This document shows positions 1 to 64,000 of a DNA stretch of 64,000 nucleotides, piece after piece. The translations under genes were made by a program, and so were the position numbers. The DNA comes from an uncultured Bacilli bacterium (lineage in GTDB: Bacteria; Bacillota_I; Bacilli_A; RF39; UBA660). The notes below the pieces were generated by a model. It did no database searches, had not been told where the DNA came from, and saw only the letters and a list, made by a program, of their open reading frames with translations. The first letter of the stretch is position 1. Each line of letters starts with the position of its first letter. Location of the stretch: NCBI GenBank assembly GCA_947631295.1, contig CANRKU010000003.1, positions 4,313 to 68,312 of the forward strand, read 5' to 3'.

Positions 1-823
1 CTTCAGTATCTTCAAATAAACCTAAAGCAAGTCCTGCAAAATAATCAGCTGATGTTTTTTCCCAAAATGGATCAGCATTTCCTGATTTTTCTTCATATAG
101 AATATTAGCAGCCAAATCATCTAATAATTCGATAGCTTTATCAAAATTACCATTTTTATACATCCTATAAGGAAGAGATAATGGATTCCAAGCACTACCT
201 TCTTGCGGATCACGGAAATTTAAAACTAACACTTCATATCCTTTATCACGTAACATATTAGAGGTTTGTTCATAAATCTCACCTTTAGGATCAGTAATAA
301 TCATAGATTCTCTATTTTTAGCTAAAATTTCTACAGTTGGAAAAATAATTGTTTGTGTCTTACCAGAACCAGTAGCACCAATAACTAAGTTATGATATTC
401 ACCATTATCAACCCATACTTGGTTATTTTTCATAAACAAAGGAACCCCACCAGCATTAGACTTATCATCATTAATATTAATCATTTCTACTTTTGATTCT
501 GCTTTTATTTCTTTTTCTTTTGCCCATCTACTGTATCCTTTACTAGATTTCTCTCCAATAGAAAAACCTAAACCACTTTCTCTTTCAAAGAAATAAGATG
601 AAACAGACATAAATATACCTGCTAAAAACAAGAAATAAAAAACTAAAGTTGTAACAATCCTATCAGGCGCTAAAGCAGGAAGCGGATTCAATCCATAAAA
701 ATGACCATTAATAGCAAGTTCAGGAAAATTTAAAATTCCTAAACAAACAATATAAAATAAAAATATGGAAAATATAACAAATATTAATACATCTGTAGCA
801 TCTGCTTTAAATTTCAATTTCAT
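1..823 (-). CDS. Type IV coupling protein (VirD4/TraG-like), N-terminal part; C-terminus lies beyond the window start
   Basis: Minus-strand translation from ATG at 823: MKLKFKADATDVLIFVIF... has two N-terminal TM helices, then the Walker A motif NLVIGATGSGKTQT typical of TraG/VirD4 T4CPs. The ORF is open to position 1. Confidence 0.75.
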   Translation of the reverse strand, partial: MKLKFKADATDVLIFVIFSIFLFYIVCLGILNFPELAINGHFYGLNPLPALAPDRIVTTLVFYFLFLAGIFMSVSSYFFERESGLGFSIGEKSSKGYSRWAKEKEIKAESKVEMININDDKSNAGGVPLFMKNNQVWVDNGEYHNLVIGATGSGKTQTIIFPTVEILAKNRESMIITDPKGEIYEQTSNMLRDKGYEVLVLNFRDPQEGSAWNPLSLPYRMYKNGNFDKAIELLDDLAANILYEEKSGNADPFWEKTSADYFAGLALGLFEDTE

Positions 824-880
824 ATTCCCAACTCCAATACGTCTATATTATATACAAAAAATTTATGAAACACAATAAAC

Positions 881-1660
881 TTAATCACAAAAATTAGCAA
901 TTTCTTTTCTTTTTCCAGATAATTCATATAAAATGGCACATTCTTTTTCAGGTTGTCCAAAATAATTCTGTGTAAATAATATTTCATATTTTTTATCATT
1001 TCTAATATCTAGTATCTTATGAATCTCAAATGATGGTTCATCATATATCTGATCCATAGAAATAACTTTAGATGCTAAAATAGTATTAGTATTATTTTTA
1101 TGAAGGAAAATAATAGAAAAAACTTTATCAGAAATATTATCAACATAATAATTATTGATACAATAAATAGTTTCTAAACCACCATCATTATCCAAATCTA
1201 AATCAACTTTTTGAAAAAGATTAAAATTATCAGTATAAGAAATATCTAAAGAAGCTAATACATTTTGAATAATATAAATATCAGATTCACTCATTTCATT
1301 ATTGTGATCAATTCCTATCACATTTAATTTCAAAGTTCCATTATAGGCAAACAATGGACCAGTATAATCAACTGCCTTAGAAGAAAAATCATATAAATAA
1401 AAACGATTAGAAAATAATAATTTATAAACTCCTTTGTATTCATTATCATCATATACAGTAAATTCTTTTAATTTATAATCTTTACTATCACTTATATTAG
1501 ACCATGTACCATTTTCATATTTAATTTTTACAAAATTACCAGATAAAATATATAAATTATCATATTTATTACGCAAATAATTAGGTAAAAATAAAATAAG
1601 CATCACAACAAAATATAAAATGAATATAGATAAAATAATTTTTACATTTTTATTTTTCAT
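881..1660 (-). CDS. Hypothetical membrane-anchored extracytoplasmic protein (N-terminal TM). A VirB8-like scaffold is possible but unproven
   Basis: 259-aa ORF with a single N-terminal hydrophobic helix (ILSIFILYFVVMLILF). It sits between the T4CP and hydrolase genes. Confidence 0.45.
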   Translation of the reverse strand: MKNKNVKIILSIFILYFVVMLILFLPNYLRNKYDNLYILSGNFVKIKYENGTWSNISDSKDYKLKEFTVYDDNEYKGVYKLLFSNRFYLYDFSSKAVDYTGPLFAYNGTLKLNVIGIDHNNEMSESDIYIIQNVLASLDISYTDNFNLFQKVDLDLDNDGGLETIYCINNYYVDNISDKVFSIIFLHKNNTNTILASKVISMDQIYDEPSFEIHKILDIRNDKKYEILFTQNYFGQPEKECAILYELSGKRKEIANFCD

Positions 1661-1663
1661 ATA

Positions 1664-4159
1664 CTAAACCTTCCTATAATATGCATAACCAACAATAGAA
1701 CCTAAACCATATGTTTCTCCAACCTCAGTTCCCTCAGATCCAGGATCGAGCATATATATCTTATTATTTTCTACTCTATCTACTGCAACCCAATGTCTAC
1801 CATTTTTAACATTTAATATTACATAATAACCTTGATCTACTAAATTAGATATCTCAGAAGGTTGTGCATTTTTAGTAACTCTATTTACAAACTGAAAATC
1901 TGGAGCAATAGAAGAAACTTTATCCCAATAAATATTCCCAATTCGATCAAAACCATTAATAGCTGTCATTCTTTGAGCAAAAGTTCCAGGATTAAATTCT
2001 TCATCGAGTAAAATAGAAGCACCAGATCGCATAATTTGAATACAAACGGAAGTCATTGCACATCCTATTTCACCTACTGTTTTATTTCCTAAAGGCACAT
2101 TGGACCATGCTTTATTATATTGTTTCCAACTAGAAAATTCACCCGCTACTGAAACACCATTACTATAACATAAATTATTACTATACTGACTTTCACTAAC
2201 AGGAACTATAGTACCATCCCAAGTCCCAATATCATAATCAGCTAAATTATATTTGTGAATAACACTAGCAACTTTACTAGCATAACTAGTATCTGTAGCA
2301 TAACCATGATCAACAAGACAATTTAATTGTTCCTCATAAGAGCCATAGACATTACAATTATAAGAGTCAGCTAGCAAACGTGAATGATCACGAGCAGAAT
2401 TTGCAAAAGAATCATAAATACGATACCATTGACAATCTCCACCAGATTTATTACACATAGCTACTACAGAACCATTCCAGAATGCATTACCTTGACAAGA
2501 ATTGCCTCCTTCCCCAGCTTGATAAACAACACCAGAACTATTATCAGGAGAACTAGGCGGTGCACAATTTCCAGCTGTCATTCCATAATAATTAGAATAT
2601 TGAGCACTTAAAGTACTAGAACCATTTCCACTTTCCAAGGCAGCCTGTGCAAGTGTAATTGAAGCAAAAACACCAGTTCTAGTCATCTCTTCTATGGCAA
2701 CAGGAGAAGCATTTTCTAAAAATTGCGTTCTTGATTGACTACTTTCTCCACCACCATAAAATTCTGCTCCTTCATCACTACGGCAAATATAAGAACTAGT
2801 CATAGAACAAGATTGACTAGGTCCTATATCATTATATAAAAGATATATTTCTTCAGCAATTTCTTTGGCTTTTTCTTTCTTTTCTGCCTCATTGCTTGGT
2901 AAATATTCAGCATAATATTCAGGAATAAAACTATTTACCAAATTCCAATAAAAGACAGAATCCTCCATTGTAGATAAATCACCAATACTAAGTTCTGCTT
3001 GTTCACTAGGTAAGTTTCCACATGTAAGTACTTTCTTTTTCCCACCATGATCATCAGGAATTTCTATTTCATAGGGTGCCGGTTGATATAAATGAAATTC
3101 ATAATTTCTCTCTTCATCTGTCTTTTTAGTAAAAAATGCACTAAAACCAGTTAAATCATGTTGTGCTACTAATTCAGGAGTAGAACTATCCAACCCATTA
3201 GAAGAAAAATAAGAAAATGAATTTTCATCATATGAATCGGCATTATCTGCAGTTACTAAAACATCATTTGCAGTACCAGCATCACAACGACCACTATAAC
3301 GAGAAGTTAAATTTTTATTCCAACCATATCTTTTTCTTTTAATCTGCATATTTGCCAATAATTTTACCTGTTTTATCATCTTTTTATAAGGAATATTATT
3401 AGTATCAATTTCTCCACTTTCATCAGGACTTTGTCCTTCCGTCAAGAAATCATCCATAGACATATCAACAGTTAAAGATGCAGTAATTAAGTTAACATCT
3501 ACACATACACGAGTGCTTCTACTAATTTGAGATTGAACTTTTTCTAATTCTTCATAATATTCTTGTTCCCATTCCTGTAAATCTTTTGTAAAAAGACCAA
3601 TAAAGAAATCACCAACATCTGTAAAAAAATTATGTACTGCTGTAACAGGACTAATAACTATAACTAAAATCAAGATAATAAAAAGTAACATTAATAAAAA
3701 ACTACCACCGATAGTAATGAACAAAATCTTATGATTTTTAGCATAAGAGAATATTGCATTAAAATAAGAAACACCATTAGATTCTTCACTATCAGCTTCT
3801 GTAGAATTAGAAGAAGGGACATTGAGTTTAGTAGGTAAAGAAGAACCAGATGATTTCTCATCTTTCTCACTATTTTCTTTTTCTTCTTTTCCATCATCTA
3901 AATCATTCTCCGACTTACCAGTACCAGTTACAGTTTTTTCTTGATTCAATGGATTTGTTTTCTTTCCCATTGCAGGATTAACAGGGTTTAATGCTTTTGA
4001 TCCTGCATTTAATAAGGAATTTCCAACTTTTGTTTTATTAGCAAGATCAACTGCTTTACCAGCAAATGGACCAGCAACTGCATTAGCACCAGCTTTTAAA
4101 CCAGTTGTGGCTGTTTTTTTGGTTGATTCTTGTTCTTTTTGCTTGTTTTCATCATCCAT
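1664..4159 (-). CDS. Bifunctional cell-wall hydrolase of a Gram-positive T4SS (CwlT/TcpG/VirB1-like): glucosaminidase/lysozyme-like domain plus C-terminal CHAP/NlpC-P60-like domain
   Basis: 831 aa with a low-complexity N-terminus and one TM helix. The motif ITLAQAALESGNGSS matches the FlgJ/glucosaminidase AQAALESGWG signature. The C-terminal Cys/His region (GEIGCAMTS ... GRHWVAVD) is consistent with a CHAP/NlpC-P60 peptidase. Confidence 0.7.
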   Translation of the reverse strand: MDDENKQKEQESTKKTATTGLKAGANAVAGPFAGKAVDLANKTKVGNSLLNAGSKALNPVNPAMGKKTNPLNQEKTVTGTGKSENDLDDGKEEKENSEKDEKSSGSSLPTKLNVPSSNSTEADSEESNGVSYFNAIFSYAKNHKILFITIGGSFLLMLLFIILILVIVISPVTAVHNFFTDVGDFFIGLFTKDLQEWEQEYYEELEKVQSQISRSTRVCVDVNLITASLTVDMSMDDFLTEGQSPDESGEIDTNNIPYKKMIKQVKLLANMQIKRKRYGWNKNLTSRYSGRCDAGTANDVLVTADNADSYDENSFSYFSSNGLDSSTPELVAQHDLTGFSAFFTKKTDEERNYEFHLYQPAPYEIEIPDDHGGKKKVLTCGNLPSEQAELSIGDLSTMEDSVFYWNLVNSFIPEYYAEYLPSNEAEKKEKAKEIAEEIYLLYNDIGPSQSCSMTSSYICRSDEGAEFYGGGESSQSRTQFLENASPVAIEEMTRTGVFASITLAQAALESGNGSSTLSAQYSNYYGMTAGNCAPPSSPDNSSGVVYQAGEGGNSCQGNAFWNGSVVAMCNKSGGDCQWYRIYDSFANSARDHSRLLADSYNCNVYGSYEEQLNCLVDHGYATDTSYASKVASVIHKYNLADYDIGTWDGTIVPVSESQYSNNLCYSNGVSVAGEFSSWKQYNKAWSNVPLGNKTVGEIGCAMTSVCIQIMRSGASILLDEEFNPGTFAQRMTAINGFDRIGNIYWDKVSSIAPDFQFVNRVTKNAQPSEISNLVDQGYYVILNVKNGRHWVAVDRVENNKIYMLDPGSEGTEVGETYGLGSIVGYAYYRKV

Positions 4160-4194
4160 ACTGCTAGTCCACCTACCTTTACCTCAAAATAATC

Positions 4195-5982
4195 CTATAA
4201 TCCTCCACCAGAACCAAAAGATTCTAACTCTTCAGGAGTAACGATTACATTAATTCTCATACGTCTATTTCCACAAACAAATAATGCTTCTCCTTGGGAA
4301 TAACGCTTAATACTTTCTTTTTCACTTTCATTTAAATCAATCAAACGGCTTAAATCATCAACAGCCTGTTTTTTAAGTCCCATTACCAAGTAATAAGACG
4401 CATTATCAAAAATTGCCTTACCATGAACAATTACACTAGGAGCTGCAAAATCACTAGGTTGTTGCGTTATAATAATAGAACCAGTATTATATTTACGAGC
4501 ACGACGTTGTACTTGTGCTAAAAACTCTGCACCAAGTGCATTGCTTCCAGAAAGTAATACATGAGCTTCATCTACCATTAAACAAGTATTAATACTTTTA
4601 TCTAAACATAAACCCCAAGCATATTTTAAAATATTAAAAAATAAGGCATTACGAATATTATCAGCTGAATTCATCAACTCTTTAATATTAAATACTATAA
4701 AATCAGTATTTGGATTAACAGTTGTATGACCATCAAAATAATATTTTAATTCTTGTGTCAATGGTCTAATCTTTAGTTCCAATTTTTCCATAATTGCACG
4801 TTCCTGAGTTTGTTCTGTCATTGATAAAAGTCTACCTTTAATAGTTTCATATACATCAGAAAAAGTTGGATAATCATTCGCTTGATAATGATAAAAATTA
4901 CTATTAAAATCAATTCCAAACCTTCTATAAGTATCCTGAACGATTTCACTAAACATCGTAAGAACATCTTCTTCAATAGATGGATCATAATATCTCATAA
5001 AACCTTTTAAAAATTGAAGTGTTCTAGTCAAAACAGTATATCCCAATCCTTCTTTAATTTCATCTTCATCAGCATCAATTACGATCTGTAATGGATTAAC
5101 CATACCATATTCTCCACCTTTACCAAGATCGATAGATTCTCCACCAAAATTAGATGCCATTTCAAAAAGTTCATTTTCTGGATCTATCGCAACAATTTGA
5201 TATCCATTACGAATATGGCTTCTTACCATTAATTTAGCAGCTGTAGATTTACCAGATCCAGAAGTACCTAAAATAACCAAATTTGCATTATTTCGATTAT
5301 TCTCTTTCTTTATTTGATATAAAAATTGGTTAAATAAAATAACTCCTCCTGAAAAATCTACTCCAAGTAGAGTGGATAATCCTGGATCCTTAATACTATC
5401 AAAAATAAAGGGATACATAGCTGCAATAGTTGGTGCAGGAATTGGTGTACCAATTCTCTGTTCTACATCTTGTTTTGGAAAAATAGGAACAATAGATTTT
5501 AATACTTTTTCTTGTTCAAAACGAAGAGCAACGCCTTTCATTTCCATCGCATCTAAATAATTTTTTACATTAATTTTCTTTAAATCTAACTCTTCTCTAG
5601 AATCGGCTGTAATCATAATATGCATCTGATAATCAAAAATTTTAGATTGGCTTCCTGCTAACATAGTAATAAAGGATTCCAAAGATTCATAATCTTGTCG
5701 AATTCTCTCTCTTGCAGTATTATCTCTTTCATCTTGATATCTAGTTTTTAAATCTGCAATTTGTTTATTAATCATTCTAGACATAGTTGAAAAAGGAATA
5801 GGAATATGTTTCGCAACTACTTTAACACCAGACATACTAGTTAATGATGACAAATATCCTGGATAAATATATTTAGGATAGGATACTACTGTTAAAATAG
5901 TTGCATATTTTCCACTGACAACAAAGTCACTTGGATTAAATTGTAGCCCCTTTGGAGCAACCTCGGACTTAAAAATACTCAT
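4195..5982 (-). CDS. VirB4/TraE-like T4SS ATPase (ATPase domain)
   Basis: Walker A LVILGTSGSGKSTAAK and Walker B CLMVDEAHVLL. Size and motif layout match the CagE/TrbE/VirB4 family. Confidence 0.8.
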   Translation of the reverse strand: MSIFKSEVAPKGLQFNPSDFVVSGKYATILTVVSYPKYIYPGYLSSLTSMSGVKVVAKHIPIPFSTMSRMINKQIADLKTRYQDERDNTARERIRQDYESLESFITMLAGSQSKIFDYQMHIMITADSREELDLKKINVKNYLDAMEMKGVALRFEQEKVLKSIVPIFPKQDVEQRIGTPIPAPTIAAMYPFIFDSIKDPGLSTLLGVDFSGGVILFNQFLYQIKKENNRNNANLVILGTSGSGKSTAAKLMVRSHIRNGYQIVAIDPENELFEMASNFGGESIDLGKGGEYGMVNPLQIVIDADEDEIKEGLGYTVLTRTLQFLKGFMRYYDPSIEEDVLTMFSEIVQDTYRRFGIDFNSNFYHYQANDYPTFSDVYETIKGRLLSMTEQTQERAIMEKLELKIRPLTQELKYYFDGHTTVNPNTDFIVFNIKELMNSADNIRNALFFNILKYAWGLCLDKSINTCLMVDEAHVLLSGSNALGAEFLAQVQRRARKYNTGSIIITQQPSDFAAPSVIVHGKAIFDNASYYLVMGLKKQAVDDLSRLIDLNESEKESIKRYSQGEALFVCGNRRMRINVIVTPEELESFGSGGGL

Positions 5983-6524
5983 GCAGGCATCACCGTCCCG
6001 AATGTAGTGGTAGAACCACCATTTAAGAAATTATCTAAAATAATTCTTAAATCTTCATTATTTGTTTGACTAGCAATCAATCCTGCTGTTGATAAACCGC
6101 TAATAAGAGAACGCACTTTCTTTTGAAGAAGATCTACGTTTTTCTCTTTAAATAGTATAAAGTATTCCGTATCAACAACATTATTATTCATAAAGTAATT
6201 TCCTTTCTGAATATCTTGATTCAATAATTTACGAATCTGTGGATTTTGTTGATTTTGATATTGTAACTGTAATTGTGATAAATACACAGATATATCAACA
6301 GGTCTATCAGCAACTACTAACCAAAATTCATAATCAATAGTATTGTAAAAATTTCGAAGTGCAATTAATACATTATTTTGTGCATCATCATCTAAAATGA
6401 AGATATTTCTAGGAGTTACTTTCACTCCAGATACTTTTTCTTGATTAGGTAATATAATCATACCATTAGATATTGATTGAATATTAATCCAATCCTCTGT
6501 CCATTTACTTTGAGTCTGATTCAT
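5979..6524 (-). CDS. Probable N-terminal domain of VirB4, either a separate ORF or a split gene
   Basis: 181-aa soluble ORF whose stop overlaps the VirB4 ATPase start (ATGA overlap). 181+595 aa approximates a full-length Gram-positive VirB4. Confidence 0.4.
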   Translation of the reverse strand: MNQTQSKWTEDWINIQSISNGMIILPNQEKVSGVKVTPRNIFILDDDAQNNVLIALRNFYNTIDYEFWLVVADRPVDISVYLSQLQLQYQNQQNPQIRKLLNQDIQKGNYFMNNNVVDTEYFILFKEKNVDLLQKKVRSLISGLSTAGLIASQTNNEDLRIILDNFLNGGSTTTFGTVMPA

Positions 6525-6822
6525 CTAAAAAACACCAACCCTTCCATACATAACGATTCCTGCTAGTAAAATATTTATAAATTTCTACAAGTAATTGCCT
6601 AATGTTATGGTAATAGGCAACAGGAGTTACTAATAATGCACTAACAATTCCAGGCATAATAGCTAATACTGCTACCCATGTAATTGACATTGGTAAAATC
6701 ATTACCAAAATCAAAGTAGTAGTAATTCCAATTCCAAAAATGGCTAAATCAATGGGCATAAACCACCCAAGTATTAGCTGTCCTCTTTTTGTATTAGCAG
6801 GTATTAAATAATTATTATTCAC
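6505..6822 (-). CDS. VirB3/ConD-like small two-TM T4SS membrane protein
   Basis: 105 aa with two hydrophobic helices, immediately upstream of VirB4 as in ICEBs1 conD-conE. Confidence 0.4.
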   Translation of the reverse strand: MNNNYLIPANTKRGQLILGWFMPIDLAIFGIGITTTLILVMILPMSITWVAVLAIMPGIVSALLVTPVAYYHNIRQLLVEIYKYFTSRNRYVWKGWCFLDESDSK

Positions 6823-6850
6823 TTATATCACACATTCCTTTCTAAATCTT

Positions 6851-8764
6851 TTATGATTTTCCACCACTACCGCTAAATCTATCATTTTGTTCTTTTTTTG
6901 CATTTTCACGTTTAGCAGTAGCAATTTCAATAGATAAATTATCGATTGCACCATTAACAGAATCTCTATTAGTAACATGCAATCCAAGAGCCTCGGCTTC
7001 ACCAATATTAGCAGCTAAAATCTTATCTTGACTAGCTCCACGAATTAAATAATCCTCTTCATTTCCTTTTTGGATTAATCCTTGATATCTTTCTGCATCC
7101 GCCATAGAAATTTCTTGCGCACCATCAGAAGTCATAATAACAAATGATTTTTCACCAGCTGCTGCAGCAGCATTTTTACGTGCCATAAAGTCTTTATAAT
7201 TAATAGATCCTGTAACACCTTCACCCGCAACATCTGTCATTAAAGCATTACCATCTTTATCCAATAGAAAAGCTTGAGTCCAATCTTGTTTTACCATTTC
7301 TCCACTTACACGTGATTTAATAGTTTCAAGAGAACTCTTTTGAGCTTCAAGTGCTGCAATATTCCTTTTTCCTCTATTTGCCGCAGTTTCGCCTCCAACT
7401 AATCCTGATAAAGAAGAACCAGCCCTTCCCAATAAAGTTGATCCCGCAGCACCTGCTGCCAATACTCCAGAATTTCTTTTAGCTAAAGCATCCATTACAG
7501 CTTTTGTATTATGATCCTTTGCATTTACTGCTGCAGATACCCCAGCACCCAAACCACTAGCTGCTCCAAAAAGCCCAGCACCAACATTCTTCATTCCACG
7601 AAGAACATTATGATCCTTACCATTAGCCTCATCAGCAAGATAACTTGCTCTACCTGAAGCAATAGCTGAACCGAGTGCACCAAGACCGAGTGCACCAGCA
7701 GACATAACTTTACTTAACCCTCCAAATAACTTACCATTTTCATTTCTTTTAATTCCCATGGCATCACAAATAAACTTTGGAGCATCTTTAGCGAAGAATA
7801 ATAAACCAATAATAAGAGCTAATATTACTAATCCACCACGAACGCCACTATTACCAAATAGCTCACTAGTTAAATTGCCAATGACATTACTTTGGAATAA
7901 CTCATAAATGACTAAAAATATAAAATAAATACAACCCAATTTAATAAATAATTCTGTCCATACACTAATTACCATTTTTATCCATTTAGAAAAAGCTCCA
8001 TCTTTTGAAGATTTAGGATCAATATAACTAATAATAGGTATGGGAGCAATCAATTGTAATATAATGAGTTTAAAAACACGTACCGCAATATCAATACAAT
8101 ATCCAAGAATAATTAATGTCATTACAATAGCAGTAATCATTCCAACAATTGGTATATACTCATATTTATAGCTATTATTATCACCATCGACAGGTTCATT
8201 TATATAATCCGTTGCCTGAGAAACTGTATGGACCCCCTCTGGTAAATTTTCCCGATTGGTATTAAAAAACACACCATTATAAGTACTAAATGCAATATCA
8301 GAACCCATAGTAGATAAAGATTGACCTAAATTATCACCTGAATTAACATTTTTTTGTAATATTATTCTTGGTAATGCCTCAATAATATGAGGTTGCACAG
8401 TATTTAAGAAATGAAATCCTGTTGGGAAGAAAATTAACATTGCTAAAGCTACAATCACTCTCGTTGACATCTTTCCAACACCACGTTCTTTATCGTTAAT
8501 ACTATCTGGGTTCACTAAATAAGACAACATAGAAATGGTAATTTTAAATAGCATATAAATTGTAATTATGACATATATTCTAGACTGTATTCCTGTATAA
8601 AAAGTACTAAATGCATCGCTTGTACTAACTTGCGCAATATCAAAAACTAATTGCATTACCCAACCGAATAGAGTATAAGCCATAGAATCTAGCCATGAAA
8701 ACATTCCCCTAATAGCGTTCCAAATAAGACCTCTATTATACATAGTAAAAATTAATTTATTCAT
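6851..8764 (-). CDS. VirB6/TrbL-like polytopic membrane protein with a C-terminal Gly/Ala-rich repetitive tail
   Basis: 637 aa. The N-terminal 400 aa carry at least 6 TM helices. The C-terminal 230 aa are Gly/Ala-rich (GALGLGALGSAIASG, GLFGAASGLGAGVSAAV). Position and architecture resemble ConG/TcpH. Confidence 0.5.
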   Translation of the reverse strand: MNKLIFTMYNRGLIWNAIRGMFSWLDSMAYTLFGWVMQLVFDIAQVSTSDAFSTFYTGIQSRIYVIITIYMLFKITISMLSYLVNPDSINDKERGVGKMSTRVIVALAMLIFFPTGFHFLNTVQPHIIEALPRIILQKNVNSGDNLGQSLSTMGSDIAFSTYNGVFFNTNRENLPEGVHTVSQATDYINEPVDGDNNSYKYEYIPIVGMITAIVMTLIILGYCIDIAVRVFKLIILQLIAPIPIISYIDPKSSKDGAFSKWIKMVISVWTELFIKLGCIYFIFLVIYELFQSNVIGNLTSELFGNSGVRGGLVILALIIGLLFFAKDAPKFICDAMGIKRNENGKLFGGLSKVMSAGALGLGALGSAIASGRASYLADEANGKDHNVLRGMKNVGAGLFGAASGLGAGVSAAVNAKDHNTKAVMDALAKRNSGVLAAGAAGSTLLGRAGSSLSGLVGGETAANRGKRNIAALEAQKSSLETIKSRVSGEMVKQDWTQAFLLDKDGNALMTDVAGEGVTGSINYKDFMARKNAAAAAGEKSFVIMTSDGAQEISMADAERYQGLIQKGNEEDYLIRGASQDKILAANIGEAEALGLHVTNRDSVNGAIDNLSIEIATAKRENAKKEQNDRFSGSGGKS

Positions 8765-8768
8765 ATAA

Positions 8769-10127
8769 TCACCATAACCTTATATCACATGCGGAATCAA
8801 ATAATGTATCAACAGAACTTAATATCAACATAATTATAGTTGGAACAAAGAAAATTGCTACAGCTATAACACAACGTTTAATAAATCTTCCTGTAGATTT
8901 TTGTAATTCTTGTTGATCATCTGATAATAATGGTTTAATAAAGTCTACACTACCTAATATAATTAATAGTATTGGAACAGCAATTCGAATCCAAGTTAAA
9001 ACAGTTGATAGATCATTAAGTAAATCAGGTCCTAATAAACCTTGACAAGAAGTATCACTTAGGTTTGTACCCATGTTCATTTCATCAAAATATTGATTAG
9101 TATCAGATATAGAATTTTCAATTTCCGTTTTCTGTTCAGAAAGTTGCTGTAAATCATCCTCTAATTCACTTCTACCAGAAGCAACTGCTTGAGAAACACT
9201 TTCATGAAATGAGTCAAAATAACCTTTTCCTGTTTCAAGAATACGTTTTAATACTCGCTGCAAATCTTGATATTTATCTGCTAAACCATTTTCGCAATTT
9301 GAAACAGAAAATCCATTGGAATCATCTGAAGCAGTAGTCAAATGTAAATTATCTAAATCTGTTAGGAGAGATCCCTGCCAACTTTTTAGGTTTGCCCATG
9401 CTTCTTGCATCGCAGCAGCATCACTATCATCAACAATCTCATTTGCATTTTTACTACCTAATTCTTTCATAGGGCTTAAATAACTTTCATATTCATTTGA
9501 ATACTTAGCACTTATCATATTTAAACTAGTTAAATAAGTACTACATGCCATTGCATCAGATACTTTATTTTTTCCTTTATGAATACCAGCAACTTTTAAA
9601 GTAGAATCTTCATACAGAGGAAGCCCTAAGCCTTTAGTATCAATGCCAATTTTCAAATCGTGACTTTTGTCAAGAAACATAAGTTCTTTACATGATAGTA
9701 CCCCATCTTGTACTAAATAATCTTTAATATCAGATCCAAATGATATTTTTTGATTGAGACCAGATCTATCCCAAGTATAATCAACCGTACTATTAACTAT
9801 TTGCCATTTATCCCCATTAGATGCTATAAAATATAAATTATTATTTTTAGAATCGTACATAAAAGCATAAATACCATTACTATAATATTGACTAATTACA
9901 TCATCCATTTTTCCATTCACATGAACCCCACCTGGTTCATAAAAACAATATTCATATTGATTATCAACAACTATATCTGACTCATCTTTATAAGGCCAAA
10001 CTTTCTCTGCCGCAAATACAGTAGGATTACAAATAAAAAAATAAACAAATACAAAAGTAAAGCAAATAACTTTTTTGAATACAAATAATGATTTCATAAA
10101 AACACTCCTCGTGATACAATAAACCAA
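8769..10127 (-). CDS. Secreted protein with a C-terminal pilin/VirB2-like two-helix hairpin
   Basis: Signal peptide (likely true start at internal MKSLFVF) and a 380-aa extracytoplasmic domain. The C-terminal AVPILLIILGSVDFIKPLLSDDQQELQKSTGRFIKRCVIAVAIFFVPTIIMLILSSV is paralogous to the downstream 113-aa protein. Confidence 0.5.
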   Translation of the reverse strand: MVYCITRSVFMKSLFVFKKVICFTFVFVYFFICNPTVFAAEKVWPYKDESDIVVDNQYEYCFYEPGGVHVNGKMDDVISQYYSNGIYAFMYDSKNNNLYFIASNGDKWQIVNSTVDYTWDRSGLNQKISFGSDIKDYLVQDGVLSCKELMFLDKSHDLKIGIDTKGLGLPLYEDSTLKVAGIHKGKNKVSDAMACSTYLTSLNMISAKYSNEYESYLSPMKELGSKNANEIVDDSDAAAMQEAWANLKSWQGSLLTDLDNLHLTTASDDSNGFSVSNCENGLADKYQDLQRVLKRILETGKGYFDSFHESVSQAVASGRSELEDDLQQLSEQKTEIENSISDTNQYFDEMNMGTNLSDTSCQGLLGPDLLNDLSTVLTWIRIAVPILLIILGSVDFIKPLLSDDQQELQKSTGRFIKRCVIAVAIFFVPTIIMLILSSVDTLFDSACDIRLW

Positions 10128-10140
10128 TATAATTATAGCA

Positions 10141-10174
10141 CAAAAAAAATAATAGCAAAACCTATTTTGCTATT
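10141..10174 (-). terminator. Rho-independent terminator or attenuator after the pilin-like gene
   Basis: Perfect 10-bp inverted repeat aatagcaaaa-cc-tattttgctatt, followed on the minus strand by a T-run (RC of caaaaaaaat). Confidence 0.55.
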
Positions 10175-10191
10175 ATTTTTATTTTTTGTAA

Positions 10192-10533
10192 CTAATCACT
10201 TAAATTGATCCAACAATCTTCCCAACTATAATCACCTGTACTAGTTTCTACGTCAGAACCACTAGTAGAGAACATTCCCATTAACAATGAAACTATGGTA
10301 GTAATAAAGAAAATTGCAATAGCGGCAATAGCACGTTTAATTAATTTACTAGTTGCCCCCTTAATTTCTTTATCATCGCTTGATAAAACAGCCTTACCTA
10401 AATCAATAGATCCCATAATAATTAAAATAATGGGAATACCAATTTGAATAATTGGATAAATACCATATTTTAGAAATCTAAAAACAGGTACCAAATGATC
10501 TGGACAAGTCATAATTTGTATTAAATTATTCAT
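10192..10533 (-). CDS. VirB2/TrbC-like or pilin-like small two-TM protein
   Basis: Likely start at MNNLIQ (ATG 10533). The upstream ATGAGGAGG reads as the SD sequence GAGGAGG. Helix-loop-helix motif IGIPIILIIMGSIDLGKAVLSSDDKEIKGATSKLIKRAIAAIAIFFITTIV. The gene has its own promoter and terminator. Confidence 0.5.
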   Translation of the reverse strand: MNNLIQIMTCPDHLVPVFRFLKYGIYPIIQIGIPIILIIMGSIDLGKAVLSSDDKEIKGATSKLIKRAIAAIAIFFITTIVSLLMGMFSTSGSDVETSTGDYSWEDCWINLSD

Positions 10534-10558
10534 AAACTTCCTCCTCATCTACAAAACA

Positions 10559-10587
10559 ATCATATAATAAATTGTTTATTTAGTCAA
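10559..10587 (-). promoter_or_regulatory. Sigma-A-like promoter for the pilin-like gene
   Basis: On the minus strand: TTGACT, a 17-nt spacer, then TATGAT, about 25 nt upstream of the SD. Confidence 0.4.
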
Positions 10588-10622
10588 TTACTTATAAACT
10601 TATTGACAATTTTTTACATATT

Positions 10623-11591
10623 TTAATAATTATTAATTCCAACCTTATTTAATAAGTTCTGTAACACTTCAGAATTATTCATTCTTTCATCTAAAGGTGG
10701 CAAGACGAAGAAAGTTTTTATATTAGCTTCATATTCAAATTCCCTAATATCACTATCTGATAAAATGCTTTGAGCTAAAACCACTTTTCTACCAGCAAGT
10801 TTTTCAAATATCTTGCGATCTCTCCTCATCAATTTATTTAATTTAATAGTAGATGGTTCTATTAAATACAAAACTTCAGTACATACATCAATATTACCAT
10901 CTTTATTTAAATCAATCAATATAACACTAACATCTTTATGCCTTAATAATTCATTTGCTAACTGATCATGATTAACAGATAATAATTCTTTATCATTAAA
11001 ATATAGAAAATCTTTTTTATCAACCTCAATAGCCAAAACACTTTTTCCCATATTTTTTAATTCCTGTTTTAACATATAAGTTAACATAGTAGCACCAGAA
11101 TGATCGGTAATATTTTTGATTCCTAGGATAAAAGTACCTGTTGAAATAATATTATTAATAACAGTATTTCCACCCTCTGTACTAGTAGTCGTTGTAGTAC
11201 TATCGATATCATCAATTTGATGCAAATGAGCTACATCACGGTAAGTATTAGGATTAGTTAATAAATAATTAACGCCGTCTAAATTAGTAGTAAAATTATA
11301 AATTCCCATTGAAATTAATCTAGACAAAAATCTTGGAGATAAGCATTCAGGAGTATCAGGAAGTAAAACTATTATCTTTTCAACATCTAAAGACATAGAC
11401 AATTTCTGAAGATTACGAACATCCTGATAATTCTTTAAAGCAGTTAAATCCAATATCATTCTTCCAAAAAAGAAATTACTAAACATTTGAATTAACTCAT
11501 CTGCTTCAAAAATACCATGAATAGACTTAATAATTTCAATATCTAAATTTGATAATTCTGTTTGTCTTTCATTTGATATAATTACATTCAT
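10623..11591 (-). CDS. TadZ/CpaE-like ParA/MinD-fold protein with a degenerate P-loop
   Basis: 322 aa. The segment ILGIKNITDHSGATMLTYMLKQELKNMGKSVLAIEVD aligns to the deviant Walker A/ParA pattern (xGaKGGvGKTT ... rVllvDlD) but lacks the lysines. Confidence 0.35.
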   Translation of the reverse strand: MNVIISNERQTELSNLDIEIIKSIHGIFEADELIQMFSNFFFGRMILDLTALKNYQDVRNLQKLSMSLDVEKIIVLLPDTPECLSPRFLSRLISMGIYNFTTNLDGVNYLLTNPNTYRDVAHLHQIDDIDSTTTTTSTEGGNTVINNIISTGTFILGIKNITDHSGATMLTYMLKQELKNMGKSVLAIEVDKKDFLYFNDKELLSVNHDQLANELLRHKDVSVILIDLNKDGNIDVCTEVLYLIEPSTIKLNKLMRRDRKIFEKLAGRKVVLAQSILSDSDIREFEYEANIKTFFVLPPLDERMNNSEVLQNLLNKVGINNY

Positions 11592-11615
11592 AATTTCACC
11601 CTATTCTATTGATTA

Positions 11616-12110
11616 CTAGGAACAACTGCTAGGAAGTGCATCTACAGCTCCTGATGAAAATATTAAAGCAGTCTCTCCCTTTACTAAAAATAAATTTCCA
11701 GCAAATGGTAGCACATTATTAACCAATGGCAAATCTACATTAACAAAAGTTGCAACTGTATAATAAGCACCCTTATATAATGAATTATCATTTGAAGTTC
11801 CAGTTACATCAACTTTTGAATATTTATAGCAAAAGCTTCCTGCATCTAATCTAGCAACTTGATAGCCATTATTAGTACACCAAGTTTCAAATTTAGAATT
11901 CATTTTATAATTATTTTTCAACATTAAATCATTAATCTGATCCTTTGCTGAACAAGTAAAACCTTCGTTTTTTTCAATAATACTACGTATCTCATTCTTT
12001 ACACGAAAAGCTTTAGTGTAATTAACACTAAAAGCTAAGTAACAATTAATAATAATCATAAAAATGACAATAATTTGCAGTGTCATTGCGCCACTTATAG
12101 CATCTCTCAC
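11616..12110 (-). CDS. TadE-like pseudopilin
   Basis: 164 aa with an N-terminal class-III-like signal/anchor MRDAISG|AMTLQIIVIFMIIINCYLAF followed by a soluble domain. Confidence 0.4.
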   Translation of the reverse strand: MRDAISGAMTLQIIVIFMIIINCYLAFSVNYTKAFRVKNEIRSIIEKNEGFTCSAKDQINDLMLKNNYKMNSKFETWCTNNGYQVARLDAGSFCYKYSKVDVTGTSNDNSLYKGAYYTVATFVNVDLPLVNNVLPFAGNLFLVKGETALIFSSGAVDALPSSCS

Positions 12111-12127
12111 ACTATCACCACACTATT

Positions 12128-12277
12128 CTATCGTTCAATACAATTACCATATTGATCTTTTTGACTACATTTTTCAATTGCATTCCATTGATCTGTAATT
12201 GTACCTCTTATCTGTGGCCACATAAACCAGAAAAATGCAATAATCGCACCAATAGCAATAATTGTTACAACAGTCAT
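12128..12277 (-). CDS. Small pilin-like (Flp-size) hydrophobic protein, not in the ORF track
   Basis: Minus-strand ORF MTVVTIIAIGAIIAFFWFMWPQIRGTITDQWNAIEKCSQKDQYGNCIER (49 aa). GGAG lies 9 nt upstream. It is preceded by an extended -10 (TGTTATAAT) and a 7-codon uORF with a strong SD. Confidence 0.35.
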   Translation of the reverse strand: MTVVTIIAIGAIIAFFWFMWPQIRGTITDQWNAIEKCSQKDQYGNCIER

Positions 12278-12404
12278 ATTTAATTCTCCAGTTGCCTCTT
12301 TCATTTTCTCATCCTCCTTTATTGTATATATTTATATTATAACACATATTTAAATGATTACTACTATTATTTTTATTAATTTACACAATATAACTAAAAT
12401 TTAT

Positions 12405-13763
12405 TTAATAACTAGTATATACTTTATCACCAGATGGTAATGTTTCTAGATAATTAGCATTTTCAAGAACCCAATCCTTATATATCAAAGATAATTGCGT
12501 ATATTTTTTATCATTAAAATAAGAATTATCCAATATAAATAAACATTTTTCATTTTTACACTGATTTTCTAATTGAAGAACATATTTTTTTTCATTTTTT
12601 CCCATATTTCCATCATTAATTAAATCATAAAAAGATAAAGTTTCATTGCGATAAAGCTTAATTAAGTATGAATTATCCAAAAATAAATATATTTTTTGAT
12701 TTTTATATTTATTTAAATAAGATGAATATTCTGGCAAATATATATCCATATTAGCAGTAACTCTCTGAAATTTTAAATAACTGTCAATCGGAAAAATTTC
12801 CGAATTAGGAATAGGAATAATTAGAATTGTTATAATGAATCCAATTAATAAAAAATATTTTGTAATAAATTTTCTATTGCTTTTATCCTGTGACAATATA
12901 TAATACACAATAGGAATTAACATAGTAATGATATGATGATTATCAACAATCGGAAAAACAATAATTGAAAAACCAATCATGTATAAAATATTATCATTTT
13001 TAGTTTGAAAATAATCTTTTATCAAAAGGCTATAAACAATCAAAAGAACGAATACCCCATAAATATCTATATATAAGTTATCCATAAAATTTGTAAGTCC
13101 CAAATAGCATAAATCAATATAAGAAAGTAATGAATGGTGTAATATCAGATAAATAAGTATAGGAATAATTGGAATAAAAATACTAAAAAACACCTTTAAA
13201 TTTCTTTTATTAATAAATAAATATATAAAAGCTAAAACAAAACCAATATTTTGTTTAGTCATAATAATCATACCAATAATAATACCAATAAGAAAATCTT
13301 TTATTTTAATATTGGTATCATTTAATATTAAAATTGCCAATACTAAAACAGCACAAAAAGTATTATAGGTAAACATACAGGGAGATAGACCAATTACCAT
13401 AATTAAATATACAAAATCTAATTTCTTTGGTAATTTATAAAATGCAAAAGTGAGTATTAAAGAACAAATAATACTATTAGCAAGATTAAATATTAGAATA
13501 TAATTTCCAAAAACTTTTATAAAATACGAAATTAAAATATTGTAAAAAGGACCCACAATCATATTAAAATCACGATAAGGAATTAACCCATTAGCAATAT
13601 TATAACTAAAACCAAAACTCCATATATCATCCATACTAATTAAGTGGAAAAATGAAGATATTAAAAAAAGCAAAAAAACATTAATTATATAGACTAATAA
13701 ATATTTTAAATATCGAGAATTATGAAACATTACTGTACACCTCATATAATAACATAATAGCAT
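12405..13763 (-). CDS. Polytopic integral membrane protein (at least 12 TM). A Wzy/O-antigen-ligase-like or glycosyltransferase-like role is possible
   Basis: 452 aa, almost entirely hydrophobic helices with one about 70-aa loop. No ATPase or peptidase motifs. Confidence 0.45.
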   Translation of the reverse strand: MLLCYYMRCTVMFHNSRYLKYLLVYIINVFLLFLISSFFHLISMDDIWSFGFSYNIANGLIPYRDFNMIVGPFYNILISYFIKVFGNYILIFNLANSIICSLILTFAFYKLPKKLDFVYLIMVIGLSPCMFTYNTFCAVLVLAILILNDTNIKIKDFLIGIIIGMIIMTKQNIGFVLAFIYLFINKRNLKVFFSIFIPIIPILIYLILHHSLLSYIDLCYLGLTNFMDNLYIDIYGVFVLLIVYSLLIKDYFQTKNDNILYMIGFSIIVFPIVDNHHIITMLIPIVYYILSQDKSNRKFITKYFLLIGFIITILIIPIPNSEIFPIDSYLKFQRVTANMDIYLPEYSSYLNKYKNQKIYLFLDNSYLIKLYRNETLSFYDLINDGNMGKNEKKYVLQLENQCKNEKCLFILDNSYFNDKKYTQLSLIYKDWVLENANYLETLPSGDKVYTSY

Positions 13764-13793
13764 ATTTCTACTTACAAGACAATTCGTTTTATG

Positions 13794-13823
13794 TCAAAAA
13801 AAATGTAAGTAAATAACTTACAT
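13794..13823 (-). terminator. Rho-independent terminator after the tadC-like gene
   Basis: Hairpin atgtaagt-aaata-acttacat, followed on the minus strand by a T9 run. Confidence 0.5.
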
Positions 13824-13877
13824 TATAATCTTTAACTTTTTTTATGTTGTCGCAATCATCTACTATGGAATATCATT

Positions 13878-14663
13878 TTAAATATTAGCAAACATATAAA
13901 TCATAGAAATCAAAATAAGTACCATAACACCAGCACCAGTTGCTATTAACATAACCATGGTTTGACTTTCCATATGAGCTAGTCTTTCTTTATATTTTTG
14001 ATCTCTCGCTTTAGCCTGCAAATTAGATACAGTTCTTGAGAACATTAATAATCTTTCCTGCTTATCTTCTTGTTTACCTAAACCTAGACGATATAAAAGT
14101 CTCATCATTCTCATAGAATCTCTAACAGGATATTGATTAGCAAATTCCATATAAGGATCAATACTATAATCACCAGCATCTATTTTAGCAATCATTTCTC
14201 TTAATCCTGGTTTAAAAATATCAGGAGCATCATCAATTGATTTAGCAAGTGCAACTGGTACAGTATAATGTTGTATCAAAATCTCTAATCCTTTTAAGTA
14301 ATAAGGAAGCATAACATCAATATCATGCAAATGTCTCTTATAATATTTTTTTAAAGACGTATAATTTGATTTAAAAACTAAATATCCAACAAAAATAGAT
14401 AACACAATATTAATAGCACTAAGCTCAGTCAAAAAAATAAACAAGAAAACTACAATAACTAGAAATGCCATTTTTATTCTTTTATTAAATAAAACATTAG
14501 GATCTACACTATCACCATATTTAGCTGCTACTAAGAAATCATAATCCTCTTCTTTTAACATTTGAAAGACAACTTGATTATCTTGAATAAATTTCTTACC
14601 ATCTACCGTTCTATTATAAAGTAATACCCCAAGAATTAACGCCCCACAAATAATTACTTCCAT
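13878..14663 (-). CDS. TadC-like inner-membrane platform protein (T2SS-F fold)
   Basis: 261 aa. Topology is TM1, then a TM2-3 hairpin, a cytoplasmic domain of about 130 aa, and a C-terminal TM. It is paired with the adjacent paralog downstream of the ATPase. Confidence 0.55.
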   Translation of the reverse strand: MEVIICGALILGVLLYNRTVDGKKFIQDNQVVFQMLKEEDYDFLVAAKYGDSVDPNVLFNKRIKMAFLVIVVFLFIFLTELSAINIVLSIFVGYLVFKSNYTSLKKYYKRHLHDIDVMLPYYLKGLEILIQHYTVPVALAKSIDDAPDIFKPGLREMIAKIDAGDYSIDPYMEFANQYPVRDSMRMMRLLYRLGLGKQEDKQERLLMFSRTVSNLQAKARDQKYKERLAHMESQTMVMLIATGAGVMVLILISMIYMFANI

Positions 14664-15556
14664 TACTCAGCACCTACATTCTCGTTATAATATTTTTCTC
14701 CTTTAAGAAGAAAATAACTATTTACTATTAATACACCATGCAATATTAATAACATTAACGGGTTTCCTAGTATCGCAATGTAGGTTTCTCTACCTAATAA
14801 ATACTGTACTAACATAACCATCAAATATAACATAACACCATATTTTAAGAAAGATTTGTGGAAATTAGCTCTATCTATTCTATCACGATATACACTTTCT
14901 ACAAGCATATCGATATCAAGTTGCATATTTTCTAAAGATTCTCCAGAATCCTTGGCACCCTCTTTAGTAATCTGTAAAAATAATTGATGCATATTTTTGA
15001 CAATATAATATGGATATTTACTGCTCATAAATTGAATAGATTCATCAATAGAACCATTTTGATAAGCTAAAGATATCATCATATTAACATCAGTTAATAC
15101 AGGATCTTCTAATACACCACTTGCTACAACTCCTTCTAGTGATTTAACAAAACTTTGAGTAGTAGCAAATTCCATAATAGTATTTGTTGTATAAACTTGA
15201 ACTTGTTCAAAAATAAATTCACTATATACTCTTTTACATCTTAGAAATGCTAAATAAGGTATACATGCATTAGCAAGTAAGATATAAATAATAGATATCA
15301 ATAAATTATAAAAATAAAGATAAGAAATAACACCAGCAAATATAGTAAAAACAATAGACTGTGTAATATACTGTTTTGGTGTATATTCCTGTCCTAGTTC
15401 TTTGGTTTTTTCTCTTACTACTTTAAAAGAGTAAGGAGCAAATTTATCATAGACAATACTTGCTTGTTCTGTAATAAATTTATATACGTTTTGTCCTCGA
15501 TATTGTCGATAAACTAATACAAATAAAGTAATTAATAATATAATAATTAATTCCAT
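14663..15556 (-). CDS. TadB-like inner-membrane platform protein (T2SS-F fold)
   Basis: 297 aa with the same topology as the neighbouring ORF. Start overlaps the upstream gene. Confidence 0.55.
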   Translation of the reverse strand: MELIIILLITLFVLVYRQYRGQNVYKFITEQASIVYDKFAPYSFKVVREKTKELGQEYTPKQYITQSIVFTIFAGVISYLYFYNLLISIIYILLANACIPYLAFLRCKRVYSEFIFEQVQVYTTNTIMEFATTQSFVKSLEGVVASGVLEDPVLTDVNMMISLAYQNGSIDESIQFMSSKYPYYIVKNMHQLFLQITKEGAKDSGESLENMQLDIDMLVESVYRDRIDRANFHKSFLKYGVMLYLMVMLVQYLLGRETYIAILGNPLMLLILHGVLIVNSYFLLKGEKYYNENVGAE

Positions 15557-15569
15557 AACTTACACCCCT

Positions 15570-16958
15570 TTACGAGTTCTCTGGATTATAACTCATATTG
15601 CCACTTGAAAAATTATGAGTCTGCGGATTAATAGAAGTTGGATTAGTTGCAATTGGAGAAGGTATTACATAAGGTGGTACTCTTCTAATTTCTCCTTCTG
15701 CAGAATTGACAGAATGAATTGCTGGATTAACAGGACTAGATATTACAGTAGAATTAGAATTAGAATTTACTGGAATATTAGGTACAGTATTTACAGTAGT
15801 AGTTGGAGCAACAGTAGGAACTTCTTCTATTTTATTTTCTTCTACAATTTTATCTAAATCAAATTCTTCATTTATACCACTTCCTACAGCATTTCCAGAT
15901 TCTGAAGAAAAAGTAGTATTTCCAACATCAATATTTTGACCTGCCAAATAATCAATTAAATGTTTACTAGGTTGTTTTTTAATAATTTTACCTGTCATAG
16001 TCTTTTGATAGATAACATTATAAACAGGTTCATTTGTCTCATCATCGATATAAAACTCTGTAATTTCATCAATCTCACGATGAAACTTGCCATACTTTGG
16101 ACTAAAATAAGCTTTTATATGCACAGCAAGCTGTACATAACGATAAATTGTACTTAAGAATTGATCAACATCCAAATCAGTTTCCATCAAAGAATACATT
16201 CTATGTGGAACTGCACTTGCTTTATCAGAATGGATAGTAGATAAGATATTATGTCCAGAAGATATGGAATTACGAACAGCACTAACTGCTTCAGCACTAC
16301 GAACTTCTGATAATAATATCCACTTTGGATTTTGTCGCATACAAGTAACTAATACATCAGAATAAGAAGCAATATTATTCGTCTTCATTGCTACAATATC
16401 ACGATGTGGATAAATACGATCCAAGTGAAGTTCCAAAGTATCCTCAATCGTAATAATTTTTTCATCTTCTTTAGTATGACTAGCCAAATATTTAACAAAC
16501 TCAGTTTTACCACTACCAGTCTCCCCACACACAATAATATTACAGTGGCCTAAAACACATTTTATTAAAAAATCATGAATGTCTTTAGTAACATAATCTT
16601 CTTGTAATAGATTTTCCTCTTTTAAACGAATCTTAGCTGGAGTCTTACGTATAACTAATGCAATTCCATTAGTTGCAATTGATTCATGCACAAAATTCAA
16701 ACGTAATTCTGGACTTTCAGCATCCAAGAAGGGGCTAGCATTATTGAAAGTAGTTCCCATAACATTTGAACATTGAAAAGCTAATTTCTCCACTACGCTA
16801 TTATTGATATTAGGATTTTCAACTCGGTAAGAACCTTTTTCCAAAGAACGAACCCAAATTTGTCCATTATTAGTATAAGAGATATCCGTAATGTCATCAT
16901 TGTCAATATATTCCTTAAAAGCTCCAAAATCAAGTTGCTCAAACATATTGTCTTTCAT
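15570..16958 (-). CDS. CpaF/TadA-type secretion ATPase (VirB11/GspE superfamily) with a Pro/Asn/Thr-rich C-terminal tail
   Basis: Walker A IVCGETGSGKTEF, Asp box KWILLSEVRSAE, His box GHNILSTIHSD. There is a low-complexity C-terminal extension of about 90 aa. Confidence 0.8.
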   Translation of the reverse strand: MKDNMFEQLDFGAFKEYIDNDDITDISYTNNGQIWVRSLEKGSYRVENPNINNSVVEKLAFQCSNVMGTTFNNASPFLDAESPELRLNFVHESIATNGIALVIRKTPAKIRLKEENLLQEDYVTKDIHDFLIKCVLGHCNIIVCGETGSGKTEFVKYLASHTKEDEKIITIEDTLELHLDRIYPHRDIVAMKTNNIASYSDVLVTCMRQNPKWILLSEVRSAEAVSAVRNSISSGHNILSTIHSDKASAVPHRMYSLMETDLDVDQFLSTIYRYVQLAVHIKAYFSPKYGKFHREIDEITEFYIDDETNEPVYNVIYQKTMTGKIIKKQPSKHLIDYLAGQNIDVGNTTFSSESGNAVGSGINEEFDLDKIVEENKIEEVPTVAPTTTVNTVPNIPVNSNSNSTVISSPVNPAIHSVNSAEGEIRRVPPYVIPSPIATNPTSINPQTHNFSSGNMSYNPENS

Positions 16959-16987
16959 AGGACCCCTCCATTTATTCTTTTTCTTAT

Positions 16988-17815
16988 TTACTGAATTGTT
17001 GTAGAAGTATCATCTGTCCATACAGTAACTCTATTAATGAAATCTCTTAATGCTTCATTAGCAACTGCTACTTCACCAGGATTTTCTTTCGTTGACTCAG
17101 CTGTTGGAACTGGTATTAAAGTAACTTCATATGTTCTTAAATACATAGCTTTACGAAGTAAGATATGATACTCTTCAGGTACTGCAAAGATAATCTGTGA
17201 AGGTGTTTTAATATCCTCAGGATTATCAAATACACTATCTCCATTTGCATCTACTACATCAAGTACTTTAACATTTTCTAATAGTTTTCCTACCATAATC
17301 TTATCTTGTGTATCACTTGTAATATTTGCTTCATCAATTCTATTAACTGCTTTTAGATAAATATCGATATAATTACCAGGAAATACTTTATTACCATATG
17401 TATTAGCAGTATTAACACTCATATTAACTAAAACATAACCTTCTTGATATTCATAGATAATAGAATCTGGTAAATCACTTTGTGATACGACGCTACTTTT
17501 ATAAAACAAACTACCTTGTGGAATAATTGTTTTTACATTTGTATATTTTCCCACAATTTGTGAAACCTCAGTAATAGGGCTTCCTTTTAACATAGCAGGA
17601 GGTACTTCGATACTTCCTATCATATCACTGGTAATTTTCGTTCTTGCTGGAATCGTCTGTGTTGCATATGGTACAGTAATTGGATTAATTGCTGATTTAA
17701 TACGGTAATTATATCCAACGTATAATACTACTACAGCAAGTAGTACTCCTACTATAGTAACTGTATTTTTATTAGTAAAAAATTTTTTGATTGTTATTGA
17801 CATATTTCCTTTCAT
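16988..17815 (-). CDS. CpaB/RcpC-like Flp pilus assembly protein (SAF domain)
   Basis: 275 aa with an N-terminal TM. The SAF-like segment is ARTKITSDMIGSIEVPPAMLKGSPITEVSQIVGKYTNVKTIIPQGSLF. Confidence 0.55.
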   Translation of the reverse strand: MKGNMSITIKKFFTNKNTVTIVGVLLAVVVLYVGYNYRIKSAINPITVPYATQTIPARTKITSDMIGSIEVPPAMLKGSPITEVSQIVGKYTNVKTIIPQGSLFYKSSVVSQSDLPDSIIYEYQEGYVLVNMSVNTANTYGNKVFPGNYIDIYLKAVNRIDEANITSDTQDKIMVGKLLENVKVLDVVDANGDSVFDNPEDIKTPSQIIFAVPEEYHILLRKAMYLRTYEVTLIPVPTAESTKENPGEVAVANEALRDFINRVTVWTDDTSTTIQ

Positions 17816-17829
17816 AACAATTCCCCTTT

Positions 17830-18258
17830 CTATTCATAAACTTCTTTTAGAAGTCTATCTTCCTCGTATTTTGTTTCTAATATTGCATCTATCTTATTTA
17901 CAATATCAAAATCTTCACCAGCAAATGTTGCAACTGTGCTAGATCCTACTTGAATACTTACTTTAGGTGGTGTTTCATTTAAATCCAAAATTCTAATTTT
18001 GTAATTACGATCACGATTAACATTTTGAGCAAATCTTCTAACAAAACTTTCTAAAAACTTTTCGCGATCCATTCTAATGACTCCACCAACACGATAATAA
18101 GAACTATCAACAGCATCTAGCATTGCCGCCTCTGTTGTTTCTTCTAATAAATAATAGTCTAGCTCATTTCCTGTCTGATAATTTTGTACAATATTAACAA
18201 CAGCTAATGTTAATACTCCCAAAATAATAATTCCAACTAACGCCATTCCCTTACTCAT
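17830..18258 (-). CDS. Small N-terminally anchored protein, possibly a TadE/TadF-like minor pilin
   Basis: 142 aa. MSKG|MALVGIIILGVLTLAVVNIV is a prepilin-like hydrophobic N-terminus, followed by a soluble domain. Confidence 0.3.
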   Translation of the reverse strand: MSKGMALVGIIILGVLTLAVVNIVQNYQTGNELDYYLLEETTEAAMLDAVDSSYYRVGGVIRMDREKFLESFVRRFAQNVNRDRNYKIRILDLNETPPKVSIQVGSSTVATFAGEDFDIVNKIDAILETKYEEDRLLKEVYE

Positions 18259-18267
18259 ACATACCTC

Positions 18268-21200
18268 CTAACGTCCACCAAATATACTGGTATCGCAATT
18301 TGTACCATTAATAGCATTATTACATCCTGCAAGAAGCTTTCTATTGTCCATACTATATCCAGTAACACTATAAGTAATAAATGAATCACTTTCCTCCGTA
18401 CCACTATTACCGTTCACATTATCTAAAAATCTACTTGTACAAACTTGCATTCCTTTACTATTTTCATGACAACTCATATTATAATCTAAATAGTTTCGAT
18501 TTCCATCATTGTTATAATCCTTTACGTGCTTATTATAATCACGAATATTACGAATATTTTCTTTCGTCAAAACAAACTCATAATCGACTTCTGAAGAATC
18601 AACTGTAACATCGTAAATAGATTTTCCTTTATTTTGAATAACTGAGGTCAAAGCATCAGGATTAACATCTTCAGCACCATAATAGAATGAACGACTACTA
18701 TTTTTCGAAATAGCTGCACCAGTTGCTGTATCATTGATGATAGTTCCCGTCCAATTAAATCTAGGATCTCTGTTATTTGGGAATACATCTGTTAACTCTA
18801 TTGGTCTAAAAATATATTGAATACCTCCTAAAGATTTATCATCATCAAATGGACAAATTAATCCACAATCATCTGGAGAAGTACCATAGAAACATTGAAT
18901 ATCTACGCTATCATTATTAGAAACTTTACCCCATTGATTCCAAGTACCAATATTCTGTAACTCAACTTTAATATTTTTCTCATACTCAGCAGTTGATTTT
19001 GATAGAGGGATAGTTTCATCATAATAAGGCCATGTTTTATAGTTATTGATACCTAGTTTAGTAGCAAAACTAGTAAAATATTTATTATAAGGTCCAAAAT
19101 ATAAATAATTTTTGTCTTTTTCAGTATCCGTAAGCTCAACCGTTGTATTATAAACTACATCTTTAGCAGAATCTAAAGCACCCTTATCATTATTAAATGA
19201 ACCATCTCTAGTAATATAAGCAGCACCAATCTTCAAATTGATTGTTCTAGTTAAAGTATAACTATCAGTAGATAACCCATCTCTAACCCCACTTCTCTCT
19301 TCGGAATTTAAGCCACTTAAATCAGTATCATTTGAAACAGCAGCTATCACAACATTTGTACCAGTATTTTCATTGCGTTTAACATCGTCCGTTTCAGAAG
19401 AATAAATTCTATTACCAGATCCTGTATTACTAAATACGGTCTGAATAATATCATTTGTATTATATTTTTCATCAATAGTCATTGTATATATTTCATTTTT
19501 AAGTTTATCAGGATCAACTTTTTGAATAGCAGATAAAACATCCTTGTATTCTAGATAAGAATCTGTTACCTCATTGTAAAATTCACCAGTAGGATCATCA
19601 ACACAATCAGTACCGCTTCTAAATACTTCATAACATTTTGTAGCTTCATCTTCACTTGTTCCATTACAACTATCTAAATATACAAAATTTACATCATGCT
19701 CGGAAGTACATGATGTAGCATCACAAGTAATGCCACAAGGCCCTTCACCTGTTTCATTGTTATGATTCTCCTGCCACCAACCAGAATTGCTATTTCCAGA
19801 AACAACACATTCGCTACTAACAGGATTTAAGGTATGTGGATTACCTCGATTTTCTTTGGTTCCTCCAATCTTTGTTCTAGAATTTTGAGCAACAAAAATA
19901 GCTTGATAAGATTCCGTATTCGTACTCTTTAAAAAAGTACTTTCTGGTTTAATAGAAATACTACTAAGTTTATTATTCTTATATACTTTTTGATAGCAGG
20001 AATTAATACATTCTTGTGTATATGTCCCCTGATCACAAGTATCAATACAATCATCAAAATCTTGATTTGGCCCAGCTCCTGATTGTCCAGTATGATTAGT
20101 AGGTCCACCCCAACACTCAATTCCATATTGACATTCATCTTTTAAAATCGGTTGAGAAATTTGAATTGGTTGACAAGTTCTTTTAACAATAGCAGTAGCC
20201 TCATAACTAAAACCAGCCCCCGCCTGAACAGCTTTCGGAGTATCATATTCTAAATAAAGTTCTTCAGTACACATTGCACTCCAATATTTACCTTCTCTTA
20301 AAACTGTTTTATATGTTGCTACTGGTGCATTAGTATCAGTCTTCTTGTTTTGAGTTGCATCAAACTGACAAGTAAAAGTATCTATAGAGGCATTATTGTC
20401 AGGATTAATGTCAGCATTTAATATTTCGTTAACTAAATTCCATTTTTCATTGATATGAGCATCAAGATAAGTTAGTTTACTTTTAGAAATAGTTTCAGAA
20501 TAACAATCATATAAAAAATTAGCCAACCAATTGTTTCTACCTGGAAATCTTTCACGCATCCATTTACATATATCACTATTATAAAGTCTATTAGATACAT
20601 TAGAAGGAGTTACTCCTTGATAATATCCTAAATATGCATTACCACAAGCACCACCCAAATCTCCTTTAAATACCAAATAATATACAGTATCAGCTGGAAT
20701 CGTCATGGTAAAAGTACTTTTTCCAGCATCTCTCTTAATTATTCTATCATATCTTCGTGGTAATCCAGTAGCATCATCTACATTACAATTATCTTCAGCA
20801 CAATATTCAACAGTAATATTATCTGCTAAACTTATATATTTTTCACTTAAATCCATCGTAATTGTATAGCTCTCACCATTTAATTTTTGGGTCATAGTAT
20901 TTTTTAAAGTTCCAGCTGCATCATTATAAGATGGATGATAACATATAGTATACGTATAATTATTACCCTCAACAGCATCAATAGCGCAAGAAGAAAGTGT
21001 AGCATTAGCATCAAAACTATTTGCACCATTACATATAGGATTTACTCCTACTCCATTTGAGCAGGCACCATTAAATTTAGAACAGAAACAATTTTTTGGA
21101 CTATTATTACCAAATACATCACTTTTGATAATTGAATTAAGTGAGACATTGCTTCCTGCCCCAGAAATATCATAAGTAGTTCCCATAGCACCTACATAAA

Positions 21201-21369
21201 TATCATCAACTAAACAAATTGTTTTTCTTCCATTTTTTTCATTAATAACAGTATCCTTAGTAACAGTAAATTGGTCCAATTCCACAGCATTCACATTTTC
21301 TATAGACAACAATATCAATAAAAAAAAGAAAATAAAAGAATTTAGTTTTCTAAATAATCGGCAATTCAT
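18268..21369 (-). CDS. Large secreted Cys-rich protein, candidate adhesin or pilus-tip component
   Basis: 1033 aa with a signal peptide (cleavage near VNA|VE) and dozens of Cys in CxC/CxxC clusters. Rich in N, G and T. No C-terminal sorting signal. Confidence 0.6.
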   Translation of the reverse strand: MNCRLFRKLNSFIFFFLLILLSIENVNAVELDQFTVTKDTVINEKNGRKTICLVDDIYVGAMGTTYDISGAGSNVSLNSIIKSDVFGNNSPKNCFCSKFNGACSNGVGVNPICNGANSFDANATLSSCAIDAVEGNNYTYTICYHPSYNDAAGTLKNTMTQKLNGESYTITMDLSEKYISLADNITVEYCAEDNCNVDDATGLPRRYDRIIKRDAGKSTFTMTIPADTVYYLVFKGDLGGACGNAYLGYYQGVTPSNVSNRLYNSDICKWMRERFPGRNNWLANFLYDCYSETISKSKLTYLDAHINEKWNLVNEILNADINPDNNASIDTFTCQFDATQNKKTDTNAPVATYKTVLREGKYWSAMCTEELYLEYDTPKAVQAGAGFSYEATAIVKRTCQPIQISQPILKDECQYGIECWGGPTNHTGQSGAGPNQDFDDCIDTCDQGTYTQECINSCYQKVYKNNKLSSISIKPESTFLKSTNTESYQAIFVAQNSRTKIGGTKENRGNPHTLNPVSSECVVSGNSNSGWWQENHNNETGEGPCGITCDATSCTSEHDVNFVYLDSCNGTSEDEATKCYEVFRSGTDCVDDPTGEFYNEVTDSYLEYKDVLSAIQKVDPDKLKNEIYTMTIDEKYNTNDIIQTVFSNTGSGNRIYSSETDDVKRNENTGTNVVIAAVSNDTDLSGLNSEERSGVRDGLSTDSYTLTRTINLKIGAAYITRDGSFNNDKGALDSAKDVVYNTTVELTDTEKDKNYLYFGPYNKYFTSFATKLGINNYKTWPYYDETIPLSKSTAEYEKNIKVELQNIGTWNQWGKVSNNDSVDIQCFYGTSPDDCGLICPFDDDKSLGGIQYIFRPIELTDVFPNNRDPRFNWTGTIINDTATGAAISKNSSRSFYYGAEDVNPDALTSVIQNKGKSIYDVTVDSSEVDYEFVLTKENIRNIRDYNKHVKDYNNDGNRNYLDYNMSCHENSKGMQVCTSRFLDNVNGNSGTEESDSFITYSVTGYSMDNRKLLAGCNNAINGTNCDTSIFGGR

Positions 21370-22142
21370 TATTTAACCTCCCTATTTTCTTTAATTATAT
21401 CATAATTTTCATTTATGTAAACGGAATATTTTTCAATATTCTCATTTTTTCTTAATTTTCTAGCATCAACTTTAAACTGTGTTTTCCCAAATCGACCAAA
21501 ATATCTCGTACAAGTAATCAAAGATATTAACTCATCACTACTATCTACATCAACATCATAATCATAAATACTAGCATCTTTTACATTATTTATATATTTT
21601 TTTAACTCATCTTTATCACGATAACTTTCACCGATATCATCATCAGAATATAAAAAAGTAACTGCATAAATTTTATAAATATCATCTTTCCCATCATGAG
21701 TATATTGAATATATAGATTTTCTTTAGCAAAATCTTCATAAACAAAACCCATCAATTGTTCAAATCTAGTATGTTCTTCTCCATTAATAATTGGATTACT
21801 ACTAACATTTAAGATATTATGTCCATAAATAGCAGTTCTATTTTCACCTTCTTTATAACTATTAGTTCTCCATACATAATCTATTCCAGTAGCATAAGCA
21901 TTATTAGTTTCACTAATTACAGGATAATCAATATTTGTACCTTGTACTTGAATCCACCCTACTGTCTCAGCATCAGCTATTTTATAAGTATTCGTTAAAT
22001 CTATCCTAGACTCAAAAGTATAATAATCCTCTTTTTTCACCAAATTAGAATTTTTTAAGAATAGAATAGAAATAACTAATCCGATTAATATAATAACTAG
22101 TAAACTAGCGCATAATATCATTCTTTTTATTGACTTCTTCAT
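21369..22142 (-). CDS. Sortase family transpeptidase (class B-like)
   Basis: N-terminal TM anchor. Catalytic His in AIYGHN, Cys in LISLITCTRY (TLxTC motif), downstream Arg (DARK). Confidence 0.7.
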   Translation of the reverse strand: MKKSIKRMILCASLLVIILIGLVISILFLKNSNLVKKEDYYTFESRIDLTNTYKIADAETVGWIQVQGTNIDYPVISETNNAYATGIDYVWRTNSYKEGENRTAIYGHNILNVSSNPIINGEEHTRFEQLMGFVYEDFAKENLYIQYTHDGKDDIYKIYAVTFLYSDDDIGESYRDKDELKKYINNVKDASIYDYDVDVDSSDELISLITCTRYFGRFGKTQFKVDARKLRKNENIEKYSVYINENYDIIKENREVK

Positions 22143-22152
22143 GTAACACCTC

Positions 22153-23997
22153 TTATTTTACATAGTATGGATCAACACTAGTACCATTACCACTAGAAAT
22201 TTTAGCTGTATTCTTTAAATAAAATACGATTTTAAATGCATTGGAATCATAAAATCCTTTACCAATATTAAAAGTTCTACCATTTGAGCTATTAATCATA
22301 AATGCATTTTGTTCATCAACATAATCTAATAACCAGTAATTAACTTGAGAATTATAAGATTCATTAACTCCAGAAAATAATTCAAAACTAGATGGAATAC
22401 TCAATTTACTTTTAAAAGTACTATCTACTTTATAATGAGTATAATCAACATTCTCATCATATTGATAAAGAGAATAATCGTGATTAACAATCAAACTATC
22501 ATCAATAAAATCAATATATTCATTATTTAATTGATAACCAATATTTCCTTCTTGTTTAGGATTAAATTTCATAATATTATCTTCATTTTGATAACTAGAA
22601 TAAAAATATTTTTGTGTTGAAAGATTACCTAAATAAAGAACAGATACCAATTTTGTATTATGGTCTTCATCAAAACCACCAATTCTAAATATCATACCTG
22701 AATAGTTAATATATTCTCCTACTAATCTAGAATTAACTAAATCATGAGTTTTTCCATAAGAATAATCACCTAATCGATAAGGATTACCACTAGTACCATT
22801 ACCAGAAGTAATATATAAACCACTCTTTAAATTTAGTGCAGGTTTAGCTCCATTTAAAGATGTACTTTTAACCTCATCAATTCCTCCAGACATCATACTA
22901 TGAATATAAACATAATGAGCATTTTGTCGTGTTAATAACCAATATTCCCCAACAGTATTTAAATACGTAGCCCCATTTTCCATACTCTTATTCCAATCAG
23001 ATAATGTCAATAAGCCGACTTTATTGGTAGTGGTTGTTGTACAAGTATCAGATACATAATTTTCAAAATCTGCATAATCTAAACACCATTTACTATCTTG
23101 AACAACATATTGATCAGGATTATTTAAAGAATTATAAAAAGCCTTATTTAACCATACAGGAATATTACTCTTATCATAATCTGTTTCTAATGGTCCATAT
23201 GGAATATTAGAGATATTATCATAAGATACAATTTTAACACTTCCATCTTCATTGACATTAACAATTCTAAAAAGCATACCAGAAAATAATAGATAATTAT
23301 TAGGATTAAGTCCTCTATAATAATTACTATCATCTGTATTATTACGTACAATATCTGTTAAGTTTTGTGCTACTGTTACATTTCTAGTAACAACTGTCTT
23401 ATTAAAAGAATGATCACGAACAGTATAAGTAACTGGATAAGTCCCTATTTTAGTAATATCTACACTACTAGAATCAATAGTAACCAAACTAGCATCTAAA
23501 TCTCCATCTTTTTTATCATAAACTTTACTAACTCCTAATTCCTGATATTCACTACCTAAAGGGATAATTATATCAATATCACCATTTAAAGTAATTTCTG
23601 GGCCATCATGATCAATATGAGATTGAAATCTTCCACATTTTAGATAAGTAGCATATTGATACTCTCCATCTTCATTTTGATATACTCTAACCCAACTTTG
23701 TTCACTATCGCAAGTTTTTCTAGTTTTAGGTATATATAATGTATTAATATGTTCAGAATCATATAAATTTTGAAGCGTAATTTCTCTAGTTTCTCCTTTC
23801 TTTGGCAAATACATTTCATTAAATTCATAATAACGCTTAGCAGCATCTAGAAAATCTTTTTCTTGATTATGAAAAATATAATAACGGGAGAAAAAGAAAA
23901 CCCAAGATAACCATCCAACCAAAATAAGAGCTAACCCAACCACAACAGCAAAAAAAGCTTTTTTATTTTTTCTTAACTTAAGTATTATTTTTTTCAT
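22153..23997 (-). CDS. Large surface protein with an N-terminal signal-anchor
   Basis: 614 aa. One TM near the N-terminus (FFAVVVGLALILVGWLSWVFFF), the rest is Asn/Tyr/Ser-rich extracellular sequence. No LPXTG. Confidence 0.5.
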   Translation of the reverse strand: MKKIILKLRKNKKAFFAVVVGLALILVGWLSWVFFFSRYYIFHNQEKDFLDAAKRYYEFNEMYLPKKGETREITLQNLYDSEHINTLYIPKTRKTCDSEQSWVRVYQNEDGEYQYATYLKCGRFQSHIDHDGPEITLNGDIDIIIPLGSEYQELGVSKVYDKKDGDLDASLVTIDSSSVDITKIGTYPVTYTVRDHSFNKTVVTRNVTVAQNLTDIVRNNTDDSNYYRGLNPNNYLLFSGMLFRIVNVNEDGSVKIVSYDNISNIPYGPLETDYDKSNIPVWLNKAFYNSLNNPDQYVVQDSKWCLDYADFENYVSDTCTTTTTNKVGLLTLSDWNKSMENGATYLNTVGEYWLLTRQNAHYVYIHSMMSGGIDEVKSTSLNGAKPALNLKSGLYITSGNGTSGNPYRLGDYSYGKTHDLVNSRLVGEYINYSGMIFRIGGFDEDHNTKLVSVLYLGNLSTQKYFYSSYQNEDNIMKFNPKQEGNIGYQLNNEYIDFIDDSLIVNHDYSLYQYDENVDYTHYKVDSTFKSKLSIPSSFELFSGVNESYNSQVNYWLLDYVDEQNAFMINSSNGRTFNIGKGFYDSNAFKIVFYLKNTAKISSGNGTSVDPYYVK

Positions 23998-24000
23998 ATA

Positions 24001-25563
24001 TTATTCTCCTTTCAAAGTATAAAAATACTGATAAGTACGGATAGTAAATACAAAATCTATCTTATTACTATTTTGAATTTCATCAGGAACGGTAAAATAT
24101 AAATAACCACCACGATAATTTTTATTAACAGCATTCTTTAAAGTTATCCATTTATATTCTCCATCAATTTCATAGCGGATTTTTCCATATTTGAGGAAAA
24201 AATTTAAAAATTCTTGTTTAGTTTCGCTTTCATAGGTTCCTTTAATATACAAAATCTTTTGTCCCGGAAGAGCATTTACTGTACCCTGATAGATAGGACA
24301 ACTATCAGGGCTACATTCTTGATAAGTATAATAAGCACTATCTAATAACTGATAACTAGAAAGTTGAAAAGTCATACTTTCTAATAAATTAATAGGAATC
24401 GTAAAAGTTTGATTGATACTAGACTGACCTTTTTCTTTAAAAGAACTAATATCTTGTACCTTCATTTTAACACGAATTAATTTTCCATCTCCACTTACAT
24501 CTTGATACTTTAATATAAAGTTAGCATCTTCTGAAGGTTTAGGAACCTCATAAATAAGTAGATAAGAGGTTTTTTCCTTTGCTTTTAAAGATTGTTCAAT
24601 AAATAAATTACCCATATCTGAAAAATAAGAATTAAATCTAGTAGTAGGAACATAATAATCATTATCCACAAACAATAACATTTTTTGAATATCAAAATCT
24701 CTAGAAATAGAAAGTAAATTTTCAATATTCAAATCTACTAAAATAAAATAAGTATTTTGAGTCGTAATAATATTACCGGTAAAATCTTTATCTGTTAAAT
24801 AGGTATGACTAACCTTAATTTTATAATTATTCGATTCAAATGTCTGATTCATGTTATAGATTTTATTTTCAACAAAGAAATATTGATATACATTAAAACC
24901 AAAGATTGCAAACACAATAGCAAAAACAATGGATAACGAAACAGTATGTTCTAAGAAAAAATATTTAAAGTAACGTAATCGATATTTTAATTTACGAAGA
25001 TAACGATCTTTATCAAAACCAACCTGTACCTCTATTTCTTCACGATCACTCTCGTTAATCTCTGCAAACTCTTTATCTTCTTGAAATCCAAAATTTTTTA
25101 AATCAATTCCAATGGAACGAATTAATAAAATGAAAAGCATTGGATAATAAAATAAAGTAGAAATAAATAACAAGTCATTCACAATTTTAATCGCAATTAA
25201 ATTATATCCTTCTACTACTTGATAAGTAAAATAATTATCAGTATATAGAAAGAAAGCAAAAGTAAGAAAATTAGCAACTAAAATATAAACATAACTAAGA
25301 TATGGTTTATCTTTATATCGAAGCAAATAAATTAAAATGCCAGAAATAACTATAGTAGCAATAAAAGCTAAATAAATATAGATATTAGCATAGTGCTGAA
25401 TAGAATCGATAGCAGGATTATAAATACTAGTTTCTAAATAAGTATTTACAAATTGATGAATTTGCAAGTTTTGATAAAAAATAATTCCAACAAGGAGTAG
25501 TAACAAAATATTAATTTTCTGAAAGTACTTAATTAAAAAAGCATATGGCTTTCTAAGTATCAT
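24001..25563 (-). CDS. Polytopic membrane protein with a large C-terminal extracytoplasmic domain. First gene of the array
   Basis: 520 aa. The N-terminal 220 aa have about 6 TM helices and the C-terminal 300 aa are soluble. Confidence 0.5.
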   Translation of the reverse strand: MILRKPYAFLIKYFQKINILLLLLVGIIFYQNLQIHQFVNTYLETSIYNPAIDSIQHYANIYIYLAFIATIVISGILIYLLRYKDKPYLSYVYILVANFLTFAFFLYTDNYFTYQVVEGYNLIAIKIVNDLLFISTLFYYPMLFILLIRSIGIDLKNFGFQEDKEFAEINESDREEIEVQVGFDKDRYLRKLKYRLRYFKYFFLEHTVSLSIVFAIVFAIFGFNVYQYFFVENKIYNMNQTFESNNYKIKVSHTYLTDKDFTGNIITTQNTYFILVDLNIENLLSISRDFDIQKMLLFVDNDYYVPTTRFNSYFSDMGNLFIEQSLKAKEKTSYLLIYEVPKPSEDANFILKYQDVSGDGKLIRVKMKVQDISSFKEKGQSSINQTFTIPINLLESMTFQLSSYQLLDSAYYTYQECSPDSCPIYQGTVNALPGQKILYIKGTYESETKQEFLNFFLKYGKIRYEIDGEYKWITLKNAVNKNYRGGYLYFTVPDEIQNSNKIDFVFTIRTYQYFYTLKGE

Positions 25564-25669
25564 AACACTACCTCCTATTTTACTCTAGTTACATTATAAC
25601 ATAAGTTCATGAAAAAAAAAGAAAAATTTTGATAGTTTTATGCTATACTGGAATAGACGAGGTGGGTAA

Positions 25670-26083
25670 ATGAAAAAATATATAAAATTATCAATAATTC
25701 TATTATGTTTATTTATGTTTACAGGATGTAAAAAAGATTATATGGTAGAAATTAATTATCAAGAATATCAAAATTTAATAAAAGAGAAAGAAACTTTTAT
25801 TTTAGAAATTATGAGAACAAAATGTAGTGCTTGTATTAGTTTTAAACCTAAAATTACACAAGTTGCTGAAGATTATAAAATAGAAATTAAATACATAAAT
25901 ACAGATCATATTACACAAAAAGAGAAAGATGAATTATTTGATAGCACAAGTATTAGTGGTACTCCCACTGTAATTTTCTATCATGATGGAATAGAAGAAA
26001 CAATATCATCTAGAATCAAAGGATCCGTATCTGTAGATAAAATTATTTCTAAGTTTAAAACAAATGGTTTTATAACAGAATAA
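25670..26083 (+). CDS. Thioredoxin-fold lipoprotein (thiol-disulfide oxidoreductase-like)
   Basis: Lipoprotein signal LLCLFMFTGC. CxxC in MRTKCSACISF within a thioredoxin-like context. SD gaggtgg. Confidence 0.6.
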   Translation: MKKYIKLSIILLCLFMFTGCKKDYMVEINYQEYQNLIKEKETFILEIMRTKCSACISFKPKITQVAEDYKIEIKYINTDHITQKEKDELFDSTSISGTPTVIFYHDGIEETISSRIKGSVSVDKIISKFKTNGFITE

Positions 26084-26105
26084 AGATTTAAATTTTTATT
26101 GAAAA

Positions 26106-26133
26106 AAGCCTCTAGAAAAAAATCTAGAGGCTT
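26106..26133. terminator. Bidirectional rho-independent terminator between convergent genes
   Basis: aagcctctag-aaaaaaa-tctagaggctt perfect hairpin, flanked by A/T runs on both sides. Confidence 0.6.
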
Positions 26134-26164
26134 TTTAATAGTAGAAAGAATTGGCTTGTTATCA

Positions 26165-27211
26165 TTAAAATAATTTTAAAATATCATTAAAGGTAATATA
26201 AATCATTAAAGCTAGTAATAAAATGAAACCAATTGTATGAATTTTATTTTCAGTTTCTGGTTTTACAGGGCTTCCTTTAATCTTTTCAATAATTAAGAAT
26301 AAGATTCTTCCCCCATCAAAAGCAGGAAATGGTATCAAATTAATAAATCCGACATTAACACTCAACAAAGCAATTAAATATAAAATATTTTCCAATCCTG
26401 AGCTAGCTTGCGTACCAATGATATTATAAATACCTACAGGACCACTTAATTGATTTACAGATAATCCTCCAGTAAATAATCCTTTTAAAGTAATTACCAT
26501 CTGTCTAAATAAAGCTCCCATTTTAATAAATGCATAACGAATAGCTGGTACAAATCCATGTTCAAGTTTTCCCTCAGAAATAATTCCAACTCGATAAATA
26601 GTACTTCCATCCACTTCTTCTTTGACTGGTGTTACATCAATATCAAGTTCTTTGTTATCTCTTTTTACCGTAAAAGTAATTGGTTTACTTTTATCTTCTA
26701 CTTGTAAATAAATAGAAACATCATCATTTGTTTTTACTTTATGACCATTAATTTCTAAAATATAATCTCCAACCTCAAGACCAGCTTTAATAGCAGGATT
26801 ATCGTCAACTAATTCAGAAATAATAGGTTTAGAAGAAACAGCACCCCAACCAAATGCAATCACAAAAAGTAAAATCAATGCCAAAATAAAATTATTACCT
26901 GCCCCAAAAAACATAACTAAAAATCTTTGCCATACAGGTTTAGACTGCAATCTTCGATCTAGTGGAATTTTCTCATGATCATCACTATCTAAATCCTCCC
27001 CAGCTAGTGAACAAAATCCACCAATAGGAATAGCACGAATAGAGTATTCCGTCTCTCCACTCTTACTCTTCCAATGAAACAATTTAGGACCCATTCCAAT
27101 TGCAAATTCATAAACATAAATCCCAAATATTTTAGCAAAGATAAAATGCCCAAATTCATGTACTAAAACAATTACTCCTAAAATAATAATAAAGTAAATT
27201 AAATTTAACAT
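26165..27211 (-). CDS. rseP: RIP (site-2) zinc metalloprotease RseP/RasP
   Basis: HEFGHFIFAK HExxH motif in TM1, a PDZ-like middle region and multiple TM helices. Confidence 0.8.
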   Translation of the reverse strand: MLNLIYFIIILGVIVLVHEFGHFIFAKIFGIYVYEFAIGMGPKLFHWKSKSGETEYSIRAIPIGGFCSLAGEDLDSDDHEKIPLDRRLQSKPVWQRFLVMFFGAGNNFILALILLFVIAFGWGAVSSKPIISELVDDNPAIKAGLEVGDYILEINGHKVKTNDDVSIYLQVEDKSKPITFTVKRDNKELDIDVTPVKEEVDGSTIYRVGIISEGKLEHGFVPAIRYAFIKMGALFRQMVITLKGLFTGGLSVNQLSGPVGIYNIIGTQASSGLENILYLIALLSVNVGFINLIPFPAFDGGRILFLIIEKIKGSPVKPETENKIHTIGFILLLALMIYITFNDILKLF

Positions 27212-27219
27212 ATTTCCTC

Positions 27220-28053
27220 CTATAAAATAGATATGAATAAAATAGATGTAATAATGACAAAAATTAAACTATCAAATAAATCTAAAATCCCACCATGACC
27301 TGGTATTAAATTAGAAAAGTCTTTTTGTTGATAATATCTTTTAATTTGAGAAAAGATTAAATCCCCTATTTGTCCAATTAAAGATAACGTAAATGTCGCA
27401 ATAAAAACAGGAATAAATAGAGCTTGACTATTAATAACAGCAAAATAATAATTGATTCCTGCGAAAGTCCCCACAATAGTACCACCAATAAATCCTTCAA
27501 TAGTCTTGTTAGGAGAAATATATTCTGCTAATTTATTTTTGCCAATTAACTTGCCTGTAAAAAAAGCAAAAATATCGGTAAAAAAAGTAATGACTACAAA
27601 ATAAATAAAATGATTAATAGAATAATTACGAATTAAAATGACTAAGTTAAAAGAAAGACCAATAAATAAAACACTACCTAATAAATAAAGAGCATCTTGT
27701 AAATTATACTTTTCATTATTCCCAACTAGTACCAATGGAATCATAAAAATAAAAATCAAAAAAGTTAAAATACGATAATCTAATACAAGCACAAATTCTT
27801 TACTTTGATAATTATTTAAAATTAAGAATCCAACTGCTAAATAAGCCAGTATTTCAATTAGTAAAGATAATTTCTTTTTCTTTAGTTTTAAATCAAATAA
27901 TTCTTTAAAAGCAATTAAACCAACTGTCAAAATCAATCCCGTAAAGTAAATATCCCCTTTTAGAATAAAAGGAACAAAAATTAATACTAAAATAATCGAA
28001 CTGATAATTCTATTTTTCAAGTTTAACACCTCCAAATTTACGATCTCGTTCAT
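27220..28053 (-). CDS. cdsA: Phosphatidate cytidylyltransferase
   Basis: 277-aa polytopic membrane protein in the conserved uppS-cdsA-rseP order. Confidence 0.65.
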   Translation of the reverse strand: MNEIVNLEVLNLKNRIISSIILVLIFVPFILKGDIYFTGLILTVGLIAFKELFDLKLKKKKLSLLIEILAYLAVGFLILNNYQSKEFVLVLDYRILTFLIFIFMIPLVLVGNNEKYNLQDALYLLGSVLFIGLSFNLVILIRNYSINHFIYFVVITFFTDIFAFFTGKLIGKNKLAEYISPNKTIEGFIGGTIVGTFAGINYYFAVINSQALFIPVFIATFTLSLIGQIGDLIFSQIKRYYQQKDFSNLIPGHGGILDLFDSLIFVIITSILFISIL

Positions 28054-28717
28054 AATAAGCTAAGATTGCTTTATCGAATTCTTCTTTATGAAAATCTGGA
28101 AATAAAGTATCTGTAAAATAAAACTCACTATAAGACATTTGCCATAGCATAAAATTACTAACACGGTACTCTCCACTAGTACGAATTAATAAATCAATCG
28201 GTGGTAAATCCTGGTATAATTCTTTAGAAAATAAATTATCATCAATATCATCTAAAGTAATTTTACCATCTATAACATTTTGACAAATTTTCTTAGTAGT
28301 ATCAATAATTTCAGTATGTCCGCCATAATTCAAACAAATATTGAATACTAATTTATCATTATCTTTAGTTTTTTCAACAATTTCATCCATACTAGCTAAC
28401 ACATCTTGACGCAATGGTTCTCTTCTACCTGAGAAAACAACTTTTACTCCATGTTTATGTAACTCTTTAAATTTTTTACGAAACATTTCAATAAAAAGAT
28501 TCATTAAAAAATCTACTTCTTCTTTACTTCGTTTAAAATTTTCAGTAGAAAATGCAAATACTGATAAATAAGAAATTTTTTTTGAAACTGCATGTAAACA
28601 TAATTCTTCCAATACTTTGCTTCCTTCTTTATGTCCCATGCTTCTATTGAGACCTCTTTTTTTAGCCCATCTACCATTTCCATCCATAATAATTGCAACA
28701 TGTTTTAATTCTTCCAT
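28010..28717 (-). CDS. uppS: Undecaprenyl-diphosphate synthase (isoprenyl transferase)
   Basis: N-terminal HVAIIMDGNGRWAKKRGL signature. 235 aa. Confidence 0.85.
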   Translation of the reverse strand: MEELKHVAIIMDGNGRWAKKRGLNRSMGHKEGSKVLEELCLHAVSKKISYLSVFAFSTENFKRSKEEVDFLMNLFIEMFRKKFKELHKHGVKVVFSGRREPLRQDVLASMDEIVEKTKDNDKLVFNICLNYGGHTEIIDTTKKICQNVIDGKITLDDIDDNLFSKELYQDLPPIDLLIRTSGEYRVSNFMLWQMSYSEFYFTDTLFPDFHKEEFDKAILAYYERDRKFGGVKLEK

Positions 28718-28875
28718 ACTAATCTCCTTAACATATAATTATTATAATATAATTTTTGAAATCCTACAACGAGAAAAGAAAAAAAGAACAATTCTTTCCC
28801 TATTCCAATGAAAATGAATCAATTACTTATTAAAATATTTTCGTTATTTTAGGACATGCTAATAAAGGTGATACA

Positions 28876-29364
28876 ATGTATTATATAAATTACTTTTTCC
28901 TATATGCTATTTTAGGACACCTAATAGAAACCTTCTTCGTATCTGGATTTACTAGTGGAATTCTCTATGGATGGTGGACACCTGTATATGGTTTTGGTGT
29001 AGTAATCATTCTATTAATAGGCAAATGGATAGATAATTTCGGTTGGAAAAAGAAAAAAATTTGGAAAATTTTTACTACTTATTTGTTATGCATGATTTTT
29101 CTTACCATAATTGAATTAATAGGAGGATATACAATTGAATTATTATTTCATAAAACATTTTGGAACTATGAAAAACATAAATTTCATATTGGACCCTATA
29201 TATCATTAGAAACCGCAAATATATGGGGAATTGCTAGCATTCTAGTATTATATGTATTAAAACCAATTACCGATAAAATAGTTATTAGAATACCAAAAAT
29301 GATAACCTATCTATTCATTATTTTAATGTTTATAGATGTAAGTACTACTATTTTCCTAAAATAA
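28876..29364 (+). CDS. Hypothetical integral membrane protein
   Basis: 162 aa with 4 to 5 TM helices. Confidence 0.4.
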   Translation: MYYINYFFLYAILGHLIETFFVSGFTSGILYGWWTPVYGFGVVIILLIGKWIDNFGWKKKKIWKIFTTYLLCMIFLTIIELIGGYTIELLFHKTFWNYEKHKFHIGPYISLETANIWGIASILVLYVLKPITDKIVIRIPKMITYLFIILMFIDVSTTIFLK

Positions 29365-29379
29365 AAATCAATACTGATT

Positions 29380-29628
29380 TTAAAAACTATCAATATTGAT
29401 TTTTACTTTTTTATTATCTTTAATATAACTACTTGCTTGAACTAAAGTCCTAATAGCATTGGCAAGTTTTCCACCTTTACCAATAACTCTTCCCATATCA
29501 TCATTATCAACTAATACTTGAATAAGAATAGTATTCTCTTCATCACTTTCAAACTCTTTTACTGATACATTCTCTTGATTCATAACAAGCGATTTTACTA
29601 AAAACTCTGTTAACTCCACTAAATTCAT
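29380..29628 (-). CDS. KH-domain RNA-binding protein (YlqC-like)
   Basis: VIGKGGKLANAIRTL KH motif. 82 aa, directly downstream of rpsP. Confidence 0.75.
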   Translation of the reverse strand: MNLVELTEFLVKSLVMNQENVSVKEFESDEENTILIQVLVDNDDMGRVIGKGGKLANAIRTLVQASSYIKDNKKVKINIDSF

Positions 29629-29630
29629 AA

Positions 29631-29897
29631 TTATTTACCTTGTTTTTCTTCAGCAAATTTTTTCATAATACCAGCTTTAGAAAATAAATTTCTAACGGTA
29701 TCAGAAGGTTGTGCACCAGTTCTTAACCATTTTAGTGCAACTTCTTCATTAATCTTTGTTTCATCTGCAATAGGATTATAAGTTCCTACTAATTCTAGAT
29801 ATTCTCCATCTCTTTTTTGTCTAGAATCACTAGCTACAATACGATAACTAGGTCTTTTCTTAGCACCCATTCTAGTTAATCTTAATTTAACTGCCAT
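29631..29897 (-). CDS. rpsP: 30S ribosomal protein S16
   Basis: [26 protein letters not shown] matches the S16 N-terminus. Confidence 0.9.
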
Positions 29898-29974
29898 AGT
29901 TCTCCTCCATTTCTAAATATAAATTCATTATACATATTTTTTTAACCACTGTCAACTATTTTTTATTAACACTA

Positions 29975-30478
29975 TTATTTTTCATATTCTACTAATAAAG
30001 TCTGAAAACATTGGATATGAATAATTTCATCTTCAATAATACGATTTAATAATCTTTTAATATAAGGATCATCAATCATAACAATATGACGTTGATAATT
30101 TAAAATTGTATTTTGTTCCATGCGAATATTATACTTGAGCATAGATATAATGTCCGTATGATAATAAATAAAACTACTATTCCAATTATGTAGTTGATTA
30201 CATGCATCAACAAACTGATACTTTGGTTTTGATCCCAATAAAGTAATGGTTTCTCCTAATAATGCTAAATGTTTCATTTCAACAATCGCTATTTTTAATA
30301 AAGTATCCGAAAATAGGATATTACTTTGAAAGTTTACCATTTTTTGATAAACATATTGGTAAATTGCTGTTGCTTCACTAATCACACCAGCATAATCTTC
30401 GGATAATAATTGTGCATAAAAAAGATTTTTTTCCTTTACTTCTATCTTTGGATAAGGTTTATTTGCTGCATACTCCAT
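29975..30478 (-). CDS. CotJC-like manganese-catalase/ferritin-fold spore coat protein
   Basis: 167 aa. KPYPKIEVKEKNLFYAQLLSEDYAG and VEMKHLALL (E-x-x-H metal ligands) parallel B. subtilis CotJC. Confidence 0.45.
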   Translation of the reverse strand: MEYAANKPYPKIEVKEKNLFYAQLLSEDYAGVISEATAIYQYVYQKMVNFQSNILFSDTLLKIAIVEMKHLALLGETITLLGSKPKYQFVDACNQLHNWNSSFIYYHTDIISMLKYNIRMEQNTILNYQRHIVMIDDPYIKRLLNRIIEDEIIHIQCFQTLLVEYEK

Positions 30479-30537
30479 ATTATCACCTAATTCATCCTAT
30501 GTAAGAAAAGAAAAATCTATTAAAAAAAGCATCTAGC

Positions 30538-31080
30538 TTAATCTAGATACTCTTCGTTCACTTCTTGTTCAATTTGCTCTTCTGCATTTTGGATGTCGCT
30601 ATCATCTACATCATCCATAATAACTTCCCAAGGATCTTCTTCCTCGTCATAAGCGATTTTTACTTTGACATCACCAACAATTTCGATACCAAGTTCTTTT
30701 TGAACAGTGTATTCAATTTTACCATCGACAATCTCTGCTCTTGTACATGATGGTTGTTTCAAACTACGAATAATGATATCTTCATTTGTGATATCAGTAC
30801 TATCCTGTCTTGGAACATTAACCTCTTCTAAATAATTAGTGGTTTCACGCACGACTTCTGTCTTTGTATCTCCTGAACAAGAATACCAGATATTAACGTC
30901 ATAACTACCTTCGATATTGATCTTATTACCAGTTCTATATCCTTTAAAATTATGATTAATAACCCAACATCCTAAAATAGTTGTTGGCACACATTCAGGA
31001 GTTACTGTTTTGGTTGTAGTAAAGCTTTTTTTACCTTTTCCAACAACTGCTTTTGTTACAATCTCTCGAGTATTTGCCAT
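30538..31080 (-). CDS. cotE: Spore coat morphogenetic protein CotE
   Basis: 180 aa. MANTREIVTKAVVGKGKK...ILGCWVINHNFKG...IEGSYDVNIWYS...DTKTEVVRE with an acidic C-terminus closely parallels B. subtilis CotE (181 aa). Confidence 0.8.
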   Translation of the reverse strand: MANTREIVTKAVVGKGKKSFTTTKTVTPECVPTTILGCWVINHNFKGYRTGNKINIEGSYDVNIWYSCSGDTKTEVVRETTNYLEEVNVPRQDSTDITNEDIIIRSLKQPSCTRAEIVDGKIEYTVQKELGIEIVGDVKVKIAYDEEEDPWEVIMDDVDDSDIQNAEEQIEQEVNEEYLD

Positions 31081-31224
31081 AATATCCCTCCTCTAATTTA
31101 ATGTATGCTAACTAGGTAAAATGTTTACAAAAATCCAGTTTTAGATGCAATATTGCTATCAACTAAAGTTTGACCTTTTAGGAAACAAAAATGACTCCTT
31201 ATGTCACAAAGAAAAAAAGAACAC

Positions 31225-32160
31225 CTAAATACGATGCTCTTTTCTAGCTACATTTATTTCTTTAGCATGTCTTTTAGAAAGACCTGTTATATCTCTGAAA
31301 TTTAAATTTCTTTCTTGATCCGTATGCGGAACTCTTCGTAATTTTTTCCTTTTAGCAACATAACCATTCGCAATATAATAATTACTACTTACATAGACAA
31401 GATCATTTTCTAATAAAAATTGAAGAATTCGTAATAGCTTCTCAAAATTTCTAGTAATATATTTAAAAGAATAAGTAATAAAAGAAATACGATGTTGTAA
31501 ATAGGATTGAAGCGCTTTCGTTAATTCTAAACCAATTTCTTTACTGTAGCCATCTTCTGTTACTAATTTTTCCCTATCACCAGTAGTATTTATTCCTTGA
31601 ATACAAAGATTGCTACATTTCGTTACTTTAATTTTTTCAAAATATTCTTCATTTTTTTTCGTATTTGCTAATATTTTTAATACCTGATAACTATCTGGAT
31701 ATTTAATAAAAATATTTTGATAATAATCTTCTTCAGGTTTTAGATGAATTTTTACAGCTAGAGTAGAAAAATCCAAATCCTTAAAATATTGAATAGCGCG
31801 GGAGGTGACTATTTTCATTTCATTTTTTAAATTGTTTGTTTCATCTTCACGATCAGAAATTTGCCTTTCAAAGCCATATTGTTTATAAGAAATAGAACCA
31901 GCTGATTCTAGATAACTATTACGAATAGTCACAACCACAAAACTTCGAATCAGATTATTTGCTTCCGGTAAATAATAGCATCCTTCTTCCAAACCTGTTA
32001 GTAAAATGGTATTTCTAATTTCTTCATCATTCCAATGAAATAATAAAGAATATATTTGATTACGAATATTTTCTAAAATAAGCTGATTATTTTGAATACC
32101 AAAATCTAATAATTGTTGTTTTAAAATTTGATCAAGATAATATTCTACTTCTTCTACCAT
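31225..32160 (-). CDS. Hypothetical protein
   Basis: 311-aa ORF, soluble, no recognisable motifs. Confidence 0.35.
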   Translation of the reverse strand: MVEEVEYYLDQILKQQLLDFGIQNNQLILENIRNQIYSLLFHWNDEEIRNTILLTGLEEGCYYLPEANNLIRSFVVVTIRNSYLESAGSISYKQYGFERQISDREDETNNLKNEMKIVTSRAIQYFKDLDFSTLAVKIHLKPEEDYYQNIFIKYPDSYQVLKILANTKKNEEYFEKIKVTKCSNLCIQGINTTGDREKLVTEDGYSKEIGLELTKALQSYLQHRISFITYSFKYITRNFEKLLRILQFLLENDLVYVSSNYYIANGYVAKRKKLRRVPHTDQERNLNFRDITGLSKRHAKEINVARKEHRI

Positions 32161-32168
32161 ATATACTC

Positions 32169-32519
32169 CTAATTAAAAACTTTATTAAAATAATCATCTA
32201 ATTGCTCTTTGATACTTTGATAGATTTCATTTAAGCTTCTTTGAGTATTTTTGAAATCTACATATAAAGGAATTTGATTTAATTTTTCTAAAAGATGAAA
32301 ATACTCTTTTTCTAGTTCGTTAATATCCTCTTTATTGGCCTCTTTTTTTACTAATTCTTTCTGAATTCTTTTAATGTTTTCAATTAAAGATGTTAATTCT
32401 ATATTTTTTTGAATTTTTTCTTTTAACATCATATATTGTTGATACTCTTCACTATTTTTAATGATAGAAACTAAGTCTTCTACTTTTTCTATAATAGGAT
32501 CATTCATAAATTTCTCCAT
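32169..32519 (-). CDS. Small coiled-coil protein, possibly YlbF/YmcA-family
   Basis: 116 aa, helical, overlaps the miaB stop. Weak resemblance to the YlbF/YmcA N-terminus. Confidence 0.3.
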   Translation of the reverse strand: MEKFMNDPIIEKVEDLVSIIKNSEEYQQYMMLKEKIQKNIELTSLIENIKRIQKELVKKEANKEDINELEKEYFHLLEKLNQIPLYVDFKNTQRSLNEIYQSIKEQLDDYFNKVFN

Positions 32520-33915
32520 CTAGACTCCAAGTTTTTGCATCAGTTACCTTTACAGAAACAATTTTCCCTGCTAAAGATGGATTTCCGATAAAATTAATTA
32601 ATTTATTAGTATCAGTATATCCATATAACCCATCTTTTCCATTGGTATTTTTACCTTCTACTAATACAGGCACTACTTTTCCTATCCATTTCTGATTATT
32701 TTCTAAGAAATATCGATTTACTATTTCATTTAAACGATATAATCTTTTTTCTTTTTCTTCTAAAGATACACTATCTTCTAATCTAGATGCAGGAGTATTT
32801 TCACGAGGAGAATAAATAAACGTAAAAGCATTATCAAATTTACATTCTTCTGCTAAAGAAAGAGTTTCTTCAAAATCATCTTCTGTTTCTCCAGGAAAAC
32901 CTACAATAATATCAGTAGAAACACTAACATTAGGAATCCTATCTTTAATTTTATGAAATAGTTCTAAATAACTTTCTTTGGTATAACGTCTACCCATTAA
33001 TTTTAAAATACGACTAGATCCAGATTGTACAGGTAAATGCACACTTGGCATAATATTAGGATACTTAGCAATTACTTCAATCATTTTATCTGTAAAATCC
33101 CAAGGATGACTTGTCATAAAACGCACACGTGGTATACCAGTTTTTGCTACATCTTCTAACAAGTTTTCCATAGTGTAATCATAATTAAAATCTTTCCCAT
33201 ATGCATTTACATTTTGACCCAATAAAGTTACCTCTTGATAACCTTCTTTCACTAAATCCTCTACTTCTGTTAAGATATCTTCTTTGCATCTGCTTCTTTG
33301 TTTTCCTCTAGTATAAGGAACAATACAATAAGTACAGAACTTATCACATCCATAAATGATATTTACATAAGCTTTATAAGAATTCTCTCTTTTAACGGGT
33401 AAACCTTCTATTAGATTCCCTTCTTTGCTATAAACCTCTATTTCTTGTTGATTATTTTTTAAATTTTCATTCAATAAAATTGGTAGACGATGTAAATTAT
33501 GAGTCCCAAATACAAAATTAACAAATTTATATTTATGTAAGATTTCATCAATAACTCCTTCTTCTTGAGCCATGCAACCACAAAGACCAACGATCAAATC
33601 TTTTTTTTCTTCTTTTAAATGTTTTAATCTTCCTAACATTCCAAATGCTTTATTATGAGCATTTTCACGTATACTACAAGTATTTAATAATACTAAATCA
33701 GCTTTTTCATAATTTTCTTCTTCTTGGAAGCCTAATTCTTCTAATAGAGCTTTGATATTTTCACTATCATGTTCATTCATTTGGCAACCATAAGTTTTTA
33801 CATGATAAGTTTTTCCTACCCCAATATTTTTTAAACTAGAATCAAATTGATATTCCTCACGAATCACTTGCTCTTTATTTCTTACTTTTGCTTCTTGATA
33901 ATTAGGTAATTGCAT
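32500..33915 (-). CDS. miaB: tRNA-i6A37 methylthiotransferase MiaB (radical SAM)
   Basis: HVKTYGCQMNEHDSE MTTase N-domain. Radical-SAM CxxxCxxC (CDKFCTYC). TRAM-like C-terminus. Confidence 0.8.
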   Translation of the reverse strand: MQLPNYQEAKVRNKEQVIREEYQFDSSLKNIGVGKTYHVKTYGCQMNEHDSENIKALLEELGFQEEENYEKADLVLLNTCSIRENAHNKAFGMLGRLKHLKEEKKDLIVGLCGCMAQEEGVIDEILHKYKFVNFVFGTHNLHRLPILLNENLKNNQQEIEVYSKEGNLIEGLPVKRENSYKAYVNIIYGCDKFCTYCIVPYTRGKQRSRCKEDILTEVEDLVKEGYQEVTLLGQNVNAYGKDFNYDYTMENLLEDVAKTGIPRVRFMTSHPWDFTDKMIEVIAKYPNIMPSVHLPVQSGSSRILKLMGRRYTKESYLELFHKIKDRIPNVSVSTDIIVGFPGETEDDFEETLSLAEECKFDNAFTFIYSPRENTPASRLEDSVSLEEKEKRLYRLNEIVNRYFLENNQKWIGKVVPVLVEGKNTNGKDGLYGYTDTNKLINFIGNPSLAGKIVSVKVTDAKTWSLDGEIYE

Positions 33916-33980
33916 AATACCACTTCCTTATGTCTTATATTATATAATAAACTGGATACAATTCAAAGAAAAACAATGCT

Positions 33981-34703
33981 TTAAGCATTGCTTTCCTGTA
34001 ATACATCATTAATAATGATATCAATTCTAGTAGATTTTTGACTACTTAATACCTCTTGTTTAATGATTTCAAAATTATTTTTTATAAATTCAATTAATTT
34101 TTGCATTCTTGGAAGTAATTGTTTTTCTGTTAAATTATTAACGATAATTTCTAGGTTTGTTAGTTTTGAATATTTCCCGTATTTATTACTCTTGATATAT
34201 GTATCATATAAATGTTTAAATGATACAACATCAATATTATTAAATCTAGAATCTTCTAATATTTTAACAGTAGTATAGATATAATTTTCATTAATTGATT
34301 TGTCTAAGATTGTTTCACCATTATTATTTTTAATATTAGGTAAAAAGCTTTTATTTTTTCTTAATTTATGAATAATATCGATAACATTTACATAATTAAT
34401 AGATACTAAAATATGAGCAAAGGTATTACCATCTAAATTTTGATGATTAACATCCCAATCTTTATTACTCATATGTTGCAAAACAACATCATAAGCCCCA
34501 CATTTTAATAGCCTAACTAATATATTATTACCTGCATCATCACAAATATTAATATCTACAATCTTTTTCTTTAATAAAGTATCTACAAACTCAATATGAC
34601 CCTCTTTTATCAGTTCAAATACCAGGGACGGATCTTCTTCCACTAGTTCCATTGTTTTTGTCTCATTATAAAACATTTTCACACCTCTTATAACACGGGA
34701 CAA
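33981..34703 (-). CDS. Ankyrin-repeat-like protein
   Basis: Two Dxxgn(t)xLhxxxxxxxxxvvxxLL-type repeats (DDAGNNILVRLLKCGAYDVV; DGNTFAHILVSINYVNVIDII). Confidence 0.35.
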   Translation of the reverse strand: MSRVIRGVKMFYNETKTMELVEEDPSLVFELIKEGHIEFVDTLLKKKIVDINICDDAGNNILVRLLKCGAYDVVLQHMSNKDWDVNHQNLDGNTFAHILVSINYVNVIDIIHKLRKNKSFLPNIKNNNGETILDKSINENYIYTTVKILEDSRFNNIDVVSFKHLYDTYIKSNKYGKYSKLTNLEIIVNNLTEKQLLPRMQKLIEFIKNNFEIIKQEVLSSQKSTRIDIIINDVLQESNA

Positions 34704-34805
34704 TTCATTATTCTATCAGAAAAGGAAGAGATTGTCAAATTTTTTACTAATGAAGATAACATTTATATTGTGGAAATTTTAAAAATAAAATTTAAGTTTT
34801 ATTAT

Positions 34806-36206
34806 TTATCGTTGTAAATACTGCTCATAATTATCCTTTAATTTTTGAAGATTAGCACTTGATGTGTAAATGATAATCTTGGTTTTATCATAATCAATAA
34901 TTTTTTTCTGATTAATATCCTGAATATTAGCACGAATTAATTCAAAAACATCAGTATCACTACTAGTAACACCTAAATGTAAAATATAGTCATGTTGATA
35001 TTTCTGTAAACGATAGTGATTTGTATGTTTATAAACAATTCGAATATCATCACGATTTTCTTCTTTGAATTCAATAGTATCACCATAAATAGGATAAATT
35101 ACCATATCTTGTTGCATAGGTATTGCGATTTCATCTTCTTGATAAATAGGATTATTAATATCACTAATATATTGGAAATGAGTTAAGCCAACAGGGATTA
35201 ATCCAACACCTATTCCTAATAGAATTAAAGATAGTAAAAATGCCCATAGTAAATTCTTTTTATGATTTTTGCGGCTAGTAATAAAGTGAAACAAAATTAC
35301 TAAAATAATCACATGAATGAAAATGGATGCTAATAAAGATAAAAAAATTCCTAAAAATAAAGTACCAGTTTTTATAATTAAAAATGAGATAACAAGAGTT
35401 GCTACGAACCCAATAAGACTAATACTGATACCTAGTGCTATCATCAAAGTAATGCCTTTTATCAAAAATAATAAACATTTTAACATTCCTGATATAAATT
35501 TATATTCAGAATGTTTAGGATCTCTGATAATAATTTTTTCTTGTTTCTTTTCTAAATAAATTTTATGATGTTTTTCCTGATCATGATCCAATAATTCATT
35601 TGTTTCTTGATCATTTTCTTTATCTTCTATTTTTTCTTGGTCAGAGTCTTGATTTTTCACGATAACATAGTAATCCAAATATCTAACTTTAAAAATATGA
35701 ATAAGTAAGATAAAACCGAAAACAAAAGCAATAATTAAATAAATACTTTCAAATATGGAATATATAGCATTTTGAATAGACAAAGGAATAGCAGATATTA
35801 TACCAGACAATATACTGTATCCTATTGCGCCAATTACTACATATAGAAATAATAGAATAAATAAAATGATACACTGTTCAAAAAGACACTTTAATTTACT
35901 TTTCCATTTCATACTACTAAACATATCAACTGTTTTCGTAATAAAAGAAAAGAAATCATCAATATATTTATTTATTAGTACTTTAGATTGTTTATCGCTA
36001 CTTACCTCCTTAATATCCTGATTTAACAGTTCATCAATGTTAAAATGAAACATTTTAGATAATTGCAAGACTTTATCCATTTCTGGATAGGCTAATCCTG
36101 ATTCCCATTTAGAAACCGCCTGCCTAGAAACTCCTAGTTGTTCTGCTAATTGTTCTTGTGAAAGATTATTTTCTTTCCGAATTCTTTTTAAATTTTCTGC
36201 AAAATT
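34806..36206 (-). CDS. XRE-family HTH protein fused to a multi-pass membrane domain
   Basis: HTH NLSQEQLAEQLGVSRQAVSKWESG. Likely start at MNFAENLKRI. At least 6 TM helices follow. Confidence 0.6.
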   Translation of the reverse strand, partial: NFAENLKRIRKENNLSQEQLAEQLGVSRQAVSKWESGLAYPEMDKVLQLSKMFHFNIDELLNQDIKEVSSDKQSKVLINKYIDDFFSFITKTVDMFSSMKWKSKLKCLFEQCIILFILLFLYVVIGAIGYSILSGIISAIPLSIQNAIYSIFESIYLIIAFVFGFILLIHIFKVRYLDYYVIVKNQDSDQEKIEDKENDQETNELLDHDQEKHHKIYLEKKQEKIIIRDPKHSEYKFISGMLKCLLFLIKGITLMIALGISISLIGFVATLVISFLIIKTGTLFLGIFLSLLASIFIHVIILVILFHFITSRKNHKKNLLWAFLLSLILLGIGVGLIPVGLTHFQYISDINNPIYQEDEIAIPMQQDMVIYPIYGDTIEFKEENRDDIRIVYKHTNHYRLQKYQHDYILHLGVTSSDTDVFELIRANIQDINQKKIIDYDKTKIIIYTSSANLQKLKDNYEQYLQR

Positions 36207-36424
36207 CATTTTTTTCCTCCTTACAGCTATCATTTTATAATTACAACTAGTTGCATTCTACCAATTTTTAGTTGTTTTTTGTTAATTTTTGGTTGCATTT
36301 ATCTATTTTAACATAGAAAAAAGAAAATTCAGAAAGAATTTTCTTAATTATCACATTTAGAAATTAAAATTATTTCAATAATAGGATAATAAAAAAGAAC
36401 CTGATTATCAGATTCTTTGTTTGG

Positions 36425-36826
36425 TTATTTTATTTCAATTGATTTTTTATTTGGTAATTTTTCTTGTTTAGGGATTACTAGTTCTAGGATACCATCTTTA
36501 AATTGTGCTTGTACTTGATCAGAATCTACTTCTCCTACATAGAACTTTCTAGTAGTTTTTCCATAGAATCTTTCACGTTTAATGTAATTTTTATCTTCGT
36601 CTTTTTCTTCTTTTTCATTCTTTTTTTCAGCAGTAATGGTAACATACCCATCTTCACATTCTACTTGAATATCCTCTTTTTTAAAACCAGGAACGTCAGC
36701 TTCGATATGATAAGCGCCATCCTTTTCGTAAATATCACATTTCATCGTATCAAAACTGCTATCACTATCCATAAAATTATCAAATATACTATCTAAATAA
36801 TATCTTCTGCTTGGTAACATATTCAT
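36425..36826 (-). CDS. Hsp20/alpha-crystallin small heat-shock protein
   Basis: Alpha-crystallin domain: DIYEKDGAYHIEADVPGFKKEDIQVE...GILELVIPK. Confidence 0.8.
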   Translation of the reverse strand: MNMLPSRRYYLDSIFDNFMDSDSSFDTMKCDIYEKDGAYHIEADVPGFKKEDIQVECEDGYVTITAEKKNEKEEKDEDKNYIKRERFYGKTTRKFYVGEVDSDQVQAQFKDGILELVIPKQEKLPNKKSIEIK

Positions 36827-36892
36827 TCCTCCCTTGTTACAATTATAGTTATATCACTATTATTAGCACTTGTCAATAGTGAGTGCTAATTT

Positions 36893-37327
36893 TTATAAAA
36901 ATTTTTTTAATCCGGTAATACTATCTTCCTGAAACTCTAAAAATTTCTTAGCAAACTTTAAAGCTTCCTTACTAGCATCCTTTTCATAATTACCAATTTT
37001 TTTCTCCATTTCTAAGCTTCCCATAGAAATACCTTGAATTAGCATCTCAGCAATACTAGAATCACTATTATCACTTTTTACTTCTTTTTTAATGCCCATA
37101 CTAGCACCCATCTTAGCCATCATACCATTTTCTTTTAAATCTTGATCATGTTCTAAGAGATAATTTTTTGATTCTTCATAATAAGATTCATACTGTTTTA
37201 GGATATCTTCAACAACACTTTTAATCTTATTATCTTTTTCTTTTAATTCTGCAAGTAATTTTGATATCGTATATTTACCCATTTCGGAATCTTGATAAAT
37301 ATGTTTATATAATTCAATATCTTCCAT
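36893..37327 (-). CDS. Hypothetical protein
   Basis: 144-aa helical ORF. Confidence 0.35.
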   Translation of the reverse strand: MEDIELYKHIYQDSEMGKYTISKLLAELKEKDNKIKSVVEDILKQYESYYEESKNYLLEHDQDLKENGMMAKMGASMGIKKEVKSDNSDSSIAEMLIQGISMGSLEMEKKIGNYEKDASKEALKFAKKFLEFQEDSITGLKKFL

Positions 37328-37409
37328 TTCATCCTCCCAATAATATTATGAGAAAAAAGATTCTTTTCTATACAAAAGAACCTTTAACTAATCTATTAGT
37401 AGCAATTTA

Positions 37410-38150
37410 TTATTTTTTAATCAATTGTTTATCATCCGGATTATTCAAACAAAAGTCAGAATCTGAACTCTTAAGAATTATTGGAATATTATGAAACTCT
37501 TTTTTTATTTCATTAGATACTAAAGATAAAGATTCTCTAATAAATCCATAGTATTTTTCCTCGACTAAAAGATTATTATCTATAGAAGAATTCTGATTTT
37601 TTCTTTGTAAAATTAGGGTTTCTTCCTCTGGCAAAGCAATAACGACATCTAAATAAAAGTAATTTGGTAATTGATATAAATATTCCATTAAATTTTGTTC
37701 ATAAATATGAACCAAATTATCAATAGATGAGAAATCAGATGTAGAAAAAGATAATTGTTTTAAAGAATTAACTATTTCCTGTAAAGTATATCCCCTATAT
37801 AAAGTATTTTTGCTTTCACGCAATGATTCATATAAAAATTGCAACTTTTGATGAAGATTAGCATCGAATATAGAACGAATAGAATCTAATAACAAAATAG
37901 TCTGTTGATAACTATATTCATAATATTTACTTACCTTATCTTGATTTGAAAACAAAACATAACCAATCCAATCATTAGAATCACCTACTAATAAATACAT
38001 ATGAAAAGTATATTCCAAATTTTGAAAAGATTGATCTTCTAAAAATTTACGTCGAATGCAATCATAAAAACTCTTTTGCTCATTAAAATCAGAAATTTTC
38101 ATCATCATTTTTTCAGTAAAAGGATTTTCAACATATTCTAAATGTACCAT
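37410..38150 (-). CDS. Hypothetical protein
   Basis: 246-aa ORF. Confidence 0.35.
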   Translation of the reverse strand: MVHLEYVENPFTEKMMMKISDFNEQKSFYDCIRRKFLEDQSFQNLEYTFHMYLLVGDSNDWIGYVLFSNQDKVSKYYEYSYQQTILLLDSIRSIFDANLHQKLQFLYESLRESKNTLYRGYTLQEIVNSLKQLSFSTSDFSSIDNLVHIYEQNLMEYLYQLPNYFYLDVVIALPEEETLILQRKNQNSSIDNNLLVEEKYYGFIRESLSLVSNEIKKEFHNIPIILKSSDSDFCLNNPDDKQLIKK

Positions 38151-38232
38151 TACACCACCCTAAAAAGAATCATATTATTTTCTAAACTTAGATAAAAAGA
38201 ATAGAATTCATATATTTCAATAGAAAAAAATT

Positions 38233-39519
38233 TTATTTTTTGGGTTGAATGATTTCAATTCCACCCATATATGGTTGTAAAGCCTTTGGTATCTTAATGC
38301 TTCCATCTTCTTGATAATTATTTTCTAAAAAGGCAATTAATCCACGAGGAGTTGCAAGGACTGTATTATTTAATGTATGAACTAAATATGTACCATTTTC
38401 ACCTTTTGTACGAATGCTTAATCTTCTTGCTTGCGCATCTCCCAAAGTAGAACAACTTCCTACCTCAAAATATTTCTGTTGTCTAGGGCTCCATGCTTCT
38501 ACATCACATGACTTTACTTTTAAATCCGCCAAATCACCGCTACAACACTCAAGCGTTCTAACAGGAATATCCAAACTTCTAAAAAATTCTACCGTATAAC
38601 TCCACATTTTATGATACCAATCCATCGAATCTTCTGGTTTACATAAAACTACCATTTCTTGTTTTTCAAATTGATGTACACGATAAAGTCCTCTTTCTTC
38701 AATTCCATGAGATCCCACTTCCTTTCGAAAACAAGGAGAATAGCTAGTTAAAGTAATAGGAAGAGCACTTTCATCTACGATTTGCCCTTTAAATTTACCA
38801 ATCATGGAATGCTCACTAGTTCCAATTAAAAATAAATCTTCTCCCTCTATCTTATACATCATAGCATCCATTTCTTCAAAGCTCATAACCCCATTAACAA
38901 CATCACTTCTAATCATAAATGGTGGAATACAATAGGTAAATCCTTTATTAATCATAAAATCTCTAGCATAGCTAAGCATAGCTGAATGAATTCGAGCAGC
39001 ATCTCCCATTAAATAGTAAAAACCATTTCCACTCGTTCTGCCTGCACTTTCCTTATCAAGTCCACTAATACTTGCTAAAATATCAGCATGATATGGTATT
39101 TCAAAATTTGGTACAACTGGTTCTCCAAATTTTTCAATTTCAACATTTTCACTATCATCTTTTCCTACGGGAACAGAATCATCGATGATATTAGGAATAA
39201 TCATCATTTTCGCTTTTAGTATAGATTTTGTTTCTTCTTCTTCCTTTTCTAATGAAGCAAGTCTTTCATTGATTTCCCCTACTCGTTTCTTCATTTCTGC
39301 AGCTTGTTCTTGTTTACCTTCACGCATTAAGGCACCAATCATACTAGAAGCAGTATTTTTTTCACTACGAAGATTGTCTCCTTCTAATTGTAAACTGCGT
39401 GCTTTTTCATCTAAAGCAATTACCTCATCTACCAATGGTAACTTTACCTCTTGAAATTTCTTCTTAATATTTTCTTTTACTTTTTCTGGATTTTCTCTTA
39501 CATATTTAATATCTAACAT
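38233..39519 (-). CDS. serS: Seryl-tRNA synthetase
   Basis: MLDIKYVRENPEKVKENIKKK coiled-coil N-terminus and a class II core, 428 aa. Start overlaps the upstream gene's stop. Confidence 0.9.
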   Translation of the reverse strand: MLDIKYVRENPEKVKENIKKKFQEVKLPLVDEVIALDEKARSLQLEGDNLRSEKNTASSMIGALMREGKQEQAAEMKKRVGEINERLASLEKEEEETKSILKAKMMIIPNIIDDSVPVGKDDSENVEIEKFGEPVVPNFEIPYHADILASISGLDKESAGRTSGNGFYYLMGDAARIHSAMLSYARDFMINKGFTYCIPPFMIRSDVVNGVMSFEEMDAMMYKIEGEDLFLIGTSEHSMIGKFKGQIVDESALPITLTSYSPCFRKEVGSHGIEERGLYRVHQFEKQEMVVLCKPEDSMDWYHKMWSYTVEFFRSLDIPVRTLECCSGDLADLKVKSCDVEAWSPRQQKYFEVGSCSTLGDAQARRLSIRTKGENGTYLVHTLNNTVLATPRGLIAFLENNYQEDGSIKIPKALQPYMGGIEIIQPKK

Positions 39520-40514
39520 AATTTTTGATTCCTTTCTTCGTTTACTTTTCTTAATTTTACTAACTGTTTTTCATATTTTTCTTGAAACCATTCTTGTTTT
39601 TCCATAGGAAGCTTTGATAATCTTTCTGGATTATAATTATCACTCATATCTGCTTCTTTCAATAACGAAGCTTCTTTTTTTCTACTACGAATTACATCAT
39701 TAATTTCTTGATCATACAAATCTAATTTGTCTGATTTTGTCATATGGGAAATATCTATCTTTTCCTTAGTAACGATAAACATCATTTCTAAAACATCATA
39801 ATCAAAATCCAATTCCAATAAATCTTTACAAGTAATTTCGGTATCTTCTACTGTATCATGTAATAATCCTGCTATTTGCATATTTCCTTCTAATTTATCA
39901 GATACTCTTTTTAAATGTTCAATATATGGTTTTCCTGCTTTATCTTGTTTCATCTCAAATAATTTTCTAACAAGAATACTTGCTTTTAGATATTCATCTT
40001 TACACTCTTTTAATTTCCATAAATCATCATAAGTAAAATAGTGTAATAGATGATTTTCTTTCGAAATTGTAGAATGATCATCATATTTTAAAATATCAAA
40101 TAACTTTTCTTTTAAAATGATTGATCCCATACCTTCTATTTCATCATATAACATTCCTTCCGGAATATCTCGATATAAGAAAATAGGATGATTTAATAAG
40201 TAAGAATCATACATTTCTAAAAAAGTAGCACCACCAATATAATTGGGATAGCACTTTCCATCTTTGATTTTATCCATATTTAGTACTAATATAGCATCAC
40301 TTTCTTTCGATTTTTGTCTACTTTCTAAAAAGGATTTTCTACAAAAATTTATATGCTCTAACGATGATTGTTCCTTTTTGATTTTTTCTTCTATCAATGG
40401 TTCCTCTATAAAATTAGGTAGGATTACTTCATATCCTAATTGTTCTAATCTATTTTGAACTTTTTCTACATAAGGATAATTCCATTTGCTACAAGCAATA
40501 AAGATTTTCTTCAT
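39513..40514 (-). CDS. HD-domain ((p)ppGpp-hydrolase-like) protein with a distinct N-terminal domain. First gene of the T-box-controlled serS operon
   Basis: HLKRVSDKLE...AGLLHDTVEDT HD motif. True start is probably MKKIFIACSK (SD caggaggg). The extra 20 codons in the track ORF read through the T-box terminator. Confidence 0.55.
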   Translation of the reverse strand: MKKIFIACSKWNYPYVEKVQNRLEQLGYEVILPNFIEEPLIEEKIKKEQSSLEHINFCRKSFLESRQKSKESDAILVLNMDKIKDGKCYPNYIGGATFLEMYDSYLLNHPIFLYRDIPEGMLYDEIEGMGSIILKEKLFDILKYDDHSTISKENHLLHYFTYDDLWKLKECKDEYLKASILVRKLFEMKQDKAGKPYIEHLKRVSDKLEGNMQIAGLLHDTVEDTEITCKDLLELDFDYDVLEMMFIVTKEKIDISHMTKSDKLDLYDQEINDVIRSRKKEASLLKEADMSDNYNPERLSKLPMEKQEWFQEKYEKQLVKLRKVNEERNQKLC

Positions 40515-40529
40515 ATTCCCTCCTGAAAC

Positions 40530-40740
40530 AAGAAAAAGGATGGTACTACTAAGGAGTGCAAAGCACGGTACCATCCTTTTATTTTCTTCATTTATGATAA
40601 CGGTCTCCCGGACCTGATTAGGGTCTCTATCAAGAAAGTAGATTAAATAGACTCTATCTTAGTTTCCACCGACCACTAAGTCTCTACACATAGATATTCT
40701 ATTATTAGTTTTCTTATCGATTTGACATTTTTATTATATG
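40530..40740 (-). ncRNA. T-box riboswitch leader upstream of the HD-gene/serS operon
   Basis: The minus strand contains AAGGATGGTACCGTG (T-box consensus AGGGTGGTACCGCG). A terminator follows: GCACTCCTTAGTAGTACCATCCTTTTT. Upstream are an AGAGA/GA motif and an AGTGGTCGGTGG stem-I element. Confidence 0.55.
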
Positions 40741-41131
40741 AAATAATTTAATCTTTATCAAGCATTTTTTGATATCTTTGATTAAATTTTTCAATTTGAT
40801 TCATTCCTTTAATTTTAAACTTAGAATATTCTACATTCTTTTGTGGGGTAATATCTCGATAAGGATAACTTTCTGTATTATGAACAGGATACATCGTAAT
40901 AATATCATTAGAATTTTGTCATGTGATAATTTCAATATAATTGGCATGTTTTCTATCAATTGTAAAACCATTATTATCATATTTAAAAATATATAAATTT
41001 TTAAAAATGCCATGAAACATCTTAGGATAATTTTCTAACGGTAACATTTTTCTAAGGGAATAATAACATTCCTCCAATGGAAAAGTATCTAAAAAGATTG
41101 ATTTTTTTCTTTATTTTATTAAAAAAAGCTA

Positions 41132-41398
41132 TTAAATAGCTTCTACAATTAACTTAATAGCAGTTCGTTCTTCCCCATCAATCGTAATATCGGTAAAGGC
41201 TGGGATACAAACTAAATTTTTTCCACTAGGTGCAACAAATCCTCTAGCAATAGCAATAGCCTTAATAGCTTGGTTTAATGCACCTGCTCCTACTGCCTGA
41301 ATCTCTACCGTTCCTTTTTCGCGAAATACATTAGCAAGTGCTCCTGCTACACTATTGGGATTAGATTTAGATGAAACTTTAAGTGTTTCCATATTCAT
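41132..41398 (-). CDS. spoVS: Stage V sporulation protein S
   Basis: METLKVSSKSNPNSVAGALANVFREKGTVEIQAVGAGALNQAIKAIAIARGFVAPSG...IPAFTDITIDGEERTAIKLIVE is near-identical in pattern to SpoVS. Confidence 0.9.
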   Translation of the reverse strand: MNMETLKVSSKSNPNSVAGALANVFREKGTVEIQAVGAGALNQAIKAIAIARGFVAPSGKNLVCIPAFTDITIDGEERTAIKLIVEAI

Positions 41399-41471
41399 TT
41401 TATCATTCCTTTCTACAATATAGAATATGTAAAAAAGAAAGAAAAAAGACCATAGTTTGGTCTTATAAATT

Positions 41472-42458
41472 CTATAGTTCTTCTACTGGGCCTAATACTG
41501 TCTGTTGTGGTGATTCCACAACTGGTGTAGGTACAGATTGATCTGATACTGTAGAATTTTCCTGGTTAACATTTTCCACACTAGGAATTTCAATCACAGA
41601 AGGTTGTGGTATTTGAACATCTTCAACTGGTATATCTATAGAGGCAGTAGAAATAGTCTCTTCCACTGGTGTTGGTATTTCAATAGGTTGATTAGGCTCA
41701 ACAATTTTGACCTCTGGATAAACTCCACCATATGGTTCATGATGCTCTTCAATTTTTGGTAAACTTTGAGTTGCTTCTAATGGATCATTTCCACCATATA
41801 TAGTAACAGGTGTTTCATTCTGAATAGAAAAATCAGGAACTGGACTTACCCCACCATAAACAGTAGGATTTGCTTCCGTTGCTGATGGAATATTTTGTTC
41901 ATTTACATTCGGAATATTTGCTACAGATGGCTCTGCTTGCATTTGTGGCATCACAATATTAGCTTGTGACAACTCATTAGTCGTCATTTCTGGTTCTGCA
42001 ATCGGAGTAGGCTCTGGCATTGTAAATATTGTAGGTGCTACACTATCTACAGTAGCAGTAGGTACTGGATTTACAGCAGTAAAAACATCATTACTAGCTG
42101 GAGTAATATTTAAATTTGGATTAGAAATCGTTGAATCAACAGCTGGTTCCGTAAATGAAACAGTCTGTGTTCCTGGCATTGCAGATACTGGTTCTGTAAC
42201 TGAAACAGTCTGTGTTCCTGGCATTGCAGATACTGGTTCCGTAACGGAAACAGTTTGTGTCCCTGGCATTGCAGAAATTGTAGGTGCTACACTATCTACA
42301 GTAGCAGTAGGTACTGGATTAACATTTGATGCATTAACTGCATTTTGATTCTTTTTAGATTTCTTACCTCCTAGAGTAAACATAACAATAGCAACAACTA
42401 ATAAAATTGCTCCACATATAATTAAAATACCTGGTATTGTAGTAAACCAATCTAACAT
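41472..42458 (-). CDS. Membrane-anchored Pro/Thr/Val-rich repeat protein
   Basis: N-terminal TM. Three tandem 13-aa repeats SAMPGTQTVSVTEPV. The duplicated block NPVPTATVDSVAPTI occurs twice. Confidence 0.5.
   Translation of the reverse strand: MLDWFTTIPGILIICGAILLVVAIVMFTLGGKKSKKNQNAVNASNVNPVPTATVDSVAPTISAMPGTQTVSVTEPVSAMPGTQTVSVTEPVSAMPGTQTVSFTEPAVDSTISNPNLNITPASNDVFTAVNPVPTATVDSVAPTIFTMPEPTPIAEPEMTTNELSQANIVMPQMQAEPSVANIPNVNEQNIPSATEANPTVYGGVSPVPDFSIQNETPVTIYGGNDPLEATQSLPKIEEHHEPYGGVYPEVKIVEPNQPIEIPTPVEETISTASIDIPVEDVQIPQPSVIEIPSVENVNQENSTVSDQSVPTPVVESPQQTVLGPVEEL
42147..42275. repeat. Three tandem copies of a 39-bp repeat, in-frame within the 41472..42458 CDS
   Basis: The unit gaaacagtctgtgttcctggcattgcagatactggttc(c/t)gtaac occurs three times in direct succession, with few mismatches. 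Confidence 0.7.
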
Positions 42459-42652
42459 TTCTTCATCTCCCTTATTTTATTCTATTAAAATAATAACAAA
42501 AAAAAACAATAATTGCAATTATTTTATTAAAATAAATTGCTAGTATTATTTTTCTAATTCTTTATTACTTTCGAATTTATAATGCTTCAAATAGAATGAA
42601 CATCAAAACTTGTTAACTATAAAAATCTTTATCTTCTATACATAAATTACTC

Positions 42653-43306
42653 TTATAAAAACAATTTCCAGTCATTTATTTTATCTGGATATTTTTCAAA
42701 TATTAATCTTTCTTTGGTGATAGGATGAAAAAAAGAAAGGTGGTAACTACATAAGCAAATTTGCTTATTATCTAAAATTCCATATCTTTGATCTCCAACT
42801 AATGGATATCCTCTACTAGCAAATTGTACTCTAATTTGATGATGTCTTCCCGTAATCAGTTCAATTTTAACTAAACTTTTATTTTGTTTTTCTTGCAAAA
42901 CCTCATATTTTAAAACAGACTTTTTACCATGTTTACTATCAGTCACAACTGTATTTCCATTTTCTTGTTTTTCTAAATAATCACAAAATTCTCCTTTTTT
43001 TTCAGGAAGAATTCCATTTATAATAGCCAAATACTGTTTTTGAAATTCATGGTTTTGGATTTGTTTCGTAAGACGAGAGGCTGCTTTGCTTGATTTAGCA
43101 AATATCATAATACCTTGTACAGGTCTATCTAATCTATGAACTAACCCTAAATAAACATTACCCGGTTTTCGATATTTTTCTTTAATATATTTTTTAACTA
43201 GAGTTAACATATCTACATCTTTTGTACTATCACTTTGACTTAAAATATTAGCAGGTTTAACTACCACAATCACATGATTATCTTCATATAAAATTTCCAA
43301 TTTATT
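42653..43306 (-). CDS. RluA-family pseudouridine synthase
   Basis: HRLDRPVQGIMIFAKSSKAASRL catalytic motif. Likely start at MNKLEILYED. Confidence 0.7.
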   Translation of the reverse strand, partial: NKLEILYEDNHVIVVVKPANILSQSDSTKDVDMLTLVKKYIKEKYRKPGNVYLGLVHRLDRPVQGIMIFAKSSKAASRLTKQIQNHEFQKQYLAIINGILPEKKGEFCDYLEKQENGNTVVTDSKHGKKSVLKYEVLQEKQNKSLVKIELITGRHHQIRVQFASRGYPLVGDQRYGILDNKQICLCSYHLSFFHPITKERLIFEKYPDKINDWKLFL

Positions 43307-44180
43307 CATAAAACTCCACTCTTCCTGTAATGCCACAAGGTAATACTAATTCTTTTTCACGAATTGGAAGCCCAATTTCATCTATTTCAACATGAGCGTG
43401 ATAGTGAGGCAAGATTCTTAATTTTATTAAATTGTGTATTACTTCTTTCGTAAGACCACCAGTATAAGAATTCACTAAAAAAAACAAAGGTTTTTTACTT
43501 AATAATTTTACACATAAAGAAATTAAATGATCCAAATCCTTTTCAATATCCCAAATTTCGCCATTAGCTCCTCTTCCGTAACTAGGAGGATCCATAATAA
43601 TAGCATCATATTGATTTCCCCTTCTAATCTCTCTTTCCACAAATTTTAAAACATCATCGACTAAATAACGAATTTGACCTTTTTCTAATCCACTAGCTTT
43701 GACATTTTCCTTAGCCCAATCGATCATTCCACGAGAACTATCTACATGAACAACACTAGCCCCTGCTTTCAAACAAGCAACACTAGCACCACCAGTATAA
43801 GCAAATAAATTCAACACTTTAATAGGTCGCTTACTATCTTTTATTTTTTGCATCATATAATCCCAATTTACTGCTTGTTCCGGAAATAATCCAGTATGTT
43901 TAAATCCCATTTGTTTAATACAAAAAGTTAAATCATGATATTTTACTTGCCAACTAACAGGAGTTTGTTTTAGATTATTCCAATGACCTCCACCTTTATT
44001 ATTACGATAATACACAGCATGAATATTCGGATATCTTTCTAATAAATTACCATTATCCCATATCACCTGTGGATCAGGTCTTAATAGATAAATATTTTTC
44101 CATCGTTCTAATTTCATACCATTAGAAGAATCAATAATTTCATAGTCTTGAAAATCTTTCACAACCCACATATCTTTCAC
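43302..44180 (-). CDS. SAM-dependent rRNA methyltransferase (RlmI/RlmK-like)
   Basis: YTGGASVACLKAGASVVHVDSSRGMIDWAKEN SAM-binding motif. DAIIMDPPSY. 292 aa. Confidence 0.6.
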   Translation of the reverse strand: MKDMWVVKDFQDYEIIDSSNGMKLERWKNIYLLRPDPQVIWDNGNLLERYPNIHAVYYRNNKGGGHWNNLKQTPVSWQVKYHDLTFCIKQMGFKHTGLFPEQAVNWDYMMQKIKDSKRPIKVLNLFAYTGGASVACLKAGASVVHVDSSRGMIDWAKENVKASGLEKGQIRYLVDDVLKFVEREIRRGNQYDAIIMDPPSYGRGANGEIWDIEKDLDHLISLCVKLLSKKPLFFLVNSYTGGLTKEVIHNLIKLRILPHYHAHVEIDEIGLPIREKELVLPCGITGRVEFYE

Positions 44181-44221
44181 CTATCACTTATTTTATCATA
44201 ATTAATAAAAAAGAAAAAGAA

Positions 44222-44545
44222 TTACTGAATGTATTCATCTTGAAGTTCATAACGTAATTCTTTTACCTTCTCTAAGACTTTTTTTTGTCTATCTTTTTCA
44301 TACTCCGGAATTTTCTTTTTAGGATTACCAAAGCGATTTACATACAATCTTAATGGTTTAATATGATTACTAGTAGATAGTAAAACAGGACATCCATTAC
44401 TAAAATCTTCTGCTGATATTTGCATAATTGCACCATCTACTACTAATTTTGATGTTCGACTAAGAATAATTTTTATTTCACCTTTTGGAAAGCTTCCAAC
44501 ATACAAATTACTATATTTTTTAATAATCATAGTACCCCTCCTCAT
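44222..44545 (-). CDS. Hypothetical small protein
   Basis: 107-aa ORF with a basic C-terminus. Confidence 0.35.
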   Translation of the reverse strand: MRRGTMIIKKYSNLYVGSFPKGEIKIILSRTSKLVVDGAIMQISAEDFSNGCPVLLSTSNHIKPLRLYVNRFGNPKKKIPEYEKDRQKKVLEKVKELRYELQDEYIQ

Positions 44546-44598
44546 TTATTGGGACGTATTATACCACATCTCTATCCAAAAAGCAAGCATTTTCAATT

Positions 44599-45309
44599 TT
44601 ATAAATCACTATGTTGGAAATATTCAAATAATTGTTGACACTTTTCTATATCCATCGCTTCTTTTTTTAAATAAGGATTAACAAGCCCTAAACTTTGATA
44701 TTTTTGATCTCCCATTTTATGATAAGGTAAAAACTCTACTTTTTCTACATTATTAATTTGTTTTAAAAATACTTTCAACCCATCTATATATTCTAAATTA
44801 TCATTTACACCTGGAATAATAACTTGACGAATCCATACTTTGGTATGACTTTGATTGAGAACATCTAAAAAAGTTAAAAACTCATCCATAGATTTTCCAG
44901 TTAAATCTAAATATCCCTCTTTCGTAATATGTTTGATATCTAAAAGAACTAGATCAACATAGGAAAGAATTTCTTGATATTTTCCAACACCAACTCCCGC
45001 AGTATCTAAAGCAATATGAATTTTTTCCTTTTTTAATTTTTGACACACTTCTAATAAAAAATCAATTTGTAGTAAAGGTTCTCCTCCTGAAAAAGTAACG
45101 CCACCTTGATTTCTTTGAAAATAAGGCTTATTACGAATGATTTTTTGAACTAATTCATCACTAGTATAATTTTCTTTTCCTTTTATCCACATTTCAGGAT
45201 TATGACAATATTTGCATCTTAATTGACATCCGCTTAAAAAAACAACAGTACGAATCCCTGGACCATCCACTAATCCAAAAGATTCAATAGAATCTACTGC
45301 ACCTTTCAT
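44599..45309 (-). CDS. pflA: Pyruvate formate-lyase activating enzyme (radical SAM)
   Basis: GCQLRCKYCHNP CxxxCxxC cluster. It sits directly after pflB. Confidence 0.85.
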   Translation of the reverse strand: MKGAVDSIESFGLVDGPGIRTVVFLSGCQLRCKYCHNPEMWIKGKENYTSDELVQKIIRNKPYFQRNQGGVTFSGGEPLLQIDFLLEVCQKLKKEKIHIALDTAGVGVGKYQEILSYVDLVLLDIKHITKEGYLDLTGKSMDEFLTFLDVLNQSHTKVWIRQVIIPGVNDNLEYIDGLKVFLKQINNVEKVEFLPYHKMGDQKYQSLGLVNPYLKKEAMDIEKCQQLFEYFQHSDL

Positions 45310-47537
45310 TATATCTTCTCATGAAAAGTTCTAGCAATAACTTCTTCTTGTTGCTTTCTTGTCAAACGATTAAAACGAACTGCATAACCCGAAACACGAA
45401 TTGTTAAAAGTGGATATTTTTCAGGATTTTCCATAGCATCTATTAAAGTTTCTCGGTTTAATACATTGACATTTAAATGATGTGCACCTTGTACAAAATA
45501 ACCATCTAATAGGCTTACTAAGTTTTCTATCTGATCTATCTTAGAATGACCTAAAGCACTAGGAATAATAGAAAAAGTATTACTAATTCCATCACGACAA
45601 CAATTTGCATAAGGAATTTTAGCGACACTATTTAAACTAGCAATAGCACCATTTATATCTCTTCCATGCATTGGGTTAGCACCTGGTGCAAAACTTTCTC
45701 CTTTTTTTCTACCATCAGGAGTAGCACCAGTCTTAGATCCATATACAACATTAGAAGTAATCGTTAAAACGGATAAAGTTGGATGACTATTACGATAGCA
45801 TTTATGACTAGACAATTCTTGATACATTTTTTCAAGTATTTCTACGGCAATATGATCTACTCGATCATCATCATTTCCATATTTAGGATAATCACCTTCT
45901 ATTTGAAAATCAATCATAATACCATCTTGATCACGAATTGGTTTTACTTTTGCATATTTGATTGCTGACAAACTATCAGCAACAACGGAAAGCCCTGCAA
46001 CCCCATAAGCCATTAGTCGGTTGACATTCGTATCGTGTAAAGCCATTTGTCCAGCTTCATAGGCATATTTATCATGCATATAATGGATAATATTCATGGC
46101 ATCAGAATAGATTTTAGCTACTACTTCCAACATTCTAAAATAGGATTTTTTTACTTTTTCATAATCCAAAATATCATCATCCATTTTGGTAAATCCATCG
46201 ATTATTAACTCTTTTTCTATTTCATCAACTCCGCCATTCATAGAATATAAAAGCGCTTTAGCCAAATTACAACGAGCTCCAAAAAATTGCATATCTTTTC
46301 CTTCACGCATTGCAGATACACAACAAGCAATTGCATAATCATCACCATAAATTGGTCTCATAACATCATCATTTTCATACTGAATAGAATCGGTTTCAAT
46401 TGACATTTTTGCACAATACTTTTTAAAAGATTCTGGTAATTTTTGACTCCATAAAACTGTCATATTAGGTTCTGGTGCAGGATCTAAATTTGTCAAAGTA
46501 TGTAAAATACGATAGCTAGTCTTCGTAACCATACTACGATGATCTTCTGTAATTCCTCCGATAGAACAAGTAACCCAAGTAGGATCTCCAGAAAATAATT
46601 CATCATACTCTGGTGTTCTCAAATGACGAACAAGTCTTAATTTAATTACGAATTGATCAATTAATTCTTGAGCTTCTATTTCTGTCAAAATTCCTTTTTC
46701 CATATCGCGTTTGATATAAATATCAAAAAAGGCATCTACCCTTCCCAAACTCATAGCAGCTCCATTATTTTCTTTTATGGCCGCTAAATATCCGAAATAA
46801 GTCCATTGAATAGCTTCTTTTGCATCTTTAGCTGGCATACTAATATCATAGCCATAAGAAAGAGCCATTTTCTTTATTTCTTCTAATGCACGATATTGCA
46901 TAGATACATCTTCTCTTAACTGAATTAATTCATCATTCATATCACCAGTTAAATGATCCCAATCCTCTTTCTTTTTTGCCATCAAATAGTCAATTCCATA
47001 TAATGCAATACGACGATAATCCCCAATAATTCTTCCACGACCATAACTATCTGGTAATCCTGTTAATAATCCTGCATGTCGTGCTTTACGAATTTCCTCT
47101 GTATAAGCATCAAATACACCTTGATTATGTGTTTTTCGAAATTCATTAAAATATTTATCTACAGTGGGATTAAGCTTATAATGATAAGAATCAAGTTCTG
47201 TATAAACCATACGAATACCACCATACGGATTCACTATTCTCTTCAATGGTTGATCTGTCTGTAGTCCAACAATAACCTCATTTTCTTTTTCAATATATCC
47301 AGGTTGATAAGCATTAATACCAGACATATGATCGGTATCAATATCAAGTACATGTTTCTTTAATTCTTCCTTTAATAAAGTACTACATTTATCCCAAAGT
47401 TTTTTGGTCTTTTCTGTTTTATCCTGCAAAAAGGATTCATCTAAATCATAAGAAGTATAATTTTTTAAGATAAAATCTCTAACATCGATTTCTTGTGTCC
47501 AATTACCATCCTGAAAATCTCTCCATTCTTCTCTCAT
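45309..47537 (-). CDS. pflB: Pyruvate formate-lyase (glycyl radical enzyme)
   Basis: 742 aa. Glycine-radical motif [11 protein letters not shown] near the C-terminus. Active-site Cys pair in the ACCVSA region. Confidence 0.9.
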
Positions 47538-47716
47538 AAAATCCTCCCATTATTTATATTGTATCAATGATTAAAAATAATAAGCAATACTATTTCAAAT
47601 ATTTGACAGTCCATCTTTGACGATTTTGTCAACAGAAAATAGAATAATAAATTTATGAATAAAAACTTAAAAATTTTTTCTTTTTTACATACACTATACT
47701 AGAATGGATGTGAATC

Positions 47717-48421
47717 ATGAATAATTCTGAATATTTAAATGAAAAAAATATTACTTATACAGTAAAAGAAGGGGATACTCTTTATAGTATAGCTAAAAAA
47801 TTTAATACTAGTATTAGTGATTTAATAACACAAAATCATCTCGACAATAATCTACTTGTACCGAATCAAATATTAACAATTCCAAAAAATTCTACTCCAA
47901 TAATAGAACATATTGGTAGTGATATCTGTGATATGGAAATCAAAGATAAAGATCCAATTTATGATACTTATATTGTGAAAAAAAACGATAATTTATATAC
48001 TATCGCCAAAAAATTTAATACAACAGTAGCAAAATTAATATATATCAACAATTTAAAAAATAATTTACTTTCTCTAAATCAAAAAATAAAAGTTCCACAT
48101 CATAGTGCAAATACAATAAACTATATCGTAAAAAAGCAAGACAATTTATATCAAATAGCATCTAATTATAATGTAACTCCTAAACAAATCATGGATTTAA
48201 ATAATCTAACATCAACCTCTTTAACAGTCGGACAGACTTTAAAAATTCCTACGTTTTCCACTAGTGATAGAAATTCTTATGAAATTTATATAGTCAAGAA
48301 AGAAGATAGTCTTTATTCCATTTCTAAAAAATTTAATACAACTGTTGCGATTATAAAAAAAGAAAATCATCTAGTAAACAATCTACTTACAATTGGGCAA
48401 TCCTTAATCATTCCAAAGTAA
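47717..48421 (+). CDS. LysM-repeat protein (4 LysM domains)
   Basis: Four repeats of YTVKEGDTLYSIAKKFNTxxxxLxxxNxLxxNLLxxxQxLxIP. Confidence 0.7.
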   Translation: MNNSEYLNEKNITYTVKEGDTLYSIAKKFNTSISDLITQNHLDNNLLVPNQILTIPKNSTPIIEHIGSDICDMEIKDKDPIYDTYIVKKNDNLYTIAKKFNTTVAKLIYINNLKNNLLSLNQKIKVPHHSANTINYIVKKQDNLYQIASNYNVTPKQIMDLNNLTSTSLTVGQTLKIPTFSTSDRNSYEIYIVKKEDSLYSISKKFNTTVAIIKKENHLVNNLLTIGQSLIIPK

Positions 48422-48446
48422 AAGATACCGAAATGTCTCGGTACCT

Positions 48447-49799
48447 TTATTTTTTTGCTTTTTCAACAATATGTTTCCATTCTATAGGTCCTACTCGACC
48501 TGTTTCATCTAATTGAAATTCTTTTTGAATTTCTTTCACTGCCATTTCCGTTTTAGTATTAAAGCATCCTATGATATCCACTTGAGGAAATTGATTATTT
48601 TTCTGATAAATATCATATAAAAATTCCTGTAAAGTAGTGACCTCATCACCTTTCATTCCCAGTGATAAAGAAATTCCCGGATAGATTTCATCTTTATGAG
48701 AGAGAGCTTCCTTTGGTAAATGGGATAATACCTCAAAGTAAATCTCTTTTAGTTTATTCCATGTTGTGATATCAACAATTCCATTAGCTGGTAAACCATA
48801 TTTTTTCTGAAAAGCAATAACCATTTTTTCTGTATTACTATCATAAATAGAATCAACGGATAAAAAAGGAATATCATTATCAAAATAAGCAATGACACGA
48901 ATAAAATAATGTAAACCTTGTACATGAGGTCCTTGGTCATTTTTTTTAAGTTCCAAACCAAATTTCATTTCAATATCTTCTTGTAATAACCCTTCCGTAT
49001 AAATATCTGATAATTTTTTAACCGCATTATATAAATATTTTATCTTATACCATGTTGCTTTATCTATCATCCCTGTGATTTCCAAATCAAATATATTTTG
49101 AAATTTTTGGATTGCTTGTTCCAAAACGACATCATAAAATTCATGAATCGTATCAAATTCTGGAATAGCTGGATAATTTACATGAATACGATTTAACTGT
49201 CTTTTAATAATACGAACATGTTCTGATACATCCCCTACTTTTAAAGGAACACCAGGATAAGAAGTAATAGGATCCGCTACTTCGGCATTTTGAATAATAG
49301 ATATATCGTTTCCATAATAATATTTTAAAATTTCAGTAGGTGTTTTACCCTGCTCAGCAAGATGAACAGTACCCCACTGTGACAATCCCTCACATAAAGT
49401 TTTTTTACCATCACAATAATTAGTAAAATAAGGCTCAATATGATTACCTTTGACAACATAATTATTAAAAATTTCATCCACAATTTTAATAATATTATCA
49501 AATAAATCTCTTCCCTTCACATAAGTCTGATCATAATTAGGAAGAGAAGTAATATCAAAAGAATATCCTTTACTTGGATAATATTCATTATAAATACGAT
49601 TTAGTGAAAAAGAGGTAATTGCTAAAATATTACTACGAAGAGCAGCATCAGGCCAGCTAGGATAAAGTTCACTACAAGCAACATTTTTAATATAATCAAT
49701 AAAAGAAATCGTAATTTCTTCACTAGCCTCATCGGGATTTCCTAAGTGAACAATAATGGTAGTTGGAATAATAGGTCTTCCGATTTGTCTATCTTCCAT
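48447..49799 (-). CDS. Peptidoglycan-binding-domain protein, possibly a SleC-like spore cortex-lytic enzyme
   Basis: Three PG_binding_1-like repeats at the C-terminus (AIQKFQNIFDLEITGMIDKATWYKI; AFQKKYGLPANGIVDITTWNKL; AVKEIQKEFQLDETGRVGPIEWKHI). A separate N-terminal domain. Confidence 0.4.
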   Translation of the reverse strand: MEDRQIGRPIIPTTIIVHLGNPDEASEEITISFIDYIKNVACSELYPSWPDAALRSNILAITSFSLNRIYNEYYPSKGYSFDITSLPNYDQTYVKGRDLFDNIIKIVDEIFNNYVVKGNHIEPYFTNYCDGKKTLCEGLSQWGTVHLAEQGKTPTEILKYYYGNDISIIQNAEVADPITSYPGVPLKVGDVSEHVRIIKRQLNRIHVNYPAIPEFDTIHEFYDVVLEQAIQKFQNIFDLEITGMIDKATWYKIKYLYNAVKKLSDIYTEGLLQEDIEMKFGLELKKNDQGPHVQGLHYFIRVIAYFDNDIPFLSVDSIYDSNTEKMVIAFQKKYGLPANGIVDITTWNKLKEIYFEVLSHLPKEALSHKDEIYPGISLSLGMKGDEVTTLQEFLYDIYQKNNQFPQVDIIGCFNTKTEMAVKEIQKEFQLDETGRVGPIEWKHIVEKAKK

Positions 49800-50339
49800 T
49801 TATAAATTCCCTTCACTTACATATTCATTTGGTATCATTTCAATTTTTTGAATAGATTTAATTCCATCATAAACATATACTTTTTCTATTTGCACAGTTT
49901 GATAATTAGGATGAGTAGCTTCAATTTGATAAATAGATGCTCCATTTAAGTAATCTTGACGCCTAACAGGTGTTGGTAAAAGAATAGAATCAATTAATCC
50001 ACTTTCTTCGGTATAACCAGAATAAAAAATTTTCTTTTCCTGATTAAATATTTTGTAAACTTGAATTTTGACATGAGAAATAGGAAAATAAGTATTTCCA
50101 ATCAAAGTTTGGACTTTCAATTTGCCAGTTCCCAAATTGGTATTTAAAAATTCCTGATAAGTCATCTCCTCATAGAAAGAATTAGAATTTTGACTAATAG
50201 TTAAAATTTGTCCTGGTAAAATTAAGGTATTCGTTAATTGATTTAATTCCATTAATTGTAGTACTGTTGTCTGATACTGTTTAGCAATACTATATAAAGT
50301 TTCTCCTTTTAAAACAGTATGGGTTACATTTTCTCTCAT
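49800..50339 (-). CDS. LysM-domain protein
   Basis: N-terminal LysM (HTVLKGETLYSIAKQYQTTVLQLMELNQL). 179 aa. Confidence 0.5.
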   Translation of the reverse strand: MRENVTHTVLKGETLYSIAKQYQTTVLQLMELNQLTNTLILPGQILTISQNSNSFYEEMTYQEFLNTNLGTGKLKVQTLIGNTYFPISHVKIQVYKIFNQEKKIFYSGYTEESGLIDSILLPTPVRRQDYLNGASIYQIEATHPNYQTVQIEKVYVYDGIKSIQKIEMIPNEYVSEGNL

Positions 50340-50449
50340 AAAATCACCTATTACATCGTATGAATGAGAAAAAAAATAGTGCGTAATGAAAACATATTAT
50401 TTCCTTTTTGTACTTTTTACATATATTATGTTAGAAAGGATAGAAGAAA

Positions 50450-51586
50450 ATGTTTTGTGATAATAATAAAAATAAGAAAGACTATCTTTCTCTATCAAAT
50501 GGATGTTATTTAATGGGACCAACAGGACCTACTGGACCTCAAGGACCTGCTGGTGGACCTACCGGACCTCAAGGAATAACGGGACCTACTGGACCAACAG
50601 GACCTACGGGTGAAACTGGACCAACTGGACCTACTGGACCTCAAGGAGAAATTGGTACAACTGAAACCATTCAAATTGGTAAAGTTGTGACAACAGATCC
50701 AGGTACACAAGTAGAAATTACAGATCATAAATATGGTTTCGAGCATATTTTTGATTTTTCCATTCCGAAAGGAGAAGATGGAAAAGATGGTATGGATGGA
50801 CAGCAAGGCGAAATAGGACCAACAGGGCCTACTGGACCAACGGGTGCTCCAGGTACTAGTGTTACTATCTTAGGTTCATATGACAGTATCGATGAATTAG
50901 AAAAAGAACATGAAACAGGTGAGCCAGGAGATTCTTATTTAGTAGGTGACAATTTATACGTTTGGTCAAATACAGAAAACACTTGGAAAGATGTTGGAAG
51001 AATTAGAGGACCACAGGGAATACCTGGTCCACAAGGAAATCCAGGACTTCCTGGAGAAATAGGACCTCAAGGAAAAGAAGGACCTACAGGTCCACCAGGA
51101 CCATTAGAAATTCCAAATGGCTATTTTGTATCTTTCAATAACAGTTATCCCGTTGGCGGAGTAAAAGTAGAATCCAATGCCAGAATACCTATTAGTCTAA
51201 AAGCAATGGATAATACTGGAATATATACCTTAGAGCAAAACGAATACTATATTCAATTTGATAAAGAAGGTGTCTACCAAATTACTTTTATCGTATCTGC
51301 TTATTGTAAATTTGATGAAAATGATACAGATGTCATTGCGATTGGTTTCAAGCAAGAAAACTCAGATATTGTTTATGCCGGTTCTAGTATTTGGAATGTA
51401 GCACATACTTCCGAAAAAATAATTGGTCAAGGAATGTTTGTAGTAGCAAGTACGGATGAAAAGTGGGAATTAGTTAATCTAAGTAAATCACCTATTTATT
51501 TAAATTCTCCAAGTATTGATGATATTACCTCGGATTCTTATTATGTAAATGCTCCAGTAAACATTATTATTCAATATTTAGGTTAA
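50450..51586 (+). CDS. BclA-like collagen-like (GxT triple-helix repeat) exosporium-type glycoprotein, apparently intact
   Basis: N-terminal [17 protein letters not shown], long G-P-T/G-P-Q repeat tracts in two blocks, and a non-collagenous C-terminal domain of about 150 aa. Confidence 0.75.
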
Positions 51587-51657
51587 AAATGACTATGTGT
51601 TTATAATTACTCCTTTTAAAAATAGAACATATATTATGAATGAAAGGAGGAAAAATT

Positions 51658-51816
51658 ATGTGTGGAGCTAATAACTTTCCCAATTTAGGAAGTGGATGTT
51701 ATCTTCTTGGACCCACTGGACCTATCGGACCTACTGGGCCTACTGGACTAACTGGACCTACCGGAGAAACGGGACCTATTGGACCTACTCATGCCCGTAA
51801 AAGTGAAAGTAATTAA
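51658..51816 (+). pseudogene. 5' fragment of a second BclA-like collagen gene, truncated by the inserted element
   Basis: [44 protein letters not shown], then non-collagen junk (HARKSESN*). The N-terminus is paralogous to the upstream gene. Confidence 0.55.
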
Positions 51817-51879
51817 AAAGTGCTTAAAATACTGATGAAACACTTTTAATATACTAATAATTTTTAAAGGAGTGAGATT

Positions 51880-52119
51880 ATGACAAAAAAGGTTGAAGAT
51901 TTATTACAATATGATGAGTTTAGAAAAATGAGATTTACTTTAACTAAAGAAATGCAAGGAATAATTATAAAATTGTTAGTATTACAACAAATGATAAATA
52001 AAGATGAAGAATTAAGTTATAAAGAATTAAAGTTATTAAAAAAAGAAAAAAATAAACTATTAGAAAATTTTGTAAAAGAGTTTCAAGCATACAACATTGA
52101 CAAAATAGCAATTTGTTAA
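51880..52119 (+). CDS. Hypothetical small protein on the element
   Basis: 79-aa ORF with an SD (aaaggagtgag). Confidence 0.3.
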   Translation: MTKKVEDLLQYDEFRKMRFTLTKEMQGIIIKLLVLQQMINKDEELSYKELKLLKKEKNKLLENFVKEFQAYNIDKIAIC

Positions 52120-52129
52120 AATAATTGCA

Positions 52130-52816
52130 TTATTTTTTTTCTTTGTGTCGAGGTTTATCTAAATCTTCTAAAACTTGTTTTTTCAAAAAATCTGTATCAA
52201 TGATATTTTCTATTCCGTTTATACTTTCTAAATTATAAATAACTGAACTAATTTCATCATAAGTTTCTTGTAATGATAAATCAAAAGTTCCCATACTAAA
52301 TAATCTATTTTTATCATAGTATCTTGTATAAAAAGTATCACCTGTTTTATCATGTTTTGCTTCAAAATAATGATATTCATTTTTATTTATTTTAAAAGTT
52401 ATAACTCTTTCTTCTGTTATGTTTTCTTTTTGTGTTTGCTCATCAAAATCTATTTTAGTTCTTTCATCTATCATTAGTTCTTCATCGGTAAATAAAATAT
52501 TAAAAAGACGATTACCAATTGATATAACATAATATGTTCCCTTATTAATTTTTTGCTTTTTACTATTCCATATTACACAATTACATAATAAATTTAATAT
52601 ATGTAATTCATCATTAGATTCCATTTTTTTTACATAATCACCAATAGAAATATAATCACTAATTGCTATTTTAAAAATATTATTCTCACTTGATATAGTT
52701 ATTTCAAAATCACTTTGTTTTGCAATAGGTTTGCTTTCAGTAGTTTCATTAGTTGTAGCGTAATTTTGTAATTGTTTTTTCTTTGCTTTTAATTTATCAA
52801 TTAGTTCACTAAGCAT
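52130..52816 (-). CDS. Hypothetical protein on the element
   Basis: 228-aa ORF, no motifs recognised. Confidence 0.4.
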   Translation of the reverse strand: MLSELIDKLKAKKKQLQNYATTNETTESKPIAKQSDFEITISSENNIFKIAISDYISIGDYVKKMESNDELHILNLLCNCVIWNSKKQKINKGTYYVISIGNRLFNILFTDEELMIDERTKIDFDEQTQKENITEERVITFKINKNEYHYFEAKHDKTGDTFYTRYYDKNRLFSMGTFDLSLQETYDEISSVIYNLESINGIENIIDTDFLKKQVLEDLDKPRHKEKK

Positions 52817-53285
52817 TGTATTTCACTCCTTTAAATTTTATAAAGTTATCAAGTTGGCAATTATAATAACACAAAATGCTCTAAAATACAATTTTACCCA
52901 ATTTATAAATTTATATATTGACGAAAGTGTTTTTTTCCTAAATTAGTATTATGCTCAAAAATTACATTCATGCCCTAAATTGTAATTGAAAAAATAATTT
53001 GTCGTTCAAGAATTTATGTTTTTAAATTGGTATTCTTAAGGTACTTGAACAAGAAAGGAAAGAAAAAACTAATTCGGCATAAGTTTAAATAGGTGAACTT
53101 ATGAAAATTACAAGTACATTTGATGAAAATGGCAAAACTTTACAAGAGATTATAGAACAATTTTTAATCATATTTTATAACGAAAATATTACTGAAAAAC
53201 AAGCATAAAATCGGCAAAAACCTTTAAAAAAATAAGAAAACATGCAATTAAAAATGTTTTGTCAGTAAGTGAAAGGATTTAAATT

Positions 53286-54869
53286 ATGAATACTAATAAA
53301 ATATACAAAGTTGGTATATATTTAAGATTATCTCGTGATGATGAGAAAGATGATGAAAGTCAAAGTATAAGTAATCAAAGAGATTATATAATGAATTATA
53401 TTATACGAAATAATTTAACGCTTATTGATGAGTATATTGATGATGGTGTAAGTGGTACAGAGTTTGATAGAAACGGTTGGAATAGACTAATTGAAGATAT
53501 AGAACGTGATCGAATTAATATGGTTATTACAAAAGATACAAGTCGTTTAGGTCGTAATATATCACAAAGTTTATACTATTCAACTGAATATTTCCAAGAA
53601 AAGAATGTAAGATATATTGCATTAACTGACGGAATAGATACATTTGATAAATTACAAAATACTGATATGTTAATGTTTAAAGCATTTTATAATGAAATGT
53701 ATGTAAAAGATATATCTACTAAAATTAAAGCAACTTTAAACTCTCAAAAAAGAAATGGCAAGTTTATGGGTGGCATAGCACCTTATGGATATGAAAGAAA
53801 CCTACCTTATGATAAGCACGAACTTGTTATAAATGAAGAACAAGCCGAAATCGTAAGAAGAATATATGATTTATTTATAAATGGTATGGGAGTTAAAAAA
53901 ATTGCTAACTTACTAACTGATGAAAATGTACCTATACCAAGCATACAAAAAAATCTTAATCGTGGTGTTAAATCAAGTATATATGGAATATGGCAAGAAA
54001 CAACCATAAGTGATATACTTACAAACCCTACTTATAAGGGAGATTTAACACAATGTCGTGAGTATAAAGTTAGTTATAAATCAAAGAAAAGAAGAAAAAA
54101 TGATAAAAAAAATTGGATTATAGCCAAAGGAGCTTGTCCCGCTATCATTGATGAAGAAACTTTTAATATCGTTCAAGATATGTACTCTAAAAATAAAAAT
54201 AGAACTGATAACTCACTAGAATATCTTTTAAGGGGCTTTTTAGTTTGTAAAGAGTGTGGGCATACCATTTCAATAGGTCAAGCGAAATGGTCTTGTAATG
54301 GAGTTAAGAAAATAAAAAACATTTGTTATTGCAACTTTTGGAAAAAGTTTTCAAGATATAATGTATGTACTCCCCATAAAATTGATTATAATGAGTTAGA
54401 AACTGAAATATTAAAAGATATTAGAAAGAAATGTAAATCATATTTAAAGACAAGTAATTTTGAAGATTTACTAAAAAACAATGATAAAATGAATAAGATA
54501 CAATTAGATTTAGAAAAACAACTAACTAAAATTAAAAATGATATAAAAGAGCAAACAATTTTTGTTGATAAACTATATAAAGATAAGTTAAAAGGTATAA
54601 TTGATGAAGAAATGTTTAGAAGACAATATAATAACCTAACAACTGAAACATTAAACTTAAAGAAAAAAGCAAACGAAATTGAAACAAAATTATATGCAAT
54701 TAAAAATAAGGTGGCTAATAAAGATAATATGAGATATACAAGCATAATTAAAGAGTTTTTATCTTTAAATAAACCTAGCAAAAAACTTTTATCATCACTA
54801 ATTGACAAAATAGTGATAGATGAAGAACAAAATGTTAATATATGTTATAAAATAAAACCATTATATTAA
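53286..54869 (+). CDS. Large serine recombinase (resolvase catalytic domain, recombinase domain and zinc-ribbon/coiled-coil)
   Basis: N-terminal IYKVGIYLRLSRDDEKDDESQSISNQRDY with the catalytic Ser. Cys cluster CKECGH...CNGVKKIKNICYC. Coiled-coil C-terminus. 527 aa. Confidence 0.85.
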   Translation: MNTNKIYKVGIYLRLSRDDEKDDESQSISNQRDYIMNYIIRNNLTLIDEYIDDGVSGTEFDRNGWNRLIEDIERDRINMVITKDTSRLGRNISQSLYYSTEYFQEKNVRYIALTDGIDTFDKLQNTDMLMFKAFYNEMYVKDISTKIKATLNSQKRNGKFMGGIAPYGYERNLPYDKHELVINEEQAEIVRRIYDLFINGMGVKKIANLLTDENVPIPSIQKNLNRGVKSSIYGIWQETTISDILTNPTYKGDLTQCREYKVSYKSKKRRKNDKKNWIIAKGACPAIIDEETFNIVQDMYSKNKNRTDNSLEYLLRGFLVCKECGHTISIGQAKWSCNGVKKIKNICYCNFWKKFSRYNVCTPHKIDYNELETEILKDIRKKCKSYLKTSNFEDLLKNNDKMNKIQLDLEKQLTKIKNDIKEQTIFVDKLYKDKLKGIIDEEMFRRQYNNLTTETLNLKKKANEIETKLYAIKNKVANKDNMRYTSIIKEFLSLNKPSKKLLSSLIDKIVIDEEQNVNICYKIKPLY

Positions 54870-54921
54870 GCAAAAATGGTTAAAAAATAGTTTACACTTT
54901 CACTTATAGTTGTATGAACCG

Positions 54922-55421
54922 GACCTATTGGACCAACTGGGCCTACTGGAGAAACGGGACCTACTGGACCTACTGGAGTAAATTTAGCTGCATATGGTGG
55001 CTTATACGCTAATACTCAACAAACAGAACCTCTATCAGATACAAGTCCAGTACCAATAGATTTAGGAAATAATATGCCTAGTGCTAGTGTAGAATATACT
55101 CCTGAAAACAGTATTACGATATCAGAAACTGGTGTTTATGAAATTGATTATTATGCAACGATATCAACAGAAGCTCAGGCAAATACAATTACGATGGCTG
55201 TAAGAAATGGTACAGAAAATATACCATCAACTGAAGTTGCCATCACAACAGGAAATAGTAATACTTTTACATATAGTGGTAGTACTATTGTTGATTTAAC
55301 AGAAGGCGATATTATTGATATGGCTGGTACTCCATCAACAGGTTCAGGTAATCTTGTAATTGGAAGTACAACATCAGACAGTGTAGGTGCACTACTTACA
55401 GTTAAAAAAATTAGCGAATAA
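54922..55421 (+). pseudogene. 3' fragment of the interrupted BclA-like gene (collagen repeats plus BclA-type C-terminal domain)
   Basis: [19 protein letters not shown] then VNLAAYGGLYANTQQ... A beta-rich C-terminal domain of about 135 aa, in the same frame as the listed ORF 55074..55421. There is no start codon of its own. Confidence 0.55.
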
Positions 55422-55636
55422 ATAATGGAATCGAAAATAAACTACTTTCATAAATTATCTACAAATTATAGGTTAACATTATGAGTAAATAGGAAGATTT
55501 TTCATATAGTATAATGAGTCAAGTTAATGATTACTCCTTGACCAAAATTATTATTATTATAAAATCTCCCAATAGTGATATAGATATAAAATTCTATATC
55601 ACTTTTATTTGGCATAAAATGTGTTAGAGGTGGTTT

Positions 55637-56722
55637 ATGAAAAAATATAAAGTATGTGTATATGCTATTTGTAAAAATGAAGAACAATTTGTCTCTCGCT
55701 GGGTAGAATCTATGCAAGAAGCTGATGAAATTTACGTCTTAGATACTGGTTCTTCAGATCATACTAGAAAAAAATTAAGAGAGTTAGGAGTTCATGTAAA
55801 AAAGAAAATTATTAAACCATGGCGATTTGATGTTGCTAGAAATGAATCTTTAAAATTATTACCCAAAGATACTGATATTTGCGTTTGTACGGATTTAGAC
55901 GAAGTATTTGTAAAGGGATGGCGTGATAATTTAGAAAAAATATGGGATCAAAATACTACTCGTCTTTCTTATAATTATAATTGGTATTTAGATGAAAATA
56001 ATAATCCAAAGGTTAATTTTTATATTGAAAAAATTCATACATTGGAAGATTACACATGGACGCATCCTGTTCATGAAGTATTAACTTATATAGGAAGAAA
56101 AAAAGAAAGAAAAAAAAGGACTGATGCAATTACATTAAATCATTATCCTGATCGTAACAAATCACGTGGAAGTTATCTACCACTACTAGAATTATCTGTG
56201 CAAGAAGATCCAAATGATGATAGAAATATGCATTATTTAGGAAGAGAATATATGTATTATCAAAAATGGAATGAAGCTATTGATACGCTAATTAAGCATT
56301 TGTCTTTACCACGTGCTGTTTGGAAAGATGAGAGATGTGCATCTATGCGATTTATTGCTAGATGTTATAAAAATTTAAATCGCTATGATGAAGCTAGAAT
56401 GTGGTTAGATAAAGCAATCGAAGAAGCTCCTTATCTAAGAGATCCTTATATTGAAAGAGCATTATTAGAATATCAGTTGGAAAACTGGGAAGCAGTGAAA
56501 AAATATTGTTTGCAAGCATTGGAAATTAATCATCATCAAAAAACATATATTAATGAAGTATTTAGTTGGGATAATACTGTTTATGATATATTATCCATTG
56601 CCTATTATCATTTAGGAGAAATAGAGTTAGCAATCAAAAATGTAGAAATAGCTCTATCGATGGATCTAAATAATGAGAGATTAAAAAAGAATTTAGATAT
56701 TTTATTAAGTTTAAAAAAATAA
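55637..56722 (+). CDS. GT2-family glycosyltransferase fused to TPR repeats
   Basis: N-terminal VCVYAICKNEEQFVSRWVESMQEADEIYVLDTGSSD...CTDLDE (GT-A DxD-like). TPR-like C-terminal helical repeats. Confidence 0.55.
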   Translation: MKKYKVCVYAICKNEEQFVSRWVESMQEADEIYVLDTGSSDHTRKKLRELGVHVKKKIIKPWRFDVARNESLKLLPKDTDICVCTDLDEVFVKGWRDNLEKIWDQNTTRLSYNYNWYLDENNNPKVNFYIEKIHTLEDYTWTHPVHEVLTYIGRKKERKKRTDAITLNHYPDRNKSRGSYLPLLELSVQEDPNDDRNMHYLGREYMYYQKWNEAIDTLIKHLSLPRAVWKDERCASMRFIARCYKNLNRYDEARMWLDKAIEEAPYLRDPYIERALLEYQLENWEAVKKYCLQALEINHHQKTYINEVFSWDNTVYDILSIAYYHLGEIELAIKNVEIALSMDLNNERLKKNLDILLSLKK

Positions 56723-57023
56723 AGATTATTTATGGTACATAATCTTCTTTTTTTGCCTAAATCTAAATATTTAATACCGCACTAATTATGAACTTTACTA
56801 TCTAAAAGTTGAAATCTTAAATTAATGATTTCTTTAATTAACTTTAATCTTACTTTTTCTAATCAATATCTTGGGTAATTTTCTTATTCTTCACATTGTT
56901 TACTCTTTTATTTTTTATATATAATATCAATATTTTCCATTTTCAAGCTTTCCTATTTTTTAAGCTATTATTCTATTTTTTTACAATTTACACTAAATTT
57001 ATAGTAGAATCTATTTTTTGCTC

Positions 57024-57055
57024 TGACAAAATATTTAACCCCCTAGGTATTTTGA
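57024..57055. repeat. 32-bp perfect direct repeat, copy 1 (TGACAAAATATTTAACCCCCTAGGTATTTTGA)
   Basis: Identical to 62420..62451. Similarity extends about 12 bp further upstream (ctattttttgctc vs cctattttgttta). Confidence 0.8.
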
Positions 57056-57288
57056 TAAGTTTATCAAAATCACATAGGAGGTTATTCTTTTATATCAATA
57101 TTCGAAAAATTCGAATAGATTTGTCACTGGTGCGAGTGTCGTAGATATCTACAACTCTTACACAAGTACGAATGATATAAATATCACTCACTAATTAAAT
57201 TATATCATCTTTTTATCAATAAGAAGCATTTATTTTTCATTTAACAAAAAATATTTATTCATTTACTGATAAAATTGATAAATACAAT

Positions 57289-57507
57289 TTAATACAAAAC
57301 ATCTTTTCTAGTATATGGCGAGGTAGTTTCTTCACCAACATTACCATTATCATTTTTATAATATCTTTCACATCTATTACAATATAAAGTTTTACCACTA
57401 GGCATTAAAAATGTAAGTGGTTCATAACAATTAGGACATTTTAATATATTTTTCTTTTTCGTTGCATTTTCTACTGTCTCTTTTTGATTATTATTTAATT
57501 CATTCAT
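57289..57507 (-). CDS. Small zinc-ribbon protein
   Basis: CPNC...CNRC four-Cys ribbon. 72 aa. Confidence 0.4.
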   Translation of the reverse strand: MNELNNNQKETVENATKKKNILKCPNCYEPLTFLMPSGKTLYCNRCERYYKNDNGNVGEETTSPYTRKDVLY

Positions 57508-57525
57508 ATTTATACCTCCTATTTT

Positions 57526-58419
57526 TTAACCATCTATAGAAATGTATGATAGTTCTAATCCATATAATTCAATAGTAATTAAATGATCGTCTAATTTATT
57601 GTTTAAATAGGTTAACTCACCGCAATTAACTTTACTAACATAAATAGTTGGTTTTCCTATTTTCTCAATAATTTCATCTTTTGTATGAGTTTTAACATAC
57701 CATTCATCTTTTTCAAATTTTTCAAATAAATGATTTATTACTCTATCTTTGTTTTTAAAATAATATTCTATTATTTCATCAGCATAATTAGTGAGTTCCT
57801 CTTTTACTTCATCAGCTGTAATAATAACTTTTAAACCTTTATACTTATATTCAAAGCCGTTTTTTGTTTTATAGACAGAATCATCATATAATTCTTTTAT
57901 AAAAGTATTCCAATCATCAGCAATTATATCAAAAGTATCTGCTTCGTGATTATAAATCCCTATTTTATTTGTTTCTCTTTCAAAACATAAAGTATCACCA
58001 AATTCTAATTCAGCAAAAGGTATAAGTTTATCTTTCAATTCAGAATCAAAACTTTGAAATTTTAAAATATAAGTTTTGCTATTGGGATCAATTGAATAGA
58101 AGTATCTAACTAATTTTTCTGTTCCATTTAATAGTCCTAAAATATTTTTTTCAGGTTTTAATGATGGATGTTTTAATAAGTAATCTTTGTATTCATTTAC
58201 AAAAGTATAATTAATTTCTTTTTCAACATTATTAATATATTCTAATATTCCAGAATCTAAGTTTTCTATTTTTTTATCAATACTTTTTAAAATTTCTTCC
58301 GTTTCTTCATTTGACACATTTAATTTTTTTAATTTATCTTGGTCCTTATTCGATAGAGCATCTATTATTTGTCTCACTCTTGGAACTGATTTTGAAAGTT
58401 CTGATTTATTATTTTTCAT
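57526..58419 (-). CDS. Hypothetical protein, possibly SMI1/KNR4 (SUKH)-like
   Basis: 297 aa. The SUKH resemblance is weak (EKEINYTFVNEYKDYLLKH; DDWNTFIKELYDD). Confidence 0.35.
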   Translation of the reverse strand: MKNNKSELSKSVPRVRQIIDALSNKDQDKLKKLNVSNEETEEILKSIDKKIENLDSGILEYINNVEKEINYTFVNEYKDYLLKHPSLKPEKNILGLLNGTEKLVRYFYSIDPNSKTYILKFQSFDSELKDKLIPFAELEFGDTLCFERETNKIGIYNHEADTFDIIADDWNTFIKELYDDSVYKTKNGFEYKYKGLKVIITADEVKEELTNYADEIIEYYFKNKDRVINHLFEKFEKDEWYVKTHTKDEIIEKIGKPTIYVSKVNCGELTYLNNKLDDHLITIELYGLELSYISIDG

Positions 58420-58436
58420 TTTTTCTTCTCCTTATT

Positions 58437-58946
58437 TTATCTAGTATAATTACTAGTAATATTTTTTTCTTCAATAGATTGTTTTAAATCTAATAATTCT
58501 TTTTTCATTTTTAATGTTTTTTTGGTATCTTTGACGGTTGATAATACAAATTTAATTGATTTTGTTGCTAAGATAATTCCCATTAATCCAATCTTATCTA
58601 TAATAAAATTAATTCCATCAAACATTTTTGTATAAACAGCTACCAATACATCACTTTTTGGCAGAGTAGAAACAGTTTGAGTTATATTATCAAAAATATT
58701 TGTTAAATCTTCTGTTCCAAAATTAGATATATTAGAATTTGAGTTTAGCACAATGCTGGCACATAGTAATATAATTGAGCCATTTAAAATTGCCTTTGTT
58801 ATTGCTTTTTGATTGTGCCTTTTATATTCTGTATCAATCTTTTTTATTTTTATAGGTATATTTTCTTCGAAATTATTGTTTTCTAATTGTTTAATTGCAA
58901 GTTCTTCTATTTCTTGTTGTGAGTAATCTTTTAATAAATCATTCAT
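58437..58946 (-). CDS. Hypothetical membrane protein
   Basis: 169 aa with one or two TM helices (AILNGSIILLCASIVL; GLMGIILATKSIKFVL). Confidence 0.35.
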   Translation of the reverse strand: MNDLLKDYSQQEIEELAIKQLENNNFEENIPIKIKKIDTEYKRHNQKAITKAILNGSIILLCASIVLNSNSNISNFGTEDLTNIFDNITQTVSTLPKSDVLVAVYTKMFDGINFIIDKIGLMGIILATKSIKFVLSTVKDTKKTLKMKKELLDLKQSIEEKNITSNYTR

Positions 58947-58947
58947 A

Positions 58948-59169
58948 TTACATATTCTGGCTTTCTTGAAATTTTGTTAATAATAACTGAAGAAATTCAC
59001 CATCATTTATAGTAGTTAACGTATCATTTTCAAGTAAGCATACAGCAACACCAGATATACCATCTTTTGTCACTAAGTAAACGTAATTTTTTCCATCAAT
59101 TTGAATTTGATTGATAACTATATATTCTTTTCCATTGCTTAATGTTAATAAATCACCTTTATTTAACAT
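58948..59169 (-). CDS. Hypothetical small protein
   Basis: 73-aa ORF, translationally coupled to its neighbours. Confidence 0.3.
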   Translation of the reverse strand: MLNKGDLLTLSNGKEYIVINQIQIDGKNYVYLVTKDGISGVAVCLLENDTLTTINDGEFLQLLLTKFQESQNM

Positions 59170-59662
59170 ATTTGCCTCCTTCTAATTTTTCATTACTTTG
59201 TTCCAATAATAATTGATTATCTAATTCATCATCATCAACAGAAGAAATAATTTCATAATCCTTTACTTCAATTATTCCCATTAATTCATCTTGTTTTGTT
59301 TTTAAATTTTCTAACTTATTTTCTAATGATTTTTTTCTTATTTTATAACTAAAGGAATTCCCTAAATGTAAAGAACTTGATAATGCAGAAATTGCAGCTC
59401 CTATGGGTCCTATCATTTCGATAGCTGAATCAGCAAAAGTTGGAGGATTGCTAGCTGTCAAATTACATATATAAGTTGCTAATGCAATTCCCAATGCTAG
59501 TACACCATCTTTAATTGCTTCTTTAACATCTTGTTTTCTATAAGTCTTGTAATTTTTATCTATACTATTTATTCTTAATGAAGTTTCCCAAATTTCTAAC
59601 CTAATTTCATCTTTTTCATTTAAGGAATCCTGATTATTTAAATTAATTCTCTTATTAAACAT
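59159..59662 (-). CDS. Hypothetical membrane protein
   Basis: 167 aa. Central TM/amphipathic region ALGIALATYICNLTASNPP. Confidence 0.35.
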   Translation of the reverse strand: MFNKRINLNNQDSLNEKDEIRLEIWETSLRINSIDKNYKTYRKQDVKEAIKDGVLALGIALATYICNLTASNPPTFADSAIEMIGPIGAAISALSSSLHLGNSFSYKIRKKSLENKLENLKTKQDELMGIIEVKDYEIISSVDDDELDNQLLLEQSNEKLEGGKYVK

Positions 59663-59874
59663 AAATTACTTTCTCCTATAATTGTTTTCTTCAGGTGTAT
59701 AATCATTATAACAATTATCAGAATTTTCTGCTAACGATTCGTCTTTATTTTTTATGATATTCTCATAATCCTGATAATAATTGTCATTATTATTATTTGA
59801 ACTTTGATCTTCATTGATATTCATAGTTGCATCATTAATATAAATATCATAAGCATTGTCATCTTTTTTATCCA

Positions 59875-60933
59875 TTACATCACCCTTCTTCCAGTGTGCT
59901 CAACAGTTTCAATATGTTCATTATCAAGATTATTTGCATCAGTGTTATCACTAAAAATTGCTTCTAAATCTAAAAATTCTGCATTTTCTTTTTTCATTTG
60001 CTCAATTCTTTTTTTAAAAGAATACAATTCTTCTTTTTTAGGATTAATTGAATCTTCTATAAGATGCTCTTGTTCAACTTTTGGGCTTAATGCACTTAAT
60101 TGTTGATTATTTTGATCTAATGCTTGAACACCAATTAATTTGTTTTTTATTATCCTATATTGTTGATGGTTATATTCTACAACTAACTTTTTCCAATCTT
60201 CATATTCTTTAATTACATTTAAAGTTCTAGGATTATTATTAAAATTGGGATTATCTTTTATTACCAAAATATATTTTAAATATTCGCTCATTCTTTCAGT
60301 ATTAGATAATATTTGATTTTTCATTTGTTCTATTTCTTCAGGTGTTTTTTCAGGGATATCCATTTCAACTAAATTAGCAATATATTCTTTTCCGTATTTT
60401 TTATCGGATGTTATATTAGTTTCAGTAATTTGTATTTTTGATGGAACAAACAATATTTCATCTTCAAATCCACCAAGCTCATTTTCAATATTAATCCATG
60501 GTACATTACTATTAATAAATAATACTGCTTTGTCTGTATCATCAGCAATATTGCTTCCTTTGTTAAATGTCCTAGAAAATGTTAAAGTCTGATTTATATT
60601 TGTAGTTGCTGATAAAAATGAACCAGTTGTATTATTCATTGATTCTATTAATGATTGCTTTGTTCCTCTATATAATTGTTTATTAGGCTTTTGACTTCCA
60701 TTTCTTACATATGATTTTATGATAGCAGAATACAAATTTTTAATATCATTCAAAGATTTTTCCATTAAATCTTTAGTCATAAAGGGATAATCTTTTCCAT
60801 TTCGACTATTAATTCTAATTTCACTTTCTATTCCTTCCCTCAATAAAGTATTTATTATTTTAAAGTCATTATCTTGATATCGTTCGATAGAGGATATTTC
60901 ATCACTTGTTAATTGATAATCCATTAGTATCAC
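59875..60933 (-). CDS. Putative mono-ADP-ribosyltransferase (R-S-E class)-like protein
   Basis: Ordered motifs LYRGTK (Arg), SFLSATTN (STS-like) and GGFEDEILF (ExE-like) in the N-terminal 170 aa. 352 aa total. Confidence 0.4.
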   Translation of the reverse strand: MILMDYQLTSDEISSIERYQDNDFKIINTLLREGIESEIRINSRNGKDYPFMTKDLMEKSLNDIKNLYSAIIKSYVRNGSQKPNKQLYRGTKQSLIESMNNTTGSFLSATTNINQTLTFSRTFNKGSNIADDTDKAVLFINSNVPWINIENELGGFEDEILFVPSKIQITETNITSDKKYGKEYIANLVEMDIPEKTPEEIEQMKNQILSNTERMSEYLKYILVIKDNPNFNNNPRTLNVIKEYEDWKKLVVEYNHQQYRIIKNKLIGVQALDQNNQQLSALSPKVEQEHLIEDSINPKKEELYSFKKRIEQMKKENAEFLDLEAIFSDNTDANNLDNEHIETVEHTGRRVM

Positions 60934-60998
60934 TTCCTATTATATTTTACCACAATTTTGTAAATACTTATAGATGCTTTACATATTTTTAATAAACT

Positions 60999-62381
60999 TT
61001 ACAAACTCATTTCAAAATCATCTTTTTCTTTGCCATTATCATGTTCATTAGCAAACTTATAGTCATCTTTAATATCTTCTATTGTTTCATCACCAAATAT
61101 TCCATGTTCATATAGTTCTTTTGAAAAATGCATATAATCTTCTCGATCTTTTTCTTTTCCAAATATTCTTTTCTTGATAAAACTAACCAATCTATCAAAT
61201 AAATTTTCAAAATAATTGATAGTTCTTTTTAATTTAGAGTTATCTTCTTTAAGGTCATGAATTTCATCTTTTTGTTTATCAATCTTCTTCTTTAATGATT
61301 TAACTTTAATATTTAAAGCATCATTATTTTCAGTTAGTATTTTAATTTTTTCTCTATTTTCTTTTAATTCAGTATCTACATCATTTAAAGTAATAGATAA
61401 TTTTTGCATTTTCTTATATTCATCATTAGTAGAATTAACTTGCTGAATAAAATTAACTATTTTATCTTTTTCATCTTGTTTTAAAACATATTTGTCTTTA
61501 TTCGTTATAGTAGTTTTTAAATTATCTATTATTTCTTTAATATCATTAGAATTATTATCTAATTCAAGTGATTTTTTATTGGCTATTTCTAATCTTTCTT
61601 GATTTTTAGATATTTCTTCTTTCATTTCAATATAGCCATCCATATCTTTAACATTTATATCTTTATTTCTACCTTTTTGTTTAGTCTTTAAAACATTATT
61701 TAAGCCATATTCTTTATTAAAACTAGCAATACATAATGCTCTCATTTTATCTTGTAGTTCAATTAATTTTACTTTAGTAAATACATCAGATTTACCAATT
61801 TGTTTAGACATACCATTTTTATTTTTATATTTAATAGGGACTCCTACAATATGCATATGTGGACTAGTTTCATCATAATGAATAATTGCACTAGCAACTT
61901 TAAAATCAGGTATTAAGTTTTCTAAATCTTTAACTTGTTCTTTATAAACATTAGACATTTTATGCTTAAAATTATCATCTTTGGTATCCCAATATTTTTT
62001 ATCTCCAAGTTCAATAATTATTTCACAAGCCAAATCATTTTTAGAATTATCACTAATCTTTTTAAAGTAGTCATCTATTTTTCTATCATCTCTTGTTTGC
62101 TTTGAATTATATTCAAGTCGTGCTTCTTCAAATTCTTCTTTATATAAATTCTTAACATCTTCATAAAGAGAAGTAGTCCCTCTAGCAATTTCAATTAAGT
62201 GCTGATTATCATCATATTTACGATAATTATGTTTATCAACACGAGATAGTTGCCGAGCATTTTGAATTGCATTATTTGACAAAGAAGTTGTTCCACTAGC
62301 ATTAGTTTTTGCTCTTGCTCGTGATACGTTTTTTCTATTTTTATCACTACCTAAATGTAGTGAATAAGCAAGTTCAGACAT
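60999..62381 (-). CDS. MobV/Pre-family mobilization relaxase
   Basis: AIIHYDETSPHMHIVGVP (HxDE...PHxH motif III of Mob_Pre). N-terminal relaxase domain and a long coiled-coil C-terminus. 460 aa. Confidence 0.8.
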   Translation of the reverse strand: MSELAYSLHLGSDKNRKNVSRARAKTNASGTTSLSNNAIQNARQLSRVDKHNYRKYDDNQHLIEIARGTTSLYEDVKNLYKEEFEEARLEYNSKQTRDDRKIDDYFKKISDNSKNDLACEIIIELGDKKYWDTKDDNFKHKMSNVYKEQVKDLENLIPDFKVASAIIHYDETSPHMHIVGVPIKYKNKNGMSKQIGKSDVFTKVKLIELQDKMRALCIASFNKEYGLNNVLKTKQKGRNKDINVKDMDGYIEMKEEISKNQERLEIANKKSLELDNNSNDIKEIIDNLKTTITNKDKYVLKQDEKDKIVNFIQQVNSTNDEYKKMQKLSITLNDVDTELKENREKIKILTENNDALNIKVKSLKKKIDKQKDEIHDLKEDNSKLKRTINYFENLFDRLVSFIKKRIFGKEKDREDYMHFSKELYEHGIFGDETIEDIKDDYKFANEHDNGKEKDDFEMSL

Positions 62382-62419
62382 CTATAAATCACATCCTTTC
62401 TTTAAGCCTATTTTGTTTA

Positions 62420-62451
62420 TGACAAAATATTTAACCCCCTAGGTATTTTGA
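62420..62451. repeat. 32-bp perfect direct repeat, copy 2, 39 bp upstream of the mobV start. A 15-bp palindrome CTAGGGATTCCCTAG follows at 62478..62492
   Basis: Exact match to 57024..57055. Palindrome ctaggga-t-tccctag, 26 bp downstream on the plus strand. Confidence 0.8.
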
Positions 62452-62616
62452 CGCAAGCATCAAAATTACCTTGTGGGCTAGGGATTCCCTAGAACCCTTT
62501 TAAGACTTATTCCATATTGTTTTAAAACTTCGTAATAAAACAAAATTACATAAGTCTTATAAAATGTTATCGCCACTTACAAAATTACTTCATAATTTCA
62601 TAACGTGCCACACATT

Positions 62617-64000
62617 TTATTCTTCTTCATAGAGCAATTCCTTTTTAACAGGTTTAACACCTATTTGGGTAGGAACAGGTTCTTTCATATAGATAACACT
62701 ATCATTGCTCTCATCAGGTATATAATCAAATGCTGAATTAACATCTTCCATTTGAAATTCATCTTTACCACGAATATAAATAATTCCATATCTATATTCT
62801 TTCATTTTTATATCAGGATCTATCTTACAATAATCTTCTAAAGGAAATACTCTAACAATAGCACGATTATCGTGTATAAAGTTGAAATAAAATATTCTAT
62901 CTTCTACATAATAAGTTGCTTCTTCAAAGCCAACATTATAGTATTGTCTTAATCTCATTATGTGTTTTCCAACTTCTTCTTCAGGAAGATAATTACTAAA
63001 TCTTAAATGACCCACTATATTACCAAATAATGCAGGACTTTTAACATCAATATAACCAGCATCAAATAATTCATTACAAGGTTTACAAATTGACTCTCTA
63101 AAATTGACATTATCTACATAGATATAATCATTCATCATACCTAGTTTTATATCATCAACATAATTCATAATTAGGTTTGCTTTTTCTTCTCTTGTGTAAT
63201 CTTTCCAAGTTTTAGTTTTTTCTTTGTATTCTTTTTCTAACTTAACTTTATTGATATAATCAATATCTCTTTTTAGAAGAATGTCCTGTGGAGTAAAGTT
63301 TAGTTCCTCGCTAGTTTCAGTATCATTTAATTCATCTTTTAACTTGTTGATAGCATCTTCAACTATTTTCTTTTCAGCATTATATTCCTTTAAATCAAAT
63401 GCACCCGAAATATATGCTTTTCTAATTCTTTCTAATCTATCATTTTGTTTTTTAATCTCTTTTTCTAGTTCTTCTTTTGGCTCATCAAATTTTTGTTTAA
63501 TCATTGGTAGAAAGAATTGATTAACAACACTATCATATTCAACTAATTCATCAATAAAGTTATTAAAGTATTCTTCAATAGTTTTTTCCTTAATAGTTAT
63601 TTTGCAATCATTACAATAATAGTAATAATAAGCATTTCCATTTTTCTTCGTAGTTGCTTTACCTCCTAAAATACGATTACATTTAGGACAACATAATTTT
63701 TGTAAGAATAAATAAGTTAAAGTCCTTTGATAACTTCTTGAATTTCTTTTCTTTTGTACTTGGCATTCTTCCCATTTATCTTTATCAATAATAGGTTCAA
63801 CTACATTAGAGTAATAAGTAGGATGTTTTGTCCTTTTTCCATGTACAAAATCTCCTTTATAAATTTCATTTTCAAGTATTGCTAGAATAGTAGAATCTCT
63901 CCAATTTGTTTTACCTAATACTTTTTCGCTATTTAAAAGATTACTAATTTTTTGATAAGAATAGCCATTATAATATAAATCAAATATTCTTTCTACAACA
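62617..64000 (-). CDS. Large serine recombinase, C-terminal two-thirds; N-terminus lies beyond the window end
   Basis: The minus-strand frame is open to 64000. Recombinase-domain and zinc-ribbon motifs (CCPKCNRILGG...YYYCNDCK, CKPCNELF) and a coiled-coil C-terminus. The listed 295-aa ORF is only its tail. Confidence 0.8.
   Translation of the reverse strand, partial: VVERIFDLYYNGYSYQKISNLLNSEKVLGKTNWRDSTILAILENEIYKGDFVHGKRTKHPTYYSNVVEPIIDKDKWEECQVQKKRNSRSYQRTLTYLFLQKLCCPKCNRILGGKATTKKNGNAYYYYYCNDCKITIKEKTIEEYFNNFIDELVEYDSVVNQFFLPMIKQKFDEPKEELEKEIKKQNDRLERIRKAYISGAFDLKEYNAEKKIVEDAINKLKDELNDTETSEELNFTPQDILLKRDIDYINKVKLEKEYKEKTKTWKDYTREEKANLIMNYVDDIKLGMMNDYIYVDNVNFRESICKPCNELFDAGYIDVKSPALFGNIVGHLRFSNYLPEEEVGKHIMRLRQYYNVGFEEATYYVEDRIFYFNFIHDNRAIVRVFPLEDYCKIDPDIKMKEYRYGIIYIRGKDEFQMEDVNSAFDYIPDESNDSVIYMKEPVPTQIGVKPVKKELLYEEE

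Follow-up and report, generated by a model that had tools for sequence, protein, structure and literature searches.

The window analysed here is a 64,000-nt stretch of contig CANRKU010000003.1 from an uncultured low-GC gut Bacilli bacterium (RF39; UBA660). It contains 22 consecutive minus-strand ORFs that run from position 25563 down to 1, the last of which is truncated by the window edge (Table 1). A previous sequence-only reading had counted 23 genes in this array; their common direction and minimal spacing were confirmed (inter-ORF gaps of -20 to 114 nt, median 14), with 22 genes counted here. No minus-strand terminator-like site was found in the intergenic gaps of the array (scanned stretch: 7000-26200), and its G+C content (0.23-0.33) overlapped that of the flanks. 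Housekeeping genes were also correctly placed directly past the right edge: rseP (26165-27211) is followed by cdsA and uppS. Component matches and co-conservation in relatives both support the central proposal of that reading, namely the pairing of a conjugation-type T4SS core with a Tad-like type IV filament module in a single operon.

Table 1. ORFs of the array and the adjoining divergent gene
Product	Position	Strand	Main evidence
T4CP (VirD4-like, CD1115 family), N-terminal 275 aa	1..826	-	PF02534, 82 bits (fragment)
259-aa protein, one N-terminal TM anchor	881..1660	-	TM prediction
831-aa cell-wall hydrolase	1664..4159	-	PF01832 glucosaminidase, 87 bits
VirB4 ATPase, C-terminal ATPase part, 595 aa	4195..5982	-	NF045975, 345 bits
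181-aa soluble protein, N-terminal domain of fused VirB3-VirB4	5979..6524	-	NF045975 positions 99-276, E 5.6e-13
105-aa two-TM protein, VirB3-like by position and topology	6505..6822	-	NF045975 positions 2-96, E 0.084
637-aa polytopic VirB6-like channel protein	6851..8764	-	MMCAP2_0566/Mbov_0396 ICE TM protein, E 1e-10
452-aa secreted protein, C-terminal VirB2/TrbC-like two-helix hairpin	8769..10127	-	T4SS_pilin PF18895, E 0.003
118-aa VirB2/TrbC-like hairpin protein (T4SS pilin-like)	10192..10548	-	PF18895, E 4e-4, below cut-off
322-aa cytoplasmic protein	10623..11591	-	BcsQ E 0.005 only, residues 158-198
164-aa pseudopilin-like protein	11616..12110	-	Short polar leader ending GG, then hydrophobic helix
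58-aa Flp-sized pilin-like peptide	12128..12304	-	Conserved sequence, 71 species
452-aa polytopic membrane protein, at least 9 TM segments	12405..13763	-	Weak DUF7649 match only
261-aa TadC-like platform protein, divergent T2SSF family	13878..14663	-	hhalign to plasmid genes
297-aa TadB-like platform protein, divergent T2SSF family	14663..15556	-	Profile comparison and fold
462-aa secretion ATPase, TadA/CpaF-VirB11 group	15570..16958	-	PF00437 (T2SSE), 95 bits
275-aa CpaB-like protein, membrane anchor + SAF + RcpC	16988..17815	-	RcpC 29.6 bits (cut-off 28.8)
142-aa DUF5411 protein, prepilin-like N-terminus	17830..18258	-	PF17424, 167 bits
1033-aa secreted Cys-rich protein, candidate adhesin	18268..21369	-	Signal peptide, 36 Cys
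257-aa membrane-anchored sortase, class-B-like	21369..22142	-	PF04203, 30.4 bits
614-aa signal-anchored surface protein, Ig-like + DUF6273	22153..23997	-	PF16403, 62.5 bits
520-aa membrane protein, first gene of the array	24001..25563	-	TM prediction
137-aa exported thioredoxin-fold thiol-disulfide oxidoreductase	25670..26083	+	Thioredoxin match, PedC/BrcD E 2e-7

T4SS genes

The T4CP gene exits the window, and its full-length form (746 aa) on another contig of the same strain (L004) scored 311 bits on NF045973 (cut-off 250 bits), in agreement with the VirD4-like coupling protein proposed before. The neighbouring 259-aa protein gave no match in family HMM searches; it adjoins the T4CP in relatives as well, where it is weakly conserved (25-54% identity) and missing in two loci (L145 and L168). 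In the 831-aa hydrolase, residues 486-639 form the glucosaminidase domain, which is accompanied by a membrane anchor and by a Cys/His domain at the C-terminus; the protein matched FlgJ and peptidoglycan hydrolases in the PDB. It had been described as CwlT-like, of which the glucosaminidase part stands, whereas the C-terminus is not CHAP and gave only a Peptidase_C39 hint (E 0.02).

VirB3/VirB4 is divided among three ORFs (105, 181 and 595 aa). The largest, which bears out the VirB4 call, covers positions 297-893 of NF045975 (mycoplasma-ICE VirB4), also matches P-loop_TraG and AAA_10, and is ~75% identical across relatives. The 181-aa ORF has a precomputed PF26593 TraC-like annotation and aligned with a 227-aa gene upstream of VirB4 on pBMB67 (hhalign 97%). 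The VirB3-like assignment of the 105-aa protein is weak (hhalign 41% to a pBMB67 PrgI-family protein). The VirB6-like protein, which ends in a long low-complexity tail, holds on the basis of matches that are all below curated cut-offs (including TrbL_4, E 0.004) and of hhalign 55% to pLS20 gene 49. The VirB2-like assignment is also weak, both T4SS_pilin matches (residues 369-432 in the 452-aa protein) being below cut-off. These two proteins have a hairpin loop motif in common, which in the 118-aa protein is invariant (DLGKAV.SSD.KE.K.A...LIKR) and accompanied by conserved terminal Cys residues. The 118-aa protein occupies the place of the Mbov_0395 pilin-like gene of mycoplasma ICEs, upstream of VirB6, and matches its model faintly (E 0.21).

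Tad-like module and surface proteins

A T2SSE ATPase is present as proposed; the family models (VirB11 122 bits, TadA family 100 bits, TrbB 93 bits) and PDB matches (CpaF 70, FlaI 67, VirB11 65 bits), however, would not assign it by score to TadA over VirB11. The protein ends in a disordered Pro/Thr/Asn-rich tail. Directly before its gene lies that of the CpaB-like protein (TIGR03177 E 4e-8; hhalign 99.6-99.7% to plasmid SAF proteins), for which the RcpC match confirmed the earlier call. Directly after it, the two genes previously called TadB and TadC encode proteins that had no match in Pfam and NCBIfam searches, yet profile comparison and fold verified both: each is a single-domain protein with the T2SSF fold, the TadB-like one aligning with its pBMB67 counterpart (hhalign 92%) and the TadC-like one with the gene after the T2SSF gene on a Priestia plasmid (97.3%, E 1.9e-11), with pBMB67 h244 (94.5%) and with the pLS20 gene 39 family (91%). 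The pair is very divergent, and among 1.84 billion representative proteins a profile search retrieved only 255 relatives.

Pilin-like N-termini, conserved across ~70 species, were found in the remaining small proteins of the module. That of the 164-aa protein reads MRDA.GG...YLAF.VNYTKAFRVKN (hhalign 71%, E 3.6e-5, to the pLS20 gene 40 family), and in the 58-aa peptide MK(E/A)ATGELN(M/L)TV(V/I)T..IAI.A.I.FFW.MWP is nearly invariant across 71 species. The TadE-like and Flp-like calls made for these two are weak: the N-termini are pilin-like, whereas neither protein matched the respective Pfam model (TadE; Flp). The DUF5411 protein begins with M(S/N)KG and a hydrophobic helix, and a protein named 'DUF5411 family protein' by NCBI (WP_242176368) occupies the corresponding position on the Priestia plasmid.

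The earlier claim of a complete Tad/Flp system does not hold, as neither the array nor the related loci yielded a prepilin peptidase. The TadZ-like pseudo-ATPase was not supported either: beyond the BcsQ match, the 322-aa protein gave nothing in a PDB profile search and hhalign probabilities of at most 4% against plasmid ParA-like genes, although its gene is kept in 71/80 loci. The 452-aa polytopic protein at 12405..13763, also unmatched in the PDB, is encoded in only 3 of the 80 related loci and is a lineage-specific insertion outside the conserved array. Like Tad/Flp pili, the array has a T2SSE ATPase with about the same similarity to CpaF, FlaI and VirB11, two T2SSF-fold platform proteins, a CpaB-like SAF+RcpC protein, a ~55-aa pilin-like peptide and pseudopilin-like proteins; unlike them, it lacks a prepilin peptidase and any Flp/TadE HMM match, and its module is linked to T4SS genes (except in loci L010 and L043, which have no adjoining T4SS half).

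All surface components named in the sequence-only reading (the Cys-rich secreted protein, the sortase, the Ig-like surface protein and the polytopic membrane protein) were recovered. Residues ~850-947 of the 1033-aa protein matched the C-terminus of a Priestia 993-aa protein (90%) and pBMB67 h851 (83%), a large upstream surface protein, and weakly that of pLS20 Tie. This C-terminal module is common to plasmid proteins in the adhesin position, and the 1033-aa protein is a candidate adhesin. The sortase (TIGR03064 56 bits, below cut-off) retains the TCTR cysteine motif and the IDAR arginine, and a search for LPXTG-type signals found no substrates. The 520-aa protein, with five TM segments and a large C-terminal extracytoplasmic domain, had no match in Pfam and NCBIfam searches and heads the array in 69/80 loci. 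The oxidoreductase, which shows weak TraF and TrbB matches, is transcribed divergently from the array; it adjoins the array in 28/80 loci, although the loci extend little on that side, and is a probable accessory factor.

Distribution and chromosomal context

At least 581 species genomes, all from uncultured gut Bacilli, carry collinear arrays; all relatives compared were metagenome-assembled genomes. Co-conservation of the whole array, which the sequence-only reading had proposed as a check, was observed in 80/80 species loci where sequence reach allows, with the exception of L010 and L043, in which the array ends after the TadC-like gene and housekeeping genes follow. The order of the two halves varies in some lineages, the T4CP being upstream of the 520-aa-like membrane protein gene or having no VirB4 within 10 kb. 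Among the 80 species, core cytoplasmic and membrane proteins were 60-90% identical, whereas VirB6 (~30-35%) and the surface proteins (mostly 30-45%; the 614-aa protein ~30-45% in most relatives) were much more divergent, a pattern that would fit a machine with diversifying exposed parts.

The sequence-only reading took the array for part of an integrative element, whose transfer module it would be, and placed the right edge of that element at ~25.6-26.2 kb; a relaxase and an integrase were expected upstream of position 1. All components of the array are indeed typical of conjugative elements, rearranged variants exist, and the same-strain assemblies break just past the T4CP (short contigs L004-L008), as is common at repeated or mobile DNA. 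However, the T4CP is followed by a 770-aa surface protein in the same strain and, in relatives, by housekeeping genes (rhodanese, RmuC, TrpS, RNase R, SmpB, Tig and Lon) with conserved synteny (rhodanese in 30/48 and RmuC in 28/48 loci); in 16 loci a DUF6273-like protein follows it. Within 10 kb of the array in 160 related loci, no relaxase was found, and the only recombinase or integrase was a weak serine-recombinase match ~6 kb downstream in L149. The divergence of the T4CP correlates with that of the neighbouring RmuC (r = 0.87), and the wide distribution and the G+C content overlapping that of the flanks also argue against an ICE, which is largely refuted and which we consider very improbable. 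With housekeeping genes on both sides, the array is a fixed chromosomal feature of the whole lineage and not a mobile element. A MobV relaxase and serine recombinases are encoded at 57-64 kb of the same window.

Related systems and proposed function

The array had also been presented as an undescribed hybrid, on the ground that no Firmicute conjugation system had such an ATPase. This did not hold, as pAW63/pXO2-like plasmids, pLS20 and pBMB67 carry homologous modules. A VirB11 homolog was reported in pAW63/pXO2-like plasmids in 2005 (PMC1196294) and in the pLS20 family in 2021 (Val-Calvo et al.; PMC8557374); the latter study listed g37 as the VirB11 homolog and g36 and g38-g41 as unknown, and stated that no pilus components are encoded. 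Judged by profile comparison, the 'unknown' genes flanking the VirB11 homolog are shown to be homologs of the platform and pseudopilin genes of the array. The pairing of a T4SS with a Tad-like motor is present, unrecognised, in known Bacillus conjugative plasmids, for which the literature named just a 'VirB11 homolog' and left its partner genes as unknown.

pLS20 (genes 34-54) has the same component set in a similar single-operon order: adhesin, g36 (small, N-terminally anchored), g37 (the 'VirB11' ATPase), membrane proteins g38 and g39, small TM proteins g40 and g41, two-TM hairpin g45, a CD1115-family T4CP, VirB6, a VirB3-like protein, VirB4 and a hydrolase. Identities to the array are 32% for the ATPase (E 1e-44), 27% for the T4CP (6e-54; 33% to that of pBMB67) and 22% for VirB4 (1.5e-33), and the g38 family aligned with a T2SSF protein (hhalign 81%). 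pLS20 differs from the array in being a plasmid that carries a relaxase and an oriT and is controlled by quorum sensing. It lacks both a CpaB-like gene and a sortase, a thioester-domain protein is its adhesin, and its T4CP stands before VirB6. Among plasmid VirB4 proteins, the nearest (29% identity, E 1.5e-90) is found in the pBMB67/pAW63/pXO2-like plasmids of the Bacillus cereus group. pBMB67 (NC_009841) encodes two ATPases, one ParA-like and one T2SSE, together with an SAF/CpaB protein, two membrane proteins, a small peptide and a DUF4320 protein, and in pAW63 two conserved hypothetical proteins (278 and 250 aa) follow the 'VirB11' CDS22. In contrast with the array, these systems are plasmid-borne, with a MobP3 relaxase, a single-ORF VirB4 and no sortase.

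In pBMB67 the T4SS genes also come first, with the Tad-like genes ~4-9 kb downstream and a regulator between, and a Priestia plasmid region combines a Tad-like module and a T4CP with no annotated VirB4 nearby. Together with L010, L043 and the lineages with rearranged T4CP genes, these cases would favour two functionally independent neighbours, an adhesive Tad-like pilus with its surface proteins and a separate T4SS. We regard this as quite unlikely, considering that in pLS20, pAW63 and a Paraclostridium plasmid the ATPase, platform and pilin-like genes are embedded in the conjugation operon, with the adhesin on one side and T4CP/VirB6/VirB4 on the other, and that the linkage has been kept from Bacillus plasmids to chromosomes despite identity down to 20-35%. 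The minimal gaps, the absence of terminator-like sites noted above and the failure to find a demonstrably free-standing Tad-like module among the relatives also argue against it.

Mycoplasma ICEs (Mbov_0395/0396/0397; CDS5, CDS16, CDS17) appear from sequence to be further relatives of the T4SS. They are the source of the best-scoring curated models for VirB4 and the VirB6-like protein, albeit with all scores below equivalog cut-offs, and have the same order of pilin-like, VirB6-like and VirB3-VirB4 genes. Unlike the array, they are mobile (DDE transposase), have no ATPase/platform module or hydrolase, and do not divide VirB3-VirB4 into three ORFs.

The explanation that we favour, and consider reasonably probable, is a chromosomally fixed conjugation-type T4SS of the pLS20/pAW63/pXO2/pBMB67 lineage with a Tad-like filament module for DNA export. 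Its function would most likely be contact-dependent DNA export via a wall-spanning Tad-like (pseudo)pilus presenting adhesins. The T4SS core comprises the T4CP, the three-ORF VirB3/VirB4, the VirB6-like channel protein, the VirB2-like hairpins and the peptidoglycan hydrolase; the filament module, the CpaB-like protein, the TadA/VirB11-group ATPase, the two platform proteins, the 58-aa peptide and the two pseudopilin-like proteins; and the 1033-aa and 614-aa surface proteins, the sortase and the oxidoreductase are further parts. We infer that the ATPase and platform pair build a short wall-spanning (pseudo)pilus out of the small pilin-like subunits, and that this filament displays the large variable surface protein(s), docked by the conserved C-terminal module, which may establish or tighten cell-cell contact. 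The T4CP/VirB4/VirB6 channel would then export a cytoplasmic substrate, most likely relaxase-bound DNA of T4SS-less elements, for example the MobV element located 35 kb from the array, or possibly chromosomal DNA. DNA transfer is an assumption here, because the array has neither a relaxase nor an oriT linked to it.

A T4SS and filament that deliver proteins or effectors, release or take up DNA, or attach the cell to its partners would suit the clade-wide, relaxase-free chromosomal context, the fast-diversifying surface proteins and the frequent surface-protein neighbours (DUF6273-like and 770-aa). The same argument has been made for the T4SS of Patescibacteria, which is MPF_FATA-like, chromosomal and usually relaxase-less and has been proposed for non-conjugative roles (PMC12102498). 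That system is likewise widespread in a reduced-genome lineage and has VirB2-like T4SS_pilin proteins (PMC12102498); unlike the array, it belongs to another phylum, has no reported integrated ATPase/platform module, and type IV pili are encoded separately. Such a role is nevertheless unlikely in our opinion: the T4CP that has been kept is well conserved and belongs to the conjugative CD1115 family, the closest characterised relatives are all conjugative plasmids, no effector-like or toxin/immunity genes lie within the array, and mobilisable relaxase-bearing elements occur in the same genome. As to contact-dependent DNA export, the R64/TP114 thin pilus and PAPI-1 are type IVb pili of diderm bacteria with other gene ancestry, related to the array in sequence at superfamily level at most. 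They are alike in concept, teaming a T4SS with a type IV filament, a combination that in Gram-negative bacteria gives contact and recipient specificity via variable adhesins (PMC4027160, PMC9045228, PMC12857230).

Gene content of the array

In succession, 22 minus-strand ORFs occupy the leftmost 25.6 kb of the window. Transcription runs from position 25563 to position 1, and the final gene, encoding the coupling protein (T4CP), is cut by the window edge. Intergenic distances range from -20 to 114 nt (median 14), and the two largest gaps lie on either side of a single gene, which is a lineage-specific insertion. Both T4SS and Tad-like components are present, and the co-directional array described in the sequence-only reading was largely borne out. 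The inserted gene, placed between the TadC-like and pilin-like genes, codes for a 452-aa membrane protein with at least nine TM segments; it was found in three of 80 related species, and its product had no family match and no PDB match. Its place beside a pilin gene might recall pilin-modifying glycosyltransferases. G+C is low everywhere in the window (0.23-0.33), with no sharp contrast in composition at the array; a scan for promoters and terminators was uninformative in such AT-rich DNA (135 promoter-like sites versus 141 expected).

Positions of features in the window (window coordinate = L169 coordinate + 43285 for the region 53286-64000)
Feature	Position	Strand	Context
N-terminus of VirD4-type coupling protein (PF02534)	1-826	-	array
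452-aa membrane protein	12405-13763	-	array, lineage-specific insertion
Low-complexity tail of 462-aa ATPase	15570-15920	-	array
CotE	30538-31080		spore-related
SpoVS	~41.1 kb		spore-related
Segment with changing GC skew	49000-57000		
Collagen-like gene	50450-51586		spore-related
Large serine recombinase	53286-54869	+	outside mobilisable element, among plus-strand genes at 50-57 kb
BclA_C-like gene	55074-55421		spore-related
Mobilisable element	~57.5-64 kb		
SUKH/SMI1 immunity-like gene	57526-58419	-	mobilisable element
MobV (Mob_Pre) relaxase	60999-62381	-	mobilisable element
Second large serine recombinase	from 62617, off window end	-	mobilisable element

A monoderm conjugative T4SS of the pLS20/pAW63/pBMB67 plasmid lineage is represented by VirB4, T4CP, a VirB6-like channel and a cell-wall hydrolase. 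The full-length T4CP, found on a contig of the same strain (L004), has 746 aa and scored 311 bits on NF045973 (CD1115 family; cut-off 250 bits). VirB4 is the 595-aa ORF, whose top model was NF045975 (mycoplasma-ICE VirB4; 345 bits, under the equivalog cut-off); it also matched the CD1110 family (177 bits, under the equivalog cut-off) and P-loop_TraG (45 bits, over its cut-off), and is 29% identical to VirB4 of pBMB67 (E 1.5e-90). Two small ORFs upstream of it matched positions 99-276 (E 5.6e-13) and 2-96 (E 0.08) of the 894 positions of NF045975. Since all three ORFs cover parts of the same model, what is usually one VirB3-VirB4 protein is here divided among three ORFs. A VirB6-like role of the 637-aa polytopic protein is suggested by several sub-threshold matches, to mycoplasma-ICE VirB6-like families and TrbL_4. 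The 118-aa protein and the C-terminus of a 452-aa secreted protein are two-helix hairpins with weak T4SS_pilin matches and a strikingly conserved loop. For the 831-aa protein, regarded earlier as a CwlT-like hydrolase, the function was supported by a clear glucosaminidase domain (87 bits), whereas the second domain was not, the C-terminal Cys/His domain giving only a Peptidase_C39 hint.

The Tad-like half contains a T2SSE ATPase, a CpaB/RcpC protein and two single-domain T2SSF platform proteins adjoining the ATPase. The 462-aa ATPase matched T2SSE (PF00437) at 95 bits against a cut-off of 24.9 bits. Its scores on the VirB11 (122 bits), TadA-family (100 bits) and TrbB (93 bits) models, the first two under cut-off, and against solved structures in the PDB (CpaF 70, FlaI 67 and VirB11 65 bits) were so nearly equal that they do not separate the subfamilies. 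Its C-terminal ~115 residues form a long low-complexity tail rich in Pro, Thr, Asn and Ser on a cytoplasmic protein, and such tails account for most of the length spread among its homologs (365 to 752 aa). CpaB-like proteins accompany Tad machines, and the protein encoded upstream of the ATPase has the CpaB architecture of SAF plus RcpC domains, scoring 29.6 bits on RcpC (Pfam cut-off 28.8) and 32.7 bits on TIGR03177, under the cut-off of 71 bits.

The two membrane proteins encoded downstream of the ATPase (297 and 261 aa) had no Pfam, NCBIfam or PHROGs match. A profile of the 297-aa family run against 1.84 billion representative proteins retrieved no more than 255 sequences, for the most part fragments, and gave no link to T2SSF. 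The closest plasmid relatives of the ATPase led to a module on a Priestia koreensis plasmid, which was used as a bridge for platform identity. In hhalign comparisons, whose percentages are not identities, the 297-aa family matched the Priestia T2SSF protein at 96.8% (E 2.8e-10, 240 columns), and the 261-aa family matched the product of the following gene at 97.3% (E 1.9e-11); the similarity between the two array families was weak and limited to the N-terminus. The Priestia protein itself scored 24.2 bits on Pfam T2SSF (cut-off 25.2), and a homolog search with it returned itself alone. An AF2 model of the 297-aa protein built on a shallow alignment (at least 81% identity) was unusable (pLDDT 55.9) and was rescued by adding six distant homologs to the alignment. 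Thus, the TadB/TadC call on this pair was right by virtue of the profile links through the Priestia plasmid, and no standard HMM would have made it.

The candidate filament subunits are small. A 58-aa peptide, almost invariant in 71 species, MK(E/A)ATGELN(M/L)TV(V/I)T..IAI.A.I.FFW.MWP, resembles a Flp-type pilin in size and layout, with a short polar leader ending in Gly and then a hydrophobic helix; it lacks the EY of the Flp processing motif (G/XXXXEY). Comparable prepilin-like N-termini were found in the 164-aa protein and in the 142-aa DUF5411 protein. None of the three matched the Flp (PF04964) or TadE (PF07811) models. No A24-like prepilin peptidase (TadV/CpaA) could be identified in the array or related loci, and neither the window nor any of 160 related loci encodes a homolog of the small polytopic candidate peptidase of the Priestia plasmid; such an enzyme may be encoded elsewhere in the genome. 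The 322-aa cytoplasmic protein was considered as TadZ. This identity was not confirmed: it matched BcsQ at E 0.005 only, its profile found nothing in the PDB, and hhalign against plasmid ParA-like genes gave at most 4%.

Overall, profile HMMs agreed with the sequence-only reading on T2SSE, RcpC, sortase, glucosaminidase and T4CP, whereas its TadB, TadC, Flp, TadE and TadZ assignments obtained no identification from Pfam, NCBIfam or PHROGs. Its description of the Tad module as complete was too strong: with no prepilin peptidase, no Flp or TadE match and TadZ unconfirmed, the predicted proteins point to a module that is Tad-like in motor, platform and CpaB-like protein and is not a complete canonical Tad locus.

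A sortase-assembled Gram-positive pilus was not indicated, as the sortase, with conserved Cys and Arg motifs, is class-B-like rather than class C, and a sorting-signal pattern search found no LPXTG-type C-terminal signal, and hence no sorting-signal pilin, among the ORFs of the window. The 1033-aa secreted protein contains 36 cysteines. Its C-terminal ~100 residues match the C-termini of the large surface proteins in the same position on the Priestia plasmid (hhalign 90%) and on pBMB67 (83%), with a weak match to the pLS20 adhesin Tie. This C-terminus, common to array and plasmid surface proteins, could be read as a docking module that would fix variable adhesins to the machine. In many relatives T4CP is followed by another large surface protein. 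On the same-strain contig it is a 770-aa protein (L004, 4074-6386) whose C-terminal motif pattern looks FGE-sulfatase-like, and in 16 relatives (cluster c4, L089-L168) it is a ~400-aa DUF6273-like protein resembling the C-terminus of the 614-aa array protein.

Chromosomal distribution and inheritance

At least 581 genomes, each representing a species, contain relatives of the ATPase (60-91% identity). They are almost exclusively MAGs, deposited under the names uncultured Bacilli, Tenericutes, Mollicutes, Erysipelotrichaceae, 'Mycoplasma sp. CAG:877', Candidatus Scybalousia and Faecimonas, which we take to be GTDB order RF39 and its neighbours. In the best 80 loci the whole array was collinear wherever the 10-kb flanks reach, and the expected co-conservation was thereby confirmed. 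Core components were well conserved among relatives (VirB4 ~75%, ATPase and platform proteins 60-90% identity). The exposed proteins had diverged much further (the 1033-, 614- and 520-aa proteins and the 452-aa hairpin protein mostly 30-45%), and VirB6 identity was ~30-35%.

The sequence-only reading had taken the array for an integrative element, with its relaxase and integrase lying upstream of position 1. Neither part of this reading was supported. Housekeeping genes were observed on both sides. To the right, a divergent gene for a thioredoxin-fold protein is followed by rseP, cdsA and uppS. Beyond T4CP, synteny was conserved: the 48 informative metagenomic loci showed rhodanese (30), RmuC (28) and TrpS (16) genes, as well as DedA, RNase R, SmpB, Tig and Lon, and a Pfam scan of 119 further downstream ORFs revealed more functions of the housekeeping kind, such as GTPases, tRNA synthetases and glycolytic enzymes. 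A linked relaxase, as self-transmissibility would demand, was absent from the array, from the same-strain contig past T4CP and from within 10 kb in 160 related loci; searches with the MobV relaxase of the window and the pLS20 relaxase found no homolog in any of these 160 loci, and only one serine recombinase occurred among them. Pairwise identities of T4CP correlated with those of the adjacent RmuC (r = 0.87) as strongly as VirB4 identities did with those of T4CP (r = 0.84). Together, the housekeeping flanks, the lack of a relaxase and the co-divergence of T4CP and RmuC indicate that the array is probably a vertically inherited chromosomal locus and not an ICE.

The thioredoxin-fold protein is similar to disulfide isomerases that are exported and matched TrbB and TraF weakly, and its gene stood beside the array in 28 of the 80 loci, which fits a role in the folding of Cys-rich exported parts.

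Structural variants of the array were also observed (L010, L043, L107, L112, L126, L131, L134 and L141). In two MAGs (L010, 12881-21007, and L043), the TadC-like gene is its final member, and the genes beyond have housekeeping roles (aminopeptidase, NusA). In some lineages T4CP lies ~4 kb upstream of the gene for a protein like mem520, the 520-aa membrane protein heading the array, with a secreted nuclease gene and holA between them and sometimes no VirB4 within 10 kb; in others VirB4 directly abuts T4CP. Such variants could reflect real rearrangement or MAG misassembly. They show the T4SS and Tad-like halves as separable modules that remain linked.

Relatives on known plasmids

The closest plasmid ATPases belong to the pLS20 family, and the closest plasmid VirB4s to Bacillus thuringiensis plasmids of ~68 kb such as pBMB67. 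In pLS20, a single operon encodes the adhesin g34, g36, the 'VirB11' g37, two membrane proteins (g38 and g39), g40, g41 and the two-TM hairpin g45, together with T4CP, VirB6, a VirB3-like protein, VirB4 and a hydrolase. Identity to the array is 32% for the ATPase, 27% for T4CP and 22% for VirB4. By hhalign, the 261-aa family corresponds to g39 (91%), the 164-aa family to g40 (71%), and the g38 family to the Priestia T2SSF protein (81%). The T4SS part of pBMB67 comprises relaxase, T4CP, TrbL, PrgI, a 227-aa protein and VirB4; further downstream come SAF, a ParA-like ATPase, the T2SSE ATPase, 305- and 244-aa proteins, an 89-aa peptide and DUF4320, and its proteins matched those of the window at 92% to 99.6% (hhalign). 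The published table of pAW63 has the same layout around CDS22, 'VirB11' (PMC1196294). The array, pLS20, pAW63, pBMB67 and a Paraclostridium plasmid share this layout of the transfer region, in which the gene for the 'VirB11' ATPase precedes those for two membrane proteins and for small TM proteins.

The Priestia module (L172/L173; NZ_CP061869, 149.5-169.5 kb) runs in the order DUF5411, SAF/CpaB, ParA-like, CpaF/VirB11, T2SSF family protein, hypothetical protein and DUF4320. Genes for a replication-relaxation protein and a large T4CP lie upstream of it, and the 57 kb inspected carry no annotation of VirB4 or VirB6. It would be unusual for a Tad-like module to operate with T4CP as its sole partner.

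The 2021 paper on the pLS20 family noted its VirB11 homolog as unusual for Gram-positives, gave no function for genes 36 and 38-41 and reported an absence of pilus components (PMC8557374), whereas a December 2025 review holds that Gram-positive T4SSs universally lack VirB11 and encode no conjugative pili. The literature searched contained no paper on the platform, CpaB-like or pilin-like partners or naming DUF5411 or DUF4320, and nothing relevant on T4SS or pili in RF39. It appears that only 'VirB11' had been named and that the Tad-like nature of the plasmid modules has so far gone unrecognised. Since VirB11 homologs occur in the pLS20 family and pAW63, and such an ATPase in pBMB67, the premise that no Firmicute mating-pair-formation system has one was wrong in fact. 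The idea of a T4SS/Tad-like hybrid survives; the claim that it was undescribed does not, because the hybrid belongs, as a variant, to a plasmid lineage that has been published, with partner genes previously unrecognised.

Proposed mechanism and its implications

The analysis establishes the parts list, its homology to experimentally conjugative plasmid systems, its co-conservation and the absence of a linked relaxase. From these we infer a mechanism in which the ATPase and the TadB/TadC-like platform would polymerise the small pilin-like subunits into a short wall-crossing filament or pseudopilus. The filament would carry or position the variable adhesins, and the T4CP/VirB4/VirB6 channel, aided by the hydrolase, would then export a substrate. 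The main rival is co-option of the machine for contact or secretion unrelated to conjugation, a proposal already made for the Patescibacteria T4SS (PMC12102498). Retention of a conjugative-type T4CP argues for the export of cytoplasmic cargo, and we regard such co-option as unlikely.

Rather doubtful as a whole is the broader proposal that 'VirB11' of pLS20, the pAW63/pXO2-like plasmids, pBMB67 and the chromosomal arrays drives a genuine Tad-like mating filament, and that uncultured gut Bacilli have domesticated this machine as an organelle for DNA exchange or cell contact that is inherited vertically and needs no relaxase. The textbook view denies Gram-positive T4SSs both a VirB11-class ATPase and pili. 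For one lineage the evidence points to the contrary: besides the ATPase it carries T2SSF-fold platform proteins and pilin-like subunits, joined in several members by a CpaB-like protein, and these are the components of which a type IV filament is made. The interest is threefold. First, this widely repeated rule appears to be wrong for a large family, and would be so if the mating filament is real. Second, pLS20 and pAW63 are genetically tractable members of the lineage, so that the hypothesis is directly testable there; confirmation could help to explain the efficient liquid mating by pLS20, would show how the thick cell wall is bridged in Gram-positive conjugation and would suggest new targets against plasmid spread. 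With an ATPase scoring between the TadA and VirB11 models, the lineage would also inform how VirB11 entered T4SSs. Third, hundreds of uncultured gut species have conserved the machine, which is fixed in their chromosomes with no linked relaxase. The Patescibacteria T4SS is parallel in this respect, and the analogy suggests a conserved function in cell-cell interaction or gene exchange in a poorly understood member of the gut microbiota.

The right end of the window holds a small integrated mobilisable element that has no T4SS of its own and is possibly a client of the chromosomal T4SS. To its left, GC skew turns from negative to positive and back, coincident with the plus-strand genes around the collagen-like gene and a serine recombinase, which suggests an inserted or inverted segment. 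Finally, the presence of spore-related genes in a lineage recorded as 'Tenericutes', 'Mollicutes' or uncultured Bacilli hints at possible sporulation or an exosporium in these reduced-genome gut bacteria.

What the first reader, a model, noticed from the sequence alone, without database searches (positions are those of the whole stretch)
8769..10620. Pilin-like gene cassette (own promoter, strong SD, two-helix protein, terminator) with a paralogous hairpin fused to the C-terminus of the next large secreted protein
The 113-aa protein is IGIPIILIIMGSIDLGKAVLSSDDKEIKGATSKLIKRAIAAIAIFFITTIV. The C-terminus of the 452-aa secreted protein is IAVPILLIILGSVDFIKPLLSDDQQELQKSTGRFIKRCVIAVAIFFVPTIIML. The two are clearly homologous helix-loop-helix membrane hairpins. 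The small gene has a TTGACT-17-TATGAT promoter and is followed by a perfect hairpin terminator. That is the classic layout of a highly expressed major pilin (VirB2/TrbC-like) followed by a minor, tip-like variant. The listed start at 10548 is actually the SD (ATGAGGAGG), so the real start is 10533. Pilus subunits are unexpected in Firmicute T4SSs.
Basis: seen in the sequence. Interest (0 to 1): 0.6.

Follow-up and report, generated by a model that had tools for sequence, protein, structure and literature searches.

The report
Pilin-like hairpin genes in T4SS locus
Two related genes for small membrane hairpins sit between a pilus-like gene set and a type IV secretion gene set in the chromosome of an uncultured gut bacterium; they resemble the "pilin" subunits that Gram-positive transfer machines are usually said to lack, but nobody has tested whether they build a filament.

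Summary
A 113-aa protein (10533..10192, minus strand) and the C-terminus of the next protein (442 aa from ATG 10097, not 452) share a two-helix hairpin (45% identity over 62 aa, E=4e-17). The promoter, SD and terminator around the small gene recur at fixed positions in about 75 related loci.

Both proteins are divergent relatives of Pfam PF18895 "T4SS_pilin". They score below its cut-off, but close homologues pass. They lie directly upstream of VirB6-like, VirB3-like, split VirB4, wall hydrolase and VirD4 genes of the mycoplasma-ICE type. The locus is chromosomal and syntenic in about 90 RF39-like gut Bacilli.

In deeper relatives the second copy is a short signal-peptide-plus-hairpin protein. 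The ectodomain fusion seen here is also widespread: almost all of the 150 best of 9750 matching protein clusters have it. A cysteine pair flanking the hairpin is conserved.

The small gene travels with the upstream Tad/VirB11-like module and persists in 12 loci with no adjacent T4SS. Pilin-like hairpins in monoderm T4SSs already have database precedents.

Verdict: a new variant of a known kind. A filament is unproven.

The parts
10559..10587 (-). Sigma-70-type promoter of the small gene: TTGACT (10587..10582), 17-nt spacer, TATGAT (10564..10559)
   Evidence: Found. A near-consensus equivalent lies at the same distance from the ATG in 72 of 79 related loci.
10540..10546 (-). Shine-Dalgarno GAGGAGG, 6 nt before ATG 10533. 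The ATG at 10548 lies inside it.
   Evidence: Sequence. GGAGG-type SD is present in nearly all related loci.
10192..10533 (-). Small leaderless hairpin protein, 113 aa. Helix 12-50, loop SSDDKEIKGATSKLIKR, helix 55-89, acidic tail. C10 and C107 are invariant.
   Evidence: Gene calls. Alignment A1. AF2 pLDDT 72. PF18895 E=4.5e-4, 20.7 bits against a cut-off of 26.6. All 28 aligned homologues have PF18895 as their top family. Segment charges.
10141..10177 (-). Intrinsic-terminator-like stem-loop (10177..10148) followed by a U-run (10147..10141)
   Evidence: -21.2 kcal/mol, z=-5.3. Equivalent hairpins occur in 61 of 78 loci against 16% of random windows.
10132..10140 (-). Extended -10 element TGcTATAAT, directly after the terminator. 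Likely the promoter of the downstream T4SS genes.
   Evidence: Sequence. A similar element within 140 nt of the small gene's stop occurs in 55 of 78 loci against 7% of random windows.
8769..10097 (-). 442-aa secreted protein. Signal peptide residues 1-29 (10097..10011). Ectodomain residues 30-350 (beta domain 49-175, helical bundle 181-338). Hairpin module residues 351-442 (9047..8772) with C351 and C437.
   Evidence: AF2 pLDDT 83. PF18895 E=3e-3, 18 bits. The N-domain is only 29-41% identical among homologues, while the hairpin is 68-73% identical even where the rest does not align.
6851..8764 (-). VirB6-like polytopic membrane protein, 637 aa
   Evidence: NCBIfam Mbov_0396 family ICE transmembrane protein E=1e-10 and MMCAP2_0566 family E=9e-11, both below cut-off. 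Weak TrbL_4 match. Syntenic in 55 loci.
6505..6822 (-). VirB3-like small membrane protein, 105 aa (assigned by position)
   Evidence: Directly upstream of VirB4. Weak match to residues 2-96 of the VirB3-VirB4 fusion model NF045975, E=0.08. Syntenic in 48 loci.
4195..6524 (-). VirB4 ATPase split into two overlapping genes: 181 aa (6524..5979) and 595 aa (5982..4195)
   Evidence: NF045975 VirB4_plasma E=5.6e-13 and 5e-103, below the equivalog cut-off. P-loop_TraG and AAA_10. The split is present in all 47-48 loci that carry VirB4, at 74-94% identity.
1664..4159 (-). Cell-wall hydrolase, 831 aa (VirB1 analogue)
   Evidence: PF01832 Glucosaminidase E=1.9e-24.
881..1660 (-). 259-aa N-terminally anchored protein. 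It is a lipoprotein-like protein in relatives. Role unknown.
1..823 (-). Start of the VirD4-type coupling protein, cut by the window edge. It is 746 aa on other contigs.
   Evidence: Translation. PF02534 T4SS-DNA_transf E=6.6e-23. Full-length gene on L085-L087 with TrwB_AAD_bind and TraG-D_C.
10623..18258 (-). Upstream Tad/VirB11-like module. DUF5411 (18258..17830), CpaB/RcpC-like (17815..16988), T2SSE ATPase (16958..15570), two unclassified membrane proteins (15556..13878), 452-aa polytopic protein (13763..12405), 58-aa and 164-aa N-terminal-TM proteins (12304..11616), 322-aa ParA-like protein (11591..10623).
   Evidence: Always directly upstream of the small gene: 80 of 84 loci, and the other 4 have too little upstream sequence.

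Best explanation
The two genes encode paralogous two-helix membrane hairpins of the PF18895 "T4SS_pilin" type. They are the VirB2-equivalent subunits of a chromosomal type IV secretion system of the mycoplasma-ICE / MPF-FATA kind, in an RF39-like uncultured gut member of the class Bacilli.

Shown:
- The two hairpins are homologous.
- Close homologues pass the PF18895 cut-off.
- The genes lie directly upstream of VirB6-like, VirB3-like, split VirB4, wall hydrolase and VirD4 genes.
- The locus is chromosomal and syntenic in about 90 species.
- The small copy has no signal peptide and is an insulated unit: near-consensus promoter, strong SD, terminator, then a fresh extended -10 promoter.
- The second copy carries a signal peptide and, in this lineage, a fast-evolving ectodomain of about 320 aa.
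- A cysteine pair flanks the hairpin in most family members.

Inferred mechanism:
- Both proteins insert with N- and C-termini outside and the lysine/arginine-rich loop inside.
- The two outside cysteines form a disulfide that staples the ends. This would be functionally comparable to the head-to-tail cyclisation of T-pilin and RP4 TrbC (my recollection, not tested).
- The abundant small hairpin is the repeating subunit of the envelope-spanning conduit, either a short pilus or a channel sleeve through the wall. VirB4 extracts it from the membrane and it is stacked on the VirB6 platform.
- The ectodomain-bearing paralogue co-assembles in low copy through the shared hairpin. It displays its variable domain at the surface as an adhesin, tip or wall adaptor.
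- The adjacent Tad/VirB11-like module probably works with the same machine.
For: - Hairpin homology: E=4e-17 and hhalign E=3e-40.
- PF18895 is the top Pfam family for 28 of 28 small-protein homologues.
- Close homologues pass the 26.6-bit cut-off: P0320 32.5, P0316 27.7 and the fused P0142 27.0. A sequence one residue different from P0320 (L050_127) matches the large protein at E=1.6e-20 and the small one at 1.2e-9.
- Context: VirB6-, VirB3-, VirB4-, hydrolase- and VirD4-like genes. Synteny holds in 47-55 loci.
- In deep relatives the second copy is a 127-150-aa protein made of signal peptide, Cys, hairpin and Cys, directly upstream of VirB6. This is the canonical VirB2 layout.
- Expression signals are conserved.
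- The helical hairpin is modelled by AF2 in both proteins.
- Charge distribution: loop +2, C-tail -6.
- The Cys pair is present in 322 of 430 distinct domains and in 194 of 223 small ones. It aligns in one column across paralogues.
- Housekeeping genes flank the locus, so it is chromosomal.
- Divergence of VirB4 correlates with that of the Tad-like genes and the small gene, rho 0.65-0.80.
- Precedent: pilin arrays in the MPF-FATA-related T4SS of Patescibacteria, essential in one species (PMC12102498, PMC12857230).
Against: - The two window proteins themselves score below the PF18895 cut-off: 20.7 and 18.0 bits against 26.6.
- No similarity to classical VirB2/TrbC, to solved pilins or to TraB of pIP501 was detectable.
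- The small protein is well conserved (median 62%, up to 78% identity). Exposed pilins usually diversify, so this fits a buried machine part at least as well.
- It has no signal peptide.
- Twelve loci with at least 6 kb of downstream sequence keep the small gene, with its promoter and cysteines, but have no T4SS gene nearby.
- No PF18895 protein has been shown to form a filament.
- Topology, disulfide, stoichiometry and polymerisation are all inferred.
Confidence: 0.6

Rival explanations
1. The hairpins are membrane-resident T4SS assembly or channel components, like TraB/TrsB of pIP501. TraB has a signal peptide and a two-TM hairpin, is N-out/C-out, is essential for transfer, forms oligomers and binds other channel proteins. 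On this reading they are not subunits of an extracellular filament, and the large paralogue simply anchors an ectodomain to the machine.
For: The topology and size match TraB (PMC9083827). The small protein is highly conserved. No filament is known in any walled Firmicute T4SS (PMC12857230). The second copy has a signal peptide, as TraB does.
Against: No sequence relationship to TraB: hhalign probability 0.3% and 1.4 bits with the hairpin HMM. TraB is PF16943 T4SS_CagC, and my proteins never hit that family or the NCBIfam CagC-family naming model. The insulated promoter-and-terminator layout suggests a much higher copy number than a simple recruitment factor would need. Pfam files TraB under CagC, which the TraB authors cite as the proposed major pilin of the H. 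pylori T4SS, so this rival differs from the main reading mainly in whether a polymer leaves the membrane.
Confidence: 0.3
2. The small leaderless hairpin belongs functionally to the upstream Tad/VirB11-like pilus module, for example as a membrane platform accessory or a second filament component. Only the signal-peptide-bearing paralogue belongs to the T4SS. The two are neighbours because the T4SS module was inserted next to, or lost from, a pre-existing Tad-plus-hairpin unit.
For: The ParA-like gene of the Tad-like module is directly upstream in 80 of 84 loci. Twelve loci from at least two clades have the Tad-like module, the small gene and a 370-aa anchored protein, then housekeeping genes and no T4SS. 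In those loci only one hairpin gene is present. The T4SS module therefore behaves as a present-or-absent block that begins at the second hairpin gene.
Against: No described Tad/Flp system has a two-TM hairpin component (my knowledge of Tad systems, not tested here). The small protein is clearly homologous to the T4SS-linked copy. Divergence of the small protein tracks VirB4 (rho 0.69) about as well as it tracks the TadB-like protein (rho 0.73). The Tad assignment itself is thin: only the ATPase, whose best match is VirB11, and the CpaB-like protein have family hits.
Confidence: 0.2
3. The resemblance to T4SS pilins is only the generic similarity of hydrophobic hairpins. On this reading the genes encode something unrelated to secretion, such as a holin-like or immunity-type membrane protein.
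For: All direct family scores for the window proteins are below cut-off. Profile hits to GPCR helices show how readily TM hairpins give weak matches.
Against: PF18895 is the top family in 28 of 28 homologues. Homologues pass its cut-off. The position is fixed directly upstream of VirB6/VirB3/VirB4 in about 50 loci. Polar loop residues (D53 D54 K55 E56 K58 K66 R67) are invariant, not just the hydrophobic ones.
Confidence: 0.03

Closest known systems
Pfam PF18895 "T4SS_pilin" proteins, including the VirB2-like pilin arrays next to virB4 in Patescibacteria (PMC12102498; Southlakia array discussed in PMC12857230)
   Same: Two-helix hairpin. Sequence family: close homologues pass the HMM cut-off. 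Gene next to the VirB6/VirB3/VirB4 genes of an MPF-FATA-related T4SS in a monoderm. Several sequence-divergent paralogues per locus. Chromosomal, lineage-conserved locus with no relaxase in the DNA I could read.
   Different: The host is a walled, probably spore-forming Bacillus-class lineage (RF39), not Patescibacteria. One copy is leaderless, highly conserved and separately transcribed. The other carries a large ectodomain. A VirD4 coupling protein and a wall hydrolase are present. The locus is fused to a Tad/VirB11-like module. The window proteins themselves score below the Pfam cut-off.
Mycoplasma ICE T4SS: CDS15/Mbov_0395, CDS16/Mbov_0396, CDS17/Mbov_0397
   Same: VirB4 and the VirB6-like protein are most similar to these families. 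There is a small hairpin gene directly upstream of the VirB6-like gene. NCBI names it "pilin-like conjugal transfer protein" (NF045849). The literature calls CDS13/CDS15 VirB3-like (PMC12857230).
   Different: The hairpins match NF045849 only at E=0.09-0.43. Here VirB4 is split into three genes (105, 181 and 595 aa). A wall hydrolase is present. The locus is not an obvious ICE: it has housekeeping flanks on the side I could read, synteny across about 90 species, and no integrase, transposase or relaxase in the part I could read.
TraB/TrsB of pIP501, pRE25 and pSK41-type plasmids (Pfam PF16943 T4SS_CagC)
   Same: Small T4SS protein of Firmicutes with a signal peptide plus two-TM hairpin, predicted N-out/C-out with a short conserved cytoplasmic loop. 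Essential for transfer, forms oligomers, found in membrane and wall fractions (PMC9083827).
   Different: No detectable sequence relationship. A different Pfam family. TraB has no flanking cysteine pair in the pRE25 sequence. No leaderless paralogue or ectodomain fusion is described. TraB lies next to the relaxase gene rather than next to VirB6.
Classical VirB2/TrbC/TraA conjugative pilins of Gram-negative T4SSs (PF04956)
   Same: Size, hairpin topology, and a positively charged loop expected on the cytoplasmic or lumen side. The gene lies within the T4SS operon. The layout of signal peptide plus mature hairpin is seen in the short paralogues of relatives.
   Different: No sequence or profile similarity: hhalign probability 0.2%, equal to controls. 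No hits among PDB sequences. One relative gives sub-threshold TrbC and TrwL hits, E=3.5e-4 and 2.5e-3. A filament is proven for these proteins and not for mine.

Membership tests
Pfam PF18895 T4SS_pilin | Score at or above the curated gathering cut-off (26.6 bits) for the protein itself | tested here: not met
   Small protein 20.7 bits (E=4.5e-4). Large protein 18.0 bits (E=3e-3). All 28 aligned homologues also score below the cut-off, best E=5.1e-5.
Pfam PF18895 T4SS_pilin | Demonstrable homology to proteins that do pass the cut-off | tested here: met
   P0320 32.5 bits, P0316 27.7 bits and the fused P0142 27.0 bits pass. L050_127, which differs from P0320 by one residue, matches the large protein at E=1.6e-20 and the small one at 1.2e-9. 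P0142 is 73% identical to the large protein over the hairpin. hhalign of the leaderless group against the rest gives E=3e-40. I therefore file the window proteins as divergent relatives of this family, not as formal Pfam members.
Pfam PF18895 T4SS_pilin | Two antiparallel hydrophobic helices joined by a short polar loop | tested here: met
   AF2 models: helices 12-50 and 55-89 in the small protein, 357-392 and 395-441 in the large one.
Pfam PF18895 T4SS_pilin | Encoded next to T4SS core genes | tested here: met
   Directly upstream of VirB6-like, VirB3-like and VirB4 genes. Conserved in about 50 loci.
Classical VirB2/TrbC pilins (PF04956; solved T4SS pilins) | Sequence or profile similarity to VirB2/TrbC | tested here: not met
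   No PF04956 hit for any of 28 homologues at E<=0.1. hhalign of 428 hairpin domains against 7 real VirB2/TrbC sequences gives probability 0.2%, E=0.38. Reversed and column-shuffled controls give 0.0-0.6%. No PDB sequence hits. Only P0316 gives sub-threshold TrbC E=3.5e-4 and TrwL E=2.5e-3. Caveat: the VirB2 template alignment was shallow (Neff 2.9).
Classical VirB2/TrbC pilins (PF04956; solved T4SS pilins) | Fold match to solved pilin structures | tested here: inconclusive
Classical VirB2/TrbC pilins (PF04956; solved T4SS pilins) | Cleavable signal peptide preceding the mature hairpin | tested here: inconclusive
   Judged by inspection only; no predictor was run. The large protein and the short paralogues of relatives have a typical N-terminal signal sequence. 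The small protein has none: its N-terminus aligns with the mature end of the others.
Classical VirB2/TrbC pilins (PF04956; solved T4SS pilins) | Polymerises into an extracellular filament | not testable with these tools
   Needs microscopy or biochemistry on an uncultured organism, or heterologous expression.
TraB/TrsB of pIP501 (PF16943 T4SS_CagC) | Sequence membership | tested here: not met
   TraB of pRE25 scores 58.1 bits on PF16943. My proteins never hit it. hhalign against TraB gives probability 0.3%. tblastn of P0320 against 72,556 plasmids gave no match.
Mycoplasma ICE Mbov_0395 pilin-like protein (NCBIfam NF045849) | Score at or above the cut-off (40 bits) | tested here: not met
   10.3-12.5 bits, E=0.09-0.43, for the small protein, P0201 and P0320.
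Mycoplasma ICE Mbov_0395 pilin-like protein (NCBIfam NF045849) | Position directly upstream of Mbov_0396-type and Mbov_0397-type genes | tested here: met
   The next genes match NF045889 (E=1e-10) and NF045975 (E=5e-103), both below their equivalog cut-offs.
TcpE/ConC family (PF12648, VirB3-like) | Sequence membership | tested here: not met
   No PF12648 hit at E<=0.1 in 28 homologues. A separate 105-aa gene directly upstream of VirB4 is the VirB3-like candidate.

The most novel reading that the evidence does not exclude
A large order of walled, genome-reduced gut Bacilli (RF39) uses a conserved chromosomal hybrid machine. A Tad/VirB11-like module is fused to a mycoplasma-ICE-type T4SS that builds a true VirB2-type conduit or pilus through the Gram-positive wall. 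The conduit is made from a leaderless, disulfide-stapled pilin and decorated by ectodomain-bearing pilin paralogues. On this reading pilins were ancestral to monoderm MPF-FATA systems. The essential pilin arrays of Patescibacteria were then inherited with the T4SS rather than co-opted, and RF39 may share a contact-dependent lifestyle with them.
Probability: 0.15. Interest if true: 0.8.

Novelty: new variant of a known kind. Interest (0 to 1): 0.55.

Why it matters
Recent reviews state that VirB2-type pilins are absent from Gram-positive T4SSs, with Patescibacteria as the single exception (PMC12857230, PMC4027160). The Patescibacteria study left open whether their pilins came with the MPF-FATA-type system or were co-opted from elsewhere (PMC12102498).

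This locus shows PF18895-type pilin-like hairpins sitting beside VirB6/VirB3/VirB4 of a mycoplasma-ICE-type T4SS, in about 90 species of ordinary walled Bacilli. The family is large: 9750 clusters at 50% identity matched a profile that also included the ectodomain columns. It comes in three forms: leaderless, signal-peptide-bearing and ectodomain-fused.

That makes the origin question testable by phylogeny. It also gives candidates for the missing wall-spanning element of Gram-positive T4SSs. The tight coupling to a Tad/VirB11-like module, and the chromosomal conservation in a genome-reduced, uncultured gut lineage, hint at a domesticated contact machine rather than a mobile element.

If the hairpins turn out to be membrane-resident only, the finding reduces to a new family of TraB-like T4SS components.

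Tried and rejected
- Sequence and profile searches of the small family, a mixed hairpin profile and a signal-peptide paralogue against all PDB chains gave only spurious TM-helix hits.
- Foldseek of both AF2 models against the PDB gave nothing significant. The ectodomain gave only generic helical bundles, best E=0.11, and no VirB5-like hit.
- I ran hhalign against a VirB2/TrbC alignment built from 7 of 8 annotated plasmid genes I fetched. My recalled VirB2 query was first verified at 97.5% identity to annotated virB2. Probability was 0.2%, no better than reversed or shuffled controls.
- hhalign and HMM comparison with TraB of pRE25/pIP501 gave no relationship.
- tblastn of a signal-peptide paralogue against PLSDB plasmids gave no match.
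- The single-sequence promoter scan was not informative, and the terminator scan missed the AT-rich hairpin. Comparative analysis replaced them.
- I looked for a relaxase, integrase or transposase. None appeared in the window's locus or in the 2.3 kb after VirD4 on another contig. That stretch holds a 770-aa protein with a weak, sub-threshold cadherin-like match. DNA further left could not be read.
- I looked for sortase sorting motifs in the neighbouring large surface proteins and found none.
- The idea that the ectodomain is homologous to the 370-aa anchored protein that separates the two hairpin genes in relatives was rejected: no BLAST hit.
- ConC/TcpE identity was rejected.
Full report
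**1. What is in the sequence**

All features lie on the minus strand. The small gene runs from ATG 10533 to TAG 10192 (113 aa). The alternative ATG at 10548 lies inside the Shine-Dalgarno GAGGAGG (10546..10540). Homologues start at the position of M(10533), and gene callers on four independent contigs give 113 aa.

The next gene is best read from ATG 10097, which is preceded by GAGGAG. That gives 442 aa rather than 452. It begins with a signal-peptide-like segment ending VFA|AEK, judged by inspection.

The two hairpins align at 45% identity over 62 residues, E=4e-17. A profile-profile comparison of the leaderless group against all other hairpin domains gives probability 100%, E=3e-40.

**2. 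Expression signals**

A single-sequence scan finds the TTGACT-17-TATGAT promoter, but promoter-like sites are no commoner than in shuffles. The terminator scan misses the AT-rich hairpin. Comparison across related loci settles both points.

| Signal | Related loci | Control |
|---|---|---|
| 10-12 of 12 match to TTGACA-N16-18-TATAAT, -10 ending 22-30 nt before the ATG, with a GGAGG SD | 72 of 79 | not run |
| Stem-loop of -8 kcal/mol or better before a T-run, just after the stop codon | 61 of 78 | 16% of 300 random windows |
| Extended -10-like element within 140 nt of the stop | 55 of 78 | 7% of random windows |

The stem sequences differ between clades. The window's own hairpin (10177..10148 plus U-run) folds at -21.2 kcal/mol, z=-5.3. 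It is followed at once by an extended -10 element, TGcTATAAT (10140..10132).

The small gene is therefore an insulated unit with strong signals, and the downstream genes restart from their own promoter. High expression is inferred, not measured.

**3. Context in the window**

Downstream of the two hairpin genes, in order:
- a VirB6-like polytopic protein (Mbov_0396 family, E=1e-10);
- a 105-aa VirB3-like candidate;
- VirB4 split into 181-aa and 595-aa genes (Mbov_0397-type "VirB4_plasma", E=5.6e-13 and 5e-103, both below the equivalog cut-off);
- an 831-aa glucosaminidase;
- a 259-aa anchored protein;
- the start of a VirD4 coupling protein, cut by the window edge (PF02534 E=6.6e-23; 746 aa on other contigs).

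Upstream lies a Tad-like module: a T2SSE ATPase, a CpaB/RcpC-like protein, DUF5411, a ParA-like protein, and several small or polytopic membrane proteins without family hits. The ATPase's best NCBIfam match is VirB11 (E=2.6e-35), followed by a TadA-family conjugal-transfer-associated ATPase. Further upstream are a class B sortase and large surface proteins.

To the right of 25.6 kb the genes are housekeeping: RseP, CdsA, UppS, CotE, MiaB, SerRS and PFL. No tRNA gene was found in the window, and no integrase, transposase or relaxase in the locus or in the 2.3 kb after VirD4 that I could read. The locus is chromosomal.

**4. Distribution and synteny**

The small protein has 670 homologues at 60-78% identity among those listed. 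All are unnamed and come from MAGs labelled Bacilli, Tenericutes or Mycoplasmatota. A scan of species-representative genomes found 95 matching stretches. They include Ca. Faecenecus, which GTDB places in order RF39, family CAG-611 (PMC8035907). RF39 is predicted to have a peptidoglycan wall and to form spores (PMC10868615), which fits CotE, the sortase and the hydrolase seen here.

Across the loci fetched (84 in the tables, 80 of them from distinct genomes) the gene order is: sortase, 1033-aa protein, DUF5411, CpaB, ATPase, two membrane proteins, 58-aa protein, 164-aa protein, ParA-like, small hairpin, one or two further hairpin proteins, VirB6, VirB3-like, VirB4 N-part, VirB4 C-part, hydrolase, lipoprotein, VirD4.

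Median identity to the window's proteins:

| Protein | Median identity |
|---|---|
| VirB4 C-part | 80% |
| Small hairpin | 62% |
| VirB6-like | 34% |
| Large hairpin protein | 33% |

Divergence of VirB4 correlates with that of the TadB-like and ParA-like proteins (rho 0.80 each), the ATPase (0.65) and the small hairpin (0.69). The modules have therefore been inherited together rather than exchanged recently.

**5. The hairpin family**

A hairpin HMM finds one copy in 30 of the loci scanned, two in 49 and three in 6. The additional copies are always at the C-terminus of proteins of 124-631 aa, directly upstream of VirB6.

In deeper-branching relatives the second copy is a short protein (127-150 aa). 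It consists of a signal peptide, a cysteine, the hairpin and a second cysteine, as in P0320 and P0316. That is the canonical VirB2 layout.

In the window's lineage about 320 residues are inserted between signal peptide and hairpin. AF2 models them as a beta domain plus a helical bundle (pLDDT 83). There is no significant PDB match and no VirB5-like hit.

This fused architecture is common. A profile search of 1.84 billion cluster representatives gave 9750 clusters at E<=0.001 and 6736 at E<=1e-10. Almost all of the 150 best are proteins of 270-640 aa. The profile had 343 positions and included ectodomain columns, so these counts are not for the hairpin alone.

A cysteine about 20 residues before helix 1 and another about 20 residues after helix 2 align in single columns across paralogues. 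Both are present in 322 of 430 distinct domains, and in 194 of 223 small proteins. Invariant residues in the small family include polar loop residues (D53 D54 K55 E56 K58 K66 R67), not only hydrophobic ones.

**6. Family assignment**

PF18895 "T4SS_pilin" is the top Pfam family for both window proteins and for 28 of 28 small-protein homologues, but always below the 26.6-bit cut-off. Close homologues pass: P0320 32.5, P0316 27.7 and the fused P0142 27.0 bits. I therefore treat the window proteins as divergent relatives of PF18895.

Links to other hairpin families failed:
- Classical VirB2/TrbC: hhalign of 428 hairpin domains against seven real VirB2/TrbC sequences gave probability 0.2%, the same as reversed and shuffled controls.
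- Solved structures: no hits among PDB sequences and nothing from Foldseek.
- pIP501/pRE25 TraB: probability 0.3%. TraB itself scores as PF16943 T4SS_CagC.
- The mycoplasma ICE "pilin-like" model NF045849: only E=0.09-0.43. The gene position relative to the Mbov_0396- and Mbov_0397-type genes is the same.
- TcpE/ConC (VirB3-like): no hit.

**7. Most likely mechanism**

Shown:
- The two hairpins are homologous.
- They are related to PF18895.
- Their position beside the T4SS core genes is fixed.
- The expression signals are conserved.
- The hairpin is conserved while the ectodomain varies.
- The cysteine pair is conserved.

Inferred:
- Both proteins insert with the K/R-rich loop inside and both ends outside. 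Net charges in the small protein are loop +2 and C-tail -6.
- The outside cysteines form a disulfide staple.
- The abundant small hairpin is the repeating unit of the wall-spanning conduit, whether short pilus or channel sleeve. It would be built by VirB4 on the VirB6 platform through the gap opened by the hydrolase.
- The ectodomain paralogue co-assembles in low copy and presents a variable surface domain.

I put about 0.6 on [quoted passage not shown]. Within that reading I give only about 0.3 to a true extracellular filament.

**8. What argues against, and the rivals**

- The small protein is more conserved than exposed pilins usually are. It lacks a signal peptide.
- It is kept, with promoter and cysteines intact, in 12 loci from at least two clades. 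In most of these, the Tad-like module, the small gene and a 370-aa anchored protein are followed directly by housekeeping genes with no T4SS. Either the T4SS is elsewhere in those genomes, which I could not check, or the small hairpin also works with the Tad-like module.
- A TraB-like, membrane-resident role fits the topology and the conservation.
- No PF18895 protein has been shown in a filament.

**9. Relation to what is known, and novelty**

Reviews state that VirB2 homologues are missing from Gram-positive T4SSs except in Patescibacteria (PMC12857230, PMC4027160). The Patescibacteria survey could not decide whether their pilins came with the MPF-FATA-type system (PMC12102498).

Databases already hold precedents: PF18895, NF045849 and TraB as a CagC-family protein. 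The kind is therefore known.

What is new here:
- the host lineage;
- the leaderless, separately transcribed, conserved copy;
- the widespread ectodomain fusion;
- the conserved cysteine pair;
- the fusion of the T4SS with a Tad/VirB11-like module in a conserved chromosomal locus.

I rate it a new variant of a known kind, with interest 0.55.

Noticed in passing
window 10623-25563 (- strand): A Tad/VirB11-like gene set (T2SSE ATPase with best NCBIfam match VirB11, CpaB/RcpC-like, DUF5411, ParA-like, and several unclassified membrane and short N-terminal-TM proteins), plus a class B sortase and large surface proteins. It is collinear with the T4SS genes in about 60 species, and its divergence correlates with VirB4 (rho 0.65-0.80). 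It looks like one hybrid super-locus. The putative platform and pilin genes have no family hits.
   Followed up: partly
L016, L019, L021, L022, L025, L027, L048, L054, L073, L078, L080, L083 (6-10 kb downstream of the small gene): Twelve related loci keep the Tad-like module and the small hairpin gene, usually with a 370-aa anchored protein. Within the 6-10 kb read downstream they have no second hairpin gene and no VirB6, VirB4 or VirD4; several run straight into housekeeping genes. The T4SS block behaves as a present-or-absent module that starts at the second hairpin gene.
   Followed up: partly
window 4195-6822 (- strand): VirB4 is split into a 105-aa membrane protein, a 181-aa N-part and a 595-aa ATPase part, with short overlaps. 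In mycoplasma ICEs the matching model (NF045975, 894 aa) is a single protein. The split is conserved in all 47-48 loci that carry VirB4, so it is not a sequencing frameshift.
   Followed up: partly
window 12405-13763 (- strand): A 452-aa polytopic membrane protein (weak DUF7649 hit) sits between the 58-aa pilin-like gene and the TadC-like gene. It is present in only 9 of the related loci, and the region has the lowest GC of the window (0.228). It is possibly an inserted modifying enzyme such as a glycosyltransferase. Not examined.
   Followed up: no
L050:10433-11551, L029:10441-11559, L056:10349-11518, L016:10417-11529: In many relatives a 370-390-aa N-terminally anchored protein lies between the small hairpin gene and the second hairpin gene. 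It is weakly similar to the window's 614-aa surface protein, which has Ig-like and DUF6273 domains. It is absent at that position in the window. It is not homologous to the ectodomain of the 442-aa protein.
   Followed up: partly
window 1-823 (- strand); L085:1446-6386: A VirD4-type coupling protein starts at 823 and runs off the window. On another contig it is 746 aa and is followed by a 770-aa protein with a weak, sub-threshold cadherin-like match (E=1.3e-3). No relaxase was seen in the DNA available.
   Followed up: partly
L015 and L032 (both from MAG SUG1219): One MAG holds two different copies of the locus. Their small proteins are 68% and 61% identical to the window's. This is either a duplicated system or a mixed bin.
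   Followed up: no
window 33981-34703 (- strand): A 240-aa protein with ankyrin-repeat matches (Ank_4 E=1.3e-9), next to an HTH-domain protein. Unusual for a gut Bacillus-class genome. Not examined.
   Followed up: no
L096:21625-21957 (pRE25): TraB/TrsB of pIP501-type plasmids scores clearly as Pfam PF16943 T4SS_CagC (E=1.3e-15), with a weak TrbC/VirB2 hit (E=2.5e-3). The authors who characterised it saw no relevant relation to VirB2 pilins, and reviews state that Gram-positive T4SSs lack VirB2 homologues. The database annotation and the literature disagree.
   Followed up: partly

Follow-up and report, generated by a model that had tools for sequence, protein, structure and literature searches.

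A BclA-like collagen gene of an uncultured gut spore-former has its GPT tract interrupted at 51789..54919 by an element of 3131 bp that encodes a large serine recombinase. The element entered the Gly-Pro-Thr/Ile codon repeats of this gene through site-specific recombination. It is neither unique nor domesticated but a member of a horizontally moving family with variable cargo, whose members, by sequence comparison, target the Gly-Pro-Thr codons of collagen-like genes of this kind in no fewer than 13 related species. Excision of the element in the mother cell, restoring the gene, is plausible, and we lean slightly towards it. If so, a spore-surface collagen gene would be rebuilt at sporulation by the element's own recombinase.

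The window is the whole stretch of DNA analyzed, 64,000 nt in length. Features of the split gene, the element, and their surroundings are:

50450..51586, + strand: intact neighboring collagen-like gene, 378 aa, the uninterrupted counterpart of the gene split in related locus L008
51609..51636, + strand: putative sigmaK-type promoter motif (AC-N17-CATATATTA), a regex consensus match 49 nt 5' of the split-gene start codon
51658..51788, + strand: 5' segment of the BclA-like gene, with the N-terminal motif and Gly-X-Y repeats, crossover AC included; matches the N-terminus of the intact homolog P0060
51787..51788, + strand: predicted crossover dinucleotide AC at the center of attL, positions 1 and 2 of a Thr codon
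51789..51812, + strand: left element arm (P'), TCATGCCCGTAAAAGTGAAAGTAA, kept in L006-L009, L011, and L012, with a diverged copy in L013
51880..52119, + strand: orf79, the first gene inside the left end, in the same orientation as the split gene
52130..52816, - strand: orf228, cargo
53101..53208, + strand: orf35, a micro-ORF (MKITSTFDENGKTLQEIMEQFLIIFYNEN...) just 5' of the recombinase gene; candidate directionality factor or regulator
53286..54869, + strand: large serine recombinase, 527 aa, with Resolvase and Recombinase domains and a near-threshold Zn_ribbon_recom match
54894..54917, + strand: right element arm (P), ACACTTTCACTTATAGTTGTATGA, with collagen codons immediately 3' in the window and 11 related loci
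54918..54919, + strand: predicted attR central dinucleotide AC, from aligned element ends
54920..55421, + strand: 3' segment of the BclA-like gene, with the rest of the Gly-X-Y repeats and a C1q/TNF-like C-terminal domain; no start of its own at the junction
55637..56722, + strand: GT2 + TPR glycosyltransferase (Pfam), downstream context outside the element

The 5' piece starts at ATG 51658, with a ribosome-binding site (aaaggagg) at 51644. It ends in ...GETGPIGPT and then reads into the insert as HARKSESN, where it stops at 51814-51816. In the 3' piece, the frame is open from 54921 up to a stop at 55419-55421. A preliminary description of this DNA gave the 5' start (51658) and 3' end (55421) correctly and placed the opening of the 3' frame at 54922. 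The halves share orientation and a compatible frame, and precise in silico excision produces a 210-aa ORF; the length of about 165 aa given earlier for the rebuilt ORF is that of the 3' piece by itself. The rebuilt 210-aa protein aligns end to end, N-terminal motif included, with an uninterrupted 212-aa homolog (P0060), and single intact homologs match both gene pieces, one at each end. The rebuilt L008 protein likewise aligns end to end, continuous across its junction, with the intact window gene at 50450-51586 (E 4e-109). The GPT-rich Gly-X-Y region matches the Pfam collagen family (PF01391, E 1.2e-7), and the Pfam BclA_C model scores 30.8 bits, under its curated cut-off of 38 bits. An AlphaFold2 model of the 3' piece (pLDDT 84) has as its six top fold matches ExsFA (7r1m), the BclA C-terminal domain (1wck, target TM 0.70), BxpB (8d02), and three more ExsFA/BclA entries. 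Sequence identity to solved BclA is only about 20%; by its model, the piece has a BclA/ExsFA/BxpB-type C-terminal fold. The P0060 alignment and this fold bear out the original proposal of a BclA-like gene split in its GPT tract into co-oriented, in-frame halves, and judged from these comparisons the reading of the two pieces as one gene split by the element is correct.

The crossover was placed from 13 aligned right ends and seven aligned left ends. The conserved arms stop at ATGA or TCAT flanking AC (GT in reversed elements), and AC, or GT in reversed elements, is found at both junctions of seven complete elements. From these alignments we infer a crossover at the AC dinucleotide in the Thr codon. 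Rejoining in silico is in frame at GGA CCT AC|C GGA; the predicted rejoined junction is GGACCTATTGGACCTACCGGACCTATTGGACC and the predicted circle junction is GTTGTATGAACTCATGCCCG. In-frame rebuilt ORFs were obtained for the window, L007, L008, L009, and L013. A 14-nt repeat, GGACCTATTGGACC, was rejected as the crossover; it would give a 204-aa ORF, and the comparative data put the crossover at the AC outside it. The target, GGNCCN-AC-NGGNCC, is dyad symmetric and formed by host codons. The 24-bp arms are imperfect inverted repeats, matching at 17 of 24 bases in a base-by-base count. The left arm always lies immediately 3' of collagen codons and encodes a tail H-x-x-K-S-E-S-N, with the stop codon completed by 51813-51816. 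A right arm of identical type abuts collagen repeats in each of the 13 related recombinase loci (window included) whose right end is readable. It usually lies about 25-50 nt past the recombinase stop codon; in L007, it lies about 1.4 kb past it, beyond two cargo genes.

The element is arranged as left arm, orf79, orf228 (opposite strand), orf35, large serine recombinase, and right arm. The 527-aa serine recombinase reported earlier was confirmed by Pfam matches to the Resolvase (PF00239, E 1.3e-22, residues 11-159, with a visible YLRLSRDD motif) and Recombinase (PF07508, E 8e-25) domains. The Zn_ribbon_recom match (PF13408) reaches 24.5 bits against a cut-off of 25.3, and homologs have a precomputed PF13408 match. 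A putative coiled coil lies at about residues 385-490, judged by eye. The protein matches the PHROG 95 integrase (E 2e-98), and the best solved-structure match of its catalytic domain is TnpX (2mhc, E 5e-24). At full length, it is about 30% identical to TndX, and it is at most 32% identical to anything in the phage collection. Its dN/dS is about 0.1 against relatives.

The insert was first described as having three ORFs; it has a fourth, the conserved 35-aa orf35 at 53101-53208. This ORF is kept in all 13 loci that have a close recombinase and also in a sister element, L078. Its differences fall 17:16:92 by codon position with a dN/dS of about 0.1, so orf35 is protein-coding. A homolog of orf79 is found at the equivalent position in L006 (84% identity) and an orf79-like gene at the equivalent position in L078 (1589-1810, by eye); the minimal elements L008, L009, and L012 have no orf79. 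No counterpart of orf228 was detected in the related elements searched (L006-L020, L069-L071). The non-recombinase ORFs of the element have no match in Pfam or PHROGs; NCBIfam was run on orf79 and orf228 and gave no family match for either. Pfam and PHROG searches recognized no Mob/relaxase, conjugation, resistance, or phage gene in the element. No homolog of a known directionality factor was recognized there. A second element of the window, 2 kb downstream, is Tn4451-like and carries Mob_Pre; its recombinase, of 639 aa, is a different protein.

The organism had been called a clear spore former. The window encodes CotE (30538-31080; PF10628, E 5e-45) and a CotJC-like Mn-catalase in agreement with this; spoVS, also named, was not found by a regex search. 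LysM and PG-binding genes related to spores are found upstream of the split gene. The sigmaK-type motif occurs five times on the + strand of the 64-kb window and not at all on the - strand (regex; 128 kb of strand scanned). It is also present at about -46 of the L008 collagen gene (regex), with an equivalent in L009 (by eye). The motif is a consensus match only, so its promoter function is putative. Together with the analogy to BclA, it suggests a putative mother-cell expression of the split gene. No sigmaE/sigmaK promoter is recognizable 5' of orf35 or of the recombinase gene, and a sigma-70 scan of these regions did no better than on shuffled sequence. A GT2 + TPR glycosyltransferase gene also lies 3' of the split collagen gene in L007, L009, L015, L017, and L069.

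The sister element L078 belongs to the same clade. It has a recombinase 50% identical to that of the window element, similar-type arms, ORFs resembling orf35 and orf79, and a GT central dinucleotide. The gene that it splits has, once rejoined, a C-terminus matching the spoVD equivalog (E 1e-74). spoVD is a mother-cell gene required for the spore cortex. Tolerance of an element at such a site should depend on excision during sporulation. CotE, the sigmaK-type motif, and this spoVD-splitting sister make mother-cell excision plausible.

Under the proposed mechanism, the recombinase would recognize the two imperfectly inverted 24-bp arms in the element and GGNCCN-AC-NGGNCC as the host site, cutting at the central AC. 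Recombination of the left with the right junction would release a circle and rejoin the gene in frame. The rejoined 210-aa product would run from the N-terminal motif through the collagen repeats to a BclA-like C-terminal domain. The element would be kept in the germ line (vegetative cells and forespore). Its excision would take place in the mother cell, a terminally differentiated cell in which the sigmaK-type promoter of the split gene would be active. The spore surface protein would be made and the lineage would keep the element, on the same principle as for skin, SPbeta, gin, and yin. Directionality could come from the conserved 35-aa micro-protein, from orf79 directly 3' of the split-gene promoter, or from both. 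Several results count against this mechanism. Both element orientations occur, so read-through from the host promoter cannot be the general trigger; no sigmaE/sigmaK promoter was recognized 5' of orf35 or of the recombinase gene; the minimal elements have no orf79; and the catalytic domain is closest to TnpX. In its favor is precedent: serine-recombinase elements in sigK, spsM, spoVFB, gerE, and yabG are excised during sporulation (PMC5595907, PMC4191935, PMC5025042, PMC10747680).

The element could instead be a selfish Tn4451/Tn5397-style mini-transposon reduced to its recombination module. It would hop at low frequency between abundant, tolerant GPT repeats, knock out the gene, and excise sporadically, without relation to sporulation. 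This is possible, if rather doubtful. The affinity to TnpX and TndX described above fits it, as does clear horizontal movement between species. In three of five comparisons, recombinase dS is far below the value for the neighboring host gene (closest pair, 0.16 vs 0.92). Across three species pairs it is 0.16-0.43, compared with 0.92-1.30 for the host glycosyltransferase next to the element; the element thus moves from one species to another. All family elements have in common only the arms, orf35, and the recombinase. The cargo differs in every element, and the smallest relatives (2.6 kb) carry one recombinase and the 35-aa ORF. Such elements occupy different collagen genes, in both orientations (10 co-oriented with the host gene, three reversed), and sit in tandem within one gene in L006 and L011. 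The 3' part of the split gene in L012 looks decayed. Carrier genomes have several collagen-like paralogs, so inactivation of one might be tolerated. The excised form also went undetected, which is likewise in keeping with a selfish transposon. The preliminary description had suggested looking for the uninterrupted gene in relatives; the intact homolog P0060 was found, and neither a rejoined gene nor an empty site was. Searches covered 5.8 billion proteins for the rejoined gene and JGI metagenomes and IMG/VR for the circle junction, with no match in either case. Three runs gave unitig-level contigs that span the right junction without a break. Sporulating mother cells would be rare in stool DNA, so the unbroken junction is weak evidence against excision.

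Four observations argue against a selfish transposon. Close family members occur once per representative genome despite dozens of GPT sites in each, a count from which MAG assembly could hide copies; a second relative, 56% identical, occurs in one MAG (L017 and L074). The 3' fragments in the window, L008, L009, L010, and L069, which have no start of their own, stay intact ORFs with a complete domain. A dead-end knockout of the spoVD-like gene should abolish spores, yet the sister recombinase cluster is common (151 member sequences). Every target of the clade that could be identified is either a sporulation gene or another recombinase gene.

A reversible switch is improbable. Excision and re-integration in dividing cells would create subpopulations with and without the spore-surface protein, as reported for the Listeria comK phage and partly for Clostridium botulinum yin. 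Integrated and excised yin subpopulations are described in pure culture (PMC10747680), reversible regulated gene integrity is documented (PMC7192596), and surface collagen-like proteins are typical variation targets (PMC13188886). The tandem elements in L006 and L011 would permit combinatorial states. However, a 3-kb circle without a recognizable replication or partition function would be lost on division, five samples show the integrated form only, and unitigs are unbranched at the junction.

Two independent small genes, or a collagen-repeat mis-assembly, are effectively refuted: gene callers do annotate separate 52-aa and 115-aa ORFs, an AGGAA-like sequence lies 5 nt 5' of ATG 55074, the callers' start, and repeats do break assemblies, but that ATG comes after the first two beta-strands of the C-terminal domain, which the 115-aa ORF thus lacks, and the frame is open for 51 more codons upstream, back to the junction. 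The pieces match the two ends of single intact homologs, and the arms are conserved in 13 species. Across the right junction, seven loci match the window with 100% identity; they come from five samples and lie on five distinct contigs (up to 60 kb), so the split gene is not an assembly artifact.

The split gene resembles the BclA family (Bacillus anthracis BclA and Clostridioides difficile BclA1-3) in its short N-terminal segment, GPT-rich repeats, and C1q/TNF-like jelly roll, and in having an adjoining glycosyltransferase gene and a sigmaK-type promoter motif. By this analogy, the gene is BclA-like, and spore-surface location and glycosylation of its product are putative.

Among mobile elements, Tn4451/Tn4453 (TnpX) and Tn5397 (TndX) of clostridia are, like the window element, small and non-phage, with a duplicated central dinucleotide. 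For transposons of this type, a circular intermediate is expected, and TnpX is not known to need a directionality factor for excision and insertion. Tn4451 and Tn5397 carry Mob/Pre or conjugation genes and usually a resistance gene, which the window element lacks. The central dinucleotide is AC/GT here and GA in TnpX/TndX elements. Unlike those of Tn4451/Tn5397, the targets of the window family are strictly coding repeats of spore genes.

The skin (sigK; SpoIVCA) and SPbeta (spsM; SprA/SprB) elements of Bacillus subtilis and skinCd of C. difficile are serine-recombinase elements inside mother-cell-only genes (PMC4191935, PMC5499854, PMC5025042), as the window element putatively is. For SPbeta, a symmetric coding-region sequence was argued to have been chosen as the integration site (PMC4191935, PMC5499854, PMC5025042). 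spsM, like the split gene of the window, concerns the spore surface. These elements are prophages or remnants of at least 14 kb, whereas the window element is 3.1 kb with no phage genes, and its recombinase is only distantly related to phage integrases.

The gin element (GirC and GirX) of Bacillus cereus ATCC 10987 is also non-phage, uses a large serine recombinase, and splits gerE, a late mother-cell gene (PMC5595907); the gene split in the window is putatively of this kind. It shares with the window element an imperfect inverted-repeat site around a central dinucleotide, a predicted in-frame restoration, and apparent horizontal spread (PMC5595907). However, gin is 28.6 kb with three recombinase genes, compared with 3.1 kb and one recombinase, and its excision is demonstrated (PMC5595907), that of the window element being a prediction. 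The target in the window also differs from that of gin in being a repeated codon motif, with many copies per genome, that is itself dyad symmetric; with such a target, more than one gene is hit, and insertions occur either way round.

A BclA-like collagen gene in the window is split by a 3,131-bp element with predicted crossover dinucleotides at 51787-88 and 54918-19. The two gene pieces, the insert and its recombinase, as proposed in the preliminary description, were borne out by the ORF listing and by direct reading of the sequence:

51658-51816, plus strand: 5' collagen-gene ORF; start ATG 51658 with RBS aaaggagg ahead, tail HARKSESN in foreign sequence, stop 51814-51816
51880-52119, plus strand: orf79
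52130-52816, minus strand: orf228
53101-53208, plus strand: orf35, a conserved micro-ORF
53286-54869, plus strand: 527-aa large serine recombinase; Resolvase and Recombinase domains, zinc-ribbon domain near threshold
54921-55421, plus strand: 3' piece in the Gly-X-Y frame, lacking its own start codon; stop 55419-55421

The recombinase matches PHROG 95 'integrase' (E 2e-98). No match to orf79, orf228 or orf35 was found in Pfam or PHROG, nor to orf79 and orf228 in NCBIfam. In 400-bp windows, G+C content is mostly 0.20-0.24 in the insert, rising to 0.29 mid-recombinase gene, and 0.26-0.42 in flanking genes. Seven fetched loci on five distinct contigs from five samples match the window at 100% identity across the right junction, so the arrangement is not an assembly artefact.

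The window holds other mobile DNA. Two kb downstream lies a second, Tn4451-like mobile element (about 57100-64000), which extends beyond the window end. Three of the five contigs (ERZ27249400, ERR10663790, ERR10663793) end at 57053-57133, which suggests that it is polymorphic or repeated. It encodes:

57526-58419, minus strand: SUKH/SMI1-type protein
60999-62381, minus strand: Mob_Pre relaxase
starts 62617 and runs off the window, minus strand: 639-aa large serine recombinase

Window positions 1-25600 look like an integrative conjugative element, with a long run of minus-strand ORFs, some very large (e.g., 18268-21369, 1033 aa), and a VirB4-like conjugal-transfer ATPase fragment (5979-6524).

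Both pieces belong to one BclA-like gene. A model of the 3' piece, built from a 27-homologue alignment (pLDDT 84), is an all-beta jelly roll whose best solved-structure matches are ExsFA, BxpB and the BclA C-terminal domain (1wck; E ~1e-8, target TM ~0.7). In this model, the start that gene callers assign to a '115-aa protein', ATG 55074, falls 3' of the first two strands of the domain. The joined protein has a Pfam Collagen match and a sub-threshold BclA_C match. Its residues 2-209 align with an uninterrupted 212-aa homologue (P0060), including the N-terminal motif C..N.F..L..GC(Y/F)LLGPTGP, and many further homologues of 178-350 aa share the same continuous layout. LysM and PG-binding genes lie upstream, and a GT2 plus TPR glycosyltransferase gene downstream. 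A protein search for an uninterrupted copy returned nothing above 48% identity except the truncated 115-aa ORF, and the best intact homologue (P0002) has an unrelated genomic context. The recombinase has many close relatives (75-97% identical), whereas nothing above 48% identity was found for the split gene's C-terminal domain. The host is a spore former. Among the spore genes listed in the preliminary description, CotE (PF10628, E 5e-45) and a CotJC-like Mn-catalase-family protein were confirmed; SpoVS was not found by motif search. The nearest genomes carry the label 'uncultured Bacilli bacterium' (rabbit gut MAGs) or Candidatus Coprovivens.

Recombinases 77-95% identical to that of the window occur in 12 species of a one-genome-per-species collection, and a 97%-identical recombinase is present on additional contigs. 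At 50% identity or above, the recombinases make up more than 100 clusters. Fetched loci with related recombinases carry L numbers. In the window and 11 related loci, a conserved right arm (...ACTTTCACTTATAGTTGTATGA) is located ~25-50 nt past the stop codon of the recombinase gene; L007 has it ~1.4 kb downstream, with two cargo genes in between. After the arm come AC and collagen codons in ten loci (window, L007-L013, L017 and L069), and GT and opposite-strand collagen codons in three (L006, L015 and L016). Collagen codons lead straight into a left arm, TCAT(A/G)C.C.TAAAAGTGAAAGTAA, in the window, L006-L009 and L012; L013 has a diverged copy. From these alignments we infer an element site of the form arm-AC-arm, in which the two 24-bp arms form an imperfect inverted repeat, and a host site GGNCCN-AC-NGGNCC. 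The host site is a dyad centred on bases 1 and 2 of the Thr codon because the codons spell Gly-Pro/Ala-Thr/Ile-Gly-Pro. AC versus GT alone would then set orientation, which fits both orientations observed. Crossover inside a 14-nt direct repeat seen at the junctions, GGACCTATTGGACC, which gives a 204-aa product, was rejected because the conserved arms stop exactly at ATGA^AC and AC^TCAT (^ marks the break); the repeat is locus-specific and is part of the duplicated GPIGPT unit of the host gene, not of the core.

More distant recombinases (≤40% identity; L018-L068) have no flanking collagen repeats, so the preference for them is confined to the clade of at least ~54% identity. Tandem insertions were seen in L006 (7733-about 9800) and L011 (from 2694), where a second element sits 100-130 bp past the first in the same collagen gene. 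The second L006 element encodes a 54%-identical recombinase on the opposite strand.

The elements range from 2.6 kb (L009, L012) to 6.9 kb (L006) and exceed 6 kb in L010 and L015-L017. Common to all are only the arms, the recombinase and orf35. Cargo differs in each element: Bro-N-like in L008, a DUF3592 membrane protein in L009, Zn-phospholipase-C-like in L012, transglutaminase-like in L013, and unknown in the window and L069. In 12 comparisons, differences in orf35 fall at codon positions 1:2:3 in the ratio 17:16:92, with dN/dS ~0.1; this pattern marks orf35 as a genuine gene, with MKITSTFDENGKTLQEIMEQFLIIFYNEN as its conserved part. Directly 5' of orf35 (window 53075-53100 and aligned loci), a 17-nt block, GGCATAAGTTTAAATAG, is near-invariant between species. 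Between orf35 and the recombinase gene, several relatives show an extended -10, TGGTATAAT, that is missing from the window element. No convincing sigmaE or sigmaK promoter could be assigned at the GGCATAAGTTTAAATAG block, and a generic sigma-70 promoter and terminator scan performed no better than on shuffled sequence.

Table. Synonymous divergence (dS) relative to the window for the recombinase and the adjacent host glycosyltransferase at five related loci.
Locus; recombinase; glycosyltransferase
L069; 0.16; 0.92
L009; 0.43; 1.30
L007; 0.39; 1.17
L015; 1.27; 1.12
L017; 1.83; 1.38

At L069, the recombinase is 97% identical to that of the window at the protein level and the glycosyltransferase 67%. 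The two dS values are similar at L015 and L017. From the dS contrast, at least some members were therefore exchanged horizontally well after host-species divergence. Recombinase dN/dS is ~0.1, which indicates purifying selection. No carrier was found in phage and plasmid collections, where the best recombinase identity was ~32%.

When the element is removed in silico at AC, the frame becomes continuous in the window (210 aa), L007, L008, L009 and L013. The rebuilt L009 protein is 293 aa with a BclA_C-type tail, and the L008 frame is 433 residues (431 aa from the first Met). In L012, the 3' part of the split gene looks decayed. The rebuilt L008 protein is an orthologue of the intact window collagen gene at 50450-51586, and the alignment is continuous across the L008 junction (E 4e-109). 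The expectation that relatives carry one continuous gene thus held for the L008 element. Each arm encodes T-H-x-x-x-S-E-S-x and then a stop, a short tail with which truncated products end quickly.

Sister elements with more diverged recombinases occupy other genes. L078 (1061-8299; JGI 3300031555, Ga0318466_10000328) and L079 carry an element that splits a spoVD-like penicillin-binding protein gene at QYGGTV^AAPIAKN. Its recombinase is 50% identical, its arms are similar and have a GT core, its first gene resembles orf79, and it also has an orf35-like ORF. When rejoined, the 233-aa C-terminus of the split gene matches the TIGR02214 spoVD equivalog at E 1e-74 versus 1e-27 for the next family; mraY and a spoVE/ftsW-type gene lie downstream of it. 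The spore cortex requires spoVD; an insertion there should persist only if it is removed in the mother cell. Another serine recombinase, of 555 aa, is encoded just upstream, so the spoVD-like gene may be split twice. No spoVD-intervening element was found in a literature search.

In L085 (ENA ERZ14864790, NODE_1652; about 1106 and 9640), a sister element with a 58%-identical recombinase interrupts the gene of a different serine recombinase where its catalytic site is encoded (..IYMRVS^T-EDQAREGFSLPEQ); it is an element nested within the recombinase gene of another. Directly after 51-54%-identical recombinases, L076 (7625-8365), L083 (9617-10369) and L084 (9591-10343) carry an N-terminally truncated ~240-aa ORF (..TPSLNKSFKFQSEWPY..), probably another interrupted gene. 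It has no Pfam or NCBIfam match and adjoins ctpB in two of the three loci. In L074 and L075, a 56%-identical recombinase adjoins a xanthine/uracil permease gene, and directly past the recombinase stop codon is a near-perfect palindrome, TACACTTTTGTAAGTAT..ATACAAAAGTGTA, which could be either a terminator or an element site that has not recombined. L074 and the collagen-inserted L017 are from one MAG, so two members of the wider clade can coexist in a genome.

We lean slightly towards excision of the window element in the mother cell. In its favour, a motif, AC-N17-CATATATTA, lies 49 nt upstream of the split gene's start and matches the sigmaK consensus of B. subtilis; a regular-expression search found only five occurrences in the window on both strands combined. 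The same type of motif precedes the L008 collagen gene (regular expression), and its L009 equivalent was read by eye. The sister element in the spoVD-like gene likewise speaks for excision. The tested serine-recombinase elements in sporulation genes that PMC5595907, PMC4191935, PMC5025042 and PMC10747680 describe are excised during sporulation. Excision would yield a rejoined-gene k-mer, GGACCTATTGGACCTACCGGACCTATTGGACCAACTGGG, and a circle k-mer, CACTTATAGTTGTATGAACTCATGCCCGTAAAAGTG. Counting against it, no rejoined gene was found in the protein collection searched, searches for the circle junction with two degenerate patterns in JGI metagenomes and one in IMG/VR found nothing, and unitigs are unbroken at the junction. 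Also counted against sporulation excision are the occurrence of both orientations relative to the host gene, a recombinase catalytic domain most similar to TnpX, and the lack of a recognisable sporulation promoter ahead of orf35 or the recombinase gene. A purely selfish, transposon-like lifestyle is the lesser yet a serious possibility. A reversible switch is very improbable.

Developmental excision can be placed in a wider reading, which is rather doubtful as a whole and is offered tentatively. A clade of serine-recombinase mini-elements, each pairing the enzyme with a conserved ~30-aa micro-protein, would use the (Gly-Pro-Thr)n dyad GGNCCN-AC-NGGNCC as a generic landing site and so colonise spore-surface collagen genes in either orientation, in tandem and across species. 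The elements would survive because the mother cell removes them by programmed DNA elimination; the micro-protein would serve as a directionality factor of unusually small size. The same would hold for sister elements in spoVD and other sporulation genes, and several late spore genes of this gut lineage would be assembled through DNA rearrangement.

If excision is developmental, structural spore-surface collagen genes are a new target class, the elements (2.6-7 kb versus 28.6 kb for gin) are a much smaller non-phage type, and intervening elements extend to a poorly known, uncultured gut lineage. A host site arising from protein-repeat codon periodicity would provide a mechanism for integration-site choice and account for multi-gene, two-orientation and tandem insertion. 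The invariant pair of recombinase and 30-aa protein offers a compact, easily tested system for directionality control.

A full-text literature search returned no recombinase element inside bclA or a collagen-like gene, and a 2026 survey of C. difficile BclA regarded 'interrupted' loci only as assembly problems. MAG annotation calls these collagen genes as fragments, and the repeats on its two flanks may partly explain why many relatives of the element are found on short contigs; such split genes are thus probably under-reported. The window family is classed here with known sporulation gene-intervening or regulated-gene-integrity elements, with putative developmental excision. Unlike Tn4451-type transposons, the window element has neither a Mob gene nor a GA core. 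The closest described system is gin in gerE, a 28.6-kb non-phage element with GirC and GirX. In contrast to gin, the window family is small, has a micro-ORF partner and a repeated, codon-generated symmetric target, and, as a result of this target type, is spread over several genes, orientations and species.
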